From: Rhizophagus irregularis | Taxonomy: Eukaryota | Direction of reading: 5' to 3' | DNA length: 64,000 bases | Assembly (NCBI RefSeq): GCF_026210795.1 | Contig: NC_089432.1 | Location: 3,968,001 to 4,032,000, forward strand | Shown: positions 1 through 64,000 of the stretch, piece by piece | Layout of the letters: every line of letters starts with the position of its first letter | Position numbering within the stretch: position 1 is the stretch's first letter | Made by a program: the position numbers and the translations under genes | Notes under the pieces: generated by a model | What the model was told of the DNA's origin: nothing | The model's database searches: none | Seen by the model: only the letters and a program-made list of their open reading frames with translations

Positions 1-3000
1 AAGAATAATAAGAAATAAAAGATGTATTATCATATGACTTTCTTGTTACACTAAACTAAACTATAAATATAATTTTATTGGCTAATTATTTATCCATCGG
101 CTAAATATTTATCCGTCACTTACTGCGCCATGTGACTTGTCACGTGACTTTTGTATTCCCAACTGTTTCTTCTTGTGTAACCATATCATGTGACCTACTG
201 CGCCACAGGATTTACTGCGTCATTTATCTATTATATTTTCGGTTATTACACCACCTACGATAAGTTAACGAAATAGCTAATGTCATTGCATAAATCTAGA
301 CGAAGTAGGAATAATTACAAGAAGAAGGGAAAACTCAATAGTAACGATCATTGTCTACACGCAAATAGGAGGATGAATGACGTAAGAATTTTGGTTGTTT
401 TTAGTTAAATATAAACGTTTTACCCATGTTATTTTGCGTTTAGAAAAAAATTCGTCAACTAAAAGCTGCCAAAGTTTTATATGATAAAGACAACGTGAGA
501 ATCACTCACTATGAAAAACAAGAGATGATCAATATCATTCAAGATATCAGATATCATTCACCGGAGTTGAGTAAAACGGATGAGGAAAATGCGTCGGAAA
601 AATGTCAAATAGTTGTGTATAATCGATCATGGAGATCATCGGAGGTATGTACTAACTTTCGATTTATTATAGTAATTTATAGATTTACACTAACTTGTTT
701 CTTTCTAGTTAAAAACTTTTTTTAGGGAAGTATTGGATCCTTATTTATTTACACAACAAAACGCACAACTAACCAGACGTAGAAATTATGACGATACGTT
801 GCAAAATTTTGACGTCCAACCTCCGAACGATGCACCACAATGGACGTATGTAGAACCAGGAAATGGTAATAATGTGATTCCGATATAGGATACGAGAGTA
901 TATACGATGATTATATGTACGATGATGCAGACACGTTTTAATGGAGTGTTGGTAATTATTATATACATTCGATGTTATTTCGCTAAAATTTAATGTTCGA
1001 TGTTATTTTGGTATAATTTTGCTTTAACCTTTATTTTATTTGTTTATTGTATCAAAAAATTAGCGTTGTGAATGAAGTTGATGATGAAAGTCGTCTTGAA
1101 GGTGTTATATTATATAAATAGGACATTCTTATAATACATTATTATTAGCGTAGCATATAAATTGAACATTATAATAATTAGTATAAATTAGTATTAAATA
1201 TATAGTATTAAATATTTTATTAAATAAATAACAATTTATTGCGTTTAAAAGCTGACCGAATGTTAAGTATTTGTTATAATGAATGTTATCTGAAAGTTAT
1301 ACGATTTTTTATTCTGAAAGTCATGCGAATGGTAGATCAAAATCTACCGAAGTTTAGCTAAAATTTAGACGAGTGGCAGTCTGAATGGTAACACTTGATA
1401 AAAACTTTTGGTTAAGAGATTTGTCTAACTTCGGCCAAATTTCAGCCATAATTCAGGCCAAATTTGCCTATACGAAATCTGGCCGAATTGGACTATTTCG
1501 ACTAGTGCATAGATACATCACCCTGCAGTCCTTCTTCTACATAAACCCACTTTTCTGGAGGCTTTCTTAAAAATACTTGAATACCTCCTAAATTTTTAAA
1601 CTGGTTATTTGTTGCTATGTTAAATACGTTGTAAAACTGGCAACAATCTGTAATATAAGCAACACCTTTACAATCTTATCTGAAACGATTGTTTTTGCTT
1701 CTTTAAGTACACACATACAACAAAGAAACCTATTGTGCAATAAAGATATTGGGTACAAAATTGAAAAAGTATATTTATATGTTAATAAAAAGTCACAGCT
1801 GATCTATTGGTAAAACACAGCTGATCTAATGGTCAATTTTAATGATCTGATTATAAATCACGTGATTAATTTTAACCAATCAAATTGATAAAATATGTGT
1901 TGTTCAACTGTCCTTTATTTGTCCAATGGGAGGGGGTTATGTTAAACAAAGGTTTGGATTTGAGCGGCCTTAACATTCATATGTTAAAAAAAGCAATGGA
2001 AAAATTGAAATTACCAAATAATTTTATTTCAATTATTTGTGATTTATTCTTAGAACGAAAAAATCAAGTTTTTACCGCAATTGGTAAAACTAATCCTTAT
2101 AATGTTTTAACAGGAATAGACCAGAGAGAGATTATTTCACCACTCCTCTGGTGTATATATTACGATCCTTTACTTTGTTAATTACAACAAGAAAGTCATG
2201 GTTACGAAATTACTGCAAAATATAAAAAAGATATTTATTCTGATTATATTAAAGAATCAATTATATTTCCAGAAAAGGCGTATATAGATAATACCACGTT
2301 ATTGGCAAAAGATCAACTTCAGCTGGAAACAATGTTAGATATAGCAAATGAATTTTATAATTTGAATGACATTAAAATCAATAAAGACAAGTCTGAATTA
2401 TTATTGAAAAAAATAGACAATCATTTAATTATTCGAATAGTTTAATGATTAGATTTGGATCAGAATACATTAATATTAAACCTAAAGCTCCTAGTAAATC
2501 TATTAGAATATTAGGTGTTTAGTTCAATGTCAACGATGATAAAAATTTCGTGCTTAGTCAAGCTAAATCAGAAGTTAAAAAGTTGATCGATAATATTAAA
2601 CATAAGAGGATTTCTGATAAACAATTGCAATATGTATTCAACGCTCTTATTATCCCTACAATTGAGTATCGTGCTCAAGTGACAATTCTTAATGATCGAA
2701 AATGTGAATCTATTATGTCACCATTTAGACGAGCTTTCAGGAAAAAATTAAGATTCTCTTAGCGGATGCCAACAGCAATAATTAATCATAATTTGATTTA
2801 TAATATAAAAGATATAGCAGATAATCAATTACAAGCAAAAAGTACGAATTTCCTAATACAATTAAATAATACTGGATTATTAGGAAAAATTACGACGCTC
2901 AGACTTAAATAACTACAACATAAATTTTGGATCAAAGATAATATAGTATCAGTATTTCCATTTGATAATAATTTTTATAAAAAATTATTTTATAGTAAAA

Positions 3001-3752
3001 GAAAATATGATAATTGGATCTTAGAAAACATCAAAATATTAAAATATAACAATATAGATATTTCCGTTAATAATAAATTAAGTATAGAAAAATATAAGAT
3101 AACTGGAGGTAATGTACCAGTAAGAAATATTTTAAGAACAGAAAAATTTTTTAATAATATTCATAAGATTAAAAAAGATGGAGTTATGTTTTTAGATCAG
3201 TTAATAGGAATTTCTAATTCGTATTTGATTAATTGGTGTATTTTAAAACTGAAATCCTTTAGAGAAGACACACGTAATTATATTAAACCCAAAAAGTGGT
3301 ATAGAGAATTACAAAATATTGTTACAATTGATGGAAAAACCCTTAAACCTGAATATAAAATGTCAGCTGTTTCTCATTTTAAGGGGTATAATATGGCTCA
3401 ATGTGAAATAGATAGAAATAATCTTCCTAAAAAATTAACATTTATTGGAATTTGGAACAACAGAAATAATAATATTGAAATAGGTGTTTTAATAAAAAAA
3501 TCTGGAATTGATGGACAAAATAATTTAATAATAGGACATTTGAATGTTATTAATAATGTGGATTTTAGATCCTCAGTTATTCAATTACAGAAATGTTCAG
3601 GATGTGAATTAGACAATCTAGAACAATCAAGCAAAAAAAATTACAATTGTAACATTTTAATTAATGCCAACGATAGTTTAATTATTGGTATCCAATCCAA
3701 TAGTGTATATCATAGGTCAATGCTTAACAATAATAATTTGAAAGCTATATTA

Positions 3753-3989
3753 GGCCAGGCAAAAAAAATTTTTAGATTCTCGTGACATAAAATTTTAAAA
3801 ATGACACGGCCGGCCGGCATTTTTTTTTATATATGTAAAATTTTTTCATATGTAAAATTTTTTTACACACATTAGCCAAAAACTTAAAATCACGTGATAA
3901 AAATTTTTTACTATAAAAAAAAAATTTCCATTTTTCGAAAAACTGACCTGGCCGGGTCACGAGAATCTAAATTTTTTTTTTGCCCGGCC
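3753..3989. mobile_element. PIF/Harbinger-like MITE inserted in the LINE
   Basis: TIRs GGCCAGGCAAAAAAAA..TAGATTCTCGTGAC / GTCACGAGAATCTA..TTTTGCCCGGCC; TTA TSD at 3750-3752 and 3990-3992. Confidence 0.8.
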
Positions 3990-4697
3990 TTACAGACAAA
4001 TTTGCTAGATATTACAGATCTAAGTTATAATGAAAAATAATTGGAAAAATTATGAAACGACAATTAATCAATCAGTAATATCAATTGACCGCTTAGTTAA
4101 AATAAATGATAATCTAATTACAAAACTGTTAGACTTTTTATACAATCGAAACTAATTACTAATAATTCAAAGACAATTACTCGAAGGTCCAACTAGAAAA
4201 TTTGAAATTTACACTGATGGTTCAGTTCGTGGATTTGGGTCTAAATAATGTACAATATCTTTTGGTTTTATTATTGTTAAAAATAATATAATTTTACATA
4301 GTTTTTATTCAGAAATTTCTTATTTCCCATCATCAAATAAAGCAGAGTTGTTAGCAGTCATTTTAGCGTTGATTGTTTTACCAAGTAATAGTGAAGTCAC
4401 TATTTATACTGATTCGAATAATGTTATTACAGGATATTATGATATTATAGACAGAAATAATTTTATTATTTTGCCAAGGAAATTTTTTAAGATTAGAATG
4501 AATAATATTTACTGGAATATTCTTCGAGAAATTATTGTTACAAATAATCTTACTTTAGATTTCATTAAAGTTAAAGGACATAGTGATGATTATTTTAATA
4601 ATTACATTGATGAGTTTATTACTCATACTGACGAATTATCAAATTTAATTTTTAAGCCAAATAATCTGAATAATTTAGACTATATTCTACGATAGAA

Positions 4698-4997
4698 TCT
4701 ATACTATATAATAATTGTTTTTGTGTATAACCGTAACATTTAGACTACCTTGTATAAATAAATTTGAATTGCGTAATATCGCTCCTATTGGGCACTTTAT
4801 CACGTGATGTCACACCAACTTCCAAAAAAGGAAATTTTGCTTCCCACAAAAATAGGGGAATTTTAGTTTCACAAATACTCCATAAAAGGAAATTTCTGCA
4901 CCGATCACATAATTCCGGCCAGAATTAATTGTTACATGCAGGTTACGCTTTTTTTATATGTATGTATACCGTTGCAAAGCAACGGATTAACAGCTAG
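4698..4997 (+). mobile_element. Non-autonomous Helitron (300 bp) inserted in the LINE
   Basis: 5' TC, 3' CTAG, subterminal hairpin CCGTTGC-AAA-GCAACGG, inserted between A and T; removing it rejoins the LINE frame (..NNIIIECNLR). Confidence 0.85.
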
Positions 4998-6766
4998 TAA
5001 TATTATAATAGAATGTAATTTACGTCAATTTTTGAAGAAAAAATCAATGGTACAACATTGGGAAAAATTTTTGAATTTGAATTGAAATGGTAAATATAAA
5101 CACCCTTATGTTAATGTTGATTGGCATTATACATTTTTACTGTTTAATCAGGACATTGAAAATAAAGTTGAGTCAACATATTTTACATCTATGTTTTCAT
5201 CAAAACGGAAAAAACAATCAGTTAACCTTTTGATTGAAGAAATTCCTACTGTAGAAAAAAGGAAATATTTAGCTCATAAAATATTTGATAATTGGAAATG
5301 TTCCTTCTGTGAACAGCATGATGAAACATTTAATCACGTATGGATGTGTGAGTCACGTGCTGATGAAATGAATACTATTATTTGTGAAGTAAAAGAGTTT
5401 TTTAAAGAAACTTGTAATTCTTTATTAGTTAAAGTAAAAAAGGATCCTGTTATTGATAATGAGTTGATTAATAAAATGATATTTTGGGATCGTACCTATA
5501 GTGAAACGAAAATTACCTTTATAGATTTGATTAAAGGTATAATTTCTTGTGAGTTAGCAGCGTATACAGCCTTAATTTTTGAAAATAAAAAGTTACAAGA
5601 TAAATTTCTGGTTTTATTAAGAAATTTTATTTTTAACAAAAGTTGGAACTTTTGGATTAATAGGTGCTTGAAGCAAAAAGAAAAAGAAAGAAGATTAAAA
5701 GTTAATCTCAAGAAAGTTAAAGAAAATCTTAATGAAGATAAATATATTGATCCTAATAGGAAAATTAATCAACTTCAGTTAACCTTTTTAACGGTTTAGA
5801 AAGTTTATGATCAAATATATACTTTGGAACGAATATGCAGGGTTTTATAGTTTTAGTTAACTACGCTCTCTGCTCTTTATTACTTTTTTTAGGGGTTAGT
5901 AGTTGAACAGAGTTCAGTTGTATTAAGGAGTTGAAATAAAAAATTAATTTTACCCTAGGAGTCAGGTTTTTAGAGCGAGGTTGATAGAACGTCTTAAATG
6001 TATGTTACTATAGTAGGTCTCAAATCCAGGTCATAACTTATATAGAAACTAGTTGGTTAGTATTCGTTTAGTTTAGAATCAGGTACCTGCAACTATTATT
6101 ATAAAATTTTATATATTTGTATTGTTCTTTACAAATTTAATCGCTAATAAAAAATAAAAAATAAAAAATAAAAATAAAAATAAAAATAAAACAAATCAGT
6201 CCATATGATCATATTTGAAATGTTCGTATGATTAATTTTAATTGGCTAACCAAAATGAATTTTGGATTTATTTCAGATTTTGGAATTTAGGCTTTGAAAA
6301 CATATCAAATTACGGTTTTGAAATTTTGGCAAATTTGAAATATTTCAGTTTTGGGACTATCTTTAGGTCAGACCAAGTCTTTTCATCAAAAATTTTCATA
6401 ATAATAATAAAAAATAAAATGCCAGTAAACTTCACTCATTTATAAAAGTAAAGGTTATGTATTTTTACTGAAAGGATTTTTTACTTTCAAAAATACACTT
6501 TTAATATCTTTATTAAGTAAATCTTGTAAATATTTTTCAATATATTTTGAAAGATCAATTTTAATATCAGTATCTTGAGCTATTTTCTCAAATAGGTCTT
6601 TCACATCTACTTGAAATAATGGTTTAAATGGCCTAACTAATATATATATATTGCACTTCCTTATTTCATCAAAAAGTTAATCAATTTTTGCTGCTTTATT
6701 TTCATTTTAACTGCAACCTGTATAATAGATGTCCATTTGCTGTAAATATAACCAAAAAAAAATATT

Positions 6767-7057
6767 AGCCCTATTTATTTCTAGATCAGACTGGATTGAT
6801 CGCAAATTTATACTCCAAAATAATTGGTTACTGATGTGGTTAGCAGTCAGTCAAGCCAATTTACAAAAATTGGTGTTTTTCCCTGATTGATTTTATAATA
6901 AATATAATAAACAATAACTATGTATTTTTGCTCTATAAGCTATTATAGATATATAAACCAATCCGATTAATCAAAAATTGTGCTCAATTGTAACCATGAT
7001 CTGATTGGTTATACATTTTTTTGGTCAATCTGATATGATCTAGAAATGAACAGGGCT
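6767..7057. mobile_element. Putative MITE
   Basis: Imperfect TIRs AGCCCTATTTATTTCTAGATCA / TGATCTAGAAATGAACAGGGCT; possible ATT TSD. Confidence 0.5.
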
Positions 7058-7172
7058 ATTATTTAATAACATTTTACATACCCCAGTTTGTAATGTTTCT
7101 AATTGTTCTTGTTCAACTTTATTGGTGATCACTTTATTTTAAATATATTCACAAAACATATTAGTGTACCTA

Positions 7173-7534
7173 CTTTACTAAAAATGGCCAATTTTTTGAA
7201 ATATTTTTATAGACCTAGATACAATGGCTTTCAAAACAATTGTGCAATTATTTTGTAAAATTTTTAAAATATATCAAGATATATTTAAGGTATTTTTGAG
7301 ATTAAAATATTAAAATAATATCAAAGTTAATTATATTATAATAATAAAATAATAACAAAAACATTAAAAAATTATTGTGATATTATTTTGAATTATTTTT
7401 ATAGACCTAGATACAATATAATTACAAAATAATAGCAAAAGTATAATAAAACATTTTGATGTATTAAATGTATTTTTGTAGTATTTTAAAATTATTACAA
7501 AATCATTTCAAAAAATTGGCTATTTTTAGTAAAG
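7173..7534. mobile_element. Tc1/mariner-like MITE
   Basis: TIRs CTTTACTAAAAATGGCCAATTTTTTGAAAT / ATTTCAAAAAATTGGCTATTTTTAGTAAAG flanked by TA on both sides. Confidence 0.7.
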
Positions 7535-8135
7535 TAAAATATCATTGAAAATAATTTGTGATTTCACTTTCATTTTGTTCATCGTCTTTGTCTTTTTTTT
7601 TTTGAAGAAATTGTAGTTTTCATATCTTTCTCTGCATCTTAACATTTTTCTAATTTGCGGACTAAAGATTTTTCCTAGAAAAGCAACATATTTGTAATAA
7701 ATTAGTAGCTTATAACTGATCATAATTAAGGATCTACTTCTTTCCGAACAAAATTACTTTTGTTAAAGGTTCTAATATTGTGAGCACGAATGCTTTCTGT
7801 AATCATTGAGTTCTGAATATTTCAGTCTGGGATATTTCCAAAATTGGACTGTGTATGGATCATTGTTCTGGAATGATTCTAGAATGATCGGCAATTACAC
7901 CAACATTTAATTGGTCAATCCCTGTTGTATTAACGTGATTTGGCGAAAGAATTTCTCATGATATATTTTTTGAAACTGCAAAATGTAATTATAAAAAAAT
8001 GTCATAAAAGGTATGTATTTTCATAATCAGTAAATATTTTTTCATAATCAACTCTCGTTTAAAAAAGTATGAAGACCATAAAATGACTATAAAATAACAC
8101 AATTTCAATTTAAATGCTTTTTTATTGAGTTTTCA

Positions 8136-11100
8136 TTGTCATTTTTTTTATATTTTTATTTGACTTTTTTTCTTAATTTTATTGTAGTGACAACATGCAA
8201 AAAATCACACGCTAAGGAGTTGCCTTGTCTTTTCACAAATTTAGTAATCACATATGAGCAAAAAGGGTTGAGAAAATGTGAAACAAAACCATCACAAATG
8301 TGGCGGCATGCCGATACTAAAGCAGTAGCTAGCCGTCTCCTTCTTTACCATATTTTTATTCCAGAACTTATTCACCTTCAAACATCTTTAGAATTATATT
8401 CTTTATGTGAAAAACATTATAATCAAATTATATCTACTAATCACTTTTATCAGTTCCTTTTAAATCCAGATCAAACCACGTCTTTTCAAAATCAAAATAA
8501 AAGAAAGCGTCACAGCATTGACAATAGTGTATTGGATATTGGATTAAATATTACCAGCACCTGTGATTTTGGCGCCCAATTTCCAGAATTTGAAACTACT
8601 TGTGATTTTGGCGCTCAATTTCCAGAATTTGAAGCTAGTACTCGTGATTTTGGTATCCAAGTGTCTGGTGAATTTGAATATGTACAAACAATATCTAAAA
8701 TTCAACAATTGCAAAAACAATTAGAAAATCAAGGGCGTGAATTAATGGAATTATCAGGAAGATTAACTAAAGCTAATGAATATATAGTCAAAATTAATGA
8801 CCAGTATCAGAAACAATGCAAACAAAATGAAGCTCTTGCTCAAAAATGGGATTCTCGATTTAGCAATCAGCAAAAATGAATTGATTCTATTGTTGAAATT
8901 GCATTAGCTGAACGCAAAAGCGTATTTGATGATGTTGAATCATTAATTAGAAATAATGATAGGTTTTCGTTAGATCAAATTATGAAATTTACTTCTCAAA
9001 CATAGCTAAATGATCGTAATCAAGTTATTGTTAAGTTCATTGAAATTTTAACTCAAAATGATGGGAATACTAATGTTCCAAATCAAGAAAAACTTTTCAA
9101 AAGAGTTGTTGCTGTTGATGCAATATATGGATCGCGTCATGGAAAGTATGTATCAGAGATTAACCTTGCAGCATCAGCTATAAAATATTCTTTAGCACGC
9201 TCAAAAAAAGTTATTAATATTGATAATCATATTACAAGTGCAGGAGGTTATGTTCAATTTCAAAAATGGTTGGATGAGTTATCAAAAGAACAAGAATCAT
9301 TACCTAAAGGACTTTTATTTTTGGCTTTTGATAATGAACAAAGAGGACAAAAAAACTATCTAGATCGTGGATTCAATACTGTGATTTTTCATGTTATTAC
9401 TAGTTTTGTTGCATTTAATATGAAATCTCAAAATGAAATACAACATACTAATATTCCTTGGTTGCATAACTCTCTTAATCGACTTCAATATGAAGAACTT
9501 TTTGATCTTTCATCTCAAATGGAGGAGGAATTCAATAAAGAACTTCATAATTATCTTTCCAAGATCCTTGATCAGCTATGTATGGAAAAATTATCTTCAA
9601 ATAACAGCATTAATACTCTTATAGAAAGTATGATTTCAAATAATGGGTATGATAAATATTGTTCAAATTGTAATGAAAAAGACATTGAAAATCGAAAACA
9701 AGTTTGTCCAAAATGCCGATCATGATTACCTATACTTTCTGAATTACAAAAACAATATGCATCTGAATTATTAGAAATAAATTCACGAAACAAATTAACA
9801 AAACCAATTCTTTTTAAACCCCATATCTTTAAAGATGAATCTAAAATTGCTCCTGTTCCACAAATTAGTATGACTCAACGATCAGTTGCTGATGAAGGTG
9901 TTTGTATTCCTGAAATATATATCCCTGATCCGCTTAATATTAATCCTAATTTAATAGCAAATGTTGAAAAAGTTCTTCAGCATATAAAAAAAATATCAGG
10001 AATTCAGGATGGAACGCGTAAATGGGTAATAGTAACATGTGATGGAGTTCCATATCATCATGCTGTTAAACTCCAAGAAAAATTTCCTTGGTTGGTTCTT
10101 ATACACAGGTTGAAAAGTGAAAAATCAGGCACCAATCGGTCACCAATCAGGTAGCTGATTGGTGACTGATTGGTGCCTGATTGATGCCTGATTGGCATTT
10201 TCGCCAAATACCGTCACCAATCAGGCAGTTTACTAACTTTTGATCTAGTGATCAGAAAAAGATGAAATATAGCTCATTGGAATCGTCTCAACAAGACGAA
10301 TCTAATGGTAGTAAAATCGCATCTCTAGGATTGATAGTTAATAAAAAATTAAATAAAATATAAATAATACATTTTTATTTTTATATTTTACTTAATTTCT
10401 CATCAAGTATTAATTCTAGAGATGCGATTTTACTACCATTAGATTCGTCTTGTTGAGACGATTCCAATGAGCTATATTTCATCTTTTTCTGATCACTGGA
10501 TCAAAAGTTAGCAAACTGCCTGATTGGTGACGGTATTTGGCGAAAATGCCAATCAGGTACCACGGTCACCAATCAGGTACCTGATTGGTGACCGATTGGT
10601 GACTGATTGATGCCTGATTTTTCACTTTTCGACCTGTGATACCTGAACAATTGCATGAAGAAATGAATATGCTTTGGGCATTTGTTGAATTGAATTGGTG
10701 AGCTATATACATGTTAACATGTAACTAATGCATGTAGTGATTTTGAATAAATGATTTTATTTCACTTTTTTTTTATTTTAGGGAAATTGATCTCAAAAAG
10801 TTTGCAATACACCAAGGTTATCAAACTGAAAATCAACTTTCTTATTTTAAAAAGTGTAATGATCATCATAAAGCATGGGATTCAATTTGTAATATATATC
10901 GTGAAGCAATGTCTTTGGAGCTTATATGGCCATATGTAGAAAGCCAACCCAATCCAACAGTTGATGGATATAATCTTGGGTTAAAGAGCAACAGGATCTA
11001 ATTTATTAAATAAAATATGAACAGGTAAAAAAATATTTCATTGTAATTTAATTTTATTGTACAAAAAAATTTTATTTTCAATGAATTAATTACTCTTTAA

Positions 11101-11674
11101 TTTTTAAATATATATCATAGATATTTTATTATTTACAAGCAATTATAAATTATCGAACAGCCATCTGCACAAATTGTCCCTTGTTAAAAAATGCAGCACG
11201 AAGAGCATTTGCTTCAATTTGGTCTGCACGTCATCATCCTATTTATCGTTTGATAGAAATTGCAGATGAAGAACAATTGATGCGACTCCATCCAACTATA
11301 TATACGTGATCTTGTGGAAAAAAATAGTGTAATATCACGATCAGGTTTAATTAGCCAACATCAGGGATTAGATGCAATTTTAGAAGAGGTAAACAAAGCC
11401 TTAAAAACACTTATACCACCTGTTTCACAGCAGCGTCACTGGGAAATTGCTGCACGAAACTGCAAAAAGTTTCTCCAGGTATATCTATATATGCTATAAA
11501 TAAAATGCTAAAAATCTGTCAATAAAATAAAAAACTACTTTTGATACCTATATTTGTATTTTATGATTTATGCATTATTTATATTTTATATAATAAATGG
11601 TTGATTTTTTTTTAATTTTTCAACTACAAAAGTTACGTAACAATTTCTTTAAAGTAATTGGATATAATGATGTT
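8136..11674 (+). pseudogene. 5' part of a disrupted multi-exon gene (possibly transposase-derived, DUF6589-like); insertion target of the giant element
   Basis: ORF pieces 8136-8879, 9270-9725, 9870-10103 separated by in-frame stops; VTCDGVPY and LIPEQLHEEMN motifs once the MITE is removed; last exon ..LRNNFFKVIGYNDV ends at the TSD. Confidence 0.6.
10104..10638. mobile_element. Fold-back MITE with CAC-type termini (CMC/CACTA-like)
   Basis: TIRs CACAGGTTGAAAAGTGAAAAATCAGGCA / TGCCTGATTTTTCACTTTTCGACCTGTG; almost the whole element is an inverted repeat; ATA TSD at 10101-10103 and 10639-10641; removal restores LVLI-PEQLHEEMN. Confidence 0.85.
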
Positions 11675-11723
11675 AGTGGGATACCACATGCAATATAAAT
11701 TATATTGCATGTGGTATCCCACT
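11675..11723. repeat. Left terminal 49-bp palindrome (hairpin)
   Basis: AGTGGGATACCACATGCAATATAA-A-TTATATTGCATGTGGTATCCCACT, perfect 24-bp arms. Confidence 0.95.
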
Positions 11724-11739
11724 TATCCTAGATTATAGT

Positions 11740-11928
11740 ATCACATGTAATCTAAATACCACATATAATCTAAATACCGCATATGATCTAATTAACACAT
11801 ATAATCTGAATACCTCATATGATCTAAATATCACATATAATCTGAATACCACATATGATCTAAATAATGTAATCTAATTACCACATATGATCTAAATGAT
11901 GTGGTCTAAATACTACATATAATCTAAC
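11740..11928 (+). repeat. Subterminal tandem array of ~18-bp units (consensus ACCACATATAATCTAAAT)
   Basis: About 10 imperfect copies read directly; more copies ~12019-12066; mirrored at ~56360-56690. Confidence 0.9.
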
Positions 11929-14385
11929 ATTTTATTATTTCTTATATCGCTTTTACATTCTAGCTATATCTTTAAGCCTTTCTTGATATTTGTATTTTTG
12001 TGCTAATATACTTTTTATTACCACAATATAATCTAATTACCACACACATATAATCTAAATACCACGCTATTCTTCTTGTTTCTAAGTCATTTATTTGTTA
12101 AATTATACAATGGAGTTCTTGACCTTCTGTAGTTATTTGGATACCTGGTTTATATCGAGTACTGTGCCTCCTGCACCTGATTGGGTGCTGGATTTTATAT
12201 TGGAGTACTTACCTTTGCGCCTATTTGGTTGCCTTTCTAGATGTTGAAAAAAAGTGACGGGTGGCGCAGTAAATTTGCATTTAATTTCGGCTGACACTAT
12301 GCTATAATTCCGGCTGATCTTTTGGGCATGTGATTTGAGGATCCAGCCTGGCGCCATGGAACTATCGTGGAACTGGCAGGGAACTGTCATGGAACTGGTG
12401 AAGAACTGGCAGGAAGCTAGAGTGGTTCTATTAATTCACCAGTTTCAGATCACTTATATTGCCAGCTTGGATGCCAAGTTCTTATGCCCAAAGATCTGGT
12501 CAAAATTGTGAAATAGTGTTGGCCGAAATTAAGCGAATCTATACTGCGCCTTACTGCGCCATAGTCACGTGATACTGTTCCGGTGACAGAACACCCTCAC
12601 ATAGTTACGGGCTAGTGACGGGGATGTTCTGGGAAAGTTTCTGGAACCCAATATATATGCATCTGTGCCACATATTTTTTGTATCCATATATTTCCGAAA
12701 TCTTCCTAACACTCTCGAGCTCCAGTCTGGTGGACAGTTGGTTAGTAGAGAATTGGAGGTACAATATGTATTATCTTGGCCTGACCCATTTGATTACCAA
12801 AAAGTGCGCCATCATGCAACCTAATTATTGTCAGTACATGTATGCCTATTTCATGTCCAAAGTTGAAGATGCGATATGTATTATTGTGGCTGGCCCATCT
12901 ATACCATACCCGAATACATATCTAGAAAGATGAAGGCTTCTGCCAATATTTATATAATAGATTACGCAGTTACCTTCACTTTTAGATGTATATCCACTTG
13001 CCTTTCTTTTTCGATTCTTTATCTAAGTTTGCTATCGCTTCTTTTTTTCGCGTATTTGTCTATCCTAGATGTCATATATGTCCGAGCACATACTAGTGTT
13101 AGGGTAGCCTTCTGCCAATATTTTATATAATGATTACGCAGAAGGCTACCCTATAAAGAATGTATTTATTTGTGTCTCCGAAGTGTCCAAGAGGGGCCAG
13201 CCAACTTCGTATCTCTTTTTGGTATACCTCTATATTACGCGGAGGCTATACCATATCTGAGTACATATCTAGGAAGATGGGGGCTTCTTCCAATATTTTA
13301 TATAATAATTCCGAAGTTATCCCATCTAAAAGTATATACCCGTTTCCCTTTTATTTACGATTTGCTTACTGGGTTGCTATACGCCTCTTTTTACATCCTA
13401 TTAACAATGCTAAGGTGAAGGCTTCTGCCAATTTTTATATAATAGATTACGCAGAAGCCTTCACTTTTAGATATATATCCGGTTGCCTTTCTTTTTCGAT
13501 TCGTTTAATAAGTTCACTATCGTTTCTTTTTGCATCCACCGAAAAAAATAAATTAAACATTTCCGAATTTTATAAAGTAATATAAACATTTTCGAACTAA
13601 CACCATGCATACACCAACTAGTTTCGACCAAACCGATCACTCTGGCCCTCTCGTTTACTTCAACGGCGCCAGTCCCGATGAATATTTAAGTGATTCAAGC
13701 AGTTGTACTGATAATAAATCCGACTTGGGGTCAGATGATTATAATGACAATGAGTCTAATTATGAGTCGAATAATGAAGAAGCTACCGGTACCTCAACCG
13801 ACATTACCACGACTCCATCATTTCAGTACTCTTTAAGGCAGGAAAAGTTTAATGATAAATTTTCTTCTAAGGATTTGCTAAATGCCATTCGGAGGATTTT
13901 CTCATCACCACCTAGAGATATGTCAGATGAAAAAGGCTCATTGGAAGATCTCCCAATCTATTCATTCCTCTTTCCGAATGAAAAAGGGTCTAGTTTATAT
14001 AACGCTTACGATCGGGGTGAAGTGGAAAATAAATTGGTTATCAAAATCGACCAAGATGGTGATCATGCCCCCAAATTTTCCGTTGCAGATGACATTTCAG
14101 AAGTATATGGTTTACCCGGGATTCATGAATGTATTAATAGACAAAAGCCTTTAAGAGCTGTGATTGATATCGATGCGTCGCAAAAAGATATGGAAACAGC
14201 TGATGTCAAGGGGCAAGAAGTGTTCATTCGAATCTGTTGCTCTTTCATAAGAGCTTTGTACCGAATTCTTGACTGTGGTTGGGAAGACATTCTCAAAGGG
14301 TTAATAGTTACTACATCATCAGATTCTAGCAAATGTAGTTATCATATCTTATATGCACCGGCTCTCCTTATCGATCACCAAGAGC

Positions 14386-17300
14386 TAAAGCTCCGCATGA
14401 GCCAGCTTGAGCCGAGCTAAGGTCTGGCTTGGGCTTGGCTCGAAAAAATGTACTGAGCCAAGCCGAGCCGAGCCACAAATTCTTATGGCTCAGCTCAATA
14501 TGAGCCGAGCTATAATAATTCTTAGCTCGAAACAAATGAGCTGAGCCGAGCTTCAATAAATTTTGGCTCGAGCCAAGCTGAGCTCGAGCTACTATTTGTT
14601 TATAATTTGTATTTATAATTGACATAATTATGTTATTTATGTAGAATATTTTTTATTTATTTTTTATTTATTTATTTATTCAATTTTTATTTATTTAATT
14701 TAAAATCTAATTTAATTAATAAATTATAATTACCGGCACACATTTTTTCAACATTTATTTGTTAATTTCACTTCCGTCTGACCCTTTCCGTTATTCAGAC
14801 TACTATTATGAGCAATTATCAAGTCTACTATTTTACTTTATCATTAAGTTTTACCCTCCAACCTTTCATACATAATTACCGCTTCAGAATGTCCAACAAG
14901 CAACCGAAACCTAGTTATCCCGGGTTCATCTAAAGAGTCCGGCAACCTAAAGAAAATAGTAGAAACGTTAGTACTTTTCTTCTATATATTAAAAAAAAAT
15001 TACTCCCCAATTCCCGCTAACATATACTTGCACACATTCCAAATCCGGACCTTCCAAATCTAAAAAAAAGAATCAAAATGTTAGTAACGTTTCGTTAAAT
15101 TATAAGAAAAAAATTATTTCGATTACCTTCAAACATTAGAAGCCGGTCCGTCCCTACAAAAAAAGAAAGGTAAAGAACGTTAATAACGTTCTTGTAGTTC
15201 TTGTATTGAAAAACCCTCCCTTTCCTCACATTACCTCAAGAAGCTGTGTGCCGAAAGATTCGTTCCTACTTCCTACAAAAAAGAAAAGAACAGAACGTTA
15301 GTTAACGTTCTTATATTAAAAGAATTATTAATATAATATCTCCCCCTGTAACTTACCATTTTATGGAATTCCAAGTCCAGGAAAAAAATAAAAATAAAAT
15401 AAAAAATTTAACGGTATAATAAGATTGTTTGAACGAAAAAAAAATTTTTTTAAAAAAAAAATAAAAATGAATAACGGTTTAAAATAAAGAAACCGTTTAA
15501 CGAAAAAGGAAAAAAAATAAACCCGTTTTTTTTTAATAATAAACCTAAAAAATATACAAAGCGCTACAAATTTAATGTATAAAGTTGAAGGAAGGAAAAA
15601 AAAATTAAGATTATCGATCGGTAAATCGGATCGATAAGTCACATGTAAAGATGTACCGTAATATTAATTTTGACTGTGAAACTGAAAAGTAACTGTGCTA
15701 AACTAATTTTGGTAGCTAAACTAATTTTAGCTAAGCCAATTTTATTAATTTTCCGTGTCTTAATTATTTAAAAGTAGTTATCGTCTGTATGGAAAAAAAA
15801 AATTCGAGTTGATAATTTCAGTTATCATCCATGCAAAATAATCCAACTTAAGTCATTCTTTTACGGGTTCTTTTTTGACGGCTTTCTCTTAAGATAAAAA
15901 GATTTATATATCCGAATAATGTCCAACCCTTCTTCACCTATTCCCGTTCCCACTCCTATTGTTGAACTTGAAGCGAATACTAATTCTTCTTCAAGCAGCA
16001 AAAGATCCCTTGTTTATCAATTTTTTACTTATAAGTCTCCAAAATATTATTGCAACTATTGTCCTAAGAGTTTTTCAAACAAATCAACTTCTACGTTATG
16101 GCGTCATGTAAATAAACACCACCCAAAAATTGTTGCTGAAACTCAAAAACAAGAGGAAAAAATCGGTGAAATGGATAAGTTCGTAATTTCTGATCAAAAA
16201 GAAAATGTAAGTTTAATATTTATTTTAATACCATATTAAAGATCCTTATTATTAATATATCAATATAATTATATCATTTTTTTAGTTTAGCCAAAAAGGA
16301 TATAGAAAAAGATTGATTCGTTGGGTAGTTAATAATGATCAACCGTTTAATGTGACCGAAAATAGGGAATTTCGGGACATGATGACATTTATTCGACCAG
16401 GTATGCACATTCCCTCTGCTGATACTATACGACGAGATTTAACTGAAAACTTTAAAACTTCAAAAGATGTATTTAGACAACAACTGCAGGTTAATAACTA
16501 ATGTTTATATGTAATGATTTTATATTATATGGGTATTAAATCAATCCAAATAAAAACAATAGGAAGCACCCGGTCGCCTATCTTTCACAGTGGATGCTTG
16601 GACCAGCAAGAATCAAATTCCATTTCTTGGGATAAGTGTTCACTGGATAAATGACAAATGGGAATTAAAATGTACTACATTGGATTTTTGTATTTTATCA
16701 GGATCCCATACTGGAGCTAATTTATCACAAAGATTTTTAGAAGTCCTTCAAGAGTTTGGTATAACAACAAAAGTAAATGTTTAATTGTTTATTTACAATT
16801 TATATTTTTTTTCATAATTAACTAATAATTGTTTATTCTTTATTGTATATAGATTTTAGCAATTGGATGTGATAATGCTTCCAACATGGACGTGATGCTA
16901 GAAAACATTTCGCAGTCTTTAAAATTACAAAATATAATATTTGATCCAAATAATCATCGCGTCCGATGCCTTGCACATGTTATAAATTTAGGCGCAAAAA
17001 AATTAATAGATCATCTTTATGTGACTAATAAAATATCATATGAAGATGAAAATACCTTTGAAGTATCCGAAGATAATGATGATAATTTGAAAGATGCTAT
17101 ATATAAGGTAATAAATATTATTGCAAAAATACCAATTTTATAATTGCTAATTGTTTAATTTATTAAATTTAAAGCTTCGCAAGGTTATAGTAAAAATTAG
17201 AGCATCTCCACAGCGCCGAGAAAAACTTAAGCAACAATGTATTGCTGCTAATATTAAACCACTTGAACTTATCCCGGATGTGTCAACGCGATGGAATTCG

Positions 17301-18880
17301 ACTGATGACATGATAACACGTGCATTGGAATTAAAACAAGTAATATTAGTTTTATTATTTAAATTTTTTTAAAAAATTATTAAATTTCTAATTAATAATT
17401 AATTATACAGCCTCTTCATAATACCGCATCAGCTGATAAAGATTTAAGAAAGTATATACTTTCAGAAGAGGAATGGAATTGTATTTTAGAAGTACATGAG
17501 ATATTGCAGGTTAGTTATTTATTGATTAATAATATACACGAAAAATAATAAAAAAAATATTTTCAAGAAATTAAATCTTTTTTTATCTTTTTATTTACAG
17601 TGTTTTAAAAAGAGTACTAATTTTAGCACTGGACAGCAATATCCAACGTTATCGTATAGTGTTCCTATATACAACTATTTGCTAGATAAGCTTGAAGACG
17701 AGTATGAAAAAAAGGAAAGTGAAAAAGGCGAAGAGAATGAAGTTGTAGTAGCATTAAATGAATCAATCGAAAAAATAAAACAATATTATGCATTTACAGG
17801 TGCATTAGTTTATACAGTAGCAACAGGCAAGTTTATCATTATCATTATGTCTAATTTTATGATATTTAAATATTAAATTTATTTCTTATAATTTATTACT
17901 AAATAGTGATGGATCCTCGCCTTAAACTTCAATATTATAGGGATAATAAATGGGAGGAATCCTTTATTCAAGAAGCCAAAAAACAAGTTGTTGAATTATG
18001 GAAGTCAACGTATAAAGTAAATAGTGCAGATAATGAAGAATCACATGATGATGATGATGAAATTTTCGGTCATATATTTAAGAAACGGAAATTAAATAAT
18101 GATGAATTAAGTATATACTTAGATGAAAAAATAATTCCCGGAAAAACAGATATTCTTGCATGGTGGAAGGTATATAAATAATATTATTTATTATATTATT
18201 ATTTTATATTATTAATGTTATTAAATTAATTTTTATAGGCGCACGAAGTGGAGTACCCGAATTTGTCTAAAATGGCGCGTGATTACTTATCTATTCCAGG
18301 TTAATATATATATATATATCAAAATAGTAAATTACCGATCAATAAACTATTATTAATTATTTTATTTATATAATTTATTATTTTTATAGCCACTAGTGCA
18401 CCTGTAGAGCGAATTTTCTCAGGTGGCACCGATTTAGTTGTTCAAAAACGTTGTAGTCTTAAAGATGAATCAATTCAAAAAGTAATGTGTCTTAAAGGAT
18501 GGTGGAAATCGGGTTTTGGTGGAATAACTATTGTAAATGATTAATATAAAAGTAAAATTATATCTATTGTTAGTTTGATTATTAAATGTTAAATTTTAAA
18601 TAATAAATAATAAAATAATAAAATAAACAATATTTTATATCAAATTTTAGTAATTTAAAATCGAGCCAGCTCGAGCTATTTAAGCCAAGCTTATTATTGG
18701 CTCGAGCTTTTTTGAACTGATTTATTACCGGCTTGAGCTTTTTGAGCTGAGCCTATTACCGGCTTGAGCTCTTTTCAAGCTGGCTCGTGAGCTACGAGCC
18801 AATTTAATTATGGCTCAGTTCGGCTCAGCTTGAAAAGCTTGAGCCAGCTCACAAGCCAGCTCGGCTCATGCGGAGCTTTA
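14386..18880 (+). mobile_element. hAT DNA transposon nested in the primase-helicase gene
   Basis: TIRs TAAAGCTCCGCATGAGCC / GGCTCATGCGGAGCTTTA; 8-bp TSD CCAAGAGC (14378-14385, 18881-18888); subterminal GAGCC/GAGCT repeats. Confidence 0.95.
15919..18544 (+). CDS. Multi-exon hAT transposase with BED zinc finger
   Basis: CNYC..LWRHVNKHH, DAWTS, CDNASN, RCLAHVINL, DVSTRWNST, DPRLK, WWK..YPNLSKMARDYLSIP, ATSAPVERIFS; GT-AG introns between ORF pieces. Confidence 0.9.
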
Positions 18881-21800
18881 CCAAGAGCTTAAATCATTCA
18901 CCGAATTAGTATATACCTTAACTGGGGAAAAATTTGGCAAGTTTATTGATCAGAATCTATCTGGTCATAATTTTAACCTTCGCCTTATTGGTTCGGCAAA
19001 AAAAGGTCACGTGAAACGAATTCTTCAGTTTTCACTAGATAATGGGTGGAATGAACTCGATCACGTTAGAGTCCAACCACCTACTAACTTAGGCCTCGAA
19101 GTAAGACCCCGGCTACTTAGTGAAGAAAAAAATAACAACCCACTAAGGATAATTGTAAGTCAGGATGTATTACAAAAATGCGCGAACTTAGTTTTGCAAA
19201 AGCATTTTAACTATCTTAGGAATTGGACTATCGAAGAAAAGGATTCACAATACTTCGTATATTTTAACCGGAAAGCTTCACTAGAATGTCCACTATGTAA
19301 ACATATACATGACAAGGATCAGCGGTGGTTCGGACATGTATCTGCTAGTGGTACATTTATTGTGAAATGTTTTCGGCAAAATAGTGATGAACCTGGGGAA
19401 GTTTTTGAATGCGACCCATCTATTGCGGAAAAAATTCAGCAAAAAAATAAAAATATATCTTCGGCGCCTAGCAAGATAAAAGGCTTAGGTTTTCCTAAAG
19501 CCTTCTTAAAATTCCCATCTTGGGTTAAGTATAATGAGCCCCTTTCAGCGACAGAAATATATGACGAGAGATATGTAAGACCATTACCGGATGAAGGTGA
19601 TATCTATGTAGGATCGCCTTGGGAGACGGGAAAAACATATGTTCTCGAGCATCTTACTATATCTGACGATGTGAATTTGCTAGTATTATCTACGCGCCAC
19701 TCTTACTCGAATGCCGTCACTACAAGACTCAATCTCAAATCATATTGCGATATCGATAGTAATATAAATCTACCTGATCATAAGAGGGTAGTATGTCAGA
19801 TAGAAAGTTTACACCGTATTACTAATAATTGCAAATGTAATAAAAAATGTAAATGTTCTCCAAGCCAATATGATTTATGGCTTGATGAAATAGTATCTAT
19901 AATTGCTCAGGCACAAGGTCATTTGGCGGGTCAATCAATAGAGAAACTATATAAATTAATCCAAGAGGCTAGGCGTATTATCGTCATGGATAATGATCTT
20001 ACTGATCTAAATATCGAATGGATTAAGGCCCTTCGCAAGGATAAACTATTCTCAGTTATCCACAATACTTATCAACCACAGGAAGGGAAAACATTCCGCC
20101 TAGCCTCTAATAAAGAAACTGTGTTAGCCGAACTTTGGGATTGGGCTAGGAGAATATCTTCACTACCTTCTGATAAACGAACAAGTGCATCACTCATCTG
20201 TCATCTCAGAAAGGATGTGCAAGGGATCGTTCGTGCTCTCAAGACCGATTTTCCGGAATTGAGGATCAAAGAATATCATGGTAAATCTGATCCAGAAGAA
20301 AAGGCTAACGACTTCAGTAACGTAGAAGAATCATGGAGCAATGTTGATCTAGGTGCGTATACAAGTACTTTAAAAATAGGAGTATCTTGCACTAATCCCA
20401 AGTTCGAACGGGCGTTCTGCATCTTTAACAGTTATATAGAAACGAACGCTGGAACGAATCAGATGCTATTCCACATGCGGTGCATTAAAGATTATATATG
20501 CCATATCGAACAAAGATCTTCTAACGTCCCCATTACAGAAGATGGGTTATTTCGATGGTTGTTGAATGCTAAACGTGAATGCCTCCCCCGAGAACTCCAG
20601 AATAGAGGAATATTCCCAGATGTAGATTCTATTATCCGGAATAAGGACGTACCAACTGTTCGATTATGGGTGGCATTCATGTTGGAAAAATTCCGTTCCC
20701 GAAGATTATTTGGTTGGAGGATGGTTGATTTTCTCCGAAATGCAGGTATGGTAATTTCTATCATAGAACTTATGCCTAAACCTAAAGATAATACGATATC
20801 ATTATCCCAGACAGTAAGGGTGAGTTCATCTATCATTAAAGCAGAAGAAATCTCAGATATATCAAATGCCCGTATTCTTGATCATGAGATAGCTGAGGTT
20901 TTGGAAAATAAGCCGAAGAAGACTTTAGAGGAAATGCAATCTTTAGACCGGCATCATATTGTAGAATGTTATGAGATTCCGCCTGAATCATTGACCGAAG
21001 AATTCATATCGAAGTATGGGAATTATAATCATATGAAATGGTTTAGAGCTTATAGACAGTTACGGGACGCTGGCACTGATAATGAAACGGCTGTTGAGGC
21101 TATTACCCGTAAAGATTACAGAGAGGATAGACTCGCAACCGTGACCCGAGCTGAGAGACATAGTATCTGCTTGGAGTTGCTAAGAAATTGTACACCCGCT
21201 AAAGACGTTGACGATAGAGCACGATATAAAGCTGATGATGTTAGAACGCGCATGAACTCTCCTAAATCGATATTATATCTCCAGGATTTAGTACCCAAAA
21301 TGGCTCGAGTATTTGATAATACAGATGCATCGCGCAGAGCTAAAAAATCGGGATTGAAAACAGATCGGGCAAAACTTGGTTTATTAAATGCATCACTTTA
21401 CGCAACTTATGGATTAAAATTTAAGGCTATAGATAAGAATTGTAGACATTACCACCTAGTAGGTTCATTTGATAGTAAAGATGCTCCTAGATTACCTTCA
21501 TATCAAACGGGCGAAGAAATTTATTGGGTAAATGGTGAAGATACTCGGTATGGGTATAGTAAACTCCCACCCGATGAATTGATATTAGATAATTTTACTA
21601 GCTCTAGCAAAGTGGATAATACGCAAAATACAGAAGATATTCAGGACTTATTTGATATATGCTAATACCATTCGATTACGTATCAGGTAAGTGAAGGCTT
21701 CTGCCATTTTTATATAATATAATTCCGCAGAAGCCTTCATTTTTCGGCATATATTATTAAAAAAATATCTCTAACTTTGCGTCACTCTGGCCAGGATATA

Positions 21801-21913
21801 TAGTCACATATTTTGAGACGTGGGCTTCTACCAAAATTTTATATAATAATCGACTAATGAATGATATATTTTTTTTGCTTACTTTCCTAGTGCTCTGAAT
21901 TTCGAGTTAACCC

Positions 21914-22350
21914 CTAATCCCCAAATAGACCTAGACCTATATCCTCATCATCTGACTCAGAAACCGGAGCTTCATAGATTCTGGGTTGAAGGGGTCTAGC
22001 CACATCACTTAGCTCGAAAATTGGAGCTTCAGGGATTCTGGGTTGAAGGGATTCATTCCCATCACCCAGTTCGAAAATTGAAGCTTCAGGGATTCCGAGT
22101 TGACGGGTCTCAGCCTTATACTTCTGCCTCATTCGATAATTCAGTGCATGAAACTTTGCAGAATATTTGGAACAATATTTGGCGCAATACCTGAATCAGC
22201 ATCAGTAGGAAATCTACAAATAAGGCAGGGTCTTTTTTTCATATTTTTTTCATATAATTTCCAGTGCCTTGCACAGCCAGTAATACGAGTACTGACTCTT
22301 CCACAAATGGAACCATCTCTCTTGATATGCGGGCAAGTAACACGATCCAT
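21914..22350 (-). pseudogene. Small Cys/His Zn-binding protein with repeated acidic C-terminus (apparently frameshifted)
   Basis: CPHIKRDGSICGR..GCARH and CLIC motifs; adjacent ORFs 22141-22350 and 21914-22132 with an LQPRIxEAP repeat. Confidence 0.45.
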
Positions 22351-22465
22351 GTACAGTAAGTATTTTAGGATATAAAAGCCTTTTCACTTTTAATTTTATA
22401 ATAAAATGTATATTTAAATTATTCGGTATTAAGATAAGTCATAAACGACTTTTCATACTAACGCC

Positions 22466-22969
22466 ATGGACATATCAGGCCAATTGACAGAATACGAGCC
22501 CGCTCACGAAAAAATCTATAACCCCAAATCTAATCGCATGATAGTTATAAATGGGCCAGTGTATCGTAAATTATTATGTGGTGGTTATATCCATTGGAGA
22601 GAAGAAAGGCTTTTGATTCCGCCTTTACATGAATTACCAATATTAAGAAGATATCTTTCTTTCATTTCATATCGTATCTGGAACATTGTATCGGAAAGAA
22701 GTTTACTAGCAGTGGTTAACGAAAAAATAAGCCTATTGCAGATTTTACTCAAAGCTAATTGGCATGATTTTACTTTATGTCAACTATTAAAATTATGCTG
22801 GGAGCGTGAAGAGACGAAAGCTTGGAGGAGTAATGTACTCATGAAATTCCTCCATCATCTGAATTTAGCTCCTTTAAAGTATAGACCGGGAGCTTTATGC
22901 GATGCATTTATCAAGACAGATGTTTTAGGGCCGGAACATATATTAACTCTAGCACGAACGTTTTACTAA
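22466..22969 (+). CDS. Hypothetical protein with an N-terminal NPxS/TxRxI..GxxYxxL motif (2-cysteine-adaptor-like, known from large DNA viruses)
   Basis: IYNPKSNRMIVINGPVYRKL; intronless 167-aa ORF. Confidence 0.5.
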   Translation: MDISGQLTEYEPAHEKIYNPKSNRMIVINGPVYRKLLCGGYIHWREERLLIPPLHELPILRRYLSFISYRIWNIVSERSLLAVVNEKISLLQILLKANWHDFTLCQLLKLCWEREETKAWRSNVLMKFLHHLNLAPLKYRPGALCDAFIKTDVLGPEHILTLARTFY

Positions 22970-23294
22970 ATATTACTATAACATTTTGGTCTTAGATCAT
23001 TCATAGCCTTGGAATGGGGGTTCCATGACTATGTATTTTTTTTCGCATATCCTATCTACCCGCAATTTTCAAATGTTTGCAGAGAAAACCCGGCCATAGT
23101 GGGTGGATTCACGTAGTGAACACTCAGCATAAGCTATATTATTATTTTTCGCTCCTCCAATCCTCCGATAGCTTTCACCGACCATGAGGTAGTGAAATGG
23201 GGGAATATTTTTTTCGAATTGAACTTTATCCCACTTAATATAATCTGAATACCACAGATTATCTAACTACTACATATAATCTACATACCACATA

Positions 23295-24443
23295 ATGTCT
23301 GCAATTACAACCAAGTTCGTTACAGACCACCAGCTTACCAATGAGATGAGTATCGAAGAGCTCAGTCAGTATGCGCCAGAAATGCGTGACCTCTTGGGAG
23401 ACGATAGAGAGAAAAGGCGCCAGGCCCGTAATCGTCTTCAAAAAGGGTATAAATTTAGCAAAGAACAGGCATTTGCATTGATTCCTGACCAGAGAAATGG
23501 GCGGTATATAAGTCAAGTACCGATCCTAGAGGAATTAGGATTAGCGCCTTCAGAAGCTGAAGTTAATATAAGCCTAGTATCTGAGAATACCCCAGAAGGG
23601 GAGACTATTAAAGAAATAGCTCAGCGCATTGTTCGGGATAATCTTAGTGAAAGAAATGTAAAAACGATATCAAGAACCTTAGTCGAAACGGCCTCTGATC
23701 CTATCATTGCCTCATCACGACTCTCCAGGCTTCAAAGAGAATTGCGGAAGCTTAACACCTCGGAGGCGATAATCTCTGCCACCAAGATTTCGGAGATAAC
23801 CAGAGCATCTAATAAAATCCAACAGAAGCGTACTGAGCAACGTAAAAATGAAGGACTCCATTATCCAGACCACTTCTCGTTAGAATCGGTTAAGGAACGG
23901 CTAGATTTATATGTTGTGTCTAACACACCCGATAAACAGGCCCTAGCTGATGTAATGATTATGCTCTGTATCCGCCCTACTGAAATTAAAAACTTGCGCA
24001 TAGCAAATGGGGGCGTAACGGGATACGCAAAAAACCGAGGCCAACAGGATGTTCCTCGGGTGTTCAGATCGCTGGAAAAAAATGAGGAGCGAGCAAGGCA
24101 ATTGCTTACATGGATTCAGGAAGCAATTTCTTCCAGACAGTTAAGAGATCCAGGAAAACCTGGATCGACATACTTAAGTTCGTTTCTGAAAAAAGAAGAA
24201 TATATTCCTAAACCTTATGAGCCATTACTCCCTAGTTCCTTGCGCAAATTAGGGGCGGTATTTGCTTTGGTAGTCCATGGGCCTAAAAATCCGTCAAAAG
24301 CCAATACTTATGCCAGTGAAGCCCTTCGACATTCGCCGAATAACCATGCTTCTCCATCTGATAGATATACTATAGTTAATTTCAGAAGGAGGGGGCAACC
24401 TTATGATCAAGCAAAACCATTCTGGATTTCTGATGAAAACTAA
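23295..24443 (+). CDS. Tyrosine recombinase / telomere resolvase (protelomerase)-like protein
   Basis: Candidate catalytic residues in YR order: MLCIRPTEI (R), GYAKNRG (K), PSSLRKLGAVFA (R), EALRH (H), SDRY (Y); intact 382-aa ORF. Confidence 0.65.
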   Translation: MSAITTKFVTDHQLTNEMSIEELSQYAPEMRDLLGDDREKRRQARNRLQKGYKFSKEQAFALIPDQRNGRYISQVPILEELGLAPSEAEVNISLVSENTPEGETIKEIAQRIVRDNLSERNVKTISRTLVETASDPIIASSRLSRLQRELRKLNTSEAIISATKISEITRASNKIQQKRTEQRKNEGLHYPDHFSLESVKERLDLYVVSNTPDKQALADVMIMLCIRPTEIKNLRIANGGVTGYAKNRGQQDVPRVFRSLEKNEERARQLLTWIQEAISSRQLRDPGKPGSTYLSSFLKKEEYIPKPYEPLLPSSLRKLGAVFALVVHGPKNPSKANTYASEALRHSPNNHASPSDRYTIVNFRRRGQPYDQAKPFWISDEN

Positions 24444-24565
24444 TCACATACTGTATATGGGTTAGAGGGTCGGGAGGGTTAGCAAAGCTAACCTGATATC
24501 ATTTATTAATTTTTTTTCGCTCGAGGCAAGATCTAGCATATAGTATAATACAGTATATCACGAAA

Positions 24566-25075
24566 ATGGTAACCGATCAAAATAATTTATCTGATAGTAC
24601 GTCCACTGAGCAGGAAGTTATCAGATATACGAAGATATTAGCCCAGACACTTGGACTAAATGAGCAAAATGCAGAAGTATATAGTGCGCTTTCCAGTGAA
24701 AATAGGGCACTAAAGAAACAATTGGAAGATTATTATTCCCAATATAACACTTTAGAAAAGAGGGTAGAAAGACTGGAAAAAGATGTAGGATCCTTAGAAG
24801 ACGAATTGGAAAATCTGGACGAATATGTAGTGGAAGATCTGGATGAATGTGTGGATAGGGAAACTGTGGTTGACATAATACATGAAATAGTTCCCTCGCT
24901 TATTGGTAAAAAAGGGTCGAGAGGCGCTGTGCATAGAGGGAGTTCCTCCTATTCGTCTGAATCTTCTGAAGGATCTGATTCGGTCGAGACAAATGTGATA
25001 AGAAAGAGCGAGGATATCCCTCATAAGCAACGAAGGAAGGCACGACCGAGAAAGGTTAAGCAGATTGTAGTTTGA
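24566..25075 (+). CDS. Coiled-coil hypothetical protein with basic C-terminus
   Basis: Heptad-rich LEKRVERLEKDVGSLEDELENL; intronless. Confidence 0.6.
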   Translation: MVTDQNNLSDSTSTEQEVIRYTKILAQTLGLNEQNAEVYSALSSENRALKKQLEDYYSQYNTLEKRVERLEKDVGSLEDELENLDEYVVEDLDECVDRETVVDIIHEIVPSLIGKKGSRGAVHRGSSSYSSESSEGSDSVETNVIRKSEDIPHKQRRKARPRKVKQIVV

Positions 25076-25146
25076 AGTGGGTCGAGTCAGGCACTTTGCA
25101 TATTTTTTCAGTCAAAGTTATTAAGTTTAGCATATAAATAATCAAA

Positions 25147-25437
25147 ATGGAAAGTGATCAAAAGCGTCTAACAGCCTTAACCAATATCCCGCCTAAGTCT
25201 ACTTCATCTGAGAGTAGTTCATCTAAATCAAGCTCATCCGAGACTAGTTTGTCTGAATCTAGTTCGTCATCTGAGAGTAGTTCCTCCGAGACTAGTTCAT
25301 CTGAATCAAGCTCATCTGAGTCCAGTTCATCCGATTCTGATATTGATGAAATAGTAAACATGATTAAGCATCAAAGGATTCGGGAGCGCCTAACCCAAAA
25401 GAAAGATCAGGAGAAAAACGCATATAATAAAAAATAA
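25147..25437 (+). CDS. Ser/Glu-rich small protein resembling the low-complexity tail of the element's Gag
   Basis: (SSSES)n tract; compare the Gag tail at ~45180-45300. Confidence 0.5.
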   Translation: MESDQKRLTALTNIPPKSTSSESSSSKSSSSETSLSESSSSSESSSSETSSSESSSSESSSSDSDIDEIVNMIKHQRIRERLTQKKDQEKNAYNKK

Positions 25438-25474
25438 GGCTAATTAGCTATCCGATAAATGCCAGTCCAGAGCG

Positions 25475-25975
25475 ATGATAGAGGTTTATTTTTTATATTT
25501 GGATATTATATATGCCATAATAAAAATGGTATTCGTGAATTGTGTAGTCGAAGAAAATATTCCTATTGAGGCATCAATTGATACGAGCGCCAATGTAAAT
25601 TGCATTAGCCAAAAACATATTGGTGAATTAGGAATTACATATCACAGTGAAAGCAATCGTATTGAGACTCCGGATGCATCCTATTCTACATTAGGAAAGG
25701 TTGATCTGCATATCGGCTTTAATGATAGCAAGAAACATAAAAGCACACCCGTTGAATTCATAGTTCTTGGACTGGAGTGGTCGGGACCTGATTTAATTTT
25801 AGGAGGACCTTGGTTTCAAGAAAATGGTGCAACTTTGGATATATGCAACTCAAATCTATTATTTGACAATAATTTTGCGATCCCATTCAAAGAAGTAGAC
25901 TATATTTCGACATTATCTGATAGTCAAATCCGAGCTATGACGGATTTTCCCAGTCCAACCTATAGTCCGGAGTGA
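25475..25975 (+). CDS. Retropepsin-like aspartyl protease (second copy; likely start at MVFVN)
   Basis: ASIDTSANVNCIS and DLILGGPWF motifs. Confidence 0.75.
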   Translation: MIEVYFLYLDIIYAIIKMVFVNCVVEENIPIEASIDTSANVNCISQKHIGELGITYHSESNRIETPDASYSTLGKVDLHIGFNDSKKHKSTPVEFIVLGLEWSGPDLILGGPWFQENGATLDICNSNLLFDNNFAIPFKEVDYISTLSDSQIRAMTDFPSPTYSPE

Positions 25976-26037
25976 TCGTGTATTACTAGCCTTATTTTTT
26001 TCTGATCGAAAGGTATTCTAACTATATAAATAAAGCA

Positions 26038-26463
26038 ATGCATACAGACAATTTACTTGATCTTCTTCCGCCGGAGATAATATCATTTATTCTAAAGTAT
26101 CTTCCAGAACAGGAACTAAAGAATTCTCGCAGTATAAATAATATATGGGAAAGAGAGGCGAATCTTGAATGGCACAAAAGGATGGAATTTTTATTTGGGA
26201 GAATAGTTCAAGGCAATTATACAGTAAAGGAATATTATTCGAAACTGAAAGAGTGTAATTTAAGCAAAGACTATCCAGAATGGCTTTTTAAAAATCTATT
26301 CATCAGAGGATTATCACCTGAGAATAAATTTAAAGTTCGTTTGGATGGGCTATTACTACTTTCGTTAGATGAGATAGTGGATGGACAATTAGTACTTTCG
26401 TTAGATGAGATAGTGAAAAGGCTTAGTTCGGAGCAGGCCGAAGGTGCTTTGCATGATCATTAA
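26038..26463 (+). CDS. F-box protein fused to a Gag capsid-like (MHR-region) segment
   Basis: [23 protein letters not shown] (F-box) followed by [30 protein letters not shown], which aligns with the element's Gag. Confidence 0.75.
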
Positions 26464-26510
26464 GCTTAGAGAATTTATTTTTTCGATTAAAGATACAGCA
26501 TATATTATTC

Positions 26511-27593
26511 ATGGCATATTCAAGTATTTTTAATATACCAGAACTATTAGAGCAGGTTCTATATTTCCTAGCAGTAAATAAGACATTGTATCCTGCCCTA
26601 TTTGTTTGCCGGCTTTGGTACAGATGCGGTGGTCCTATTTTATGGAGACGCATTGAGCTAAAGGGGAACGAAGTAGACGATAGATCTCGATTGGAAAGAT
26701 TTTTTAAAATAGTACGTGGAGGAGGAAGACCAGTTTATAGCTCAAAACTAACTCATCTCAAAATATCGGACTATCATTCACTTTCAAATAAAAAAATCAA
26801 AGGCATTATGCATACTTTCCAAAATATAATACATTTAGATTTTGGAGGGAGTATGAAGCCTGAGTCTATTGGTAAAGTTCTAAAGCTAATAGCAGAATCA
26901 TACCCGAATTTGAAGTATCTTAATATATCCGCTTTATGCAGTGGATTTGGAAATGATAAAGGCCTATGTGCAATCGCGAATTCATGTTATAAAATAGAAT
27001 GTCTAAATATTTCTAGACGTACAGAGTTTTCTGAAACATCAATTTGTAATGTTATTCGTTCTTGCCCAAGGCTCCAGCAACTCGACCTTAGCTTTTGTCA
27101 TATTACCGATATAACTATCAAAGAAATTACTGGTTCATGTGTTAATTTAAAGTACCTCAATTTGGAAGGGTGTAATAATATTAGCAAAGAAGCCGTAGAT
27201 CAGCTCATTTCACTTAATCCAAATATTCATGTCGAGAATTTTGTGCCGATTCGGGTACCTCCCCAAAATAATGGAGCTTTAGATGTAATCCATGGACTTG
27301 CAAGGCAACTGGGAATACCACATGATGAGCCAAGAGATGTTGCATCCTTAAATAATTTTATCAATGACGAATTATCAAGGAGATTGAGTGAACGCTGTAT
27401 TCTAGCTAGAACATCGCTCCGGAGTGGTGGTCGGTTATATAACACCCGGCATAGTGTTAATAATAATCAGAATTCGGTCATATCTCAGATACACCGGCAA
27501 CCTAACAGACGATCGCCAAGGATTAATTTCGGTAGAATACTAGCCGATCAATTAGAATGGTGGTACTCTACCGATCTAACTAATCTGGAGTAG
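26511..27593 (+). CDS. F-box/LRR (RNI-like) protein carrying a Gag-derived segment
   Basis: [17 protein letters not shown]; LRRs ([27 protein letters not shown]); [33 protein letters not shown]. Confidence 0.8.
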
Positions 27594-27715
27594 TGATCGT
27601 CAGTTCGGAAGAATTTTTTTTGCTGAGCCACAATGCATGTACTCATGTACGACAGAAACAAGCGATGATTAACCTATTTTTCCGATTGAAAATATTTAAT
27701 CAATCTACTAGCAAA

Positions 27716-28411
27716 ATGTCAGATGATGAGATAGATACCGAGATAGAAGAAGGCTACGATGAATTTATCAAAGAATATGGATCGAGATATGAATGGGATA
27801 ATGAAAGGAATCCTGATGAGTGGAGATACTGGGACGACCTTTTTTGCACAATCAAAACCTACTGGGGGACAAAGGCAGTTAGGAATTGGAAAGAGAAAGC
27901 GCTTAAGCAATTTGTACATAGTCTGCCCAATGTAAGAAATCCATCATCATTATTCCGTGTATTTATACATTCCGATGCTTTCTATCTTCCACATATTTTG
28001 AGTCTGATAGAATTGCCATATTATCCGCATAAACTTCGATGGGAAATATGGCCGGAAGGTATTGAGAAGTTCCAATGTAGATTGTTTATTCAAGGTGAAG
28101 AATCAATAGTGGATTACTGTTTAAAGGCGAAGAAAAGTAATGATATCATCAAACTCTGTAAAGGTCATTTTAGAAGTGAATTCTATAGTGGATTAACACG
28201 AGAAAATATGAGATGTATTGCAAAAAATATTTATTATCGTGAATTGGTAGAAATGCTTATTCAGGCAAAAAAAGAATCAGTTACTGGTATTATAACTGGG
28301 TTTAAAGATTATATTAGTCAGTCCGGTATTGCTAATCTGAATGGGGTACAATACTTATTGAGAGGTATACATTGGATAACTAACCCGAGCGAAGGTAGTC
28401 CGGAGCAGTGA
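27716..28411 (+). CDS. Hypothetical intronless protein flanked by ~85-bp direct repeats
   Basis: ATG at 27716 (MSDDEID..); repeats at 27581-27668 and 28396-28478. Confidence 0.6.
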   Translation: MSDDEIDTEIEEGYDEFIKEYGSRYEWDNERNPDEWRYWDDLFCTIKTYWGTKAVRNWKEKALKQFVHSLPNVRNPSSLFRVFIHSDAFYLPHILSLIELPYYPHKLRWEIWPEGIEKFQCRLFIQGEESIVDYCLKAKKSNDIIKLCKGHFRSEFYSGLTRENMRCIAKNIYYRELVEMLIQAKKESVTGIITGFKDYISQSGIANLNGVQYLLRGIHWITNPSEGSPEQ

Positions 28412-28987
28412 TCACCAGCTCGGAAGAATTTGCTGAGCCTCAATACATGTACTCATGTGCGACAAAAATAGGCGATCACTAGACAGGGTTCGTGTAACAT
28501 TAATTTTGCATATACATTCGAAAAGAAAACATATTAACCTTTATTCTTTATTTTTCCCAAACAAACATGAGAAAAATATGAAAGAGCGTCTAGTTGCAAC
28601 ACAGGACCAGCTCTAAAAGTAAATATTAACGTCAAAAGCATATGTTATGAAGGGCTGAGGGACTCACATTTTCGAGATCGCCAGGCGTAAGACCAACTAT
28701 GCGTCTCTCCGGTAGATCTCCATGTGAAAAGGTTTGAAAATTCTGTTTACATGTGCTTTCATAGAACTCTTGGCATCAGACGACAATACTAATTACGCCT
28801 CATACCTCCTTAACTTCGGCTTGGCGCTCTTTTTCCCAGCAAGATATAAAGCATGTAGGGGTATGTGGAAGTTCAGCCAACTTTCCGCAAAAATTTACCT
28901 GTAAGTGCTTCGCTAAGGTATGTATATACCAGAAGTTATGTATGTGTGGGAATGAAAATCTCACTATGGGCTTTGTATTTAGGAAAG

Positions 28988-29347
28988 ATGCCTTCTATTC
29001 GTCTTAACTGCTTTCTTCGTGGTGGAACCGTTAATAACATTTTCGATGTAGAAATTGATAATAATTTGTCTGTTGGTGCTCTGAAAGATCAGATCAGAAA
29101 TGTCCGGCAAGACTTACGTCAAGAAAACTTCGATCTATATGAAGTTAATTTTTTTCAGCCCAATTTTTCCATAGTCTCTTCTGTAAACAGTATTGCGATT
29201 AGACAAGGAGTGTTTATGGTTCCACATAGAGAAATTTCTAATTATTTCTCTACCTTGCGCATCAATACTCTCATAGAAAGCCCACCTTACTTTCAAGAAA
29301 ACGGTGAAAGGGGTGTTATTCACGTCCTCATATACCCTCAAGATTAA
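28988..29347 (+). CDS. Crinkler (CRN) N-terminal ubiquitin-like domain protein
   Basis: LNCFLRG..IFDVEI...SVGALKDQI...LYEV...IHVLI. Confidence 0.65.
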   Translation: MPSIRLNCFLRGGTVNNIFDVEIDNNLSVGALKDQIRNVRQDLRQENFDLYEVNFFQPNFSIVSSVNSIAIRQGVFMVPHREISNYFSTLRINTLIESPPYFQENGERGVIHVLIYPQD

Positions 29348-29591
29348 TAATTATTTTTATATCATGTAATGCGATCCATTCGCAATTTTTATGTATTGTA
29401 GGCCGGGTTCCGGCAACATTTTATTTCATAAATAAAGTATTATTATATGAGTAAGCGGGTCACGTGTATGTCTGTACTACATAAAAACCTATATTAACAC
29501 TTACGTTCCCACCAGAAATACAACTCTATTTTTTCTCCGAACGTAACACTATTTTTATCCGAGCCAATTATCCCTATAAAAACGTAACGCT

Positions 29592-30892
29592 ATGTCAACT
29601 GTCACTCTCAGTTGTTTGGTCGTAGGAGAAAACCCTTATGAAAATGCTTTCAACGTAAAAGTTAATAAAACAGAGGCGGTTAGTGAACTCAAGGACGCTA
29701 TCAAGGAAAAAATTGATGATAATGTTAAGGCAAAAGACCTCAAGCTATGGAAGGTCGACATTTCCTTCGAAGAAGAAAACGAAAAACTTAAGCTCGTCAA
29801 CACAAAAGTAAACGTTAATATCAAGGAGGAGCTTGGTGGCGTGGAACTACTTCCACTTTCGAAGATTAGCAAACACTTTCCTTCCCAACCAGCCGACGAG
29901 CACATACATATAATCGTACAGCGTCCTGTTGAAACGAAAGAAGTCCACTGTACCGCAACGTATGGGCGTAAGAGTGCGAATTTTCAATGGACAGTGACCC
30001 GAGAAACGGTGACGTTGGAAGGTTTTAAGAAGAAGCTTTGTGAATATTTAACCTTTCCGGATGGGACAGAGAACGAGCACATCGTAATAAGTCGTGTGAT
30101 AGGTGGCGCTGGTTTGAAGAGAAAAATTTCGACAGGTAAAATGCGTAGAAAATCAGATTCAAGTTCCCAGAGTTCAACGGTAGAAAGTGATACGGTTGAG
30201 ATCGTGACAGAGCGTAAAGTTATTCAGTTTTCTGCCGATGAGGACTTAATGAGTATTATCTGGACTACTAACCCCAAGGTGGATCTGGAAATTGTTGTGG
30301 ATACGTGTAAGTACTATCTAGATATTTAGGATATTCACGTGCCGATTCTACCAAATGTCTGATCAGTTAATTTATGCATGACTGTTTTGTAGCGCAACAA
30401 CCTTTCTCTTCGTATACTTTCCCAAAGATGAAGGCAGTCTTCGGCTTGAAGGCAGATGATTATAACGGATTATCAATTTTTGATGGAGGTGTCAAGGATA
30501 CTCCGAAAGAGATTCGAAGTTTGGTTATAGAAGAATTATTGAGATTACACAAAACATCCCAACACATCACTAGCGCCAATGAAGCCACTCGTTGCGAGTT
30601 TATTTCTCGTATTATTTACGGTGTTGCATCAATCTTTGATGGTGAGGTGAAAGTCTATCCCCAATACGAAATTTCTGGAAGCCATGGCAAAGGACCAGTT
30701 GATTGTGTCATAAAAGTGGGAAATACAATCATCACAGTTACCGAGGCGAAAAAAGAGGACATCAATCAAGGTATTGCACAGAATGCAGTCCAACTGCAGA
30801 CATCCATCCAGCGCAATCCTAAAAAACGTAGTTACGATACAGCAGGTTTACATTATGTTATGCGCAGTAAGACGTCATTGAATTACCAGTAG
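29592..30892 (+). CDS. Crinkler-family protein, intron-containing, with a PD-(D/E)xK-like C-terminal domain (3' end possibly truncated)
   Basis: LSCLVVGENP..AF.V...VSELKDAIK..LKLWKV..HIHIIVQ; intron ~30307-30392; GPVDCVI..VTEAKK. Confidence 0.8.
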
Positions 30893-32672
30893 ATCCTGCT
30901 TCTATTGGTTGGAAGTGTGAAGAGTCTTCACGATTATCATATGACACAGCATGTATTTAGGGAAAAAACTAGAATAGATGAATATCGTTCGAAAAAATAA
31001 TCGTGTATAATAAATAGTCTAAAGTTATAGAATGGCATCATATACTCAGGGCTAGCCCCACATCATGCAATTTATTTTATCTTAATGTATTGCAAATAAA
31101 AAACGTTTAGGCCACTAAGTGACTCGAACAATGTAGTCAAATATTTTTCTCGTGGCGATTCAATGTACATACAGTACTAATTTTTTATTACTCGCATGTT
31201 AATACAGGTAATTTAGGAAATCTGGATCGGCAAATTATTGGGCAATAAGATTGTCGGCGAAGATCCAGGGATTTTTATTCTCAAACTTTCTCGCATATTC
31301 TCAAAATTATTACGTATATACGTATATTATTGTAAAGGACCCCTTGATGATCTTTACATATGGATAGCGTTAAATTCTTTTATTATTATATTAATGAGAG
31401 TCCGTTGATCAGATTTTCGTGATGCGCTCATATTAACGTAATTTCCCCCAAAAGTGTATAACAAAATCGATCCTGCAAATTATATAAAAAGGTGAAGTCT
31501 TAGTTAGTGAACTCTTTTATCCGCCTTGTGCAAGTAAAACAAAATAACAAACGAAACTAATCAAACTTACCGTTATATTCATCATTAATATCCACAATCA
31601 ATCAAACGCGCAAAGTAATAATAAGGTGGGTTGATTATTGATTGGCTAGATTCCGGAAGAACGTCATCACGATATTCATCGATTTTCCCGCCTATATAGA
31701 TGCTCAAAAATAAAATGGACGTATTACCTTTCTTGATTCGTTGAGAAAATCGGCACGTGTCTAATCAAATTGCTGTGGCTTAGTATTTTCACCTGATTCT
31801 TGACACATGCCTCGAAGTCTGGCGCAGTATATCTAATAAAATTTTAATCATAAAACAATTCCCCGGTGATGGGATATTATCTAATCTAATCAGCACCATC
31901 AGCGCAGTAAAATTGTGACATGTCTTATATCAACATCTGGCGCAGTAAAATCAAGAAACAATCTTTCGATCCAAAAAACATTAAGCAATAATTTTCTCAA
32001 ATATTTGGCGGAGTGGAATGCTACAAAAATGAATTATCATGGTAAAGATTAAATGAATTGTAACGTTAAAAATTATGGGCATATACTTATTTCTATTCTC
32101 TGGTTCTATAGGTTCGAAATTAATATATCATGGAAAAGTTCTCTTACGGAACCTAATCTTTTACATAGTCTATGTGAGTGGGAGTGAAATTAGTGATATA
32201 GATAGGCGTAGTTATGGGTATGATAATTTATTTCGGAAATCTAGTGTAGTAAAAGAGTATGAGGTGAGAATCTCGTAGTTAGCAAAGTAGATAGGCGTAT
32301 AGATAGAGAAATAATTTTATTAGCTATCGCTATAGATATTTTTCGAGCAAAGAAATAATTTGATGCTGGGACTCCCTAGGATCCGCGTAATCCCTCCCTC
32401 TTTGATAGCATCATTTATTTCATTTATTTCATTTTGCTATATCTGATAATCATGAGTATGTAATCAAAATATTTCACTATGACTAATGATACGATGTTGA
32501 GTTCAGACTTAATCAATGAAGTTTAATAAAGTTTATTCAGACTTACAACGCGTTCATATATTCAATGAAGTTTAATAAAAGTTTGTTCGAATCACATATA
32601 TAATCAATAAAACTCTCTTCAGAAAATTTTTTCTTTTTTAAAGTTTATCTGTTTCCTAACTTACAAAATAAA

Positions 32673-33835
32673 ATGTCTAATAATACAAGTACTATCTTTA
32701 CGGATATTAACAGTCTTTCTTTCGATATTAAAGAAAAAGCAGACATACTCCATTTTTTCACTTATAACGACACGTCTGAAACGGATAAAGTGAAAACAGT
32801 TCTGTCAACAATTGAAGAAGACAAAGTGAAAGTTGAATACTTGAGGAGATGTATCAAACAAAGAGGTAAGGCTTTGCGTCGTAATGATTGGTCATGACGC
32901 GTCCACAATTTCTTGTCCAGTAACTAATTTTGCTTTTTTTGGTCTCCTAACCCAATTTAGATGAACATCGAGGTAAGCCTTTGCGTCGTAATGATTGGTC
33001 AACTCGAACGTGACGCGCTAACCGGTTTTATTTTTAGTACACAAAGTGCATGCTAAGGAAGAGAAAACTTTTCGTGTCCAATGTTACAACGACGAAGGCG
33101 AGCCATTAGACAAATTTGAAGAATTTACAATGCATGATGAAAATGGTTTTCGCGAGTTTTTAAAGAGAGTGGATGCAAGAGGGTTGAAACATATCGATGA
33201 TAATAATGAAGTACCAAAAGTCATTTCGACTTTTGAAGGCATTCAACCTAATCAACTTTATTGTATAAGTGCTGCGTATCTCATGGCCATAAAGAAGGGC
33301 GTAACGTGGTCGAAAGTTGAAGACATGGTGGTGGAGATTGAAACAACATCGGCTTTAAAAAACAAGCTCAAAAAAACATTTAAGTCTCCTGTTGAGGTCT
33401 TTAGCCGAATAATGCATGATGAAACAGGTAATCCCATAATGGAATGGGACGGGATATTATTATGTCGTGACAAAGTATTTTTGTGTGAATGCAAACACAA
33501 AATAACAGAGGTAAATATAAAAATGATTAATTTGATGTAACTCTCATGAATCTGTTGAACAAGCTCATTGATCAATCCAACATTTTTAGGAAAAGATAAA
33601 CGAAATTGTTGAACGATTAAAGGAATTCCCCGAGAAATTGAAGAAGGCAAAAGATCCCGAATTCAAACAATTATCGGATAAAGAACTAGTTGGAGTCGCT
33701 TGTGGCTCGCTTTTTCCAGAAGAATTAAAACGAAAATCTGTGGAGCTTGGATTGGTAGTCGTATATCCAGACGGTGGTCGTTATTCTGTAGGAATGCCCA
33801 AAAAATGGATGATGAGCTTGTGTAATTTCGTGTAG
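32673..33835 (+). CDS. Multi-exon protein with a restriction-endonuclease-like (PD-(D/E)xK) domain
   Basis: EWDGILL..FLCECKH motif; GT-AG introns between ORF pieces. Confidence 0.6.
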
Positions 33836-34847
33836 TATTAATTATGATGATAAGAGAAGTTACGTCTTTCTTTAAATATCATATTATATTACATTGTAGT
33901 AAACAGATTTGTACTTTACCGCATGAACATTGCTCTATAAAATTTATTTTATCGGAGACTTAATCATATGATCTTCACAATCGTACATAGTTATTTTATT
34001 TAATAGTGCGTAATTTACTCACATCAGGCTTGCATTTTCATTACATAGTGTAAAATATTCTATTTTTTTACAGTAGCATCAATATCAAAATTAGCCAGGT
34101 ATATTGATCAATTTGCAAAGTATATACAGTATTTACTGCGCTACACAATGAACTCGGTTCGCAGAATATTGTATTTTTGCCGAAAGAATAGGGGTATGAA
34201 TCGCATATATTCACATTTATTTTCTTCCTGCCGAAATGTTATTCCATCTCGAAGTCTTACCCACCAGATATCAAATAGGACCACGACATACCGTAATGTG
34301 AAAAGTGCCGGTGAGAATACTGAAAAAAGTTCCGAGCATTAACGGTTCGGTTGTATCCTTGACCATAGTCCAAGAGTATCAGCCCGTGTATCGCTGTGTA
34401 TCTGTAAAATGCTGTATGACGAATAAAAATCAGTCAAAGGCACTCAGGTTGAGGGATCCGCAAACTAATATAAAATAATTTGCATATGCACAGCCGGTCG
34501 AATAAAAATGAATCTGATTGGTCGATCATCTCGTGATTTATGGAAACTCGCCAGCGCCTAGAACTCTCCCAGAACTATCGAGGAACTGGTAAGGATTTAG
34601 GGGGGATCTCATGTGATACAATATACAGTACATCATACCACAAACTGATTTAGCCGAAGATGCTGTGCATATGCATGTAAATATAAAATCCGAAGGGATA
34701 TAAATCCCGATATGCTTGTAATCGAATATTCGAATAAAAATGAATCTGATATTTATTAGAGTATACTATTGCCAAATCAGCTATAAATCACTAAATCGCT
34801 ATAATTTGCTATAAGTCTTATTTATTGTGCATATCCAAGTGTATTAA

Positions 34848-35700
34848 TATGACAAGTGTGATTAAATCTCCACTAGGCGGTGGTTTTGAGGGTACTTATG
34901 AGGAGCATATCGAATATATTGGTATGCGTTGTATCTTCGATACTGAAACTCCGTCTGAATGGAGAAATAGGATTTGGGATCGCCTAATGTATTTTCGAAA
35001 TAAAAAATATTATACATTTGGTGAGAAAGACTGCTTTTATGCTCGCAAAGCATCATCACATCTTGTTGATGGACAAAAAATCTATCCATTTTGTGGAATG
35101 GCTATCTGTTACTCATGCAATGAACTTATATATCTTGGAATAGAACACTTGTCAGTTGGTGTGAGATGTGTTTATAACGCATTGGAGGGTAAGTTCATAA
35201 CTGAGAAATTCAGAGACATTAGCTTTAATGGAACACATTGGGGTATGTATCAACATTGGGCCACTGCTTGTACCGGAAATAGGTTTTGTAAACTAAATTT
35301 CAAAGAATACATGGAAATGAAACAGCGGATCCCATTGGACAAGTGGATGAGCTTCCATCAATATGATTTGCAGATAAATCAATTTGGTAAATTCAGGCGC
35401 AGAGGACCATACACTAGTATAATTGATAATAACTATATCCTAAAAAATTTTGGCATTTATGCTGAAGAAAAACTATATAGTTATGCTTTATGGTTAGAAA
35501 ATGTCAGCAGAAGGATTAGGCGCATTAGACAGAGATGTGCTTTTCTAAGTGCTCCAAATTGCAAGAGTAATACAAGCGAACTATATATCTCTTCTCTCTT
35601 TGCAAAACAAAATAACTTATTACCCCTAAACTATAATCTCAATCATCCAAAAGGCACTGCAATGAGGTTGAGAAATGGGACAGTAATCAAGTTTGTCTAA
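34848..35700 (+). CDS. Hypothetical intronless protein with CYSC motif
   Basis: Long ORF; no family recognised. Confidence 0.55.
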
Positions 35701-35814
35701 CTGATTTGACCAGCATTAAGCACAACTGATTTCATTCTTGATATATAACTATTCACATAATTTATTGGACATGCATTATATAATATATTTTTTTCGAAAA
35801 GTTCAGGAAGATCA

Positions 35815-36444
35815 ATGAAACGCTCTTGGGGATTCTTGATTGTGAGACAATATAACTATCAGTTTGAGAATTTCTATGCAACAGTTATCCAGCGAGCTTA
35901 CAGGAATTACAAGAAGAGACCTGAATCTTTGGCAAAACGAATTTGGGAGGCGGTGAGGAATGATGATACTCCTAATAGATGGAAGTATTTAGGTATTATT
36001 CCTCGTGATGAGTATTTTTATTATATTAATGGGGAACTAATAAAATTTAACATGAAAATCTATTGTTTAAATTATCTATATGGGCTCACCTTATATGGTG
36101 CTAGAACTTGGGCAGAAGAGAAACGAGAACAATTAGCGTACCGATTAAATTGGTTAAGCATTGAACCTGTTAAAAAATTATTACAGCAAGAAGGTTATGA
36201 ACTTCTTTCTGGTGTATTTGAATGGCCTATCATGGTAAAATGGACACAGAATCCCAAATATTATCTTGATACTGAAGAAAATCGCATTTTTAGGTATTTT
36301 GTTAGAAAGGACATGTTGGGACCACGTGACATAGAATCCATAAAATCCCATAGTCGGCTAACTAGTGACTGGTGGTATAAACCTAAAGTATGGTTAGAAG
36401 ATTCTCAAAACAAAATAATGGGCATATACGGTGCTAATCAATGA
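35815..36444 (+). CDS. Hypothetical protein with IQ-like motif
   Basis: ATVIQRAYRNYKKR. Confidence 0.55.
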   Translation: MKRSWGFLIVRQYNYQFENFYATVIQRAYRNYKKRPESLAKRIWEAVRNDDTPNRWKYLGIIPRDEYFYYINGELIKFNMKIYCLNYLYGLTLYGARTWAEEKREQLAYRLNWLSIEPVKKLLQQEGYELLSGVFEWPIMVKWTQNPKYYLDTEENRIFRYFVRKDMLGPRDIESIKSHSRLTSDWWYKPKVWLEDSQNKIMGIYGANQ

Positions 36445-37128
36445 TGGGAAAAGATCGGCCAGACACAGTTTTCCTACCAGTCAGACGACTATAATTTACA
36501 AGGCTTCAAGTGTTCGAGTCTGTATCACTTGTGAGATCCCGAATAATACTGCATCTTAATAAAATACAGCTGTATGCATGCGTGATATAATAAACACGTT
36601 TTGCGATCCTCGTTAAAGGGTATATGATGTAATAGGTGATACTCTGCAAATCATCTGTAACTCTGTGTGACTGCTTGTGCAACAAATCAATTTTCACACA
36701 TAAGAAATCGATCCCCAAAATATTTCGAATTTTTTCCCTATCTATCTGAATAGCATTTATTTATGAGTTTATTTCCTCCGATGCTAGAGGCTAGATTTCA
36801 GCCGGAGTGTAGTTATATAATGCTACTAGGTCTTTACTGAGCGGTCAAGCAAGTGAAATAAAAAAAGTTCGTATATGCATATTCCCCAACGCCTTTGCAA
36901 TGTTGAGATCTACAATGCACATTCCGCATGTCTTACTCTTAAACATAAAATTTTGGCGTAAAGTGCCTCTCCTATCTCTTTTCCCAACATGAATGTGAGT
37001 TAGAGAGGACGTAATTGGGAAATACAAGACATTTAAAAAGGCAGTATGGCGAAAAGGTATTGAAATTTACATTATTTTTATTTCGCTTAGCAAGCTTCTA
37101 ACATTATATTTTGACTACCTTCATCATT

Positions 37129-39090
37129 ATGTCTTCAGAATATTTATACGTAAAAACTGTAGAATATTTGACCAGCGTAAAGACTGAACATTTAATGGCA
37201 GGCTCCGTTATTTACCAAGGGTTAGAAGAAAATCCTTGGATTAGTAAAGACGAACTAAGAGGCGTTGTAGAAAAAGTGGTTAATTTGATAAAAAACTCGC
37301 ATGGTATAGATTTTGAGCGTTCTGGAAAACTTATTCAAATTATACCACAGGTACGCTATTTTATAGGTGAAATATTATGATCATATTAAATCGAATGATG
37401 AGTACGCAGATAGTGGCACTTCTGAGGAGATAAGTATGTCGGTATAAAAACCCTATTAGCCTACCAACAGGATTTTCCTCGACGGTGTGGAGGGTTATTT
37501 ATGCTGAAGTCCATGCTTGTTTTAATGTGGTTAATATTGTGCCACACAAAGTTTCATTCGTGTAGCCAGGCCGTACCGAGTGATTTCTTTGTCTTGTTTT
37601 TTTGACGACCGCGCGGTTATTTATATTTTCATTTGATGCATCAGCGGTTATCTAACTTATTTGTATATCTGCGTTAGTTTGATATTGCTTTTGATTGTAT
37701 TAGCAATTTGCAGGACGTTGGAGTTATAAAAACGGTATGTTTTAAGAAAGGGTAGATGGTATGAATATATTTAATAACAATCTTTCGACTTGCAGAATAA
37801 AGAGAAGCCTCTTACTTCGGAACAGATTAAACACAATATAAATAAGTTGAAAGGAAAACTTGCTGTATGTGGCACTATCTTTTTTTTATATTGCTGGCAA
37901 GTCAGAATAATATAAGGTATTCGTATTATTTAGGCTGGAACATCAAAACTTTGCCAGGAGTTAGTAGTTATTTTAAATGGACTAACAATCTCCGAACTAA
38001 CCTGGAAGATCCCTTTGGCTAGTCAGGTCATAAGTGATGATTCGTTACTAGTAGCTCAATTATCAAAAAAACAAAAGAAAAAATTTATGGTACATATATT
38101 TCGCCAATGCTCTCTTTTCTTGTCGGTGGAAGATAATCTAGATTATTTCTACCATCTAAAATTAATTATATTTATTCCAGAAACCGGTTGAAGAAATGGT
38201 GCCCCCAACAATACCTCAAGGCGTAACAGAAGAATGTGTGAAATTCGTAACAAATTTCATGCCACGAAGTATACCAAGGTTGCAAGAAGGATTAACACAT
38301 GATGGGAACTGGAAGGAATGTGGCAATAAGCTTAATGAGGTCACGTTAAAAATTCTTGATACGTTGAAAAGTGTTTGGTGCAATCCGGCTTTCGGTCCTG
38401 AATTTGTCAAAACGATGAATGAGGGTACCTATGTTAATAATGTAGTTGTCTCCGCAATACGTGCTACATTATTTGATAACCCCTTTGGAGAACATGCATT
38501 CATTACTACGTAAGTTTTTGCAATATCCCGCCTCTATGTTTGCTATAGCAAGTTACGAATATTAAATTGATTTCTTTTTTAGTTTCGAACGCCAAAGTAT
38601 AGCAAGTTCGGATAGAAGGGGTGACGGGCGCACTGGAAGACGGCCAGATATAATGCTTGTGTCAAAAGAGAGTGATAAACTTTACGAACTTATGTACATA
38701 GAATGCTCACGAATTTTTTGTAATAAGCAGAAGGAAGATGATGATAATGTGAAATTATGGCGCGAAACCAATGATGGAATGTATTGGGTCCAAAAAAGTC
38801 GCAAACCTGAGAAGGGTCAATTCGGAATTATAGGGGTGCAAGTAGCAGGGCAAAAGCTATGTCTGAATATTCTGATTAGAGACAAGGTTGAAGTACATCG
38901 TTATTACAAATTACGTGAATCTATGATTCCAATTCGTTATACGTATGAACCTTCTGTTCTGGCTGAATTCATTAAAACTTTGTTGGTTTTGCGGAATATT
39001 TTAATTGTTAACATGTCCATACTACGCAGTACTCCTTTACGTAGATCAAGTAGAATTTTAGAAGATAGTTCAACAGTAACATCTGATTAA
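37129..39090 (+). CDS. Multi-exon protein with a C-terminal PD-(D/E)xK-like domain
   Basis: RRPDIMLV..MYIECSR..DDNVKLWRE; several GT-AG introns; 5' exon structure uncertain. Confidence 0.55.
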
Positions 39091-39621
39091 GTTAAAATAG
39101 ATAGATTGTATATACTATTAATAAAAAATCTCTTGGCAATTTTCTGAGACTGCGTGATCCTGCAAATTTTTTATTTTTTTTTGAATATTAACATACTAAT
39201 ACTACATTACGCTAGCATGCAATCCGAAATAGATGAGACTGATTCATTGAAAATGTGCATTGTCAAGCTCGAAGTCAAGAATGCCGAACTTAGAAAGAAG
39301 TTTGCTGAGATTGAAGCCAGGAATGCTGAGCTTAAGGCCAGAATTGCGAAATTGGAAGATAAGCAATTGCAAAACGAAGTGGTTAAAAACTTATTATCTA
39401 TATCACGAAAGACATGATCATGTATTCTTGGCAAATTTCAGCCGGGGCACCCCTGCCAAAATCACGTGAATTTTTTGCCAATCAGTTTTCTAGCAGATCT
39501 CCTATCTGATGTGACGCAATCCGTGATATTGGCGCGTAGCAAAGCACCTTCGGAGAAATTCTCAAAATTTTCTTATAAAATTTCTGAATCTATAAAATTC
39601 TCAAAATTTTTATTTGTAACA

Positions 39622-41122
<1,501 letters not shown>

Positions 41123-41146
41123 TCAAATTTCTTAGTGAAATTTCGC

Positions 41147-42817
<1,671 letters not shown>

Positions 42818-42866
42818 TCTCAAGGTAGGATTATTATGATGGTACTATAAATTAGGATGAAATACC

Positions 42867-45337
42867 ATGTTTGATCCGGCATATTCACAGCTTTTAGATA
42901 CGAATCAGGAACTTCGTAGTGAGCTTCAAGATGAGATTTTTATTAATAAGAGCAATGAGAAAAAAGTTTGCTCTCTCGTGAAGGAGCTTGAGCAATGTTA
43001 TCGAACTATCTCATTACAGGATAATACTATCATAGCCCACGAAAAAGAGATAGAGAAACTTAAATCAGAAATATCTGACTTGCGAAAACAGCTTAGGGTT
43101 TTACAACAGGATAAAAAATTCAAAGATGAGGTTGGGTCTATTCAAGATGGTCGAATCATAGAACTCGAAAATAAGGTTAGGAGTCTTAAAGCAAGAATCC
43201 GGATTCTCATAGATAAAAAAATCTCAATAAATGCTTTAGATATGGCAACGACTAATCTTATTGCAAACGTTAATAGAGGACTAGAGCGGATAGAAAATCA
43301 TATTAGAGGTGTTGGTACGCCTATGCAGAATCCTGCTAATGTTATAGATGGTATTAGAGGTTCGTTAAATACTATTCGGGTTACTTTGCAAAATATTACG
43401 GCTGAGCGTGATCAGTACCAGAACATATTAAATGATACGAATAACTGGGAACGGGATCTTGGAAATCAGTTAAGAGATAGTAGAAATCAGAATTTACGGT
43501 TACAACGTTTATTAGATGAATCCCGAGTTCAAGTTGAAAGAACTGTGAGAGAAAGGGACAATGCTCAAGGAGAGCGGAACTTGGCTATGCTGGCCTATAA
43601 TAATGAAAGACAAGAATCCAGGCGCTGGATGTTTTCATATCGAGATAAAGATAGGCATATCCAGGAACTATTGCGGGAAAAATTTGCTAAACAACTATTA
43701 TATCGGCGAGATACTAACCGTCTTCAGCAAAATACCCAACAGTTGCAGACTAATGCCCAAAATCAGGTAAATAGGATGTTAGTCATTATAGCGAGAAAGC
43801 AAACCCGTATCGGTGAATTACTACGTGAAAAGTTTGTTTTCCAGCTAGTGAATGGGCAAAGAGATCAGAATATTTTAAATTTGCAAGGACAAATTTTGGC
43901 GCTTCAGAATAACCCACCTAATATACAACATATAGGTATGGCAGGATATCCGCCTCCAAAATTTCATGGTTTAGCTGGTGAAGATCCAGCAGATTATATA
44001 AGAGATTTGCGTCAATGGTGTGAAGCTTCACCTAACCACGATCCGAATGCAGGTCATCAACACCGAATTCGTATTGATGGACTCTTTGAATCAGGTTTAA
44101 AAGATTATGCAAGAGATTGGTATGAAACTGAGATAAAGGGAAGAAACTGGGAATTGCACAATATTAGCGATAATACTGGTCTTGCAAATATTGGTGCCAT
44201 TAATGGTCTGGCTAATAATAATGCATTGCGTGCTATTAATGCTAATCAGTTTCGGGGTGGAGCTCTTCATATAAGAAATACTGTACCGGCTGATAATAAT
44301 GCGATTGCCAATCCAATAGTACCTGGACATACTGTTTGGGAAGAGGACTGGTCTATATCAGGTGGTCGCCCGACACTTTTAGCTCCAAATGCACCAAATG
44401 CTAATGCGGGTGTAATGTTATAGTTCTTGGAATGTTTGTTGGACAGAAGATACATACCTTTTTACATGACTTTCCAACGGTTACTGCTGAAAAATCTAAA
44501 GTTAAATTTCAGTCGCTTGTTCAAGGTAATGATCCTGTAGGGCGATTCTATACTAACTTAAAGAGAATGGTTAAATTAGCATACCCTTTACTTCCTGCTA
44601 TAAATCAAGATGAATTAGTTAAACAACAATTTTTTCATGGTCTTAAGCCTGATAACCAAATAGAAGTAAGACGAATCGGCTTAGAGACTCCTCTTCCTGC
44701 ATTAATTAAGAAATTAGAGGAAATTGAGAGATATAGCGCCCAGCAAATTCTTGGAACGACTCTGCATCAACCGTCACATAAAACCAATTCTCAAGGATCT
44801 TCTTCGGCTGAGATTGATAAGTTAAAATCTGAAATAGCCTCCCTACGAACCCAACTAGCTCAACCGGCTCAAGTACACCCTCAGAATAATGAGGCCTTAG
44901 AAAAGATGTATATACGTGCAGTACGTTTGGGAATGTCACCTGATGCACCAAGAGATCTTACATCCTTAGATAATTATATTAATGACGAATTAATACGGAG
45001 ATTGGGTGTTGCTAATGCCAACTATGCTAAGCTTTCCAAACAAATTAATGTGGTCAAAAAGTTACATAAAAGTGGCTGTAAACCTGCCCGTAAAACTTCT
45101 AAAACAAAGAAAAAAAAATCAAAAAATAAGTCTAAGAAGAAAAAATCCAAAAGTGGTCGAGACCATACAGCTAGAGTAGACGAACAATCGGATTCAGATT
45201 CTTCCGATAATGATACTTTTTCGTCGGAGTCTGAGGATAGTTCTTCTAGCTCTGAGAGTTCATCTTCTGAATCAGAGTCTGAGGCTGAGGCTGATGCTGA
45301 AATTAATGTTAATATATCTCGGGTAAAAAAAAAGTGA
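42867..45337 (+). pseudogene. Coiled-coil plus retrotransposon-Gag-like polyprotein (frameshift at ~44412)
   Basis: PPKFHGLAGEDPADYIRDL, L...ARDWY, FQSLVQGNDPVGRFYTNLKR, QQFFHGL; Lys-rich then Ser/acidic tail; adding one base in GGTGTAAT joins ORFs 42867-44423 and 44432-45337. Confidence 0.75.
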
Positions 45338-45566
45338 AGAAAGGACATAGTCCTATTACCTCCTCACAGAAGAAGAAATCAAAAACTCGCAAGTCTCGTA
45401 AGGTAAAAGATGCGGAAACAACCGGTCCCTTTGGGATCCCCCTTTAGCAGATCCTTCTGGGATCGCATCAGTTCCTATTTTCAAGAAGGAAAAGCAAAGT
45501 TCAAAGTCCCCACCACAGGACGAACAATCCCGCTTAGAAAAAATCATTGAGAAAATTATTGAGAAG

Positions 45567-46208
45567 GTGCTTAATGAAAAGTTTGGTACTATCACGGCCC
45601 TCCTTCACTCACAGAACGATAATTCTAAAACACTGGCCGATTCTGAAGAGGATGAATTCATTGATGTTCCTATGGAGATAGATTTTGTACAGAGAAAAGA
45701 TCCCGCCACAGATGTTGCCACTGTTAAATGTAGAATTAAGCGTCTAGTGATTCCGGCAGGTACAGTTGATCCTGGTGCTAATTTTCCAATCATGTCTGAG
45801 GATATAGCCAAACGATCAAAGCTAGAAATTGATACAAAAGAAAAACATGATCTCAGAGGCATTGCTACTACTCCTACAGAGTCGCTTGGAATTGTTAGGA
45901 ATGTTCCAGTAAATTTCGCTCCTAGATGTACTATATACGCCGATTTTGCAGTCGTCAAGTATCCTAAGCTGATGCTTATTTTACCCAACACATTGCTTGA
46001 TAAATATAACTATGATTTACTTGCATCGAAGCGAGAATTAAGACTAGAATGTAATGGCAAGGAATTTTTTATCCCAATTAATATGCATAAGGTCAAGAAC
46101 AAGCTTGAGGTGAATTGTGCGACCACTATTCCCGAATGTGATGATTCCTCGACCCCAGACAAAATTTCGCAGGACTTAATCGAAGATGGTACATTTAAAA
46201 AAAAGTGA
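45567..46208 (+). CDS. Retropepsin-like aspartyl protease downstream of Gag
   Basis: GTVDPGANFPIMS, LRGIA...SLG, DFAVV...LILPNTLL. Confidence 0.75.
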   Translation: MLNEKFGTITALLHSQNDNSKTLADSEEDEFIDVPMEIDFVQRKDPATDVATVKCRIKRLVIPAGTVDPGANFPIMSEDIAKRSKLEIDTKEKHDLRGIATTPTESLGIVRNVPVNFAPRCTIYADFAVVKYPKLMLILPNTLLDKYNYDLLASKRELRLECNGKEFFIPINMHKVKNKLEVNCATTIPECDDSSTPDKISQDLIEDGTFKKK

Positions 46209-46321
46209 GTTATGAGGAGCTTGAAAAAATGCTATATAGCACTCTTAAGTCTAAAGAAAATCTTAACGGACTATATGAGGAGTTGTTATCACGCTATATC
46301 GAACTAAATGAAAAACATCTT

Positions 46322-46776
46322 TTACATGGCTAGTATCCTATTTATTCCTTCTGTGACTTTTTCACCTCTCTTATCTTCTTTCTCATAAAATGCTCCTAAT
46401 TCCTCATTGCTTATATTTAAACTTTTTGAACTTATTGAAGCTAGTGGTGTCTGAATAACAGGTGACTCAGAGATGTGAACAGATTTAGACTTAGTTTTTT
46501 TTCCTCCGGTCTTTTTCACCTTATACCCAAAACAACATTGCATTCTACAGGGTCTGCTTGCTGATACGTATCAGGTTCTTCTGAAAATGGCTTTATATCT
46601 TTAGGATCTATTTGTGGATGGACTCCTCTCCAAATTTGATATACCCGTCGTGTTGATATTTTGTATTTATTAGCCATGGCTTCTGATGCCCGTTTCATTG
46701 AATTTTTGGCTTTAATAATATCCTGAATATCTTCAGAAGATAGACGGGTTGCATCTGAGCGCAAATACCTAATCAT
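46322..46776 (-). pseudogene. Small helix-turn-helix DNA-binding protein (two overlapping ORFs, probable frameshift)
   Basis: RLSSEDIQDI...AMANKYKISTRRVYQIWRG. Confidence 0.6.
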
Positions 46777-46940
46777 TTTACAAATGGATAGAAAAAATCT
46801 TTCAAAAAAATACCGATATATTTTCGGTATTCATTCGATTTTTGTTCAGTACTATCGATATATTTTTGGTAGATTCGATCCAGAAATTTTTAGTCATATT
46901 TTTTTTTACTATAGTAACAGTTAAGCCGAAATAAAAGGCT

Positions 46941-47999
46941 ATGACCAATGTATATACTTTGAAAGATATCAATAATAAAAGTGATTGTTCCTTTAGAGGG
47001 GTCGGTCAACGACTTGGTGGTGCAAATGAGCAAGAGATTAAAGAAAAATTATATTCTGCTCTTAAATCTAAAGCTGAAATTAATGATCTCAGCGAAAAGC
47101 TGGTAGATAAGTACAATGAGCGAGAAAAGGAGTTTGAAAATAAAGCTAGCCAGTTAATTGCATCCACTACTAAAGTTAGATCCCAACTTATTTCTGAACG
47201 AAAGTCTCATACTGAGAGTCAACGTGAGCTTGAAGCCAAATATACTGCCGAAATCCAATCGCTCAAATCTAAGATTAAAACACTGAAAAGAGAGGGGACT
47301 TTAGCCCGGAAAGCTTCGTCCGCCGACAAGACCAAGATTCTTTCTCTTGAAATTAAAGTACGTGAATTGGAAGGTAAGTTGGATGACTTGGAACTAGAAC
47401 AGGTGCTCCATGATTCGAATGCAGTGGGAGGGATGATAGAGGATCCAGCCCAATCTGATCGTAAAGAGATCGATTCTCTCAGGCTTGAATTGAAACGAGT
47501 GAAGGAGGACCTTAATTCGAAAGAATGTACAATAGAATGTATGGAAAAAGGGATAGAAGCGACACATGAGATAACCAGTTGGGAAATAGATGCTTTGTAT
47601 TCGGCACAATCAAAATTAATGGAGAAAAATAGGTCTCTCAGGGACCAGTTAGAATTGGAAAAAAATAATAAAGTAGATCCTCAACCCCTGCCTATGAATG
47701 ATTCATCGCATCTTGGTCCTGAAGCGACCCCTTCCACTCTTAATCCTTCTCAAATAATTTCTGTAGGTGGCGCAGAAGCGGTGCCTTTACTAACAACTGC
47801 TCCTATCGTCACGAGCTCCTCGATCCCGCCTATGTTAATATATTCTATACTTACCCTAGTACTTATTACGATTATATGCTTCATGGCTAGGAAATGGTGG
47901 AATTCGCGGAAGAAAGACGACCGACCAGGTATGATTTTTTCGGGACAGGCCATCTCGGAAATAATACCTAATCGACTACCGTATAAGTACTGGCGCTAG
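46941..47999 (+). CDS. Coiled-coil protein with Pro/Ser/Thr stalk and a C-terminal transmembrane helix
   Basis: MLIYSILTLVLITIICFMA followed by RKWW. Confidence 0.7.
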   Translation: MTNVYTLKDINNKSDCSFRGVGQRLGGANEQEIKEKLYSALKSKAEINDLSEKLVDKYNEREKEFENKASQLIASTTKVRSQLISERKSHTESQRELEAKYTAEIQSLKSKIKTLKREGTLARKASSADKTKILSLEIKVRELEGKLDDLELEQVLHDSNAVGGMIEDPAQSDRKEIDSLRLELKRVKEDLNSKECTIECMEKGIEATHEITSWEIDALYSAQSKLMEKNRSLRDQLELEKNNKVDPQPLPMNDSSHLGPEATPSTLNPSQIISVGGAEAVPLLTTAPIVTSSSIPPMLIYSILTLVLITIICFMARKWWNSRKKDDRPGMIFSGQAISEIIPNRLPYKYWR

Positions 48000-48329
48000 T
48001 GGGACTCCTTCGAATCTTTTTTGAATGCGGGCTAATACCTTTTTTGATAAATCTCTTTCGGCTTGGCGCTCGGGCGGATTTATTAAGACTTTTTTAGCTT
48101 GGGCCACCGTACATGCTAGTAACCATCCGATATGAATGAACTCACCTCCCTTACCATTATGCCCATAACGTTGTAAAAATTGATAGTCACCCATTACGAT
48201 ATCTGCCATTCCTTCCTGATCTGCTATTATCTTACTAAATAGCCACCTATCCTCTTCTGTGATCGGGAGGTGAATTTCATTTGGTTCGAATCCTATGTAC
48301 TGGGATACTTGATCACGTAGTTCAGCCAT
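47976..48329 (-). CDS. Hypothetical protein
   Basis: Intronless 117-aa ORF within the compact element core. Confidence 0.5.
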   Translation of the reverse strand: MAELRDQVSQYIGFEPNEIHLPITEEDRWLFSKIIADQEGMADIVMGDYQFLQRYGHNGKGGEFIHIGWLLACTVAQAKKVLINPPERQAERDLSKKVLARIQKRFEGVPLAPVLIR

Positions 48330-48652
48330 TATACCAATAAAGACTATGTTTAAAATATGCAGATTTTTGGCTGATCGTAAACTTTGATATGCAAAATACT
48401 AATGATTATCTCCGGGCATATCTGAGGTCGGGATATATGATCGGAGGATGATCTCTTGGGTCGGAGGCCGGAAGATCGATTATAGGAATTGAAGTTAGCC
48501 AGTATTATTGCAAGCGAAAAAAATATGCAGTCATAAATAATATTATGTGAAGAGCCTTAACGGCTAAGTATTCTTAGTTGAAATTGTCACATCCCGCTAA
48601 GAGTACTTATCCATATAAATCGATGATCTCGTCTATATCCGCTTCGGACGAA

Positions 48653-51600
48653 TTATCTTTTTTTGTCATCCTGTAACTTTGATAACGTTCGATAGCGTGT
48701 GATTTCTAGACCAACCACTTTGTACCATGTGTTTCGGAAACCTGCTAGTAGCTTACACTCATCCAAATAATATGATGTTAAATATTGTTCTAAGGACATT
48801 GCTCGCTTCTTAGTAACTAATTTATACATACTTTCTCTATACCCTATATCAACCTCGGAAATTTCTTTAAGCAATGATGAAAGTTTTAAGCGGATAGATT
48901 CTTCTTGCTTATCTAGCACATTGAGGAAGGATTGGTAATAATCATTGTTAGTCAGGTGTTCTCCCTTGTCGGCATAAGTAGTATCAAATAATTTTTTCGC
49001 GTAAATGCGTGCCCCTTCCCATAAATGAGAAATGATGGTTTTATCTTTTTTCGGACCATCACGTAGGTTTTTGATATACCCCCTAATCCATTTTTCAGCC
49101 GATTTCTGCGCTAAGGTATCTCTTATTTTTGATACCTCATCCCCATCCATTTCGTCTTCTTCCTCTTCATCTTCGTCCAGGTCGTCTTCATCCACTCTAC
49201 TGTCATCCGCTTTATTTTCACCCACTTTATTACCATCTTTTAACTTTTTTAAGGCTTCCAGCACAATTTCAGATGATGGCTGGTGTCTATCATCATAGTT
49301 TATAAATCGCGCACAGAGCCCGACAACACTTTTCAGATAATAGTTAATATCGATCTTTTTATCAAGATGTCTTGCCACTTCTGGGTACTCCATTTTGTCA
49401 CCTACCTTCTGTGATGAATCATTCTCAACTACAACATATTCAAACCGCTCGCCTGGCTCTGGGATTTCATAAAGATAAGCCTTGGGTGTTAGACCCTTTT
49501 TTATGAGCCGTTTGGCGTCCGCTTCTTCACGGGTATGTCTATCCCGCATTCGTGAAATGAAGCGCTGTACACTCTTGTTATTTTTATCGGGCCTCCACAC
49601 AGCAGTTTTTATTATTTCATTAAGATTTGTCTGCGAAATATCCTTTACAGTCTCTTTGAGCACGTCCTCTACAACCTGATGCAAGGTACGTGTATTGTTT
49701 ACCCTCGTAGACTCTTCCATAATACGTTTTCCTATTTTGCGGAAAATGCCAGACTGACCCCGTTTTACAGTCTCAATTCCCCGAATGAAAAGCTCTTTAT
49801 TAAAATTTGGCTCACTCTCATGTGGAATGCTGTAGTATTTTTTCTTTCCAGTAAATACTACCGGAAATAAAACTTCCTCATATGCCATTTTAAGATACGA
49901 CGATCCATTATCTTTTTTAAAAAAGTCATTAACTTCGTCGCGGAGTTTCTCCATCTCTTCCATAGAGATTTTTACCATTCTAGACCAATATTCTTCTTTC
50001 GAGATCCCACCATTACCGCTGTCATATGCCTCATCGCATTCTTGAAAGTACCTTTCTGGAGGAACTAGATACAATGAATCAGTATCACCATATTTTATCT
50101 GAAAATCCCTACTTTTAACGAAATTTGCGACAAGTTTGATATTTCTCTGTCCAGCTGATGTGATGCCCCCAGCCAGTGCTCGCAAGAAGAAGGGAGATTT
50201 ACTATCCCCAGCGGTGCCATAAAATGTATTCATGTACACCTTAAGAGCATTTTGTTTCGCATCTAAGCAAGAATAAACAAAACAAACTGAATCATATTCT
50301 GTCATGAATTCATGCTTTTCTTTATTAATAAAATGGTATAGATTTTTGTTAAGGCTGGCACGTTTTTTCTCCCCCGCTTTTGCTAAAATGTGCTCAATTG
50401 CTTCTGGTAGTGACAAATCTTTACCCATTAAACCTATTACCAGTTCCATATCTTCCTTTTTTTCTTTCACAGGGGCAAGGCGTTCCTTTATCTCATTCCG
50501 TTTGATAGATAAATATTCCAATATAGTAACGTAGAGACCCTTTTCTTCAGGAGTGTTATTATGCCTTATAGACCATGCGAGACAATCCTGATTATTGAAT
50601 TTAAAACTAATTTCGTGGAGTTTTTTACCACTTTGTTCAGCACGCTCTTAAGATAAAATGATTTTATCAGGCGAGAGGTTGTATGTCATGATAAGGCTTG
50701 GATATAAAGATCTGAAGTCTAAGCCAGTTACAGGACGTTTATTTTCGAGCCCCTTTATTGGTGGGAAGACGTAGGCACCCGGGAATGATTCTGTTTCCGT
50801 TCGTTCTGAAATTGTACTGGTTAAAATCCCTTCCCGCCATGCACTAGCACTTAAAAGATTGCTCACTTTCATTCCTATTGCAAAATAATGCGCATCAAAT
50901 AACGATATAAATGCTATGCTCGCAACCTCCCTGTACTCATTAATTACATTGTGCTTAATCATTAACCGCTGGCAACTAAGAGCGTCAATGATACAATATT
51001 CGGCTATTTCGCGCATTTGTTCAGCCGTTGTGGCATCAGCCTCTTTTAGTGCATTTCTGTAATACTTGAACATGCGGTTGAAAGGCATATCCAATTTACT
51101 TTCGAGCCCACATTCGTTTAGGTAGAATGCTAAACTACTCTTTTCGGCCTTAGAATAAAATTTCATAAAGCAAGGTCGGACATCGATAGCTACGCATCCT
51201 GGGATTTTGAGATGCTTTGAATGAAATGGTATATCATTAACCTTTATTGCGTTATATTGGTATTGCCATTTTGTAATTTTTTCGAGGCTTGAATACTTTA
51301 ATGACATTTGATTGAACACCCATTCGAGAACCCCTAATTTTTTCGCCTTCTCCACAATAAATCTCCAATCATATTGTGAATCATTAAAACCTATGTGTAT
51401 ATCTGGAGCTAAAAGCTTCCAACATAGTGCAAAAGCCTTTAGTAAATTAGTCTGGGATCCACATACGATTGTAATCCATCGCGGATCTGGCGCTGTTTCA
51501 ATATCGACAAGACAGATTTGTTTTAACGGTTCGGGATCATCTTTCCAATGAACTGTCATACAAATCATAAATACGTTAGATTCATCGCTCTGCGCAGTAG

Positions 51601-52410
51601 GGAATTTACCTAAACCAAGCGAACTATATGTCTCTATATCCCATGTGAGAACAAGAGTTCGATCCCGTGAAAGGGTCGAGGAGAATAATGGATTATTATA
51701 ATCGTCCTCACTTGTTGGATTGTAATTATTCACAGAAACTTGGAAGAGATAAGTACCCCTTGAATATATTCGTGGAAATAATTACTTAACGTTGCCCAAC
51801 TTGAAAGAGGTAATCTTTTTTCACGGGCTACTTTGCGGTAATAATATATTGGGGTTAGATCATCAGAAGCTGTACAGATACTGACTTCACGAACTGCCTT
51901 TAACATATTATACCGGTCAAATTGATTCCAAGTAATAACACGTATATATGATTTTTTCTCTGTATAATATCCTTGAAGTGGGAAAGCACTAATATTCTCG
52001 ATCCCAAATTTTGATGTACCTTTGAGAGTATTGGATAATATATTTACTAATCTGGTCTTAAACGTAGATAGGGACATCTCTTCAGGTACTTCGACATCAA
52101 AGAAAAGCTTAATGCCTGTAATTTTTACGACTGCTTTTTGTCCATTAATCAAAGTACCAGTAATACGCAAAATATAGGAGGAGACACCATTTACATATTC
52201 GGAGGTATCATCACTAACTTCAGTAGGCATGAAATGTATGGGTTGCTTGTCGGATAGGCTTTGTTGGAGTATAGCAGTCATCCCATTATCATATTCTGCT
52301 ACAATCTCATTACGTGATAGAACACCGGCTAAGGGGCCAGTGTCATCGTAGCGGAGGGCTGGGGCGGTTCCGGAGCGATCGGTTTGGTCGAAACTAGTTG
52401 GTGTATGCAT
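48653..52410 (-). pseudogene. polB: Family B DNA polymerase, RNA-primed type, asfarvirus/NCLDV-like (~1250 aa; one frameshift, one nonsense)
   Basis: ExoI WDIETYS, ExoII GFNDSQYDW, ExoIII YCIIDA, GLDFRSLYPSLIMTYNLSPD, KQNALKVYMNTFYG, YGDTDSL, KKKYY; frameshift in the G-run ~51757-51760; in-frame TAA at 50650-50648. Confidence 0.93.
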
Positions 52411-52879
52411 GGTGTTAGTTCGAAAATGTTTATATTACTTTATAAAATTCGGAAATGTTTAATTTATTTTTTTCGGTGGATGCAAAAAGAAATGATAGTG
52501 AACTTATTAAATGAATCGAAAAAGAAAGGCAACCGGATATATATCTAAAAGTGAAGGCTTCTGCGTAATCTATTATATAAAAATTGGCAGAAGCCTTCAC
52601 CTTAGCATTGTTAATAGGATGTAAAAAGAGGCGTATAGCAACCCAGTAAGCAAATCGTAAATAAAAGGGAAACGGGTATATACTTTTAGATGGGGGTAAC
52701 TTCGGAATTATTATATAAAATATTGGAAGAAGCCCCCATCTTCCTAGATATGTACTCAGATATGGTATAGCCTCCACGTAATATAGAGGTATACCAAAAA
52801 GAGATACGAAGTTGGCTGGCCCCTCTTGGACACTTCGGAGACACAAATAAATACATTCTTTATAGGGTAGCCTTCTGCG

Positions 52880-55283
52880 TAGGGTTGGTAAAATAACCGT
52901 TAGTTATGAATTTGGTTAATTAACCGGTTAATTAACGGTTAGTTAACGGTTAATTAACCCATAAATAACCTGTATATATAATTTTAAGGAAGTTAAAATA
53001 AATTTATAATTTATTAAATATTATAAAATTTTAATATATTTTATTTATTCTTCATCATCTAAATTAATAACATTTGCTTCAAATCCAAATATACTATCAT
53101 TATCAGAACTATTATTATTATCATCTTCTTTATTTTCATTATCAGAACTATTATTACTATCTTCTTCATTTTCATTAAAATTACTAATCTGTTTCTTTTT
53201 TTGTATTTTTACAAGTCTATTACACATTCGAAGATTTCCATAAATATAAACTAATTTTTTAACACGTTCATTTTTCAATCTATTTCGAATTTTATTATGA
53301 ATAAAACCAAAAGTAGAAAAATTTCTTTCTGCAGCTGCAGAAGATGTAGGAATTGAGAGAATTTTAATAGCCAGTTGTTGAAGTTTACTAGTTGGCCATG
53401 ATTGCCACCATAAAGATGAATTAAGAATATTAGCAGATTTCCAAATAATTTCATTATCATAAGGTGAATTTTTATTACGAAAATTTACCAATTCAGCAAA
53501 TAATTCTACTGCTTCTTCCTGATTAAATCTTTTATTTACAAATGTTGTAAATTCTACATAACCAATAGATTCAACTTCATCATTTTTACTTTTTTCCAAA
53601 AATTGTGGATCTAACATATAAGCTGTTATCATAATAGGATGATAAGTATATTCCCATCGCTTTGCAATAAGTTCTTGAAGTTTATCAGAAAAATTACAAT
53701 CTATTTGATTAATTTGATTCATTACTTCTTTGAAATATGAATAAACATTTGAAAGAATTGAAATATCTGATTCAAATAACTTTAATGCTGAAACCATTGG
53801 TTCCATAATTTTTGTTATTATATCTAAATCTTCCCAAAACTCATCTGATAAAATATGAGCTCTTAAAGTTAAATCCATATTTTGACGAATTCTTATATCC
53901 ATTAAAGCCTGTTCAAGTGCTGTTCTTGAATTTTGAAGTGATTGAAAACAAGCAAGATGTATTCCCCATCTTGTAAGTGCTGGTAAAACCAATGCAATTT
54001 CTTTAGAATAATTTTCTTTTTGAATACGTTTCAATTTAGCTGTTGCCTGTACATGTGCCTTAAAATAATTGACCAACTTTTTTGCATTTTCAACAACAGA
54101 TTTAATTTGATCAATCTTTAAAATATCACTAATTAAAAGATTCATTACATGAGAATTACATCCTAAACAAACAATACTTGGATAACTATCTTCAATAATT
54201 CGCCAAGCTGCTTTCATTACACTAGCTGTATCTGTAATAACTGCTAAAAATTTATTAATACCAACAATTTCCATTTGTTTAATAATTTCATCTGCAACCC
54301 ATTTAGCTGTATGAGATTCTTCACCAGAATAAATAGCATCAAAGAATAATGGTTTTGGAGTACAAATAACAAAATTTTGAACTGATTCTCGATTAATATT
54401 AGACCAACCATCTGAAACCATTGTAAGAGATTTAGCTTGTAAAATTTGTTCATTACATTCAGCTTTAACTTCATCAAAAACATCATCAAGTAATTCATCA
54501 GCAAGTTTTCTTCGATTAGGTAATTTGAATGCTGGACGTAATTGTTGAAAAAACTGAATAACATAATTATTTTCAAGAAAAGAAAAAGGAACTCCAGCAG
54601 CAAATAATGCTTGAGCTAGTAAAATTTCAAGAGTATCTTGTTCTTCTTCACTCATACGATCAACAAAATTCTCAATTGTTGTATTTTTTAAATGCTTTTT
54701 TGATGTTTTTACTGTAGGAATAAAAGTAGAAGTAGTAGCATCAGAAGTTTCTAATAGTTCAGGAATTTGTTGTTTCTTTGTTTTTGCACTTTCTGGAGCT
54801 CTAGGACAACTATCATTAAGATGAACTTGCATTCTTTTAGCTGTACCTTGTTCAAAAACTTTAGAACAATAATTACAACGTACAGAAGGATGTGTTTTTT
54901 TTTTTTTTCTTAGACCTACTACTTTCTTCATTACTTTCTGCTTCAGTAATTATTGTCCAATGTTTCCAAACAGTTCCCTTTTTTTTTACCATGATAATGA
55001 ACAATAAATTTGCAAAAAAAAGTGTTTTTTTAAAAAAAATTTATCTTAAAAAAAAGATCATGCAATATGTAGATCATAGATTTAATCAATATTTATATTA
55101 ATTAATATTTAATTGTGTAACAAAATAATGGATTATCATTTAATCACATGATTTAAATTCTGCATTTTGATTGGCTAATTATAAATAACGGTTAATTAAC
55201 CATTTTAAATCAATCATAACTAACAAAATTAACGGTTAATTAACCATGGTTAATTAACCGTGGTTAATTAACCCCCATCCCTA
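52880..55283 (-). mobile_element. hAT DNA transposon nested in the right TIR
   Basis: Ends TAGGGTTGG.. / ..CCATCCCTA; 8-bp TSD CTTCTGCG (52872-52879, 55284-55291); GGTTAATTAACC subterminal palindromes; empty site present in the left TIR at ~13137-13144. Confidence 0.95.
53045..54992 (-). CDS. Intronless hAT transposase (BED finger, DUF659-like core, dimerisation domain); frameshift in an A14 run near the 5' end
   Basis: MVKKKGTVWKHW.. then VRCNYC..MQVHL, SDGWSN, ITDTASVM, CNSHVMNL, TRW, LDP, PTSSAAAERNFS. Confidence 0.9.
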
Positions 55284-56703
55284 CTTCTGCGTAATCATTA
55301 TATAAAATATTGGCAGAAGGCTACCCTAACACTAGTATGTGCTCGGGCATATATGACATCTAGGATAGACAAATACGCGAAAAAAAGAAGCGATAGCAAA
55401 CTTAGATGGAGAATCGAAAAAGAAAGGCAAGTGGATATACATCTAAAAGTGAAGGTAACTGCGTAATCTATTATATAAATATTGGCAGAAGCCTTCATCT
55501 TTCTAGATATGTACTCGGGTATGGTATAGATGGGCCAGCCACAATAATACATATCGCATCTTCAACTTCGGACATGAAATAGGCATACATGTACTGACAA
55601 TAATTAGGTTGCATGATGGCGCACTTTTTGGTAATCAAATGGGTCAGGCCAAGATAATACATATTGTACCTCCAATTCTCTACTAACCAACTGTCCACCA
55701 GACTGGAGCTCGAGAGTGTTAGGAAGATTTCGGAAATATATGGATACAAAAAATATGTGGCACAGATGCATATATATTGGGTTCCAGAAACTTTCCCAGA
55801 ACATCCCCGTCACTAGCCCGTAACTATGTGAGGGTGTTCTGTCACCGGAACAGTATCACGTGACTATGGCGCAGTAAGGCGCAGTATAGATTCGCTTAAT
55901 TTCGGCCAACACTATTCCACAATTTTGACCAGATCTTTGGGCATGTAACTTGGCATCCAAGCTGGCAATATAAGTGATCTGAAACTGGTGAATTAATAGA
56001 ACCACTCTAGCTTCCTGCCAGTTCCTCACCAGTTCCATGACAGTTCCCTGCCAGTTCCACGATAGTTCCATGGCGCCAGGCTGGATCCTCAAATCACATG
56101 CCCAAAAGATCAGCCGGAATTATAGCATAGTGTCAGCCGAAATTAAATGCAAATTTACTGCGCCACCCGTCACTTTTTTTCAACATCTAGAAAGGCAACC
56201 AAATAGGCGCAAAGGTAAGTACTCCAATATAGAATCCAGCACCCAATCAGGCGCAGGAGGCACAGTACTCGATATAAACCAGGTATCCAAATAACTACAG
56301 AAGGTCAAGAACTCCATTGTATAATTTAACAAATAAATGACTTAGAAACAAGAAGAATAGCGTGGTATTTAGATTATATGTGTGTGGTAATTAGATTATA
56401 TTGTGGTAATAAAAAGTATATTAGCACAAAAATACGAATATCAAGAAAGGCTTAAAGATATAGCTAGAATGTAAAAGCGATATAAGAAATAATAAAATGT
56501 TAGATTATATGTAGTATTTAGACCACATCATTTAGATCATATGTGGTAATTAGATTACATTATTTAGATCATATGTGGTATTCAGATTATATGTGATATT
56601 TAGATCATATGAGGTATTCAGATTATATGTGTTAATTAGATCATATGCGGTATTTAGATTATATGTGGTATTTAGATTACATGTGATACTATAATCTAGG
56701 ATA

Positions 56704-56752
56704 AGTGGGATACCACATGCAATATAATTTATATTGCATGTGGTATCCCACT
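56704..56752. repeat. Right terminal 49-bp palindrome (hairpin)
   Basis: AGTGGGATACCACATGCAATATAA-T-TTATATTGCATGTGGTATCCCACT. Confidence 0.95.
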
Positions 56753-57225
56753 ATGTTCAAGCAAATTCTCCAAGAACTCATTCTGAATCAATTACAGAAT
56801 GTCAAAGATTTCAGGTTTATTTAAGAAAGCTTAATTTTCTTAATCCAATGGAGACAAAAACAGATTTTAAAAGTCTAGGTGGAGAGAATAAATTGAGTGA
56901 CCAGTTGAAAAATTTTAGTAATTTGGTAAAAAAGGCACGACAAGAATATATTATTGAAGTGTTTTACAAAAAAAGTTCAGTTCTCTCATTTTGGCCTATT
57001 CCAATAACTCAACAAGAAGCAATGATGCAGGCAGATGAATCCAACATAACATGAATAGAGATTTTGCGTAAAGTAGAATCTCTTTTAGAACAAATGAGTG
57101 AAAGTATTCGCAAGCAGTACCATGGAATAGGATCTAAAAAGAAAAGTGAATTGCTAACCATATTACAAGAGGTACGAAATTTGCAGAGTGTAGATAATGA
57201 ATTAAATGATATAGATGTAGTTTAG
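56753..57225 (+). pseudogene. 3' remainder of the gene interrupted at 11674
   Basis: QANSPRTHSESITECQRF.. continues in frame from ..GYNDV once the element and one TSD are removed; in-frame TGA at 57052. Confidence 0.7.
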
Positions 57226-58202
57226 ACGAAAAAAATATATTTTTCAATAAATTAGAAAAAAATAATAAAATTATCTAAATTTTATCATTTCGAATGATCA
57301 AAGTATCGAATATACGATGCTGAAATTAATCAATAAAATTGCGTCAGTTGTAGAATATTCTGATTAACATTCTTTGATCGGCATATACAAAAATGGTAAG
57401 ATCACTACCAATCAAAGTGCTTGAAATTGATTCCATTTATGGTAAAATCCCGGACTGTATTTATTGAAGGTATATCAGGTATATTACACATTTTTTTAAT
57501 TTACACTTTGTTTTCCCATTTTTAGCAAGTCGGTAATCAGGTGGCCAAATATTCTAGCAAAGAAGAATTGGTGAATTAATATTCTTAGCAAATATGAATT
57601 TGAATTGCCTATCTGATTTTTACATCCCATCAGGTTGACTAAAAAACATGAATACAGCCAAACTAGAAGATTGCCTACACTCCAATAAGACCAGAATCAG
57701 ATTGATTAAAAGATTTGAATACAGCCAAACTAAAAGATTGCCTATATCCTAAAACTGGTTTTGTGACTTGACTAAAAGACTTGAATGAAGGAAAACTAAA
57801 AGATCCCTATCATGCCACTTACTCCTAAGTTACATTCCAACAAAAAACATTTTTTACTTGCCTTTTTATATCTATCAAAAAGATGCTGTGCCTTTTTACT
57901 TCTTTTTTCTTTATCACTTCTAACAATGTTCTCAATGCTTTTTAAATATGTATCAATTTTTTGCTGAAAAGGTTCTTTGTTACATTCATTTAAAAACTCT
58001 CTGATATTCCATTCAGTATATGTTTGATCAAAATATTCATGTATTGACATTGTACTTCACATGAACGCTGTCAATCAGAAATTTATAAATCCGAATTGCA
58101 ACTCCCTCAGCATAACCATCAAAAAAAGCTCAGGCATATGATTCATGTGATTTGACTGTGGATAAGTGTAACTATGGAAATTGCACTACGCAGCTATTGC
58201 TA

Positions 58203-58445
58203 AATTAACTTCCTTACTTAAACCCTAAGGTCAACGCTAACTCCAAAGGTAAAAGTTTCAGCCTAAACTAACCTTCCTTACCTAACTCTAAAGATACTCC
58301 AATGTCTACGTTATCTTCAAGGATAAGTATTTCTGCCTAAACCAACTTTCCTTACCCTAACCTTAAGATACTCCAATATCAATGTTAATCTTCAAAGATA
58401 AGTACTTCAGTCTAAACTAACTTTCCTTACCCTAAGATACTCCAT
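58203..58445 (+). repeat. Degenerate tandem repeat (~65-bp unit containing AACTAACTTTCCTTACCCTAA)
   Basis: Four recognisable copies. Confidence 0.55.
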
Positions 58446-59827
58446 TCCAAAGATGATTGCTTGAGAATATAATGAAATTTTATAGATGTTAATTCATAAG
58501 AGTAAAACAAATTCTTTTAACTTAATAAAATTAAATATTTTTATTAAAATAGAATGTAATATTAATTTAACAATAAAATTTATTCAATTTCAATTTATTA
58601 AAATACATTAATTTAAAATAAATTATTGTAAATAATAAGTGCTATCAGTATGCTCCTTCCATGTTAATGGCATGGTTCACTTATTTTGGTAATGTTCAAC
58701 ATCTTCACCTAATTTATTAATAGGACTATATGACTTCCTTACTACTTTATAATACAGACTAGTTTTTGCTCTTCTAGAGGAGAAGGTAGCACTAATTAGG
58801 CTGTCAAAATAACAATTACAATTTAGTTTGTTGAACTGATATTATTGCTTACTTGGTGATTTAGGTTTATTTCTACAGGTTTCATATTTTCTGCAAGTTT
58901 TGTTTTAGCTATTGTAAAGAAAATAAGCCAACATTTTAAAAAATTGTATTCTTGGTATTTGGTAATGCAGACGTGAAAAGGAAGCTTAAATAATAGCTTA
59001 AATACGCGATAAATATTTAAATAGATCAGTTGCCACAAACTGCGCCATTGTAACAAAATCACATGCTCAAAAATCACATGCCCGCTTGTTAAATTGCCAT
59101 GTCATTTGCCCATTTTTCAAATGACATTTGTCATTTCTCATACTTTTTCATAGTAAAATCGATGTCATTTAATGTCATTTGATGTCATTTCAATGTAATT
59201 TTAGTGTCATTTGACAACACTGCATGCCCGAGCTATTTTTATGCTCCTGCAAGCTATTACCATGAAATGTATTTTTATTAAAAGAATTATAAGCCACATA
59301 ATTATTTATTATTGGAATATATACAACTTTTTTCATAGAAAGACACTGTAAAAGATTTTAAAAAAGTTTGGTCTAAAAAAAAAACCAAATCGAAATAAGA
59401 AAAATTAAAAAATATTTTTTTTTAAAAAAAATTCGGTTTAAATAAAAACAACCCGAAAAAGGTAAAATTTCATTAACTGGCATTGGATTAACCACACAAA
59501 CCTCACTGGAACTTACACATCAGTCGTTTCACATTACACAATTCAATTTATGAATTATATAGACGTAATAAATTTTTTTTAAAAAAAAATTCTCTAGATT
59601 TTCTTCTCTTTCCATAAATTAATAAAGTTTTCGATTTCCAGATTAGAGAATTTCCTTAATAAAGAAACTATTGAAAATATTTGATTAAACATTATCTGTT
59701 GTATGACTGTTATATGTTTGAAAAAGAAAAATTCATAAAAAAATTTTCTGTTTACAATATTTATACAAAAATTTTAAATGTAATATTAAAACTTATCATT
59801 AAAGTTAAATCAACCATTCATTTATCA

Positions 59828-60236
59828 AGGACCCAGAAATATATATATAGGGGTCAGGGGCGAAAATTTTTTTTATTATGAGCTGTACGCAGAGACTTTT
59901 TATATGAATAGTACACCTGATATTCCTGCAAGTAAAATATCAGACATTAATATTAATTATTTTATCATGTATTTATAAAATCAAATACTAATGTGAAAAA
60001 AAAAAATTTATCCATTTTTTCAACAATATTTTTCAAAATAGTCAACTCTTAGAAGTTCCTTCAATTAATACTAAATATTATATTACATATATATAAGATT
60101 AGCAAAATTTTAGGCCAAAAATATGCAAACTAATTTTAAAATTTTGAAATCTTGATGACTAATTGTACGCAAATCACTCCACTATGATGGCGATGCATCT
60201 GTGTACCCTACCCCTGTATATATATTTCTGGGTCCT
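59828..60236. mobile_element. MITE with 8-bp TSD
   Basis: TIRs AGGACCCAGAAATATATATA / TATATATTTCTGGGTCCT; TSD ATTTATCA (59820-59827, 60237-60244). Confidence 0.85.
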
Positions 60237-60959
60237 ATTTATCATGTGAAAAATTTTATTTACGTAATTATTAACGAATTTCACCGGAGATGAACAACAT
60301 ATCGGCCGATTTGGTTACTTCAAGTTTGCTCAAAATTGTGTTTGTAATACCTGATAGACTGAATAATGAGTAAAAATCTACATTTGCGAAAAACCATAGT
60401 AATTTTAGGTGTATTATTAGAAAGTAAGTATGCTTTAATAAAACAAAATGTAAATAGAAAATTTATATAGTCACAATGAATATTGTTTAAAAAATTTTTT
60501 TGATAATTTTTATAAAATTGTCTAATTGTACACATTATAGGAATTTTACATTCAAACTGGTTGTAAAACTCAATTTTACAAAAAAAAATTCCAGAAATTA
60601 TTGTTTAAAAGAAGTATTTATCAAATTATTGTATAGCAAAACCAAATAAATTTTTTTTTAATGTTTCGTCCCCAAACCCCAATTTTACTACGCCTTATGA
60701 ATGCTTTGTGTAACAAAAATAAATTAACATCTGTTAGGGTAATAATCCGCCGATATGAAAATTAAATTAAACCTCCGTGTGAAAGTAAAATTAATTCTTA
60801 TTTAATATATATACTACATATCAGATATGCTTTCTACTTTTTTTAATAAATAATTACGAATTTTATCATCTTTTTTAAAGTTTTTTTTTTGTAATCCAAA
60901 CGCATATATTAGTTGCTTAAAATCCTTTTTTTCTTCCATCTTCTCATTTTTGAATAAAT

Positions 60960-60993
<34 letters not shown>

Positions 60994-61144
60994 CTTTTTT
61001 GTAAGAATCTTTTGAATCTTATATATTTTCGTTTGTATTATAAACAAAAACCCCTTCTTAAAAAAGAATTCGTTTTTTTTCTCCTTTTTTTTCTTTCTTT
61101 CTTACACTTTCAACGAATATATACATACATACACACGAAAAAAA

Positions 61145-63493
61145 ATGACCTCAACTTCCGTACGGTAAGTAACTATATATCAAAAAAATCAAAGAATTCC
61201 TTTACCTTTTTATTCTTTATTCCTATTTCTTTCACGTTCTTATTCGCCTTTTCTCCCTGCCGTCCTCTCTAGAGTTGCTTTGAGAGTAAGACCACTCAAT
61301 AACAAAGAAACACTACAAAATTGTAATGAATGTTTAACAATAATACCTGACGCACCACAAATACTCATTGGAACCGATAAATCATTTACATTTGATTATG
61401 TATTCCCATCGGATACTGAACAAGAAGAAGTATTTCAAGATTGCGTAAGTCCGCTAATAGATAAATTTGTGGAAGGGTGAGTACACAAGAAAAAAAAATT
61501 CGGCGTCACGTCGCTCGTGCAAGAAGAATCAAATACATATTCCAAGATATCAAAAAAAAATTTTTTATCAAATTTGGATTTTTTTTTGTTGATATCACTT
61601 ATTTTTATCACACCATTGTTAAATCATTATAATTTTTATTTTATTTATTTATTATTTATTTTTTTTCTTTTATTTTATTATTTTAGTTATAATGTCACAA
61701 TTTTAGCATATGGGTAAGTAAATAACTTGAACATAATTATTTAAATTAGTTTGCATAATTATTTATTTATTATTTACTTTTATAACTTGAAACAATTTAT
61801 TAAAAATTTTATTATTTTAACCCTTCCCCCTACTTTTTTAGTCAAACTGGTAGTGGTAAAACATATAGTATGGGTACTGCTTTAGATGGTTCAAATATTT
61901 CACCCGAAAATCAAGGTACATATTTCCATTGTTTGTTTGTTATACATATTCCCTTGCATCATTTTTTTAAAATGATCATCAAAAAAGTTGATTAATATGT
62001 TAATGACGTCATTTATTATTAGGTATCGTTCCACGTGCTATAAGTAAATTATTTGCCGTCCTTAACAAACGAAAAGAAAAAAATCCTACCTTTGATTTTG
62101 AAGTTTATGTATCATTCTTAGAATTATATAATGAAGATCTTATAGACTTACTAAACCCACCATGTAGAGAAAATAATAAAAAAGGAAAGAGTGATTTAAT
62201 GATAAGAGAAGATGTAAATAGTCAAATATATTGGGCTGGTATAAAAGAAGTTCAAGTTTCGGATCCAGTTGAACTCTTAGGGTATGTTTATATTACGTTT
62301 ATAATATGTTATATAAAATATACATATAATTTATCAATTTATCAAAATTTTTTAGACAATTACAAAAGGGTTCACTGTGTCGAACTGTCGCTTCAACAGA
62401 TATGAATATGGAATCTTCAAGATCACACGCTATATTTTCCGTAATACTGAAACAAACAAGAGTAGAAAATTTAGAAGAAAATAAAGAAAATGATGCTCCA
62501 CCACCTGAAACTTTAACCGCTTCAAAAAGAAAGAGTAAACAAAAATCATTAACATCAAAAATAATTTCAAAATTTCATTTCGTAGATTTGGCTGGTTCTG
62601 AAAGGGTAATGTATTTAATATATATATATATATTTCTTTCTTAATATTCTTGATTATTTTCTTAAATATTAATAAATTTTTTTTTTTACATAAATAGTTA
62701 AATAGAACTAACGCCGTAGGTGATAGAGCAAAAGAAGGAATAGCAATTAATGGTAGTTTACTAGCCCTTGGTAATGTAATTAGTGCTCTTGGTGATGAAT
62801 CAAGAAAGGTCACTCATATTCCTTATAGAGATTCAAAATTAACACGTTTATTACAAGATTCACTTGGTGGTAATAGTCAAACTCTTATGTTGGCTTGTGT
62901 TTCACCAGTTGATTCTAATTTTATGGAAACCTTAAATACACTAAAATATGCTAATCGTGCTCGTAATATTAAGAATAAAGTTAGTGTTAATGAAAGTTAT
63001 GGTGGTAATTCTATTGAAATAAATCAATTACGTGGTCAAATAAGTAGATTAAAGATGGAAATTCAAACTTTACGAGCTGGTGGTTGTAATGAAGAAACAA
63101 GTCGTAAACATGAAGAAGAAATTAAGGTTCTTAAAGGAGAATTAGGAATGACAAAAATGAAACTTCAAAGTGTTGAACAAGAACTTATCTCTACAAAAGC
63201 TGAAAAGAACTCTCTTTTAATGGAAATTAGTTTTAATGATCAAGATCTTTCAGATGCTGATCGTGAACATAGGATTAAAACTCATCGTATCGTTCAAGGT
63301 TATGAATCAGAAATTAAAGATCTTAAAGATCAAATTTCTGAACTTTTAGCTACTCAAGCTTCTCAACATTCACGTAAATCTTCTTTGGCTGGAACAACAA
63401 CAGGAAGAGAGAAAGGTCATATCAAATTCTCCGATCCTCATAAATATTCATCTGATGAAGATATTCATAATTTTAATAATCATAATAATAATC

Positions 63494-63555
<62 letters not shown>

Positions 63556-64000
63556 GAGAATAATAATAATAAAGAGAATAATAATAATAAAGAGAATAGT
63601 GAGAAGAAAGGTAAAAAGAAGAAGAAACGTTCTTCGAAGAAAAGTAAGACAAGAGCTGACTTCCCAGTTTCTGATGAAACTTCTACTACTAAAATTTCAC
63701 TTATTGGCCCTTCCTCATCTCATCATCAACTTGAACATGTCGTAAATGATCAAAGTTTGGAAGAAGCTAAATCCTTATTCACACCATATGAAGAAGTCGA
63801 AGAAAATATTGAAGAAGATGGTGAAGATGGTGAAAATGTTGATAGTGAATCATTCAAATTTACTCGAAAATTGAGAAGGCGTAGCAAGACAAGAGATAAG
63901 CTTCAAAAGGCCAAGGAACAATTTAGACAAAGTTACATGATAATAAAGAATCAATTAATAAAACAACCTTCATCAACTAGGAGAACTAAGAGTGAGAGTT
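61145..64000 (+). CDS. Host kinesin motor protein, kinesin-4 (KIF4/KIF21-like), multi-exon, runs off the window end
   Basis: [77 protein letters not shown]. Confidence 0.93.
63474..63598 (+). repeat. (AAT)n microsatellite encoding poly-Asn within the kinesin exon
   Basis: Read directly. Confidence 0.9.

What the first reader, a model, noticed from the sequence alone, without database searches (positions are those of the whole stretch)
11675..56752. A complete ~38-kb virus-like transposon that does not fit the Maverick/Polinton definition
Seen: 1.96-kb TIRs, AG..CT ends, 5-bp ATGTT TSD, and one compact gene set with rve integrase, A32 ATPase, family B polymerase, primase-UL9-like helicase, tyrosine recombinase-like protein, Gag and aspartyl protease. 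Known: Polintons have AG/CT ends, rve integrase and A32 ATPase, but use protein-primed PolB, jelly-roll capsids and an adenain protease. None of those three is recognisable here. Inference: a distinct class of integrating linear DNA element or virus combining a Polinton integration/packaging module, an NCLDV-type replisome and a retroelement-type structural module.
Basis: partly seen in the sequence, partly recalled or inferred. Interest (0 to 1): 0.97.

Follow-up and report, generated by a model that had tools for sequence, protein, structure and literature searches.

The report
Fungal transposon with giant-virus polymerase
This is a 38-kb jumping DNA element of mycorrhizal fungi that carries a polymerase related to that of African swine fever virus and a retrotransposon-type shell protein instead of the usual Polinton parts; it likely copies itself as a hairpin-ended linear DNA, and it likely explains the many 'giant-virus fossils' reported in these fungi.

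Summary
Window 11675-56752 has 1.97-kb TIRs (99% alike), AG..CT ends and a 5-bp duplication; an empty paralogous site holds one 5-mer. Without two hAT insertions it is 38,163 bp. The host is Rhizophagus. Gag-integrase-A32 order recurs in soil metagenome contigs, and PolB lies near A32 or the helicase in other Rhizophagus and Diversispora records, so it is a family. PolB is RNA-primed type and asfarvirus-like; no protein-primed PolB, jelly-roll capsid or adenain was found, so it fails the Polinton definition, although its integrase and ATPase are Polinton-like and libraries call such repeats 'Maverick'. New here: each end is a 49-bp palindrome, the 'tyrosine recombinase' is nearest to telomere resolvases by a language-model search (sequence profiles did not confirm this), and a piece of the end sequence sits directly upstream of that gene. 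Likely mechanism: hairpin-ended linear replication, then integrase insertion (inferred). This copy is dead (PolB, helicase, Gag broken). The family probably explains the 15-33 scattered asfarvirus-like polB copies per R. irregularis genome that were read as repeated infections. Not found described in nine literature searches.

The parts
11670..11674 (+). 5-bp target duplication, left (ATGTT)
   Evidence: empty paralogous site holds one 5-mer
11675..13642 (+). left TIR, 1,968 bp; runs into the first codons of the helicase gene
11675..11723 (.). terminal 49-bp palindrome (candidate telomere-resolution site)
   Evidence: hairpin z = -10
11744..12064 (+). subterminal 18-bp repeats, 9 matches per TIR
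12928..13466 (+). four spaced copies of an inverted repeat around an AT-rich core (candidate origin or promoter boxes; inferred); fifth copy at 21689-21742
   Evidence: families D3, D8
13605..14385 (+). primase-UL9-like helicase, N-terminal (primase) part
   Evidence: 84-89% to residues 1-263 of full-length relatives
14386..18880 (+). inserted hAT transposon (not part of the core)
   Evidence: a contig in run X16 skips it
18881..21665 (+). primase-UL9-like helicase, remainder
22466..22969 (+). conserved ORF; follows the helicase in Entrophospora and R. diaphanus gene models too
23227..23294 (+). internal copy of end sequence (11-mer of the palindrome arm plus two 18-bp repeats) directly upstream of the resolvase-like gene
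23295..24443 (+). tyrosine-recombinase-like protein, nearest to telomere resolvases (predicted); R227 K247 R317 H345 Y358 in catalytic order, by eye
   Evidence: for; not significant
25475..25975 (+). aspartyl protease-like ORF 1
   Evidence: Pfam RVP_2 E 0.003, below cut-off
26038..27593 (+). F-box + Gag-CTD-like ORF and F-box/LRR ORF
   Evidence: F-box/LRR fused to A32 in a Diversispora model
28859..39090 (+). cargo: two Crinkler N-terminal genes, restriction-endonuclease-like exons, two unknown ORFs (34849, 35815)
   Evidence: 34849 homologue beside A32 in L033
39622..40350 (+). conserved coiled-coil ORF, convergent with A32
   Evidence: 29 of 80 loci
40340..41098 (-). A32-like ATPase, intact
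41147..42748 (-). rve integrase with C-terminal zinc finger and endonuclease-like domain
42867..45337 (+). coiled-coil + retroelement CA-like Gag, split by a frameshift in this copy
   Evidence: one frame in L045, L048; Foldseek
45402..46208 (+). aspartyl protease-like ORF 2
   Evidence: Pfam Asp_protease E 0.004, below cut-off
46941..47999 (+). coiled-coil protein with C-terminal hydrophobic helix
47976..48329 (-). conserved small ORF behind PolB
   Evidence: same place in P0124, P0126 models
48653..52410 (-). asfarvirus-like RNA-primed family B polymerase, broken (one frameshift, one stop)
52374..56752 (-). right TIR, interrupted by hAT 52880-55283; terminal palindrome 56704-56752
56753..56757 (+). 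5-bp target duplication, right (ATGTT)

Best explanation
It is one dead copy of a Glomeromycota family of large TIR-bounded elements that insert with a 5-bp duplication and carry a Polinton-type integrase and ATPase, an asfarvirus-like RNA-primed polymerase, a primase-UL9 helicase and a Gag-like protein, and that likely replicate as hairpin-ended linear DNA made by a predicted telomere resolvase. Steps. (1) Shown: insertion by an rve integrase-type reaction into a host repeat. (2) Shown: each TIR runs into the start of one replication gene (helicase left, PolB right), so each end likely drives one of them (inferred). (3) Inferred, about 55%: the resolvase binds the subterminal repeats (and the copy in front of its own gene, i.e. 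autoregulation), cuts the 49-bp palindromes and seals hairpins, which frees a linear replicon and resolves replication dimers; this removes the need for a terminal protein and so fits the switch from protein-primed to RNA-primed PolB. (4) Inferred, about 85%: primase-helicase and PolB copy the DNA. (5) Inferred: integrase processes ends that carry the whole palindrome and inserts them. (6) Speculative, about 30%: Gag, matured by the aspartyl protease, forms a particle that the A32 ATPase fills. The family likely accounts for most scattered asfarvirus-like polB copies in R. irregularis (about 85%).
For: Ends, TSD, TIRs. Empty site: a contig of run X5 joins left-flank letters to the right flank with one 5-mer between; the two flanks continue one reading frame. 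Family: of the best 80 of 121 metagenome loci, 50 have the integrase upstream of A32, 29 the coiled-coil gene downstream, and all 8 that reach 1.9 kb upstream have Gag; third codon positions change most in A32 (0.21/0.12/0.42), Gag, integrase and coiled-coil gene. Linkage by record numbers on contigs of equal length: PolB-A32 5-6 apart in two R. irregularis records (PolB 73% to ours) and 7 gene numbers apart in Diversispora (PolB 39%); PolB-helicase 22 apart in 2 of 4 pairs examined. PolB: best PDB hit E 2.7e-103, next 7.5e-10; 43-45% to ASFV PolB; 13 of 13 named AMF PolBs on one branch (support 100) among giant-virus-like sequences; uninterrupted relatives exist. Helicase: UL9-like, CyRepA1 E 6.6e-44; ASFV F1055L has this architecture (PMC10653895, passage). 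Resolvase: Atlas hits 0.94, 18 of 30 hits carry PF16684, after its own Mucoromycota cluster of 110; R, H, Y fall in register in the one stretch that hhalign aligned; the arm 11-mer occurs 3 times in 64 kb, at both ends and at 23227 (chance 0.06), and 18 of 20 repeat matches lie in the TIRs, the other 2 before this gene; N15 has its 56-bp inverted repeat just upstream of telN and a Shewanella linear plasmid has resolvase beside CyRepA1. Gag: all listed Foldseek hits are retroelement capsids, PEG10 CA first (prob 1.00, TM 0.59-0.64 on target).
Against: Resolvase identity is not confirmed by alignment: no Pfam hit, none in PDB or phages, BLAST to TelN E 0.24, hhalign probability 0.25, 0.1 bit against a 12-sequence profile, within shuffles; its model was poor (pLDDT 38) and matched nothing; Atlas shared features 148-149 of 256 are under the 170 usual within a family. 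No homologue of it was seen beside the core genes at another locus. A related end in 3 of 4 runs stops matching at 56718 and has a different outer arm, so the perfect palindrome may not be family-wide. No second whole copy, TIR pair or TSD was seen; 2 of 4 PolB-region/helicase pairs were 42 and 362 records apart. Contig depths suggest only one copy of this subfamily in runs X5 and X14 (TIR about twice the junction). Gag Foldseek E-values are 0.17 or worse on a model of pLDDT 46. The PolB tree is unrooted and has no cellular outgroup. Unknown ORFs 27665, 34849, 35815 were not folded. No RNA or free-DNA evidence.
Confidence: 0.6

Rival explanations
1. Same family and same self-synthesis, but no hairpin stage: the recombinase-like protein excises or circularises the element (or is cargo), and the palindromes only serve integrase binding or 3' fold-back priming.
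For: All alignment tests for a resolvase failed; one Atlas set is Phage_integrase at 0.92; a related end lacks the same outer arm.
Against: 18 of 30 Atlas hits are resolvases against 1 integrase; end sequence before the gene; an RNA-primed PolB on a linear element needs an end solution (established knowledge).
Confidence: 0.18
2. It is the provirus of a small, still infectious fungal DNA virus with an unrecognised capsid; the copies come from repeated infection, as earlier papers read the polB copies.
For: A32 is intact and under purifying selection; a membrane-anchored coiled-coil ORF and unassigned ORFs exist; polB positions differ among strains (PMC10640383, passage).
Against: No capsid hit in any frame scanned; no MCP found in five R. 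irregularis genomes (PMC10640383); no relative in IMG/VR by A32, resolvase or PolB patterns (close relatives only); intron-bearing host cargo.
Confidence: 0.12
3. A decayed ordinary Polinton that lost pPolB and capsid genes and carries the asfarvirus-like genes as passengers.
For: Glomus/Rhizophagus A32 groups with Maverick-Polintons (bioRxiv 10.64898/2026.06.19.733378, passage); Glomus Polintons of 11-12 kb lack capsid and protease (PMC4028283 Table S1).
Against: PolB and helicase start inside the TIRs, form an AMF-wide branch from Paraglomus to Rhizophagus and Diversispora and stay linked to A32 at 39% identity.
Confidence: 0.07
4. A chance nest: Gag and protease belong to an inserted LTR retrotransposon, and the gene set is not one unit.
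For: Two true nested hATs are present; AMF genomes are repeat-rich.
Against: Gag lies head-to-head with the integrase in 8 of 8 long loci; no reverse transcriptase hit and no long direct repeat around it.
Confidence: 0.03

Closest known systems
Polinton/Maverick (Polintoviricetes), incl. Polinton-1_GI and P_Gi1.1/1.2 of Glomus intraradices
   Same: Long TIRs, AG..CT ends, 5-6 bp TSD (recalled), rve integrase, A32 ATPase, self-synthesis; AMF A32 groups with them; the Glomus elements also lack MCP, penton and protease.
   Different: RNA-primed asfarvirus-like PolB plus primase-UL9 helicase in place of pPolB; no jelly-roll capsid or adenain; Gag and aspartyl proteases; resolvase-like gene; 38 kb against 11-12 kb for the Glomus entries, whose sequence I could not compare.
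'Fundsbetavirus' / dispersed asfarvirus-like polB of R. irregularis (PMC7017919, PMC5294986, PMC10640383)
   Same: Very likely the same polB genes: asfarvirus-related, many copies, broken copies, positions differ among strains.
   Different: Those papers read them as remains of virus infections; in the passages seen none gives TIRs, TSD, integrase or an element. The 1.5-Mb GEVE with RNA polymerases is another thing.
Asfarviridae (ASFV)
   Same: PolB 43-45% identical over the catalytic parts; primase-UL9 fusion like F1055L; hairpin ends and 2-kb TIRs (recalled).
   Different: No RNA polymerase, capping enzyme, D5 or capsid hits; has an integrase; a fifth of the size.
Hairpin-telomere linear replicons (phage N15 TelN, Borrelia ResT, phaeovirus FirrV-1-B51 family)
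   Same: Palindrome of about 50 bp, resolvase-like gene with end sequence in front of it, UL9/CyRepA1-like helicase.
   Different: Those do not integrate by a DDE integrase; kinship of our protein is not shown by alignment.
Teratorn, casposons, Tlr1, Starships (recalled; not tested)
   Same: Large elements that fuse a replication module with an integration enzyme, or carry cargo.
   Different: Other enzymes: piggyBac + whole herpesvirus; Cas1 + pPolB; rve + pPolB-derived helicase + jelly roll; DUF3435 captain without polymerase.

Membership tests
Polinton/Maverick | rve (retroviral-like) integrase | tested here: met
   PF00665 above cut-off
Polinton/Maverick | long TIRs, AG..CT ends, short TSD | tested here: met
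   empty site
Polinton/Maverick | A32/FtsK-like ATPase | tested here: met
   PF04665; Polinton grouping from a paper, no tree of my own
Polinton/Maverick | protein-primed PolB | tested here: not met
   PF00136/PF03104, no DNA_pol_B_2 hit; best relatives asfarvirus-like
Polinton/Maverick | double jelly-roll MCP and penton | tested here: not met
   no profile hit; three unknown ORFs of 209-283 aa not folded, so a remote fold is not excluded
Polinton/Maverick | adenain-like cysteine protease | tested here: not met
   no hit; aspartyl proteases instead
Nucleocytoviricota / Asfarviridae | RNA-primed PolB of the lineage | tested here: met
Nucleocytoviricota / Asfarviridae | MCP, D5, VLTF3, RNA polymerase | tested here: not met
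   no Pfam hit
Telomere resolvase (PF16684) | R-K-R-H-Y catalytic set in the resolvase fold | tested here: inconclusive
   Atlas 0.94, order by eye; alignments and fold not significant
Telomere resolvase (PF16684) | palindromic target site | tested here: met
   49-bp palindrome at both ends
Telomere resolvase (PF16684) | hairpin formation activity | not testable with these tools
   needs an assay
LTR retrotransposon | Gag CA fold | tested here: met
   low-confidence model
LTR retrotransposon | reverse transcriptase, RNase H, LTRs | tested here: not met

The most novel reading that the evidence does not exclude
A new class of self-synthesising element: a hairpin-telomere linear replicon with an asfarvirus polymerase that integrates by a retroviral-type integrase and packs double-stranded DNA into a Gag shell with an A32 pump, i.e. 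a fungal DNA virus built across two virus realms; and the 'asfarvirus infections' of mycorrhizal fungi are its transposition. The hairpin part alone has about 0.55, the Gag particle about 0.3.
Probability: 0.25. Interest if true: 0.97.

Novelty: new variant of a known kind. Interest (0 to 1): 0.85.

Why it matters
It joins two separate lines in the literature: the 'Maverick' expansion in Glomerales and the scattered asfarvirus-like polB genes taken as proof of ongoing giant-virus infection of fungi. If both are one transposon family, polB-based counts of endogenous giant viruses in these fungi are inflated. It would be a Polinton-like element that changed its replication chemistry (RNA priming, probably hairpin ends), a step proposed for the origin of large DNA viruses, and it keeps a packaging ATPase without a jelly-roll capsid. 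It also moves Crinkler-type and F-box cargo in a key plant symbiont.

Tried and rejected
No genome was held, so copies could not be mined. Pattern scans found no relative in IMG/VR (A32, resolvase, PolB) or GTDB; these find close relatives only. Alignments A2 and A4 were too diverse for a scan. Resolvase: Pfam, NCBIfam, PHROGs, PDB, phage tblastn, BLAST, hhalign, hmmsearch, AlphaFold and Foldseek gave nothing significant. The helicase did not hit N15-type phages by tblastn (1 weak cyanophage hit, 4 CyRepA1 plasmid hits). Atlas for ORF 34849 gave only scores under 0.9. Gag and protease had no PDB sequence hit. Flip/flop isomers of the palindrome were not seen in the listed rows (660 rows hidden). 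Depth is no copy number: TIR contigs 174-250 against 18-20 for single-copy junctions in X1, but about twofold in X5 and X14. Run X7 covers the interior without the left hAT or right junction: a hint only. GBC22388/GBC22393 and POG74918 may be this very locus and were not counted. RNA holders were probably DNA or had a 0.06 share. Earlier findings: none. Kapitonov and Jurka 2006 was not held; Pritham 2007 not read.
Full report
1. Observation. The element runs from 11675 to 56752. Its TIRs are 1,968 bp; the right one is cut by a hAT, and the two pieces match the left at 99.1% over 1,470 bp and 98.8% over 509 bp. Both ends are flanked by ATGTT. Two hATs with their own 8-bp duplications lie inside; without them the element is 38,163 bp. 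The interior has 36% GC against 27% in the flanks. Pfam finds rve, Pox_A32, DNA_pol_B with its exonuclease, and Herpes_ori_bp; Gag and two aspartyl proteases are below cut-off. This copy is dead: PolB has a frameshift and a stop, Gag a frameshift, the helicase a hAT. Relatives with uninterrupted PolB (1,231-1,253 aa), helicase (1,183-1,194 aa) and Gag exist.

2. True insertion. A contig of run X5 carries left-flank letters, one 5-mer with two transitions, then the right flank: an empty copy of the host repeat. The flanks continue one reading frame across a single 5-mer. A contig of X16 skips the left hAT. No TSD of a second copy was seen; two contigs of X14 leave the end with unlike flanks, a weak hint.

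3. Host and family. Proteins 98-99% identical are named Rhizophagus irregularis. Helicase relatives are named from Rhizophagus, Glomus, Funneliformis, Diversispora, Gigaspora, Cetraspora, Entrophospora and Paraglomus (120 of 137 hits listed), wider than the Glomerales-only range reported for 'Maverick' (PMC11952901, passages). Of the best 80 of 121 metagenome loci (1-5 kb), 50 have the integrase upstream of A32, 29 the coiled-coil gene downstream, and all 8 that reach far enough have Gag head-to-head with the integrase; genes further downstream vary (L009, L033, L061). Third codon positions change most in all four genes tested (comparisons to one sequence, not independent). Record numbers on contigs of equal length put PolB 5-6 records from A32 in two R. 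irregularis records, 7 gene numbers from it in Diversispora, and 22 records from the helicase in two divergent copies; two further pairs were 42 and 362 apart. This is linkage read from numbering; I did not see that DNA. Fused gene models repeat the neighbours integrase-A32, PolB-ORF47979 and helicase-ORF22466.

4. Replication genes. PolB hits a 1,206-aa polymerase structure at E 2.7e-103 and the next at 7.5e-10 (that entry is ASFV by recall; the ASFV name is the source's). It is 43-45% identical to ASFV PolB over the catalytic parts. In a FastTree of 66 of the 120 listed long hits (16 labelled plus every second unnamed one), 13 of 13 named AMF PolBs and one unnamed form one branch with support 100, in two deep subgroups, among environmental sequences that include ASFV and the Elysia element; the tree is unrooted, without cellular outgroup. 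The helicase matches UL9 and CyRepA1; primase motifs are read by eye; ASFV F1055L is such a fusion (PMC10653895, one passage). Its nearest viral relative was not found. Both genes start with the same 11 residues inside the TIRs.

5. Ends and resolvase. Each end is a 49-bp palindrome, followed by 18-bp repeats. An 11-mer of the inner arm occurs only at the two ends and at 23227 (chance 0.06), and the only 2 of 20 repeat matches outside the TIRs lie at 23237 and 23273, just before the start codon at 23295. That ORF is nearest, after its own fungal cluster, to telomere resolvases in the ESM Atlas (18 of 30 hits, 0.94), and has R, K, R, H, Y in the order seen in alignment A2 (by eye). Every alignment or fold test failed to reach significance. 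A related end in three runs has another outer arm. So the link between this gene and the ends is shown in the DNA, and its enzyme identity is a prediction. Parallels: N15 has its palindrome upstream of telN; a Shewanella linear plasmid has resolvase beside CyRepA1.

6. Structural genes. No capsid, penton or adenain in 43 ORFs, 70 small frames, PHROGs or NCBIfam. The Gag core of L048, folded on five rows (pLDDT 46), is helical, and all listed Foldseek hits are retroelement capsids, PEG10 first, at E 0.17 or worse. No reverse transcriptase or LTR. A32 is intact and selected without a jelly-roll partner; a Gag particle is one reading, a role in DNA handling another.

7. Mechanism. Best reading: resolvase frees and seals a hairpin-ended linear DNA; primase-helicase and PolB copy it; resolvase splits dimers; integrase inserts ends that carry the whole palindrome, leaving 5 bp duplicated. 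Insertion and anatomy are shown; the rest is inferred. How the full palindrome is restored before insertion is unexplained (hairpin nicking and extension, or integrase cutting of a dimer junction).

8. Literature. PMC10640383 (passages): 15-33 asfarvirus-like polB copies per genome in five strains, positions vary, no MCP found, read as ongoing infection. PMC7017919 (results section): 'fundsbetavirus', no element described. PMC5294986 (passages): R. irregularis DNAP within Asfarviridae. bioRxiv 10.64898/2026.06.19.733378 (passages; supplements closed): Glomus and Rhizophagus A32 group with Maverick-Polintons, from fragmented assemblies. PMC4028283 (passages, Table S1 rows): three Glomus entries of 11-12 kb lack MCP, penton and protease, one has the ATPase. 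PMC11952901 and PMC8647823 (passages): Maverick as a library label, recently expanded. PMC11161782, PMC5751038, PMC3671162, PMC13465315 (term look-ups): nothing on this element. Nine searches showed no description of the whole element; subscription papers and Repbase are not covered, so an entry there is possible.

9. Verdict. It works like a Polinton but fails three defining tests (pPolB, jelly-roll capsid, adenain), so it is not filed as one. I rate it a new variant of self-synthesising transposon, interest 0.85; with hairpin replication or Gag packaging shown it would be a new class.

Noticed in passing
window 10104-10638: A small foldback element left of the main one: 183-bp arms 94% complementary, 15 bp apart, with 11-bp subrepeats; likely a MITE.
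   Followed up: no
window 9420-9725: Short ORF with a weak MrpR core-binding hit (E 9e-4), possibly a Crypton-type recombinase piece.
   Followed up: no
window 11300-11674 and 56753-57200: The element interrupts a spliced gene of a high-copy host repeat (contig depth 277-330 against 18-20 in run X1).
   Followed up: partly
window 41147-41650: The integrase ends in a zinc finger and an endonuclease-like domain (PHROG homing endonucleases, E 1e-14); relatives share this tail but are only about 50% alike in the catalytic part while neighbours are 86-95% alike, which points to two integrase types swapped among copies.
   Followed up: partly
window 28859-30892, 33022-33835, 38166-39090: Crinkler N-terminal genes and endonuclease-like exons ride as cargo; other loci carry other cargo (L009, L061).
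   Followed up: partly
window 26038-26463: A 141-aa ORF fuses an F-box to a piece like the Gag C-terminal domain.
   Followed up: no
window 21940-22110: Three 57-bp repeats in a short minus-strand ORF behind the helicase.
   Followed up: no
window 57629-58435: Two sets of three spaced direct repeats (66-67 and 74-75 bp periods) in the right flank.
   Followed up: no
P0180: An asfarvirus-like PolB is filed under a Patescibacteria MAG, likely a mis-binned viral contig.
   Followed up: no

Follow-up and report, generated by a model that had tools for sequence, protein, structure and literature searches.

An integrated 45-kb element of Rhizophagus irregularis with palindromic ends and a predicted protelomerase-fold enzyme

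Terminal palindromes and boundaries of the insertion

What kind of DNA molecule leaves a palindrome at each of its extreme tips when it integrates into a fungal chromosome? The question is raised by a large element within a 64,000-nucleotide stretch of the Rhizophagus irregularis genome (hereafter the window), for which the initial annotation had claimed palindromes with 24-bp arms at both tips, abutting a target site duplication (TSD). These structures were confirmed to the base. The terminal features, including the terminal inverted repeats (TIRs), are as follows (unstranded unless a strand is given):

11670–11674: left TSD copy, 5 bp, ATGTT
11675–11723: left terminal palindrome, 24 + 1 + 24 bp, probable opened hairpin telomere and resolvase target
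11675–13645: left TIR, 1,971 bp, including the shared 5′ region and the first 11 codons of the helicase gene
11739–11927, plus strand: subterminal repeats of about 18 bp built on a TACCAC box, which is also present in the palindrome arm
52370–56752: right TIR, split by a hAT element; the same 11 codons begin the PolB gene
56500–56688, minus strand: mirror copy of the subterminal 18-bp repeats
56704–56752: right terminal palindrome, 24 + 1 + 24 bp
56753–56757: right TSD copy, 5 bp, ATGTT

Each palindrome consists of two perfect 24-bp arms around one unpaired central base (A on the left and T on the right, plus strand), and each is the exact reverse complement of the other. The earlier description of the palindromes as perfect therefore holds for the arms, but not for the one-base odd center, which is missing from most related termini. 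Both palindromes lie flush with the direct repeat ATGTT, whereby only 5 bp gave a match among duplication lengths from 3 to 9, and the element itself starts with AG and finishes with CT. The longest palindrome arm in five shuffles of the whole window was 9–12 bp versus 24 bp at the termini, and the two termini were the only palindromes with arms above 16 bp in the 64-kb window. The tip DNA had a folding z of about −11, with none of 200 shuffles equally stable, and a hairpin energy of −24.9 kcal/mol. Since both palindromes belong to the same TIR, they count as a single observation. The TIR copies differ by 16 substitutions and two small indel sites over 1,971 bp, with the hAT insertion of the right copy set aside. 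All 16 substitutions are transitions spanning 11991–13643, and the outermost 316 bp carries none.

The junctions with host DNA were followed in contigs of four sequencing runs. The left one was bridged by at least 31 letters on each side in two of them (X2, whose sample is the possible source of the window, and, from a separate study, X5), and in the remaining two a left-flank contig entered the palindrome by 29 letters; the right junction was traced 29 letters inside and 38 outside in all four. Moreover, a contig of run X9 joined both flanks with a single, slightly different target copy, as an empty paralogous site would. The palindrome-ended element is a genuine insertion, and its junctions are no assembly artefact.

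Gene content of the element

The bounded element comprises 45,078 bp, of which 38,179 bp remain when its two nested hAT transposons are subtracted. Its GC content is 37.1% versus 27.6 and 27.3% in its flanks. Its genes and other internal features are:

13605–14385, plus strand: 5′ part of a primase-helicase gene, truncated by a hAT insertion
14386–18880, plus strand: hAT-type transposon inside the helicase gene, with an 8-bp duplication and a zf-BED match
18881–21665, plus strand: 3′ part of the helicase gene, with a herpes origin-binding (UL9-like) domain (PF02399, E 2.7e-16)
21914–22195, minus strand: small Cys-rich ORF, syntenic in the relative L040
22466–22969, plus strand: ORF with a weak 2C_adapt match (below cut-off), syntenic in L040
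23220–23294, plus strand: telomere-like boxes immediately upstream of the resolvase start
23295–24443, plus strand: gene for a predicted protelomerase (telomere resolvase)-fold protein, 382 aa, intact, with R227, K246, R317, H346 and Y358
25475–30892, plus strand: cargo of aspartyl-protease-like, F-box, F-box/LRR, two Crinkler N-terminal-domain and nuclease-like ORFs
40340–41098, minus strand: A32-family packaging ATPase, open frame (PF04665 above cut-off; 277 homologs)
41147–42817, minus strand: integrase of the rve (DDE) type with a nuclease-like domain fused at its C-terminus (PF00665, E 1.2e-9, above cut-off)
42867–46208, plus strand: coiled-coil/gag-like and aspartyl-protease-like ORFs, weak matches
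48653–52410, minus strand: family B DNA polymerase with exonuclease, asfarvirus-like (PF00136/PF03104; three frames)
52880–55283, minus strand: second hAT transposon with an open 628-aa transposase ORF and an 8-bp duplication, inside the right TIR

The copy in the window is decayed: its helicase gene is split by the hAT insertion, the integrase gene has an in-frame stop near its 5′ end (42749–42751), and the family B polymerase (PolB) gene is broken by one frameshift and one in-frame stop. The first part of the helicase gene encodes motifs that we take to be primase-like; a primase domain gave no database match there. The helicase (13605, plus strand) and PolB (52410, minus strand) genes start in opposite TIRs; their first 11 codons are identical, and both genes are directed towards the interior of the element. 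Because the TIR gives both the same upstream region, they are probably driven by the same promoter. The best match of PolB among solved structures was the 8YWG group (E 1e-85, versus 1.5e-14 for Pol delta), 8YWG being linked to African swine fever virus (ASFV) in PMC11417396. With this as its closest solved match, PolB is not a protein-primed enzyme. Nor did the Pfam scan of the element's ORFs match any protein-primed polymerase family.

No capsid or adenoviral-protease family was matched among the ORFs scanned (42 and 31 by Pfam and 25 by PHROGs, some of them outside the element), whereby jelly-roll capsids often escape such profile libraries. ORF 34849–35700, tried as a capsid candidate, gave sub-threshold noise only in the ESM Atlas. 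Likewise, neither an HUH Rep nor a Holliday-junction resolvase family was matched among the ORFs scanned with Pfam and PHROGs profiles. The integrase frame runs on into a zinc-finger and nuclease-like domain (41147–41620) with matches to homing-endonuclease PHROGs, and this domain could be a candidate for nicking a hairpin. The gag-like label of the ORF in 42867–46208 is our presumption. The two Crinkler N-terminal-domain ORFs and the nuclease-like ORF lie within 28859–30892, beside the F-box genes. The two nested hAT transposons differ from each other, the second having palindromic subterminal repeats at 55232–55273.

Predicted fold and catalytic residues of the resolvase

A structure model of the ORF 23295 product, built from 108 sequences (pLDDT 92.9 for residues 97–365, pTM 0.86), was compared with 48,161 solved chains. 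Ranks 1 to 4 were all occupied by protelomerases (TelA with Z 15.1, a TelA mutant with 15.0, TelK with 13.8 and ResT with 8.9), and no other chain reached a Z of 8; lambda Int scored 7.8, Cre and XerH 6.2 each, and poxvirus Topo IB 5.7. The alignment with TelA covered 256 of 269 residues at an rmsd of 3.8 and that with TelK 257 residues, at a structural identity to the protelomerases of 10–13%. According to the model, the predicted enzyme has a protelomerase fold over its linker and catalytic domain; a common fold is no proof of its activity. An earlier, low-confidence model, poor in the catalytic part, had given a Foldseek ranking with Cre above TelA, none of the matches being significant. 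In the ESM Atlas, the ResT-TelK family (PF16684) appeared in 18 of 30 matches with a score of 0.95 and phage integrase in one, at a shared-feature count of 155 out of 256, under the guide value of 170.

Profile comparisons were less clear than the structural comparison. A divergent profile of nine rows matched a set of 11 protelomerases at a probability of 71.5 over 201 columns with all five catalytic residues paired, TelK R275, K300, R383, H416 and Y425 standing opposite invariant residues. The 108-row profile reached 45.9 and a close-family profile 0.4. In a size-matched control with subsets of five sequences, the protelomerases obtained probabilities of 0.1–2.2 versus 0.8 for five ordinary tyrosine recombinases, i.e., no separation. 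The ORF 23295 protein had no significant Pfam, NCBIfam or PHROGs match; the PF16684 HMM missed it together with 17 homologs, so that the link to this family comes from the language-model search of the Atlas only, and sequence searches of solved structures and phage records returned nothing relevant. Comparisons with 13 reference enzymes by hmmsearch and single-sequence hhalign stayed mostly at the decoy level. Overall, sequence evidence taken alone would give weak grounds for naming the protein a protelomerase.

The catalytic residues are conserved in most of the 108 homologs: R227 in at least 90%, K246 in 98%, R317 in 90%, H346 in 82% and Y358 in 80%, the misses being mostly gaps. Ordinary tyrosine recombinases carry an H-x-x-R motif; at the position of its His, 106 of the 108 rows have S, K, R, E, Q or a gap. 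The dN/dS of the resolvase was 0.12–0.23 in four of 12 loci, two of these four being near-identical; seven others had broken frames and one was saturated.

Related termini and TACCAC boxes

Termini related to those in the window were seen in contigs of four studies. Contigs covering the whole palindrome in 48 nt (runs X10 and X15) have two other letters and lack the central base; their left-arm change was listed directly, and the mirror change is deduced from the letter count. A 50-nt contig (X15) has four other letters and two mirrored insertions, again without the central base. In at least three loose ends (X6 at 56717; X15 at 56716 and 56729), the right half is the reverse complement of the altered left half, the one at 56716 being a two-contig consensus with one mismatch. 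Most related termini are even-centered; one other gap-free end, with three differences, lies on a different 7-kb contig. Across the related termini, the 5–6 bases that separate the outer TACCAC box from the core ATATAA|TTATAT vary, box and core being fixed, and in other copies unrelated flanks start directly after the terminal CT. Relatives thus keep the palindrome by compensatory changes, as the initial annotation had proposed to check: the changes are mirrored in both arms and the core is left unchanged. Mirrored arm changes of this kind are what the copying of a single duplex through a hairpin would give, and they would be difficult to account for if the palindromes were binding sites only.

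The search for the exact palindrome in metagenome contigs gave no match, with an odd-centered pattern that would miss even-centered relatives. Degenerate telomere patterns were likewise absent from the viral contigs and prokaryote genomes searched. A palindrome arm of at least 11 bp was found in none of 80 metagenome loci, these being short gene-centered contigs that stop before the element end. The resolvase and the palindromic ends were seen together in one complete element only, the copy in the window.

Besides the palindrome arm, the TACCAC box is found in the 18-bp repeats next to the termini and again directly before the resolvase start. At least two boxes were present in the 90 bases before the resolvase gene in 24 of 45 metagenome loci versus none of 1,016 other windows (of 80 loci retrieved, 49 were analyzed, 45 of them with enough upstream DNA; the loci are mutually related and therefore not independent). 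In 12 loci (L022, L032, L038, L040, L041, L042, L050, L055, L058, L062, L063 and L069), which represent more divergent subfamilies, another repeated motif stands in place of the TACCAC boxes. If the boxes are resolvase sites, the telomeres of such motif-swapped subfamilies should differ in step. One of these loci, L040, a relative at 50% identity, keeps the order of helicase, small Cys-rich ORF, 2C_adapt ORF and resolvase on a contig that does not include an end.

Proposed life cycle and alternative explanations

Most probably, the palindromes are hairpin telomeres in opened form, and the free element is a linear, covalently closed molecule whose ends would be made by the predicted protelomerase that the element encodes. 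The initial annotation, which named no enzyme, had suggested a linear free form with covalently closed or fold-back ends and an integrated palindrome that is an opened hairpin or a resolvase target, and this reading gains support from the protelomerase-fold gene, the ASFV-like PolB and the mirrored termini, from which the free molecule is deduced. In the proposed cycle, PolB and the primase-helicase would copy the hairpin-ended linear DNA into mirror-image telomere junctions. The resolvase, directed by the TACCAC boxes, would then cut each junction at the fixed core and reseal it into two hairpins in the manner of TelN, TelK and ResT; the boxes before the resolvase gene probably serve the autoregulation of this gene. 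A hairpin offers no 3′-OH to a DDE integrase. Read outward, the integrated strand crosses the palindrome axis and ends 24 bases further on in CT. The integrase would expose this CT-3′ end either by nicking the hairpin after CT, which is the simplest route, or by cutting a replicated junction there. Strand transfer into host DNA would then take place with a stagger of 5 bp; as the fold-back is copied during repair, each end of the element would be left with a full two-armed palindrome. As the full palindrome would itself be a resolvase substrate, the provirus may be released by telomere resolution, which is the least supported step of the cycle. The window copy may be a poor substrate because of its odd unpaired center, in comparison with the even N15 site.

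Three other mechanisms and an artefact have to be weighed against covalently closed hairpins. The free form might be circular or consist of brief intermediates only, with the recombinase resolving dimers or acting elsewhere and the palindromes serving as binding sites for the integrase or helicase. Consistent with this, no strand-switch (fold-back) joint was seen in eight comparisons with assembled Logan contigs of sequencing runs (contigs show presence, not absence), the size-matched profiles do not split the ORF 23295 protein from ordinary tyrosine recombinases, and the first model placed Cre, at no significance, above TelA. However, in the confident model the match to protelomerases extends over the whole domain and is about twice as strong as that to integrases, the His of H-x-x-R is replaced in nearly all rows, and the mirrored insertions and substitutions are difficult to reconcile with mere binding sites, which makes this explanation unlikely. 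Self-priming as in parvoviruses or AAV, where a 3′ fold-back primes synthesis, no covalent closure takes place and nicking and copying restore the palindrome, is more improbable still. It would account for the very stable tip hairpin and the lack of a protein-primed polymerase, and mirrored variation fits any hairpin copying, but it would explain neither the conserved protelomerase-fold enzyme nor the telomere boxes at the gene of this enzyme, and the HUH/Rep family was not matched in the ORFs scanned, although a missing profile match is no proof of absence.

Resolution in the style of poxviruses or asfarviruses would involve cruciform concatemer junctions cut by a host or helper Holliday-junction resolvase, the odd base being a flip/flop mismatch. 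The asfarvirus-like PolB and the unpaired center of the window copy point in this direction; most related termini lack such a center, the junction-resolvase family was not matched in the ORFs scanned, and the element has a protelomerase-fold gene of its own, so that we regard it as very improbable. Finally, fold-back chimeras are a known source of palindromes, and the tips might have arisen in assembly or from chimeric reads. The palindromes nevertheless lie inside an exact 5-bp duplication, short-read contigs of several studies contain the same junction sequences, and other copies end in variant palindromes at the same CT; the recurring junction contigs and variant termini effectively refute an artefact.

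Comparison with known systems

The element resembles Mavericks/Polintons in its long TIRs, AG...CT-type ends, short target duplication, rve integrase beside an A32 ATPase and multicopy state. It differs from them in lacking a protein-primed PolB as well as any capsid or adenoviral-protease match in the ORFs scanned, in its protelomerase-fold gene, and in its duplication of 5 bp in contrast to the 6 bp given for vertebrate Mavericks in PMC8097293. Its tips are palindromic, whereas the same source describes repeated (AG)3/(AGT)2 end motifs of Mavericks for protein priming. By the definition taken from PMC8097293, the element is not a Maverick, as it has a 5-bp duplication and no protein-primed polymerase. 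‘Maverick’ expansions have been reported in Glomerales (PMC11952901, PMC8647823), and the present family may be among them.

Among the precedents named by the initial annotation, N15-type telomere resolution is the closest, grouped with that of Borrelia and the phaeoviruses; poxvirus/asfarvirus junction resolution and parvovirus self-priming stand further off. With N15, phiKO2 and PY54 and with the hairpin replicons of Borrelia and Agrobacterium, the element shares the predicted protelomerase fold, the catalytic residues and a palindromic target of about 50 bp. As in the N15-like phages, a target-like sequence lies right upstream of the resolvase gene; the telomere site of N15 and phiKO2 is located about 165 bp upstream of the protelomerase gene. 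The N15 site is described as an even palindrome cut with a 6-nt stagger, and the N15 and Borrelia resolvases as cutting and resealing replicated telomere junctions (PMC13236599). In contrast, the present element is eukaryotic and integrating, its enzyme is compact (382 aa), and it bears the full palindrome at each end, where those replicons have a single internal telRL site. In its workings it would combine the hairpin replicon of N15 or Borrelia with an integrase and ATPase of the Maverick type.

Phaeoviruses (EsV-1, FsV-158 and the Ectocarpus EVEc) are likewise eukaryotic integrating DNA viruses with a telomere resolvase, and fold-back Nanopore reads at their palindrome are reported in PMC13236599. 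The same source gives them an internal telRL and proposes excision by a tyrosine recombinase via attL/attR and a circle; for this reason, the element is not a phaeovirus-type provirus. In the element, the DDE integrase and target duplication act at the telomeres, and within its 45 kb no capsid gene was found.

A further likeness concerns ‘Fundsbetavirus’ and the polB genes of Rhizophagus irregularis, which share the asfarvirus-like PolB and many dispersed copies. Asfarvirus-like polB was reported at 15–33 copies per genome in this fungus (PMC10640383, PMC7017919), and the multiple copies were interpreted as traces of giant-virus infection (PMC10640383, PMC7017919, PMC5294986). The main text of PMC10640383 does not contain the terms integrase, inverted repeat, telomere, hairpin or polinton. 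The published polB copies may belong to the palindrome-ended family; the present findings offer an alternative interpretation of these copies, and of some of the ‘Maverick’ expansions in mycorrhizal fungi.

A wider proposal can be put forward only tentatively: the family might constitute a new eukaryotic self-synthesizing class, in which a DDE integrase would open and insert hairpin telomeres and a protelomerase would later cut the junctions, freeing a hairpin-ended replicon at the cost of a chromosome break tolerable in a multinucleate fungus. Under this proposal, the dispersed asfarvirus-like polymerases would in truth stem from this Glomeromycota-wide family, which would also transport Crinkler and F-box genes. 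These two gene families are expanded in mycorrhizal symbionts, and the element, carrying both as cargo, could help to spread them. If the hairpin reading is correct, bacterial-style hairpin telomeres and a protelomerase would operate in a fungal mobile element, and a retrovirus-type integrase would have a route for inserting DNA without free ends. For arbuscular mycorrhizal fungi, from which dsDNA viruses are known as traces only, this would also give a replicating dsDNA element a testable identity. The compact resolvase with its target of about 48 bp could moreover serve as a tool for making covalently closed linear DNA. No published pairing of a protelomerase with Rhizophagus or a Polinton-type integrase was found in a literature search that was thin on subscription journals. 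The component facts are in print separately, their combination being unreported as far as this search reached, and the family may already be catalogued without the hairpin mechanism.

Distribution of homologs and minor observations

Among the best 120 of 356 homologs of the ORF 23295 protein, the named organisms were all Glomeromycota, and the nearest full-length sequences were from Rhizophagus, which points to an arbuscular mycorrhizal fungus as the host. A second homolog search added Geosiphon, Ambispora, Acaulospora and further Cetraspora. None of the viral contigs searched encoded a relative of the resolvase, the ATPase or the helicase. Six divergent resolvase homologs from environmental contigs (P0203, P0237, P0247, P0262, P0267 and P0199), at 33–38% identity, are mostly compact (268–348 aa, one of 440 aa) and keep the catalytic residues. 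They may mark related elements in other hosts.

Two minor repeats lie outside the element. To its left, a MITE-like non-coding fold-back element of about 535 bp (10104–10638) has 183-nt arms that are 94% complementary, outer arms of 72 nt and 11-bp subrepeats. On the opposite side, a long AAT-type microsatellite occupies 63419–63640 in host DNA, partly inside a short ORF.

Follow-up and report, generated by a model that had tools for sequence, protein, structure and literature searches.

The locus analysed here, a 64,000-nt stretch of the Rhizophagus irregularis genome (contig NC_089432.1 of assembly GCF_026210795.1; hereafter the window), raises the question of what short repeats from the ends of a mobile element are doing directly in front of a gene in its interior. 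The original prediction, made from the letters of the DNA, had read the stretch before the ATG at 23295 as a miniature copy of the element terminus, and had proposed that the recombinase-like product of this gene binds the end repeats and autoregulates its own promoter. Taken as a whole, this interpretation is partly supported by our analysis. The best overall explanation, to which we give a probability of about 0.6 on the basis of a structure model and sequence comparisons, is that the gene encodes a telomere resolvase, which would form hairpin ends at the palindromes that terminate the element and likely represses its own gene through half-sites of those same palindromes.

The upstream units are half-sites of the terminal palindrome

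The element spans 45 kb (11675-56752), starts with AG and ends with CT, an end motif also seen in Polintons, and is flanked by a 5-bp duplication; the T at 11674 is also present in other flanks, so that the duplication is equally readable as 3 bp plus a terminal T/A. Its features are collected in Table 1. The host flank carries a separate 535-bp fold-back element with 11-bp repeats (10104-10638).

Table 1. Features of the element and its flanks, in window coordinates.
Feature	Position	Strand	Basis or location
Left target-site duplication, ATGTT	11670..11674	+	sequence
Left terminal palindrome, 49 bp (24-bp arms, 1-nt centre at 11699); predicted telomere-resolution site	11675..11723	.	
Left terminal inverted repeat (TIR), ~1.97 kb, 99-100% identical to the right one; contains the start of the primase-like ORF	11675..13645	+	
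Left subterminal array of 18-bp units (main run 11738-11927, outliers 12029 and 12051)	11738..12068	+	
Primase-like ORF (inferred, no Pfam hit) and UL9-like helicase (Herpes_ori_bp)	13605..21665	+	
T-tract-CGAATTGAA box, conserved across all gene clades at -69 to -86; likely promoter element	23208..23223	+	
TATCCCACTTA, inner edge of the palindrome arm plus 2 nt	23227..23237	+	
Three tandem 18-bp units (half-site register 23249, 23267, 23285), the last overlapping the ATG; likely operator	23238..23302	+	
382-aa protein with predicted protelomerase (telomere resolvase) fold; R227, K246, R317, H346, Y358	23295..24443	+	
A32-like packaging ATPase (Pox_A32, E 1e-6), as in Polintons	40340..41098	-	
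rve integrase (E 1e-9), as in Polintons, fused to a C-terminal zinc finger and endonuclease-like domain	41147..42748	-	
Family B DNA polymerase (PolB), primer-dependent type (PF00136/PF03104), in three ORF pieces	48653..52410	-	
Right TIR, broken by a hAT element (~52882-55283)	52370..56752	-	
Mirror (right) subterminal array	56359-56689		within the right TIR
Right terminal palindrome, centre oriented as in the left one	56704..56752	.	
Right target-site duplication, ATGTT	56753..56757	+	sequence

Within the window, the 11-mer TATCCCACTTA occurs at 11715-11725, at 23227-23237 and, on the minus strand, at 56702-56712, and nowhere else; seen alone, it is improbable to no more than a modest degree, since 200 shuffles gave 11 hits. 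It is followed by three units at 18-bp spacing (23241, 23259 and 23277), which score 22.4, 15.3 and 23.0 bits with a matrix trained only on ten units of the left TIR, and the run ends at the ATG. In the interior of the element (12100-56330) these are the only three sites above 12 bits (shuffle mean 0.67, maximum 3), and none of 100 dinucleotide shuffles produced a tandem triple above 8 bits. The observation from which the prediction started is thus confirmed: the 11-mer is identical to the inner edge of the palindrome, three units precede the gene, and no other strong copies of the unit are found internally, the 18-mer not being common in the window.

When the units are read such that they end at the symmetry axis, 15 of the 18 inner bases of each palindrome arm agree with the array majority; in other words, each arm contains one copy of the unit. 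Across the 64 kb, 24 sites match the array unit at 15 or more of 18 positions, namely the 4 palindrome arms, 18 array units, and 23249 and 23267, while the third upstream unit, which overlaps the ATG, matches at 13. The unit is therefore a half-site of the terminal palindrome, a link that is new here: as the arms themselves are units, the units are tandem half-sites. At the element end, two units in inverted orientation lead into direct repeats; at the gene start, there are direct repeats only. Calling the internal copy a miniature terminus was for this reason an overstatement; the half-site units and the inner-edge 11-mer are indeed present at 23227-23294, but the palindrome is absent, and so is the partial inverted unit found after the arm at the real ends, which makes the internal copy a run of half-sites.

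The 18-bp units are not the only repeats of the TIRs. A second family, with inverted 12-bp arms flanking an AT-rich spacer, is found at 12928, 13100, 13275 and 13413 (mirrored in the right TIR), and the same layout recurs with other arms in a distant locus (L031, 1-250). We take this layout to resemble a herpes oriS-type origin; alternatively, it resembles a TATA promoter, and the element encodes a UL9-like origin-binding helicase. Internal copies lie at 21689 and 21816, just past the helicase stop, so that TIR-like DNA within the element is not unique to the 23227 region. The TIRs also span the first codons of both the primase-like ORF (13605, +) and PolB (52410, -), which therefore share a starting peptide and promoter, as in linear invertron plasmids.

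The distribution of the units bears on which protein binds them. Subterminal repeat arrays are usually transposase sites, as in many DDE transposons, and AG..CT ends with a target duplication mean that the integrase must engage the ends. On this view, the protein on the units would be the rve integrase or the UL9-like helicase, and it would control the resolvase gene in trans while the resolvase acts at the palindrome only. We consider this unlikely, since the integrase and helicase genes have no unit in front of them in the scan of the 64-kb window, since the unit, being the inner 18 bp of an arm, extends up to the symmetry axis, a position expected for a bound resolvase and not for an integrase, and since the second repeat family is a better candidate for the helicase.

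The gene at 23295 encodes a predicted telomere resolvase

The reading of the units as half-sites of a resolvase depends on the nature of the 23295 protein, which has no match in Pfam, PHROG or PDB sequence searches. Comparison with nine phage protelomerases using hhalign was not significant (probability 0.1-1.8%, E 0.44 and 0.028), and a sequence match to the resolvase family profile is thus lacking. The weak profile alignment nevertheless places R227, K246, R317, H346 and Y358 on TelK R275, K300, R383, H416 and Y425, so that the complete R-K-R-H-Y set falls in register with TelK. In a 16-row alignment that includes distant homologues (~35% identity), R227, K246 and R317 are invariant and H346 is nearly so; over 103 rows, the five residues are retained in 78, 82, 88, 91 and 90, respectively. 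The position of TelK K380 is occupied by Ser314 in the window, and by Ser in 77 of the 103 rows.

An AlphaFold2 model of residues 95-382 (pLDDT 90.1, pTM 0.84) was searched against the PDB with Foldseek, and all six hits with E<0.001 were TelA (E 3.4e-4 to 5.6e-4, TM 0.56-0.63); Cre followed from E 5.9e-3 with TM 0.40 or less, TelK ranked 11 and a ResT domain 18. The single hit below 0.001 in a viral structure library, and the best viral match, was the telomere resolvase of EhV-86. As judged by Foldseek on a predicted model only, the fold is therefore nearer to TelA, TelK and ResT than to site-specific recombinases, and the protein passes a structural but not a profile test for resolvases. That the gene is linked to end processing, as had been suggested, is now much better supported, through both this protelomerase-like predicted fold and the identity of the unit with a palindrome half-site.

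Cre, Xer and lambda Int are also among the Foldseek matches, and the palindrome folds on one strand into a stable hairpin. One could therefore suppose that the gene encodes an ordinary tyrosine recombinase or an enzyme like topoisomerase IB, for instance one that circularises the element or resolves dimers, and that the palindromes are self-priming fold-back ends. In our judgement this has only a slim chance of being correct: the full-length fit to TelA is far better than that to the recombinases (TM 0.56-0.63 against 0.43 or less), the best viral match is a resolvase, the HxxR histidine of integrases is missing at 314, and the target duplication indicates that a DDE integrase carries out the insertion.

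The named homologues among the best 120 of 354 matches all come from Glomeromycota. Six further homologues (P0199, P0204, P0233, P0248, P0259 and P0262), which are rich in Ala and Arg and ~35% identical, come from other metagenome sources and keep the catalytic residues; going by these sequences, the resolvase family appears to extend past Glomeromycota. Many homologues in alignments A1 and A2 have Arg replaced by Cys or His at catalytic positions, a pattern that looks like CpG decay in silenced copies.

The architecture upstream of the gene is conserved

A metagenome scan identified 105 relatives, of which 80 were kept and 48 reach the 5' end of the gene. Six of these loci were dropped before counting, either because fewer than 60 nt lay upstream (L012, L014, L061, L079) or because the start was disrupted (L056, L077); L056 lacks both the box and the units. 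A unit above 12 bits lies within 70 nt of the ATG in 27 of the 42 loci that were counted, at about -55, -36 and -18, whereas the remaining 87,284 bases, searched on both strands, gave 6 such hits. The sites are thus conserved at the promoter or start of the gene itself, as expected of an autoregulatory operator, and their placement is not peculiar to the window. A TTTCGAATTGAA-type box at -69 to -86 matches the pattern in 38 of the 42 loci, and the 11-mer is frequently TTTTCCCACTTA or more degenerate in homologues. Among the 20 clade-A loci with enough sequence, identity to the window is 88% over -85..-1, 82% over the first 180 coding bases and 63% over -200..-100.

The other 15 loci, which have no window-type units, belong to separate gene clades, mostly with 18-19-bp tandem units of their own at this position. 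They were divided by eye into four groups on the basis of their upstream sequence, and a tree built from the coding DNA recovers each of these groups as a clade (support 0.98-1.0; 0.54 for clade A). Self-similarity at 18-19 nt was significant (p<0.05) in 11 of 13 upstream stretches tested, the exceptions being L002 and L073. Considering that kin share labels in such a comparison, we read this pattern as conserved architecture with a changing unit sequence rather than as co-evolution; the joint match between the units of the ends and those of the operator was established for the window.

Could the stretch simply be a relic? The protelomerase genes of N15, phiKO2 and HAP-1 adjoin their target sites (in N15, the distance from telN to telRL is 164 bp), and the TIR-type repeats at 21689 and 21816 are likewise inside the element. 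A gene that formerly lay beside the end could thus have retained end sequences, which would now be a plain promoter or 5' untranslated region read by host or element transcription factors without any feedback. This strikes us as improbable: between clades, the units change in sequence but keep their number, spacing and position, which better fits a site that tracks a changing protein than a frozen relic or host-factor site, and their position is 3' of the conserved box, with an overlap into the ATG. An operator remains our preferred reading; through the units, the 23295 product would likely lower its own transcription.

Palindrome variants in public runs

For a view of the palindrome in relatives, assembled contigs from six public runs were aligned to the left end. 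The odd-centre form of the window is also present in X2, X11, X13, X15 and X16. One contig each from X11 and X16 combines two insertions at mirror positions, a C after 11686 and a G after 11710, and six contigs (two from X11, three from X16 and one from X15) lack one centre base, which yields an even centre. Contigs from X14, X15 and X16 stop 15 nt past an even centre, ATATAA|TTATAT, with different but self-complementary arms (two checked); this is the pattern that a perfect palindrome leaves in a 31-mer graph. One X11 contig joins a longer-arm variant to an array with a 19-bp period. Relatives thus keep the palindrome through mirror-symmetric changes.

Not all of these data favour an active hairpin cycle. 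Given an odd centre, a simple cycle of resolution and reopening should yield two centre orientations; the odd-centre contigs cross the site without a break and show one orientation, and both ends of the window likewise share one, which counts against such a cycle and fits copying without flipping, as in the reading with an ordinary recombinase and self-priming ends. No strand-changing joint at the centre is listed among the contigs. As contigs drop rare forms, we regard these points as weak evidence against the cycle. A depth-3 X11 contig over 11672-11723 shows the palindrome alone between two non-TIR flanks, possibly an excision footprint or an amplification chimera.

Gene content and relation to known elements

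Gene order is the same in a locus that is merely 50% identical (L031, L074). The window copy is recent but looks defective. Its primase-helicase is split by an insertion from ~14420 to ~18900 that carries a BED-finger ORF, the split part being a single ORF in L031, and PolB is interrupted by a stop (50648-50650) and a frame change near 51730. An intact-looking hAT transposase (628 aa) lies within the right TIR (52882-55283) with duplicated flanking bases. The best solved structures for PolB are viral and cellular primer-dependent polymerases, including three viral-type chains (E ~1e-93) that we take to be the African swine fever virus polymerase; hits are to PF00136/PF03104, and none to a protein-primed family. 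The endonuclease-like C-terminal domain of the integrase has PHROG hits at E 1e-14, and the zinc finger and endonuclease-like fusion (41147-41700, -) is retained in a distant clade (L074, 9831-10340). This domain is a candidate for a hairpin-opening activity. Pfam, which is insensitive to divergent capsids, gave no hit to a capsid or maturation protease in 34 ORFs, in 13 ORFs or in 59 of 72 stop-to-stop frames, the other 13 frames being covered by the search of the 34 ORFs. Between integrase and PolB, coiled-coil/gag-like ORFs and an aspartyl protease lie on the plus strand (42867-46208); a second aspartyl protease (25475-25975) also follows the resolvase in L031. Host-type cargo occupies 26038-30892 (an F-box, an F-box-LRR and two ORFs with a Crinkler N-terminal domain), and L031 has other cargo, a RING finger, at the cargo position.

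The element resembles Polintons/Mavericks in its rve integrase, A32 ATPase, long TIRs and 5-bp duplication, which lies within the Polinton range of 5-8 bp (PMC10748475); its TIR of ~1.97 kb exceeds the quoted 100-1500 bp. It differs in size (45 kb versus 13-25 kb), in a PolB that is not protein-primed, in having a primase-helicase and no capsid or protease hit, and in its 49-bp terminal palindromes and resolvase-fold gene with half-sites of its own. We therefore conclude that it integrates like a Polinton, but do not file it as a canonical one, since protein-primed PolB, a defining feature (PMC10748475), is missing. A Glomus (Rhizophagus) Polinton without a detectable capsid has been described (PMC7805220, PMC11296320, 10.64898/2026.06.19.733378), as have recent Maverick activity (10.1101/2021.03.30.436303) and Polinton-related A32 genes from fragmented fungal assemblies, where the text searched has no mention of a protelomerase or hairpin (10.64898/2026.06.19.733378). 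Action of a recombinase on the ends was suggested for an insect Polinton-like virus (PMC11296320), and the recombinase of PMC13465315 is a different, Crypton-type one.

Telomere resolvases convert a replicated palindromic telomere into two hairpins (PMC9111995). The systems of N15, phiKO2, PY54, Agrobacterium (TelA) and Borrelia (ResT) share with the element the resolvase fold, which is predicted here, the catalytic register and a palindrome of ~50 bp (the target being 56 bp in N15 and 50 bp in phiKO2). The palindrome of the element, its presumed target, is 49 bp long with an odd centre in the window, while several relatives have an even centre. Unlike the element, the N15/phiKO2-type systems are bacterial and not integrated, and have one internal telRL beside the gene; N15 and phiKO2 have an even CGCGCG core of 6 bp, against the odd centre of the window palindrome, and no tandem half-site arrays between site and gene. 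Endogenous phaeovirus elements of Ectocarpus are likewise viral, eukaryotic and integrated; they encode a telomere resolvase and have an internal telRL, and their palindromic site was proposed to produce covalently closed ends (PMC13236599). A resolvase is also present in EhV-86. These elements are, however, giant viruses that integrate at CC sites via a circle by means of a separate tyrosine recombinase (PMC13236599), whereas in our element it is the integrated ends that constitute the resolution-like sites, and the insertion shows the marks of a DDE enzyme.

Rhizophagus irregularis also carries Asfarviridae-like polB genes, with 15-33 copies per genome at strain-variable positions, which have been read as traces of giant-virus infection (PMC10640383, PMC5294986). 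By analogy with the giant-virus-type PolB found here, these copies are probably elements of this kind; the main text of PMC10640383 does not mention polinton, maverick, terminal inverted or integrase. Among the papers listed by the literature searches, none linked a resolvase to these elements; the searches did not extend to the original descriptions of 2006/2007, Repbase entries or supplements, where palindromes may be mentioned.

Proposed mechanism

Based on these findings, we propose the following cycle. A resolvase dimer would act at the inverted pair of half-sites to give a linear form with covalently closed ends, the step in which we place most trust. It is also reasonably likely that PolB and the primase-helicase would copy this closed linear form, and that the same resolvase would resolve the head-to-head junctions of the ends, such that end replication is solved without a terminal protein. 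A primer-dependent polymerase, in an element with no terminal-protein polymerase, calls for another answer to end replication, which a resolvase and terminal palindromes could supply. At somewhat less than even odds, the integrase, perhaps with its fused nuclease domain, would open each hairpin ~24 nt from the tip and insert the ends; if the opening is off-centre and the 3' end is inserted, both integrated ends would retain a full palindrome, as is seen.

Half-sites in direct repeat would be bound but not resolved. We lean towards a model in which the subterminal arrays load the enzyme, while the three units at the gene form an operator that would keep a chromosome-cutting enzyme scarce. Lying past the conserved box and running up to and into the start codon, these units cover what is likely the 5' untranslated region, and feedback is plausible considering that the targets of the enzyme lie in the host chromosome. 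There is no direct precedent for the operator in N15 or phiKO2, which have no units between telRL and gene, and none for such an operator among the papers listed by the literature searches.

Taken together, these steps would describe a new kind of self-replicating eukaryotic transposon, with complete telomere-resolution sites as its integrated ends, a proposal that we advance tentatively and regard as somewhat less likely than not in its full extent: its own protelomerase would excise it from the chromosome as a hairpin-ended linear replicon, a giant-virus polymerase would copy it, and a nuclease-fused integrase of retroviral type would open the hairpins off-centre and re-insert the element, regenerating the palindromes, with resolvase, end units and operator changing together between clades as orthogonal enzyme-site pairs.

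If true, the many Asfarviridae-like polB copies in mycorrhizal fungi would belong to one active, cargo-carrying family of mobile elements, rather than reflect repeated giant-virus infections. The bacterial solution to end replication, hairpin telomeres, would be joined to Polinton-type integration, which would bear on the relationship between hairpin-ended giant viruses and Polintons. Finally, the family would represent compact eukaryotic protelomerases with clade-specific sites that are predicted from sequence and directly testable in vitro.

Follow-up and report, generated by a model that had tools for sequence, protein, structure and literature searches.

The telomere resolvases (protelomerases) TelA of Agrobacterium, TelK and TelN of phiKO2 and N15, and ResT of Borrelia, represented in Pfam by PF16684, act at palindromic sites; in N15 and Borrelia, hairpins and a resolvase together solve the replication of the ends, according to the available parts of PMC13236599 and PMC13221069. 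The central 6 bp of the site are a strict requirement of TelA, and in known resolvases the two cuts across a centre of this kind lie 6 bp apart (PMC3558466). Of the systems described so far, the provirus of phaeoviruses comes nearest (the Ectocarpus element EVEc; EsV-1, FsV-158). It is integrated, has a eukaryotic host and encodes a telomere resolvase; reads fold back at its N15-like palindrome, which lies internally, and a separate tyrosine recombinase integrates via a circle at CC dinucleotides (PMC13236599, in its available part).

Polintons/Mavericks possess an rve integrase, an A32-like ATPase, long terminal inverted repeats and a target duplication. Fragmentary A32 genes of Glomus and Rhizophagus near Maverick-Polintons (bioRxiv 10.64898/2026.06.19.733378), Maverick families (PMC11075540) and Glomhoppers (PMC13465315) are reported in the accessible portions of these three sources. 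The asfarvirus-like polB of Rhizophagus irregularis occurs in 15-33 copies per genome, in variable places and without a capsid (PMC10640383), and scattered polB copies are also described in PMC7017919. In Mycodnaviridae, a polinton-like integrase lies beside a nucleocytovirus-like polB (PMC13533422), while a Chlamydomonas provirus (punuivirus) has terminal inverted repeats with 6-bp duplications (bioRxiv 2024.09.03.611062). These scattered-polB, Mycodnaviridae and punuivirus accounts, as far as their available text goes, name neither a resolvase nor terminal palindromes. In the literature, subscription journals, supplements and repeat databases aside, no resolvase in a fungal integrating element was found (one may sit under a Maverick label), and the combination of protelomerase, Polinton and fungi gave no match.

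The 64-kb window analyzed here (the whole stretch of R. irregularis DNA) contains a 45-kb integrated element with a gene whose product is probably, by prediction, a telomere resolvase for the resolution of terminal palindromes; for the family to which it belongs, such a role can be predicted with good confidence. The protein shares with TelA, TelK, TelN and ResT the predicted fold, the five active-site residues and a palindromic putative site, whereas its host is eukaryotic and the sites proposed for it form both termini of an integrated element that encodes a DDE integrase. In N15 and the linear plasmid pSH190041-1 of Shewanella, the resolvase is likewise paired with a PF02399 replicase (the domain is carried by N15 RepA and the Shewanella replicase, direct BLAST to the element's helicase being weak). 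Unlike the phaeovirus proviruses, the element has terminal palindromes, a 5-bp duplication together with rve, a length of 45 kb, and no capsid gene that could be found. It differs from Polintons in its RNA-primed PolB, UL9-type helicase and predicted resolvase, and by the polymerase test it is not a Polinton. Neither a double jelly-roll capsid nor a cysteine protease was matched in 35 ORFs (Pfam) or 18 proteins (PHROGs).

Element Structure and Gene Content

At about 37% G+C, the 45-kb element stands out from its 25-30% background as an island, with limits at 11675 and 56752 (Table 1). The initial annotation had assigned the recombinase-like gene to an element that possesses a DDE integrase, a target-site duplication and palindromic ends, and all three were recovered: the rve match is significant, the ATGTT duplication flanks the limits, and identical 49-bp palindromes stand at both termini. 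The terminal inverted repeats contain the promoter and first codons of the primase-helicase (13605 region) and PolB (52410 region) genes, so that both proteins begin with the same peptide. A second repeated motif of these repeats (12928-13531) recurs directly past the helicase gene (21689-21850) as a possible promoter or origin.

Table 1. Coordinates of the element's features in the 64-kb window
Feature	Position	Strand	Remarks
Target duplication ATGTT, left copy	11670..11674	+	5 bp
Left terminal inverted repeat	11675..13645	+	about 1.97 kb; holds first codons common to primase-helicase and PolB genes
Left terminal palindrome	11675..11723	.	24-bp arms around one central base; probably a hairpin in unfolded form, putative resolvase site
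Nine 18-bp repeats	11738..11927	+	units match palindrome arm at 12-15 of 18 positions; mirror copy at 56500-56689
Primase-helicase (UL9/PF02399, CyRepA1-like)	13605..21665	+	split by hAT relic (~14420-18840); unsplit in L035
Small conserved gene	22466..22969	+	directly upstream of recombinase gene; carried by 6/72 related loci
Copied end of terminal palindrome, then about three 18-bp half-site repeats	23227..23302	+	runs into start codon of recombinase gene
Protelomerase-like tyrosine-recombinase gene	23295..24443	+	product of 382 aa; active-site residues by prediction R227, K246, (S314), R317, H346, Y358
A32-like packaging ATPase	40340..41122	-	PF04665, E 1.2e-6
rve (DDE) integrase	41147..42748	-	PF00665, E 1.2e-9; in-frame stop near 5' end
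Family B DNA polymerase, RNA-primed kind	48653..52434	-	PF00136, PF03104; three pieces
Right terminal inverted repeat	52370..56752	-	split by hAT transposon (~52882-55283)
Right terminal palindrome	56704..56752	.	identical to left, inverted
Target duplication ATGTT, right copy	56753..56757	+	5 bp

A Pfam scan of the 35 ORFs yielded rve, A32, PolB and PF02399. The PolB pieces match cellular-type polymerase models, and no protein-primed PolB family occurs among their profile matches. The PF02399 helicase also matches CyRepA1 below the cut-off (E 1.3e-41), and has plasmid matches as well; a part with DxD and SxH-type motifs is presumably the primase. Related loci retain pieces of this arrangement. 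L035 has the primase-helicase, small gene and recombinase gene in the same order, and in L056 the recombinase gene occurs together with A32 and rve; since both keep the arrangement at about 50% identity, the coexistence of recombinase and rve is a family trait.

Several other ORFs and insertions were observed. A cysteine-rich ORF (34795-35700), probably a core gene judging by its conservation (31%), precedes A32-rve in L056. At 42861-46208 (+) a coiled-coil ORF continues, past a frameshift, into a retrotransposon Gag-like stretch, after which comes an aspartyl-protease-like ORF (weak Pfam match), with no reverse transcriptase; the region may be a Gag-protease captured by an element that has a packaging ATPase and shows no jelly-roll capsid. 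A second protease-like ORF (25448-25975) is common to related loci. Cargo at 28859-30892 and 25990-27593 comprises two ORFs with a Crinkler N-terminal domain, a piece resembling a restriction endonuclease, and genes of the F-box and F-box/LRR types; neighbors of F-box or LRR type were also seen in L002, L004, and L043. Two hAT transposons lie inside the element, at ~14420-18840 and at 53045-54949 (-); the latter has 15-bp palindromes in its ends and a transposase frame that is long and open. Immediately beyond the left end of the element (10104-10638) there is a 530-bp inverted-repeat element, likely a MITE, with 183-bp arms, a 15-nt spacer, 11-bp subrepeats and a 32-bp palindrome at 10563.

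The Protelomerase-Like Gene

The gene is a single uninterrupted frame from ATG. Its integrity beside broken core genes had been remarked upon earlier, and these genes are indeed damaged, with PolB in three pieces, the primase-helicase split and a stop in rve; the contrast carries little weight, because 11 of 16 full-length relatives of the gene themselves have stops or frameshifts. With these 11 loci excluded, dN/dS against the five with open frames is 0.14-0.24, and in the two loci where both values were computable, purifying selection is stronger on the catalytic half than on the whole gene (0.14 v 0.24; 0.17 v 0.21).

In total, 356 homologues were found, and the organisms named among the best 120 are all Glomeromycota fungi. 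A representative search gave 400 relatives (E <= 0.001), of which the 150 listed extend to identities as low as about 33%; no informative name is attached to the ten distant ones that were looked up. Eight of the distant relatives (P0189, P0190, P0196, P0219, P0225, P0229, P0262, P0267; 33-38% identity) come from metagenome or read assemblies and are without the first 100 residues; the active site is kept in those displayed through to the C-terminal end. The family may be wider than Glomeromycota.

The order R..K..(S)LR..LRH..Y, from which the gene had been annotated, is genuine and shows conservation in the family. Across the 120 best of the 356 homologues, gap positions excluded, R227 is kept in 84/101, K246 in 86/86, R317 in 92/109, H346 in 100/107 and Y358, the DRY tyrosine, in 101/104; all five are present in 51 of the 72 homologues spanning all five positions, and homologues as distant as about 35% identity still conserve them. 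In alignment, Arg, Lys, Arg, His and Tyr are in register with those of telomere resolvases (TelA residues from PMC3558466). The predicted structure has the tyrosine-recombinase/topoisomerase-IB catalytic fold, whose absence would have told against the annotation, and is nearest to TelA, TelK and ResT; 266 residues of the model align with TelA, including a helical domain and linker N-terminal to the catalytic domain. Protelomerases rank above all integrases in three methods, and this ranking, together with the palindromic ends and the arm repeats, supports telomere resolution as the enzyme's job.

In the profile comparison proposed alongside the structural one, the hhalign probability of the resolvase match was only 44%. 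Identity to TelA is 12-16%, and no PF16684 score above the cut-off was obtained by Pfam scans of the 382-aa protein, 35 aligned members and 15 distant relatives; for want of this match the protein is filed as a separate resolvase-like subfamily. In the same three sets the Pfam scans gave no match to DUF3504 (Crypton/Glomhopper) or DUF3435 (Starship captain); PF00589 is absent from the scan of the 382-aa protein, and Cre, Xer and lambda integrases rank structurally below the resolvases. Two positions appear to depart from the known enzymes. Three residues before R317 the protein has Ser (homologues: Ser 92, Arg 10, Lys 4 of 108), where TelA has Tyr363 (PMC3558466) and other resolvases Lys or His. 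The acidic residue four after the His is invariant in a 10-sequence resolvase alignment, whereas here, in an uncertain register, His+4 is Asn in 106/107 homologues, and His+3 is Asp in 85/107 but Asn in the 45-kb copy; TelA lacking the post-His Asp shifts to Cre-like recombination (PMC13221069, in its available part). At the level of fold and site the assignment is well supported; the chemistry is predicted.

Terminal Palindromes and Half-Site Repeats

The terminal palindromes are the longest perfect palindromes in the window (fold z -10). An inverted half-site beside the left one (11729-11754) forms a second small hairpin in the computed fold. For comparison, contigs of four runs were aligned to the left end, and 22 of 29 loose-end rows were read by eye. 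Two sister ends have perfect 22- and 24-bp palindromes within the loose letters alone, with arms unlike those of the 45-kb copy, and further 13-letter loose ends imply the same even center; one loose end among the 22 rows is incompatible with a full palindrome. Records with a different flank match the 51 bases of the 45-kb copy gap-free and are likely a second odd-centered insertion. L067, one of 72 metagenome loci retrieved by protein, starts with a perfect 32-bp palindrome whose first and last five bases are as in the 45-kb copy. The center TAATTA is common to all even-centered ends, so the sister ends have a self-complementary central 6 bp, while the 45-kb copy is longer by one central base. 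Arms that vary while symmetry stays perfect are what a hairpin cycle would predict, because each hairpin would keep one arm and regenerate the other.

The subterminal repeats correspond to the axis-proximal 18 bases of the palindrome arm. A half-site matrix built from the subterminal array alone scores the arm at 15.4 bits. Outside the termini its two best scores, at 23249 (19.1) and 23267 (15.4), adjoin in register upstream of the recombinase gene, and a third match (8.6) lies over its start codon; the next best match in the window scores 10.9. Shuffles of the interior gave a mean of 0.82 matches of at least 12 bits, and since 1/100 of them exceeded 19.1 with a single score (maximum 21.1), the case for the upstream array rests on adjacency and on a 57-nt stretch upstream of the gene that is 86% like the terminal array, not on a single match. 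From its sequence, this array is likely a self-regulation site of the recombinase gene.

Similar upstream sequence was found in related genes among the 41 loci listed. In the L067 subfamily the core ATAATCTA becomes ATAACCTA, both at the end and upstream of 5/5 genes tested (one of them L065, whose gene is 99.8% identical to that of L067). The upstream region of the 45-kb copy has nine 8-mers in common with its own end and none with that of L067; two of the five L067-subfamily genes also have one 8-mer in common with the end of the 45-kb copy. This covariation of end and upstream region covers two subfamilies, and the L067 terminus looks rearranged.

Proposed Cycle and Alternative Explanations

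An RNA-primed polymerase is unable to complete the ends of a linear element, and this is why a resolvase and hairpins are proposed. The enzyme would bind both arms of the terminal palindrome, loaded at the tandem 18-bp repeats, cut across the center and seal each end as a hairpin. Cutting both palindromes of an integrated copy would release a linear, hairpin-capped element, which the primase-helicase and PolB would replicate past its hairpin ends, giving a dimer with a full palindrome restored at each junction; the same resolvase would resolve these junctions. The rve integrase would then place a nick 24 nt in from the hairpin tip, directly following the terminal CT, and insert the 3' ends with a 5-bp stagger; repair would unfold the nicked hairpins, which is the proposed reason for the whole palindrome at both integrated ends. 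The half-site copies over the start codon would act in self-repression. Taken as a whole, the four-step cycle is a tentative proposal that falls somewhat short of probable. The 45-kb copy itself is decayed and may have lost the ability to run it.

Part of this evidence could also be read in other ways. A Cre-like recombinase derived from a protelomerase might use the same half-sites and, by recombining the two terminal palindromes or the dimer junctions, bring about excision, inversion or resolution of the element with no hairpin being formed. We regard this as unlikely in view of the rank of protelomerases over integrases; besides, recombinase sites usually have an asymmetric spacer (Cre/Flp; available part of PMC13221069), whereas the sister ends are symmetric through the center, and recombination alone would leave end replication unsolved for a PolB that is not protein-primed. 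The half-site repeats over the gene's own start would also suit a site-specific DNA-binding regulator or an end-binding accessory (at an origin or promoter, or in integrase loading), the hairpins or palindromes being handled by rve or host enzymes, as in hairpin-type DDE chemistry. Recombinase-fold regulators exist (MrpR and SroF are among the structure matches), and the UL9-type helicase could equally bind the repeats. Conservation of the catalytic positions among divergent homologues and the tighter constraint on the catalytic half make such a role quite improbable. That the protein is a passenger unrelated to the element's ends, whether a recombinase of the Crypton or Starship type or a relaxase resembling topoisomerase IB, is very unlikely, as the Pfam scans gave no match to DUF3504 or DUF3435, the gene has a fixed place in the element's gene order, and terminal repeats stand before its start.

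Implications

Combined with the hairpin cycle, the assignment as a telomere resolvase leads to a broader reading that is somewhat less likely than not: a family of capsid-less, self-copying elements of about 45 kb in Glomeromycota would alternate between an N15-like hairpin linear plasmid, served by its own protelomerase, UL9-type primase-helicase and RNA-primed PolB, and a chromosomal form that a retroviral-type integrase inserts by nicking the hairpins, with one 49-bp palindrome as telomere, excision site and integration end. Such a cycle would be new to transposons and viruses, and these elements would be the source of the scattered viral-like polB.

If true, this would provide a eukaryotic, fungal hairpin telomere resolvase whose target, loading array and operator can be read from the sequence, so that a single protein and a single oligonucleotide would suffice for a direct test; a new resolvase specificity would be useful for making closed linear DNA. 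It would be a third solution to end replication of large integrating elements, using neither protein priming nor a circle, and would account for the whole palindromes at integrated ends. Excision would sever the host chromosome and leave hairpins on the cut ends, from which rearrangements might arise, and the dispersed polB copies, with part of the unclassified repeats in mycorrhizal genomes, would gain an identity.

Follow-up and report, generated by a model that had tools for sequence, protein, structure and literature searches.

A mobile element in the genome of Rhizophagus irregularis, a fungus that forms arbuscular mycorrhiza, carries two adjacent ORFs (A and B) that each appear to join an F-box to a piece of Gag, which raises the question of what such fusions would do for the element encoding them. 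The original prediction, made from the letters of the 64,000-nt stretch analysed here (the window), read them as adaptors of SCF ubiquitin ligases using self-association domains of the element's own Gag as bait, either against Gag or against host factors that recognise it. We find that the F-box-Gag fusions are real and conserved, and apparently undescribed. The features discussed are collected in Table 1.

Table 1. Positions in the window of the element, its F-box cassette and its Gag-protease gene
Feature	Position	Strand	Description
Host element	11674..56753	.	45 kb, virus-like, mobile
Terminal inverted repeats	11674-13645 and 52370-56753		~2 kb each, 99-100% identical
Two short ORFs	24566..25437	+	Coiled coil plus Ser-rich; Ser-rich
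Stand-alone retropepsin-like aspartic protease	25475..25975	+	Element's second protease copy
ORF A	26038..26463	+	141 aa; F-box aa ~5-50, Gag CA-CTD aa ~51-135
ORF B	26511..27593	+	360 aa; F-box ~10-49, LRRs to ~245, hairpin ~246-293, further C-terminal segment
Gag-derived helical hairpin in ORF B	27246..27390	+	~45 aa
Third cassette gene	27665..28411	+	Diverged CA-CTD-like segment aa ~135-182
Gag-protease gene	42867..46208	+	Three ORFs in this copy
Gag ORF 1	42867-44423	+	Coiled coil and CA-NTD
Gag ORF 2	44432-45337	+	CA-CTD, hairpin, Ser-rich region
Gag-protease ORF 3	45672-46208	+	Protease

The element is flanked by the 5-bp target duplication ATGTT (the norm for Polintons/Mavericks is 6 bp) and its termini read AG...CT. 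A hAT transposon interrupts the right terminal inverted repeat (TIR), and ORFs 13605 and 51730 share similar starts because both begin within the TIRs. The family B polymerase (PolB) is split over three ORFs. Its top PDB matches are 8ywg and 9l8u (E 1e-93), the former of which we take to be the polymerase of African swine fever virus, followed by archaeal and cellular alpha/delta polymerases. Furthermore the element encodes an A32 packaging ATPase (Pox_A32 above the Pfam cut-off), pieces of an origin-binding helicase/primase and a DDE integrase; the latter was recognised by motifs read from the sequence, has an internal stop and gave no rve match in a Pfam scan. In the C-terminus of the integrase (41147-42328) there is a nuclease-like domain matching HNH/homing endonuclease families of PHROG. 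PolB, long TIRs, a target-site duplication, the retroviral-like DDE integrase and the A32 ATPase are shared with Polintons/Mavericks. Unlike in these, the PolB is by its PDB matches not of the protein-primed type. Sequence-profile scans of element ORFs with Pfam and PHROG gave no match to a capsid, jelly-roll or other. The element is also distinct from LTR retrotransposons: its ends are inverted repeats and not LTRs, a Pfam scan gave no match to reverse transcriptase (RT), and its six frames contain no YxDD-type motif.

With its TIRs, 5-bp target duplication, asfarvirus-like PolB, A32 ATPase, integrase and Gag-protease, and with neither RT nor a detected jelly-roll capsid, the element appears to be of an undescribed type, of which we found no account in the published literature. 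Asfarvirus-like polB loci of R. irregularis known as 'fundsbetaviruses' (PMC7017919) likely belong to the same polB family, and each R. irregularis genome is given 15-33 polB copies (PMC10640383); the available parts of both papers describe no TIR-bounded element, Gag-protease gene or F-box cassette. A recent 'Maverick' expansion appears in the accessible text of PMC8647823. Elements of the present type may account for these lone polB copies, 15-33 in a genome, and a retrotransposon Gag may serve such a DNA element as its capsid. In this copy the genes for PolB, Gag, integrase and primase are broken and A and B are intact, yet the TIRs are 99-100% identical; possibly the copy is non-autonomous and was moved in trans. 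The element also contains intron-bearing Crinkler-domain genes and two insertions of hAT-type transposons (28952-33540, 38196-39090, 15919-18181 and 53045-54931). A 382-aa ORF (23295-24443) has an R...RK...LRH...Y spacing reminiscent of tyrosine recombinases or telomere resolvases, for which Pfam and PHROG scans gave no support, and an 18-bp repeat resembling the TIR repeat is located just upstream of it (23220-23312).

As judged from a predicted structure, the element's 'Gag' is a genuine capsid-type Gag. The AlphaFold model of its relative P0370 (pLDDT 82.5) matches the PEG10 CA-like CTD with a TM-score of 0.79, an rmsd of 2.0 A and E 0.005, and relatives of the element Gag match Retrotrans_gag. 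A zinc knuckle is absent from the Gag of this copy and present in other members of the family. In the P0370 model two helices (residues 331-342 and 356-370) form a hairpin, and the Gag segment found in B corresponds to the stretch between the CTD and the zinc-knuckle position of these other members. The Gag polyproteins P0253, P0247 and P0271 have a capsid of another type than P0241 but a coiled coil, hairpin and protease in common with it; the capsid domain has been swapped. Named homologs come from arbuscular mycorrhizal fungi (Rhizophagus, Glomus, Gigaspora, Acaulospora, Entrophospora, Diversispora and Paraglomus).

The predicted architecture of an F-box followed by a Gag-derived domain is borne out in both ORFs. 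Residues 53-137 of A align with residues 26-109 of the Gag ORF 44432-45337 (31/92 identical, 34%, E 9e-8). A profile-profile comparison gives a probability of 97.8% (E 7.6e-13), and a Gag-only HMM finds the CTD of A at E 5.4e-12. None of 2000 shuffles reached the observed score of 86 (null mean 31, maximum 60). The F-box of A lies below the Pfam cut-off (18.0 versus 24.3 bits), and 29 of 49 A-family members have an F-box-like Pfam match at E<=0.01, again below the curated cut-off. Core F-box residues and residues resembling the major homology region are at least 90% invariant in the family. In a model of A (mean pLDDT 82.1) the three F-box helices are predicted at pLDDT >90. Foldseek with this model returned the PEG10 CA-like CTD in its top four rows (probability 1.00, TM 0.66-0.72, E 0.06-0.14) and HIV CA after them, with no row at E<=0.001 and no F-box structure among the rows shown; for the predicted models of A and of the Gag relative P0370 alike, the structure matched best is that of the PEG10 CA-CTD. 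No significant match came from PDB sequence searches with the alignments of A and of Gag, an ESM Atlas search with A gave no usable match, and in viral contigs scanned with A, its alignment and Gag no relatives were found. ORF A is intact and carries a 12-aa tandem duplication missing in most relatives, the usual length being 121 aa.

ORF B is likewise intact and matches the solved F-box/LRR proteins FBXL2 (E 2.8e-21), FBXL17 and Skp2; its F-box reaches 23.5 bits, below the Pfam cut-off of 24.3. Residues 225-292 are identical to Gag residues 124-191 at 30 of 68 positions (44%, E 3e-13), and the DNA at 27246-27390 aligns with 44864-45008 over 145 nt without gaps at 72% identity. Here too 0/2000 shuffles reached the observed score (137; null mean 34, maximum 58), which settles the significance of both alignments, a check the original prediction had named. 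Three residues common to Gag, L39, R50 and L71, occur in 36/36 distinct B tails, a set selected by a Gag HMM and therefore biased towards Gag-like residues.

Both fusions recur in several fungal species. We found 129 A homologs among 231 candidates; F-box and CTD are both kept in 102 of the 120 listed, down to about 60% identity, and over 49 A sequences the mean protein identity is 76% for the CTD versus 74% for the F-box. B homologs number 365 among 3672 candidates. The Gag hairpin is present in 40 of 121 B proteins (the 120 listed homologs and the window protein) and absent from 81, so that the search for such fusions in other copies, suggested at the outset, was successful for A and B alike. 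Another helical segment without Gag match is found in 42 of the 120 B proteins listed. This commonest alternative tail was considered as a second Gag type (BLAST E 0.03-0.05) and rejected, as a profile search gave no confirmation. By sequence comparison the B tail is an exchangeable module.

Searching metagenomes with A yielded 18 loci, two of which (L002 and L003) look like one sequence. A B homolog follows A directly at 10/18 loci and precedes it at 3/18. Upstream cassette ORFs are present at 3/18; the short ORFs of 24566-25437 precede A at L003, L004 and L005. A complete intact A ORF is found at two of the 18 (L005 and L007), the other copies having stops or frameshifts or, in several cases, being cut by contig ends. 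All these contigs are too short to show PolB or TIRs. L011 adjoins a Plavaka transposase.

The original prediction derived both pieces from the element's own Gag, which holds for the lineage of the B tail and not for the CTD of A. A hairpin tree (83 sequences, 48 columns) places the 36 distinct B tails, together with three short, probably B-type fragments, as sister to the tail group of the own Gag (98/91). Judged from this comparison the B tail is one capture from the element's own Gag lineage, at a dS of about 0.5. The CTD tree comprises 78 CTDs and 77 columns (15 A-type, 47 Gag and 16 tandem-CTD, with 40 unclassified rows omitted), the A-type CTDs being that of the window and 14 drawn at random from 99. 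They make up a single clade (100/100) that does not fall within the clade of the own Gag; its grouping with the second repeats of accessory protease-CTD-CTD proteins is weak (86/91, unstarred). A profile of the A CTD scores 29.7 bits against the own Gag, 42.9 against the best other Gag and up to 68.1 against accessory tandem-CTD proteins. The separate clade and the low score of the own Gag indicate that A is an old fusion and not a fresh copy of it, and with the best scores going to the accessory proteins and other Gag clades, the idea of A as bait for the own Gag is not upheld. Recurrent independent capture was considered as well; there was no sign of it, as the sampled sequences of either fusion fall into one clade.

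The reading we prefer, with a probability of roughly 0.4, is that A and B, members of a conserved accessory gene cassette, are SCF adaptors that bind Gag capsid proteins via their Gag-derived domain and send them to degradation. The F-box of A would recruit the host Skp1-Cul1, its CA-CTD would attach to a Gag at the CTD dimer interface, and the Gag bound by A or B would be ubiquitinated and then degraded. CA-CTDs dimerise. Since the CA-CTD is the sole domain of A besides the F-box, it must be the substrate-binding or oligomerising part, and the notion of a self-association domain as bait fits A in this respect. It does not fit B equally well, where the tail is missing from most listed proteins; there substrate binding would likely fall to the LRRs, and the Gag hairpin, optional and exchangeable, would tether B to the Gag of the own lineage. 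Because the CTD of A is far from the own Gag, the likelier substrate of A would be the Gag of related, competing lineages or CTD-bearing accessory proteins, with copy control of the own Gag coming second. In Ty1, isolated CA-CTDs bind and restrict Gag (PMC8458377, PMC12530519). According to the available text of the second paper such factors are subfamily-specific and do not work between subfamilies with Gags of 78.9% identity (PMC12530519). This speaks against a simple targeting of the own Gag by A at 34%. CTD dimerisation, Ty1 restriction and its subfamily specificity together favour an SCF adaptor aimed at CTDs of the Gag family, more likely those of related lineages. For the preferred reading speak the two-domain make-up of A, the conservation of both domains in its homologs, the order of A and B at related loci and the residues that the B tails share with Gag. 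Against it speak the distance of the A CTD from the own Gag, the many B proteins with another tail, the weak selection on the Gag pieces, the few complete intact A ORFs, the low poly(A) RNA depth and the F-box scores under the Pfam cut-off. Complex predictions for A (aa 35-138) with the Gag CTD (ORF 44432, aa 1-110), which were single-sequence runs without alignments and without folded controls, scored 0.44, 0.16 and 0.00 against a mark of 0.34 and count neither for nor against this reading.

A wider form of the preferred reading starts from a third partner. In L016 (175-993), L018 (289-636) and P0224 an A-type F-box is joined to a retropepsin-like domain in place of the CTD, a call that is based on the motif and on weak HMM scores (E 0.01-0.06), with no Pfam match for the domain. 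Retropepsins are obligate dimers. With this fusion, three partners of the F-box derive from the Gag-protease polyprotein. DNA elements of fungi whose polymerase is asfarvirus-like and whose capsid is a retrotransposon Gag could accordingly encode a set of 'self-bait' F-box degraders (CTD, post-capsid hairpin and protease) that would dock like with like on rival or own Gag and pass it to the proteasome; we regard this generalisation as tentative and somewhat doubtful.

Among the alternatives the best placed, though unlikely, is that the CA-CTD serves as a dimerisation or scaffold module, in the manner of the SCAN domain of zinc-finger proteins, which is Gag-derived and serves dimerisation. It would then dimerise the SCF or join A to accessory CTD proteins that pick host substrates, with the product of ORF 27665, protease-CTD-CTD and CTD-LRR proteins as candidate partners. 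Parts of Gag-protease are indeed widely reused, in tandem-CTD, protease-CTD-CTD, protease-CTD-CTD-LRR and CTD-LRR proteins. CTDs with protease and LRR partners and without an F-box (P0344, P0345, P0354 and P0193) speak for such a role, as do the grouping of the A CTD with the second repeats and its top profile scores there. That grouping is weakly supported, however, in an alignment of 77 columns, and no tandem-CTD gene is located in the window. The scaffold explanation gains from the third CTD gene in the same cassette. Its CTD-like segment is found by a Gag-only HMM at E 7.7e-4 among 1321 window segments and by a mixed HMM at E 1.8e-6; Atlas clusters with Retrotrans_gag at 0.88 are a lead only, and an F-box was not detected in this gene.

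Further observations concern the cassette and its relatives. The accessory proteins P0344, P0345, P0354, P0321 and P0377 combine a protease with two CA-CTDs, have two CTDs, or join these to LRRs. The N-terminal half of the gene at 27665 weakly resembles the region 22760-22951 (E 0.001). For the stand-alone protease at 25475, the Pfam matches RVP_2 (E 0.0034) and gag-asp_proteas (E 0.0039) are both under the cut-off. The five cassette genes between 24566 and 27593 are intronless, and each has a run of 6-8 T within 60 nt downstream and an AT-rich spacer. Such T-runs recall termination signals of cytoplasmic DNA viruses; they follow 8 of 18 element ORFs versus a background of 17%, which is suggestive only.

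The Gag pieces could also be packaging tags, which we consider improbable. They would co-assemble with the element's Gag into particles and so carry along F-box effectors, which in a new cell or nucleus would bring about the degradation of host defence proteins. The B tail, taken from the tail lineage of the own Gag and placed on a complete F-box/LRR adaptor, has the make-up of such a tag, and RTL8, a truncated Gag-like protein, enters PEG10 particles according to the accessible part of PMC11684626. Nevertheless, no particle of the element is known, most of the listed B proteins do without the tail, and A has no separate substrate-binding domain.

Equally improbable is that the Gag pieces, above all the B tail, are a tolerated, functionless patchwork from recombination or template switching. 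The C-termini of B are variable, and about 20 aa of the A32 ATPase occur in 7 of 108. The element thus shuffles its own genes, so the Gag piece need not be functional; a piece of this size cannot fold alone. In P0202, P0228 and five other B homologs the piece, at most 20 residues long, comes from the Walker B region of the ATPase (window 40340-41098). Purifying selection on the Gag pieces of A and B is weak. Pooled comparisons of the window with each locus gave a dN/dS for A of 0.42 in the F-box and 0.63 in the CTD, with decayed and misaligned copies included. In a refined test, 7/18 loci were excluded for being partial, duplicate, frameshifted or of the protease type. For the CTD, shared changes then gave a dN/dS of 0.53 with kappa 1 (P 0.025) and of 0.75 with kappa 3 (P 0.21); a kappa near 3 agrees with the four-fold sites. 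The value is 0.64-0.99 when all alleles are counted. The F-box of B is clearly constrained (0.46, P 0.006). Changes between the B tail and the own Gag are spread evenly over codon positions (13, 13 and 14; dN/dS 0.62), and among other copies 7/20 tail variants are synonymous versus about 23% expected, numbers too small to test. Values for the Gag pieces not significantly below 1, the many decayed copies and missing RNA reads all fit a patchwork. Two poly(A) RNA runs with the same species label, of each of which about a quarter was read and whose strains may lack this copy, gave a depth of 0-0.16 over 25913-27116 (A and most of B) and of at most 1.4 over the B tail, whereas the Crinkler-domain region next to them reached tens to hundreds. 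Silence is, moreover, expected of integrated elements. Against a patchwork stand the architecture of A, kept in 102/120 listed homologs, the persistence of each fusion as one lasting clade, and the lower dN/dS of shared changes in the A CTD compared with singletons, which are near 1. A neutral fusion unique to this copy, the outcome that would have spoken against the original prediction, therefore falls on uniqueness through the recurrence described above, and on neutrality the weak selection still leaves it some ground.

Least probable of all is the alternative named in the original prediction, with host factors that recognise Gag as the target: the Gag pieces would act as decoys and the F-box would remove those factors. 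An arms race would be in keeping with the rapid divergence and low constraint of the pieces, and a decoy could do without the self-association surface. Nothing in the analysis indicates a host target, however, and we know of no Gag-recognising factor in these fungi.

If the preferred reading, degradation of Gag by SCF adaptors, is true, relatives would be controlled or excluded by catalytic destruction of capsids, as opposed to stoichiometric lattice poisoning in Ty1, and a capsid domain would be the targeting arm of an E3 ligase. To our knowledge the latter is otherwise known from engineered degraders only. Viral F-box proteins illustrate that mobile elements recruit SCF via F-boxes, and the capsid-binding E3 ligases TRIM5/TRIMCyp that E3 ligases can target capsids; we know of no element-encoded F-box protein with the capsid's own domain as targeting part. 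In addition, the A and B fusions give a direct test of Gag as capsid in polB-bearing elements. Many F-box/LRR and viral origin-binding genes were born in Glomeromycotina, according to the available part of PMC10234402, and under the preferred reading part of the F-box/LRR genes that in arbuscular mycorrhizal fungi are lineage-specific and unexplained would belong to a mobile element and not to host biology. Full-text searches gave no published account of F-box-Gag fusions in these fungi, a negative on which the 820 F-box fusions in the supplement of PMC12062965 may bear. The words 'gag', 'capsid' and 'Rhizophagus' do not occur in the main text of that paper as far as available, and the accessible part of PMC8321522, on co-opted gag genes, mentions neither F-box nor Rhizophagus.

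Three known systems can be compared, each as described in the available portions of the papers. Ty1 p22/p18 and Drt2 of Saccharomyces are isolated Gag CA-CTDs that limit the element, p18 being encoded by the element itself (PMC8458377, PMC12530519). p18 is identical to its target CTD, poisons assembly and has no F-box (PMC8458377, PMC12530519), whereas the CTD of A, far from being near-identical to the own Gag, shares 34% with it from a separate clade, is fused to an F-box, is of the Ty3/PEG10 type and belongs to an RT-less DNA element. RTL8 is a truncated Gag-like protein that binds the Ty3-type capsid of PEG10 and lowers particle yield (PMC11684626); RTL8 and PEG10 differ in being host genes, and the likeness there concerns the N-terminal capsid lobe without a fused ubiquitin-ligase adaptor (PMC11684626). 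Finally, Caenorhabditis F-box A2 (with a mariner HTH) and zebrafish F-box::CxC7 combine an F-box with a mobile-element domain, for which a wider substrate range has been proposed (PMC12062965). These are host genes with domains of DNA transposons, whereas A and B are genes within the element and take their domains from the element's capsid family.

Follow-up and report, generated by a model that had tools for sequence, protein, structure and literature searches.

The 64,000-nucleotide stretch of Rhizophagus irregularis DNA analysed here (the window; part of contig NC_089432.1) contains a 45,078-bp element (11675-56752) that encloses a gag-pro module, an integrase gene and an ATPase gene (Table 1). 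The element has terminal inverted repeats (TIRs) of ~2 kb that are 99.1% identical (1952 of 1970 aligned bases match between left and right), AGT...ACT termini and a 5-bp target-site duplication (TSD), ATGTT, on both sides. Long TIRs with 5'-AG ends, a 5-6-bp TSD, an rve integrase and an A32-like packaging ATPase are features of Polintons/Mavericks, and all are present here. A contig of run X1 spans the right junction of the element, and the left-flank sequence is a loose end in X7. Two hAT transposons are nested in this copy, at ~14420-18840 and 52880-55283, the former recognised by zf-BED (Pfam) and transposase-like exons. In X1 and X7, contig depth was higher in the core than in the flank, depth not being equal to copy number. 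The RNA run X20 gave short, low-depth contigs; X17 may also be an RNA run. The named relatives of the element are all from Glomeromycota.

Table 1. Features of the element and its borders (window coordinates).
Feature	Position	Strand	Basis or remark
Left TSD copy, ATGTT	11670..11674	.	sequence; right copy 56753-56757
Left TIR, ~2 kb, starts AGT, holds 18-bp minisatellite	11675..13645	+	repeat comparison with right TIR
Primase-like ORF and UL9/origin-binding SF2 helicase, split by nested hAT (~14420-18840)	13581..21665	+	Herpes_ori_bp E 3e-16; phrog_4913 E 5e-17
Tyrosine-recombinase-like ORF	23280..24443	+	motifs only
Second gag-pro-derived cluster: retropepsin (DTSA), F-box fused to CA C-terminal domain, F-box/LRR fused to Gag tail segment	25448..27593	+	
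A32/FtsK-HerA packaging-type ATPase, frame intact	40343..41122	-	Pox_A32 PF04665 E 1.2e-6; Walker A visible
rve integrase (D, D, E present), nuclease-like C-terminal domain, stop at codon 23	41150..42817	-	PF00665 E 1e-9
Divergent spacer, 49 nt, with TATAAAT box	42818..42866	.	between integrase ATG 42817 (-) and gag ATG 42867 (+)
Gag N-terminal coiled coil, ~350 aa	42867..43919	+	dN/dS 0.15-0.39
Gag CA domain, predicted Ty3/PEG10-like, ~95-aa insert in N-terminal domain, frameshift ~44410	43920..44761	+	
Gag tail: basic K-rich, then acidic S/E/D stretch, ending at A-run slippery site and TGA	44762..45337	+	
Linker and retropepsin, -1 frame relative to Gag, catalytic motif DPG	45325..46208	+	dN/dS 0.16 vs L018; retropepsin ORF 45402-46208
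Second A-run slippery site and short -1-frame tail	46196..46333	+	C2H2-like finger in six relatives
RNA-primed family B DNA polymerase (PolB), asfarvirus-like, three broken pieces	48653..52434	-	Pfam DNA_pol_B and exonuclease
Right TIR, broken by hAT transposon 52880-55283 (8-bp TSD CTTCTGCG)	52370..56752	-	

The initial annotation described a Gag-like ORF with a long coiled-coil N-terminus and a retropepsin, head-to-head with an integrase at ~50 bp and next to a DNA-packaging ATPase. This layout was confirmed: the two start codons lie 49 nt apart, integrase and ATPase both match their families (Table 1), and the coiled coil is followed by a CA domain. The retropepsin ORF matches the family profile at E 5e-64, though its motif is DPG and its Pfam Asp_protease match (E 0.004) is below the cut-off. 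The window copy is defective. Gag is broken at ~44410 into ORFs 42861-44423 and 44405-45337, and this frameshift is real, being crossed with 0 differences by contigs of runs X1, X7 and X17; the integrase stop is likewise genuine, X1 and X7 contigs crossing it with 0 differences. The copy would therefore be mobile only with proteins from other copies, and intact alleles of both Gag and protease exist naturally in related loci. At 45437, ahead of the protease, X1 and X7 contigs have one base more than the window, whose break at this point probably reflects misassembly.

Sequence features and the predicted helix layout suggest that the Gag CA is of the Ty3/PEG10 type. The atlas labels it Retrotrans_gag/Ty3_capsid (0.92), and 10 of 20 family members match Pfam Retrotrans_gag (best E 4e-6). 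The best PDB sequence match, the PEG10 CTD (7lga, E 0.04), is weak alone, and the profile of CA alignment A4 placed HAUS2 above PEG10. Structure prediction, which the initial annotation had proposed, points to a Ty3-type architecture of two helical domains: the AlphaFold2 model (pLDDT 81.5) comprises a four-helix NTD, the insert and a four-helix CTD. The Gag tail has a CCHC knuckle in 31 of the 57 long relatives, whereas the window copy has lost it. The family has two CA types that are barely alignable (hhalign E 0.005). Type B, found in 16 of 35 proteins, matched neither Pfam nor the type A profile and is counted as CA only by position and layout. The two types have been exchanged behind coiled coils that are 83-94% identical; gag nonetheless remains beside the integrase.

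The gag-pro junctions are conserved A-run slippery sites, with pro in the -1 frame in 9 of 15 sequences, in +1 in 3 and in frame in 3. No stimulatory hairpin or RNA structure was found at the slippery sites (z -1.5 to +0.6). Splicing rather than frameshifting at the end of gag was considered and rejected: the GT that follows the A-run in the window lineage is absent from L038-type loci, and contigs show no joint there. The window-lineage protease has DPG for D-T/S-G and ILP for LLG, so that proteolytic maturation is doubtful there; DPG occurs in 6 of 57 protease rows of the family and the canonical D-T/S-G in 36. After pro, a small zinc-finger tail occupies the place where a reverse transcriptase (RT) would be expected.

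The polymerase of the element is RNA-primed and so differs in kind from that of Polintons. The window PolB belongs to PF00136/PF03104, and its top PDB match is 8ywg (E 3e-103), which we take to be the ASFV polymerase; the next family follows at E 8e-10. The protein-primed PolB (pPolB) typical of Polintons/Mavericks was found in the related loci L038-L041 (atlas PF03175 and Endonuclease_7, score 0.97). Loci L039 and L042 also carry an ORF that, from its motif, presumably encodes a TBP-like protein. Among features of Asfarviridae/Nucleocytoviricota, MCP, RNA polymerase, capping enzyme and VLTF3 had no Pfam match inside the element, and judging from sequence only PolB appears asfar-like. The primase label is our assumption from motifs, and the helicase had no match in PDB. 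From its catalytic motifs we likewise assume a tyrosine recombinase for an ORF that has no Pfam or PHROG match. In the second gag-pro-derived cluster, the CA profile matches 25990-26460 (E 3e-11) and the protease profile 25448-25972 (E 2e-6), and DNA repeat D12 (72% over 145 nt) also supports its derivation from gag-pro.

No LTR, RT or RNase H had been noticed near gag-pro, and none emerged from Pfam and PHROG scans or repeat comparison. RT and RNase H had no family match in the element (37 + 67 ORFs against Pfam, 19 against PHROGs), and there were no LTR-like repeats around gag-pro, the best flank-to-flank match being 35 nt at 80% (E 0.13). Downstream of pro, where 93-4373 nt were available, none of the 9 loci has an RT motif, and YxDD is absent from all 57 long relatives. 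Two longer fused CA relatives (1064 and 1098 aa) and 26 longer protease relatives (530-1096 aa) have no listed Pfam RT domain, nor is there a YxDD in those screened, blanks that constitute weak evidence. Jelly-roll MCP, penton and adenain also had no match (104 ORFs against Pfam, 19 against PHROGs) in family scans, which miss very divergent proteins.

The synteny that the initial annotation proposed to check in all family members holds for most: of 31 loci extending to the gag start, 26 have integrase and gag head-to-head, the pPolB lineage among them, and 5 have no upstream integrase. The loci were counted from gag toward the integrase and are not independent, several being near-identical. 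This linkage spans integrases only 45% identical and two polymerase types, and the window-type and pPolB-type CA fall into one clade (SH-aLRT 97). The spacer measures 49-60 nt in most close relatives and 10 nt in the pPolB lineage. For gag and pro, the selection test that the initial annotation had proposed shows purifying selection, with dN/dS of 0.04-0.39 overall: 0.11-0.38 for CA (13 pairs), 0.04-0.31 for Pro (5 pairs) and 0.15-0.39 for the coiled coil (5 pairs), compared with 0.12-0.35 for the integrase (6 pairs). Gag-pro is thus syntenic with the integrase in divergent relatives, and neither LTR remnants nor a TSD surround it; both refuting conditions named by the initial annotation failed, and the gag-pro module stands. 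The further idea of DNA packaging by the ATPase with maturation by the retropepsin is weakened by the degenerate protease motif and by the ATPase distribution. The ATPase gene comes after the integrase in L008, L010 and L024 and did not appear in L038-L042, the pPolB-lineage loci, whose contigs are partial, so that any tie to Gag is tentative. Viral contigs, scanned with gag, integrase, pPolB, ATPase and the CA alignments A3 and A4 as queries, yielded no relative, nor did prokaryote genomes, blanks that count as weak evidence.

Our leading reading, on which our confidence is evenly divided, is that arbuscular mycorrhizal fungi harbour a family of Polinton-related DNA transposons in which gag-pro is a core module, conserved and under selection, and that Gag of intact copies forms a Ty3-type shell. 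This shell would replace the absent jelly-roll capsid and carry both the element DNA and the integrase. Integrase and gag would be co-expressed from the short divergent spacer, with Gag as the main product and Gag-Pro and Gag-Pro-tail made by slippage on the two A-runs. Replication of the element as linear DNA may rely on its own PolB, which is protein-primed in the L038 lineage and, in the window, asfar-like and accompanied by a primase-helicase. Gag would co-assemble round this DNA via its basic/CCHC tail, not by motor-driven filling, and the particle could travel between nuclei of the coenocytic hypha, with the integrase inserting the element DNA with a 5-bp duplication. The capacity of the Ty3 particle, far below 45 kb of dsDNA, counts against such a shell. 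In a wider form, which we put forward tentatively and with slightly less confidence, dsDNA viruses or transposons without RT swapped their jelly-roll virion for a retroelement Gag shell. Integrase-gag-pro would then be a portable integration and packaging cassette joined to two unrelated replisomes (Polinton protein-primed PolB; asfarvirus-derived PolB with primase-helicase), moving 12-45 kb of DNA from nucleus to nucleus in mycorrhizal fungi, F-box and Crinkler-like cargo included, and explaining the dispersed asfar-like polB copies.

Gag could instead be a core gene that does not enclose DNA, acting as a cytoplasmic scaffold, as an RNA-containing particle that shields transcripts or replication intermediates from silencing, or in targeting the integration complex. 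Ty3-type CA and CCHC knuckles usually bind RNA, which favours this role, as do the wide range of element sizes (~11-12 kb in recorded Glomus Polintons, 45 kb here) and the purifying selection on a protease and knuckle that are degenerate in the window lineage. However, since there is no RT, a packaged RNA could not give rise to a new copy of the element; the arrangement of gag and pro around slippery junctions, by which retroelements set the stoichiometry of their particles, is kept, and the recorded Glomus Polintons have no jelly-roll module. We consider this role unlikely, although it deserves real weight.

A use of Gag as a weapon, that is, a dominant-negative or decoy capsid against LTR retrotransposons or rival elements, would resemble the action of Ty1 p22 or Fv1. 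Its appeal lies in the F-box fused to a CA C-terminal domain in the same element and in the exchange of two barely alignable CA types behind one coiled coil. We judge it improbable, as the searches turned up no RT-bearing element carrying this CA family that could serve as a target, and a decoy would require neither an intact protease motif (kept in 36 of 57 rows) nor a tight divergent link to an integrase.

It is quite improbable, in our view, that the A32 ATPase fills a particle made of a strongly diverged jelly-roll capsid, the product of an unannotated ORF or of another copy acting in trans, with Gag as an accessory fibre or scaffold. The intact ATPase frame and its place after the integrase in three other loci would fit, and several ORFs of 230-350 aa have no family match, divergent MCPs being able to escape family scans. 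Nevertheless, two of the unannotated ORFs near the module (39418 and 46935) match only coiled-coil-type proteins, the ATPase was not seen in the partial pPolB contigs, and three Glomus Polinton entries of Krupovic et al. are without MCP or penton (PMC4028283). Finally, two nested hATs and a frameshifted gag might recall a relic of an LTR retrotransposon inserted independently into the window copy, an explanation that we reject as barely credible given the arrangement common to the 26 loci and both polymerase lineages, an integrase start only 10-60 nt away in most relatives, the selection on gag-pro, and the lack of any LTR or TSD round gag-pro or of RT in any search.

In the table rows for Glomus Polintons (Polinton-1_GI, P_Gi1.1 and P_Gi1.2; Krupovic et al. 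2014, PMC4028283 Table S1), MCP, penton and adenain are absent, and gag-pro is not mentioned in these rows or the corresponding text. Their entries share with the window element the host group, TIRs and rve integrase, with an ATPase in 1 of 3; they measure 11-12 kb, whereas the window element has 45 kb with an RNA-primed asfar-like PolB, primase-helicase and cargo genes. Loci L038-L042, which combine pPolB, integrase and gag-pro, may be of the Glomus Polinton type. The initial annotation knew of no such combination in DNA elements, which does not hold in full: in Starrett et al. 2021 (PMC8502044), the legend of Fig. 5, on elements with adintovirus-like pPolB, labels one element Matrix/Capsid/NC/Pro, similar to retroviral Gag and retropepsin, and lists a TBP-like gene too, as presumed for L039 and L042 with their pPolB-lineage gag-pro. 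Synteny, selection, frameshifting and structure are not analysed in that legend, section 3.4 is silent on the element, and the legend covers adintovirus-like PolB elements and not the asfar-PolB form. For the 45-kb asfar-PolB form we found no earlier description in the literature.

Asfarvirus-like polB occurs in 15-33 dispersed copies per R. irregularis genome, at positions that vary by strain, and no MCP was found in five genomes (Zhao et al. 2023, PMC10640383), a weak negative because the survey also missed A32, which is present in the window. The dispersed copies have been read as traces of repeated giant-virus infection (Zhao et al. 2023; 'fundsbetaviruses', Gong et al. 2020, PMC7017919). 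In contrast, the window PolB, which we infer to be one of these copies, sits inside a TIR/TSD-bounded integrase element, and this location would explain the dispersed copies as a transposon family.

With Ty3/gypsy (Metaviridae) and PEG10/Arc, the window family shares a predicted two-domain helical CA, a CCHC knuckle and a retropepsin after a slippery junction. Unlike Ty3/gypsy, the element lacks RT, RNase H and LTRs, its CA follows a 350-aa coiled coil and has a ~95-aa insert in the NTD, and its integrase is encoded by a gene of its own that is transcribed divergently. To our knowledge, Gag-type capsids occur only in elements that package RNA and reverse-transcribe it. Caulimoviridae hold dsDNA in a Gag-derived capsid with an aspartic protease, as proposed here, and they too package RNA and reverse-transcribe it, whereas the window element has a DNA polymerase and integrase and no RT. 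If our reading is correct, the CA lattice can enclose large dsDNA, the missing capsid genes of Glomus Polintons and the many asfar-like polB of R. irregularis without other giant-virus genes are accounted for, DNA transfer between nuclei of these fungi gains a testable path, and a DNA-replicating element with a Gag capsid would join parts of two viral realms in one chimera.

We identified a 45,078-bp insertion that encloses gag-pro. Its inverted repeats (TIRs) of about 2 kb are identical at 1952 of 1970 aligned bases, its termini read AGT at the start and ACT at the end, and ATGTT stands on either side. A contig assembled from sequencing run X1 spans the right junction and a loose end from run X7 fits the left flank, demonstrating that the ends are real. 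Pfam searches revealed a UL9-type helicase, an A32 ATPase, an rve integrase and an RNA-primed PolB, together with two retropepsin-like ORFs, F-box/LRR genes and two Crinkler-like genes. Two nested hAT transposons interrupt the element, one within the primase-helicase gene and the other within the right repeat. PolB is broken into three pieces; among solved structures its best match is 8ywg (E 3e-103; next family 8e-10), which we take to be the ASFV polymerase. The inner ends of both TIRs carry the same start, and thus primase-helicase and PolB each start within one of two identical repeats and likely have a common promoter. An ORF presumed from its motifs to be tyrosine-recombinase-like, together with the repeats preceding it, is possibly a candidate resolvase with its binding sites.

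Features of the element and its flank (window positions)
Feature	Position	Details
Fold-back element, outside TIR	10104-10638	183-nt arms, 94% complementary, 15 nt apart; 11-bp subrepeats
Insertion	11675-56752	
Inner TIR ends	13581-13645 / 51730-52434	same start codon and first codons (MHTPTSFDQTD)
Three copies of TIR 18-bp repeat	23238-23294	immediately before tyrosine-recombinase-like ORF
Tyrosine-recombinase-like ORF	23280-24443	no family match
Second gag-pro-derived cluster	25448-27593	retropepsin, F-box::CA C-terminal domain fusion, F-box/LRR::Gag tail piece fusion
F-box::CA fusion	25990-26460	
Two Crinkler N-terminal-domain genes	28859-30329	Pfam E 6e-9 and 3e-22; cargo within mobile element
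Zinc-finger and nuclease-like domain, integrase C-terminus	41150-41700	PHROG HNH/homing endonuclease, E 1e-14
354-aa coiled-coil protein, hydrophobic C-terminal segment	46935-47999	just 3' of gag-pro

The initial annotation described gag and integrase as head-to-head with about 50 bp between their ATGs, and 49 nt were measured between the start codons. It had also seen no LTRs, RT or RNase H nearby, with which our searches agree: RT, RNase H, capsid and adenain families gave zero Pfam matches in 104 ORFs (103 from the window, 1 from a related locus) and zero PHROGs matches in 19 ORFs (14 from the window), and no direct repeat was found in the window on both sides of gag-pro. The window copy is defective: identical contigs of X1 and X7 both carry an integrase stop (codon 23) and a shifted gag frame (near 44410). 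They lack the break at 45437, which probably arose in assembly. The coiled-coil protein downstream of gag-pro is a candidate membrane or envelope-like protein.

A metagenome scan confirmed 135 stretches, the best 80 of which were analyzed; 31 reach the gag start and the other 49 stop short. Synteny of gag-pro among relatives was borne out, since the integrase lies head-to-head with gag in 26 of these 31 loci (best 80 of 135 stretches), which are not independent, 15 integrases forming about six groups. Among the exceptions, L054 and L071 have less than about 100 nt of upstream sequence and no upstream integrase there. In L060 and L061 its place is taken by an ORF that in L008 and L010 is found past the ATPase, and these two loci are therefore still in element context. 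L051 is the fifth.

In L008, L010 and L024 the gene after the integrase is the ATPase. In L038-L041 it is a polymerase of 1334 aa, split in L041 and incomplete in L039 and L040, assigned by the atlas to PF03175 and Endonuclease_7 clusters (0.97) and, as judged from sequence, a Polinton protein-primed PolB (pPolB); no ATPase was seen in these partial contigs. The window and L038 CAs (capsid domains of Gag) fall in one clade (SH-aLRT 97; tree of 40 hand-selected CAs from 92 full-length ones) and their integrases are 45% identical, whereas the polymerases differ, indicating that one integrase-gag-pro cassette is joined to two unrelated replication systems. The pPolB-lineage integrase is shorter than that of the window and lacks its C-terminal zinc-finger and nuclease-like domain. 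This lineage also carries an ORF (L039:6509-7321, L042:5250-6062) with no Pfam match, which we presume from a motif to be TBP-like. At L040:4305-8678 a truncated protease gene gives way to unrelated DNA that includes a Plavaka transposase; L040 is likely a rearranged copy.

CAs of natural in-frame relatives matched Retrotrans_gag/Ty3_capsid clusters of the atlas (score 0.92), sharing about 100-116 of 256 features, and CA is therefore only a distant relative. Pfam Retrotrans_gag matched 10 of 20 CA members (best E 4e-6). PDB sequence searches placed the PEG10 CA C-terminal domain first with CA (E 0.12 and 0.04) and fourth, below HAUS2, with the sister clade. For the L018 CA, 89-92% identical to that of the window, AlphaFold2 with 39 sequences (pLDDT 81.5, pTM 0.69) predicted a C-terminal domain of four helices, preceded by three helices that an insert of ~95 aa separates from a long fourth one; we take this to be the Ty3/Arc layout. 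Of 57 CA-bearing proteins at least 550 aa long, 31 have a CCHC knuckle; the window protein has none. With an E threshold of 0.001, the CA profile detected 511 proteins among representatives at 50% identity, 150 of them listed. Among the matches listed, all Gag and protease matches with a taxon name are from Glomeromycota (Rhizophagus, Glomus, Paraglomus, Cetraspora, Entrophospora), which suggests Rhizophagus or a near relative as host. A divergent clade of this CA family (P0160, P0165, P0167, P0170, P0228 and others) begins at CA, has no coiled coil and ends in KKK; protease alone follows in its gene models (best 150 of 511 matches).

The gag gene ends in an A-run. Where the junction is covered (15 sequences), protease lies in the -1 frame in nine, +1 in three and in-frame in three, following A-run length (A8-A11). 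At a second A-run, at the protease end, the -1 frame opens in 8 of 9 sequences, and six encode a C2H2-like finger there (Pfam E 0.0025, below cut-off). A search of the slippery junctions found no stimulatory hairpin, so that frameshifting by the ribosome or slippage during transcription is putative at these runs. RT motifs were absent 3' of protease in 9/9 loci (93-4373 nt examined) and YxDD from all 57 long CA-bearing proteins. Of 57 protease rows, 32 have the catalytic motif DTG and 4 have DSG; the enzyme of the window lineage shows DPG, with the second glycine motif missing, and thus may be inactive.

Purifying selection on gag-pro was confirmed, with dN/dS of 0.04-0.39 over CA (0.11-0.38, 13 pairs), protease (0.04-0.31, 5 pairs) and coiled coil (0.15-0.39, 5 pairs); integrase gave 0.12-0.35 (6 pairs). 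These are Nei-Gojobori values for hand-picked pairs, several distant ones near saturation. Where the coiled coil is 83-94% identical to that of the window, it precedes either the window-type CA or a second type (16 of 35 proteins), whose alignment to the former is marginal (hhalign E 0.005). The integrase is head-to-head with both types (18 and 7 loci, plus 1 of undetermined type), and L001 and L008 combine near-identical integrases with CAs only ~36% identical. By sequence comparison, cassette parts recombine while a gag keeps its place. The gag-pro module is real, conserved and under selection.

The most likely function, to which we give about even chances, is a Gag shell for DNA: after replication of the element, Gag would co-assemble around its DNA and integrase and carry them from nucleus to nucleus in the coenocytic mycelium. 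In favor of this reading are the virion-like and conserved layout of gag-pro, the absent jelly-roll module and the uselessness of RNA without RT. The 45-kb genome size and the degenerate protease and knuckle of the window lineage weigh against it, as does an ATPase that accompanies Gag in some loci and was not seen in the partial contigs of L038-L041. ATPase-driven packaging is weakened as a model: the gene follows integrase in L008, L010 and L024 but was not seen with every gag, and we favor co-assembly over filling by a motor. Gag might instead form a non-packaging scaffold or an RNA particle, which we consider unlikely, given that packaged RNA is a dead end without RT. Still less probable is a decoy against retroelements, for which the F-box::CA fusion speaks; the second gag-pro-derived cluster could encode an adaptor that directs a ubiquitin ligase to Gag lattices. 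A hidden jelly-roll capsid is very improbable. An independent retrotransposon insertion of gag-pro, with LTR remnants, was rejected: no direct repeats flank it, synteny is conserved and RT is missing.

Asfar-like PolB has been reported in R. irregularis (in parts of PMC5294986, PMC7017919, PMC10640383). Three Glomus Polinton entries have no MCP, penton or protease in Table S1 of Krupovic et al. 2014 (PMC4028283). The sections available of Zhao et al. 2023 (PMC10640383) give 15-33 polB copies per genome and report neither MCP nor A32; the missed A32 shows that sensitivity was limited. In the accessible text of a 2026 preprint (10.64898/2026.06.19.733378), Glomus and Rhizophagus A32 ATPases group with Polintons and the word gag is absent; a term search found no mention of gag in PMC3671162, and the available part of PMC11296320 contributes nothing about it. 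The Fig. 5 legend of Starrett et al. 2021 (PMC8502044) notes Gag and retropepsin similarity on an element and a TBP label, with which the TBP-like ORF of L039 and L042 agrees; judged from the legend alone, that element may well be the pPolB lineage. Full-text searches of open papers, judged by title and abstract, turned up no account of the integrase-gag-pro cassette or of the 45-kb asfar-PolB form. The element is not an LTR retrotransposon. It is Polinton-like in working, yet Polintons combine a protein-primed PolB with a jelly-roll capsid, whereas the window element has an RNA-primed PolB and no jelly-roll match. If Gag proves to package the DNA, the element would be categorically new.
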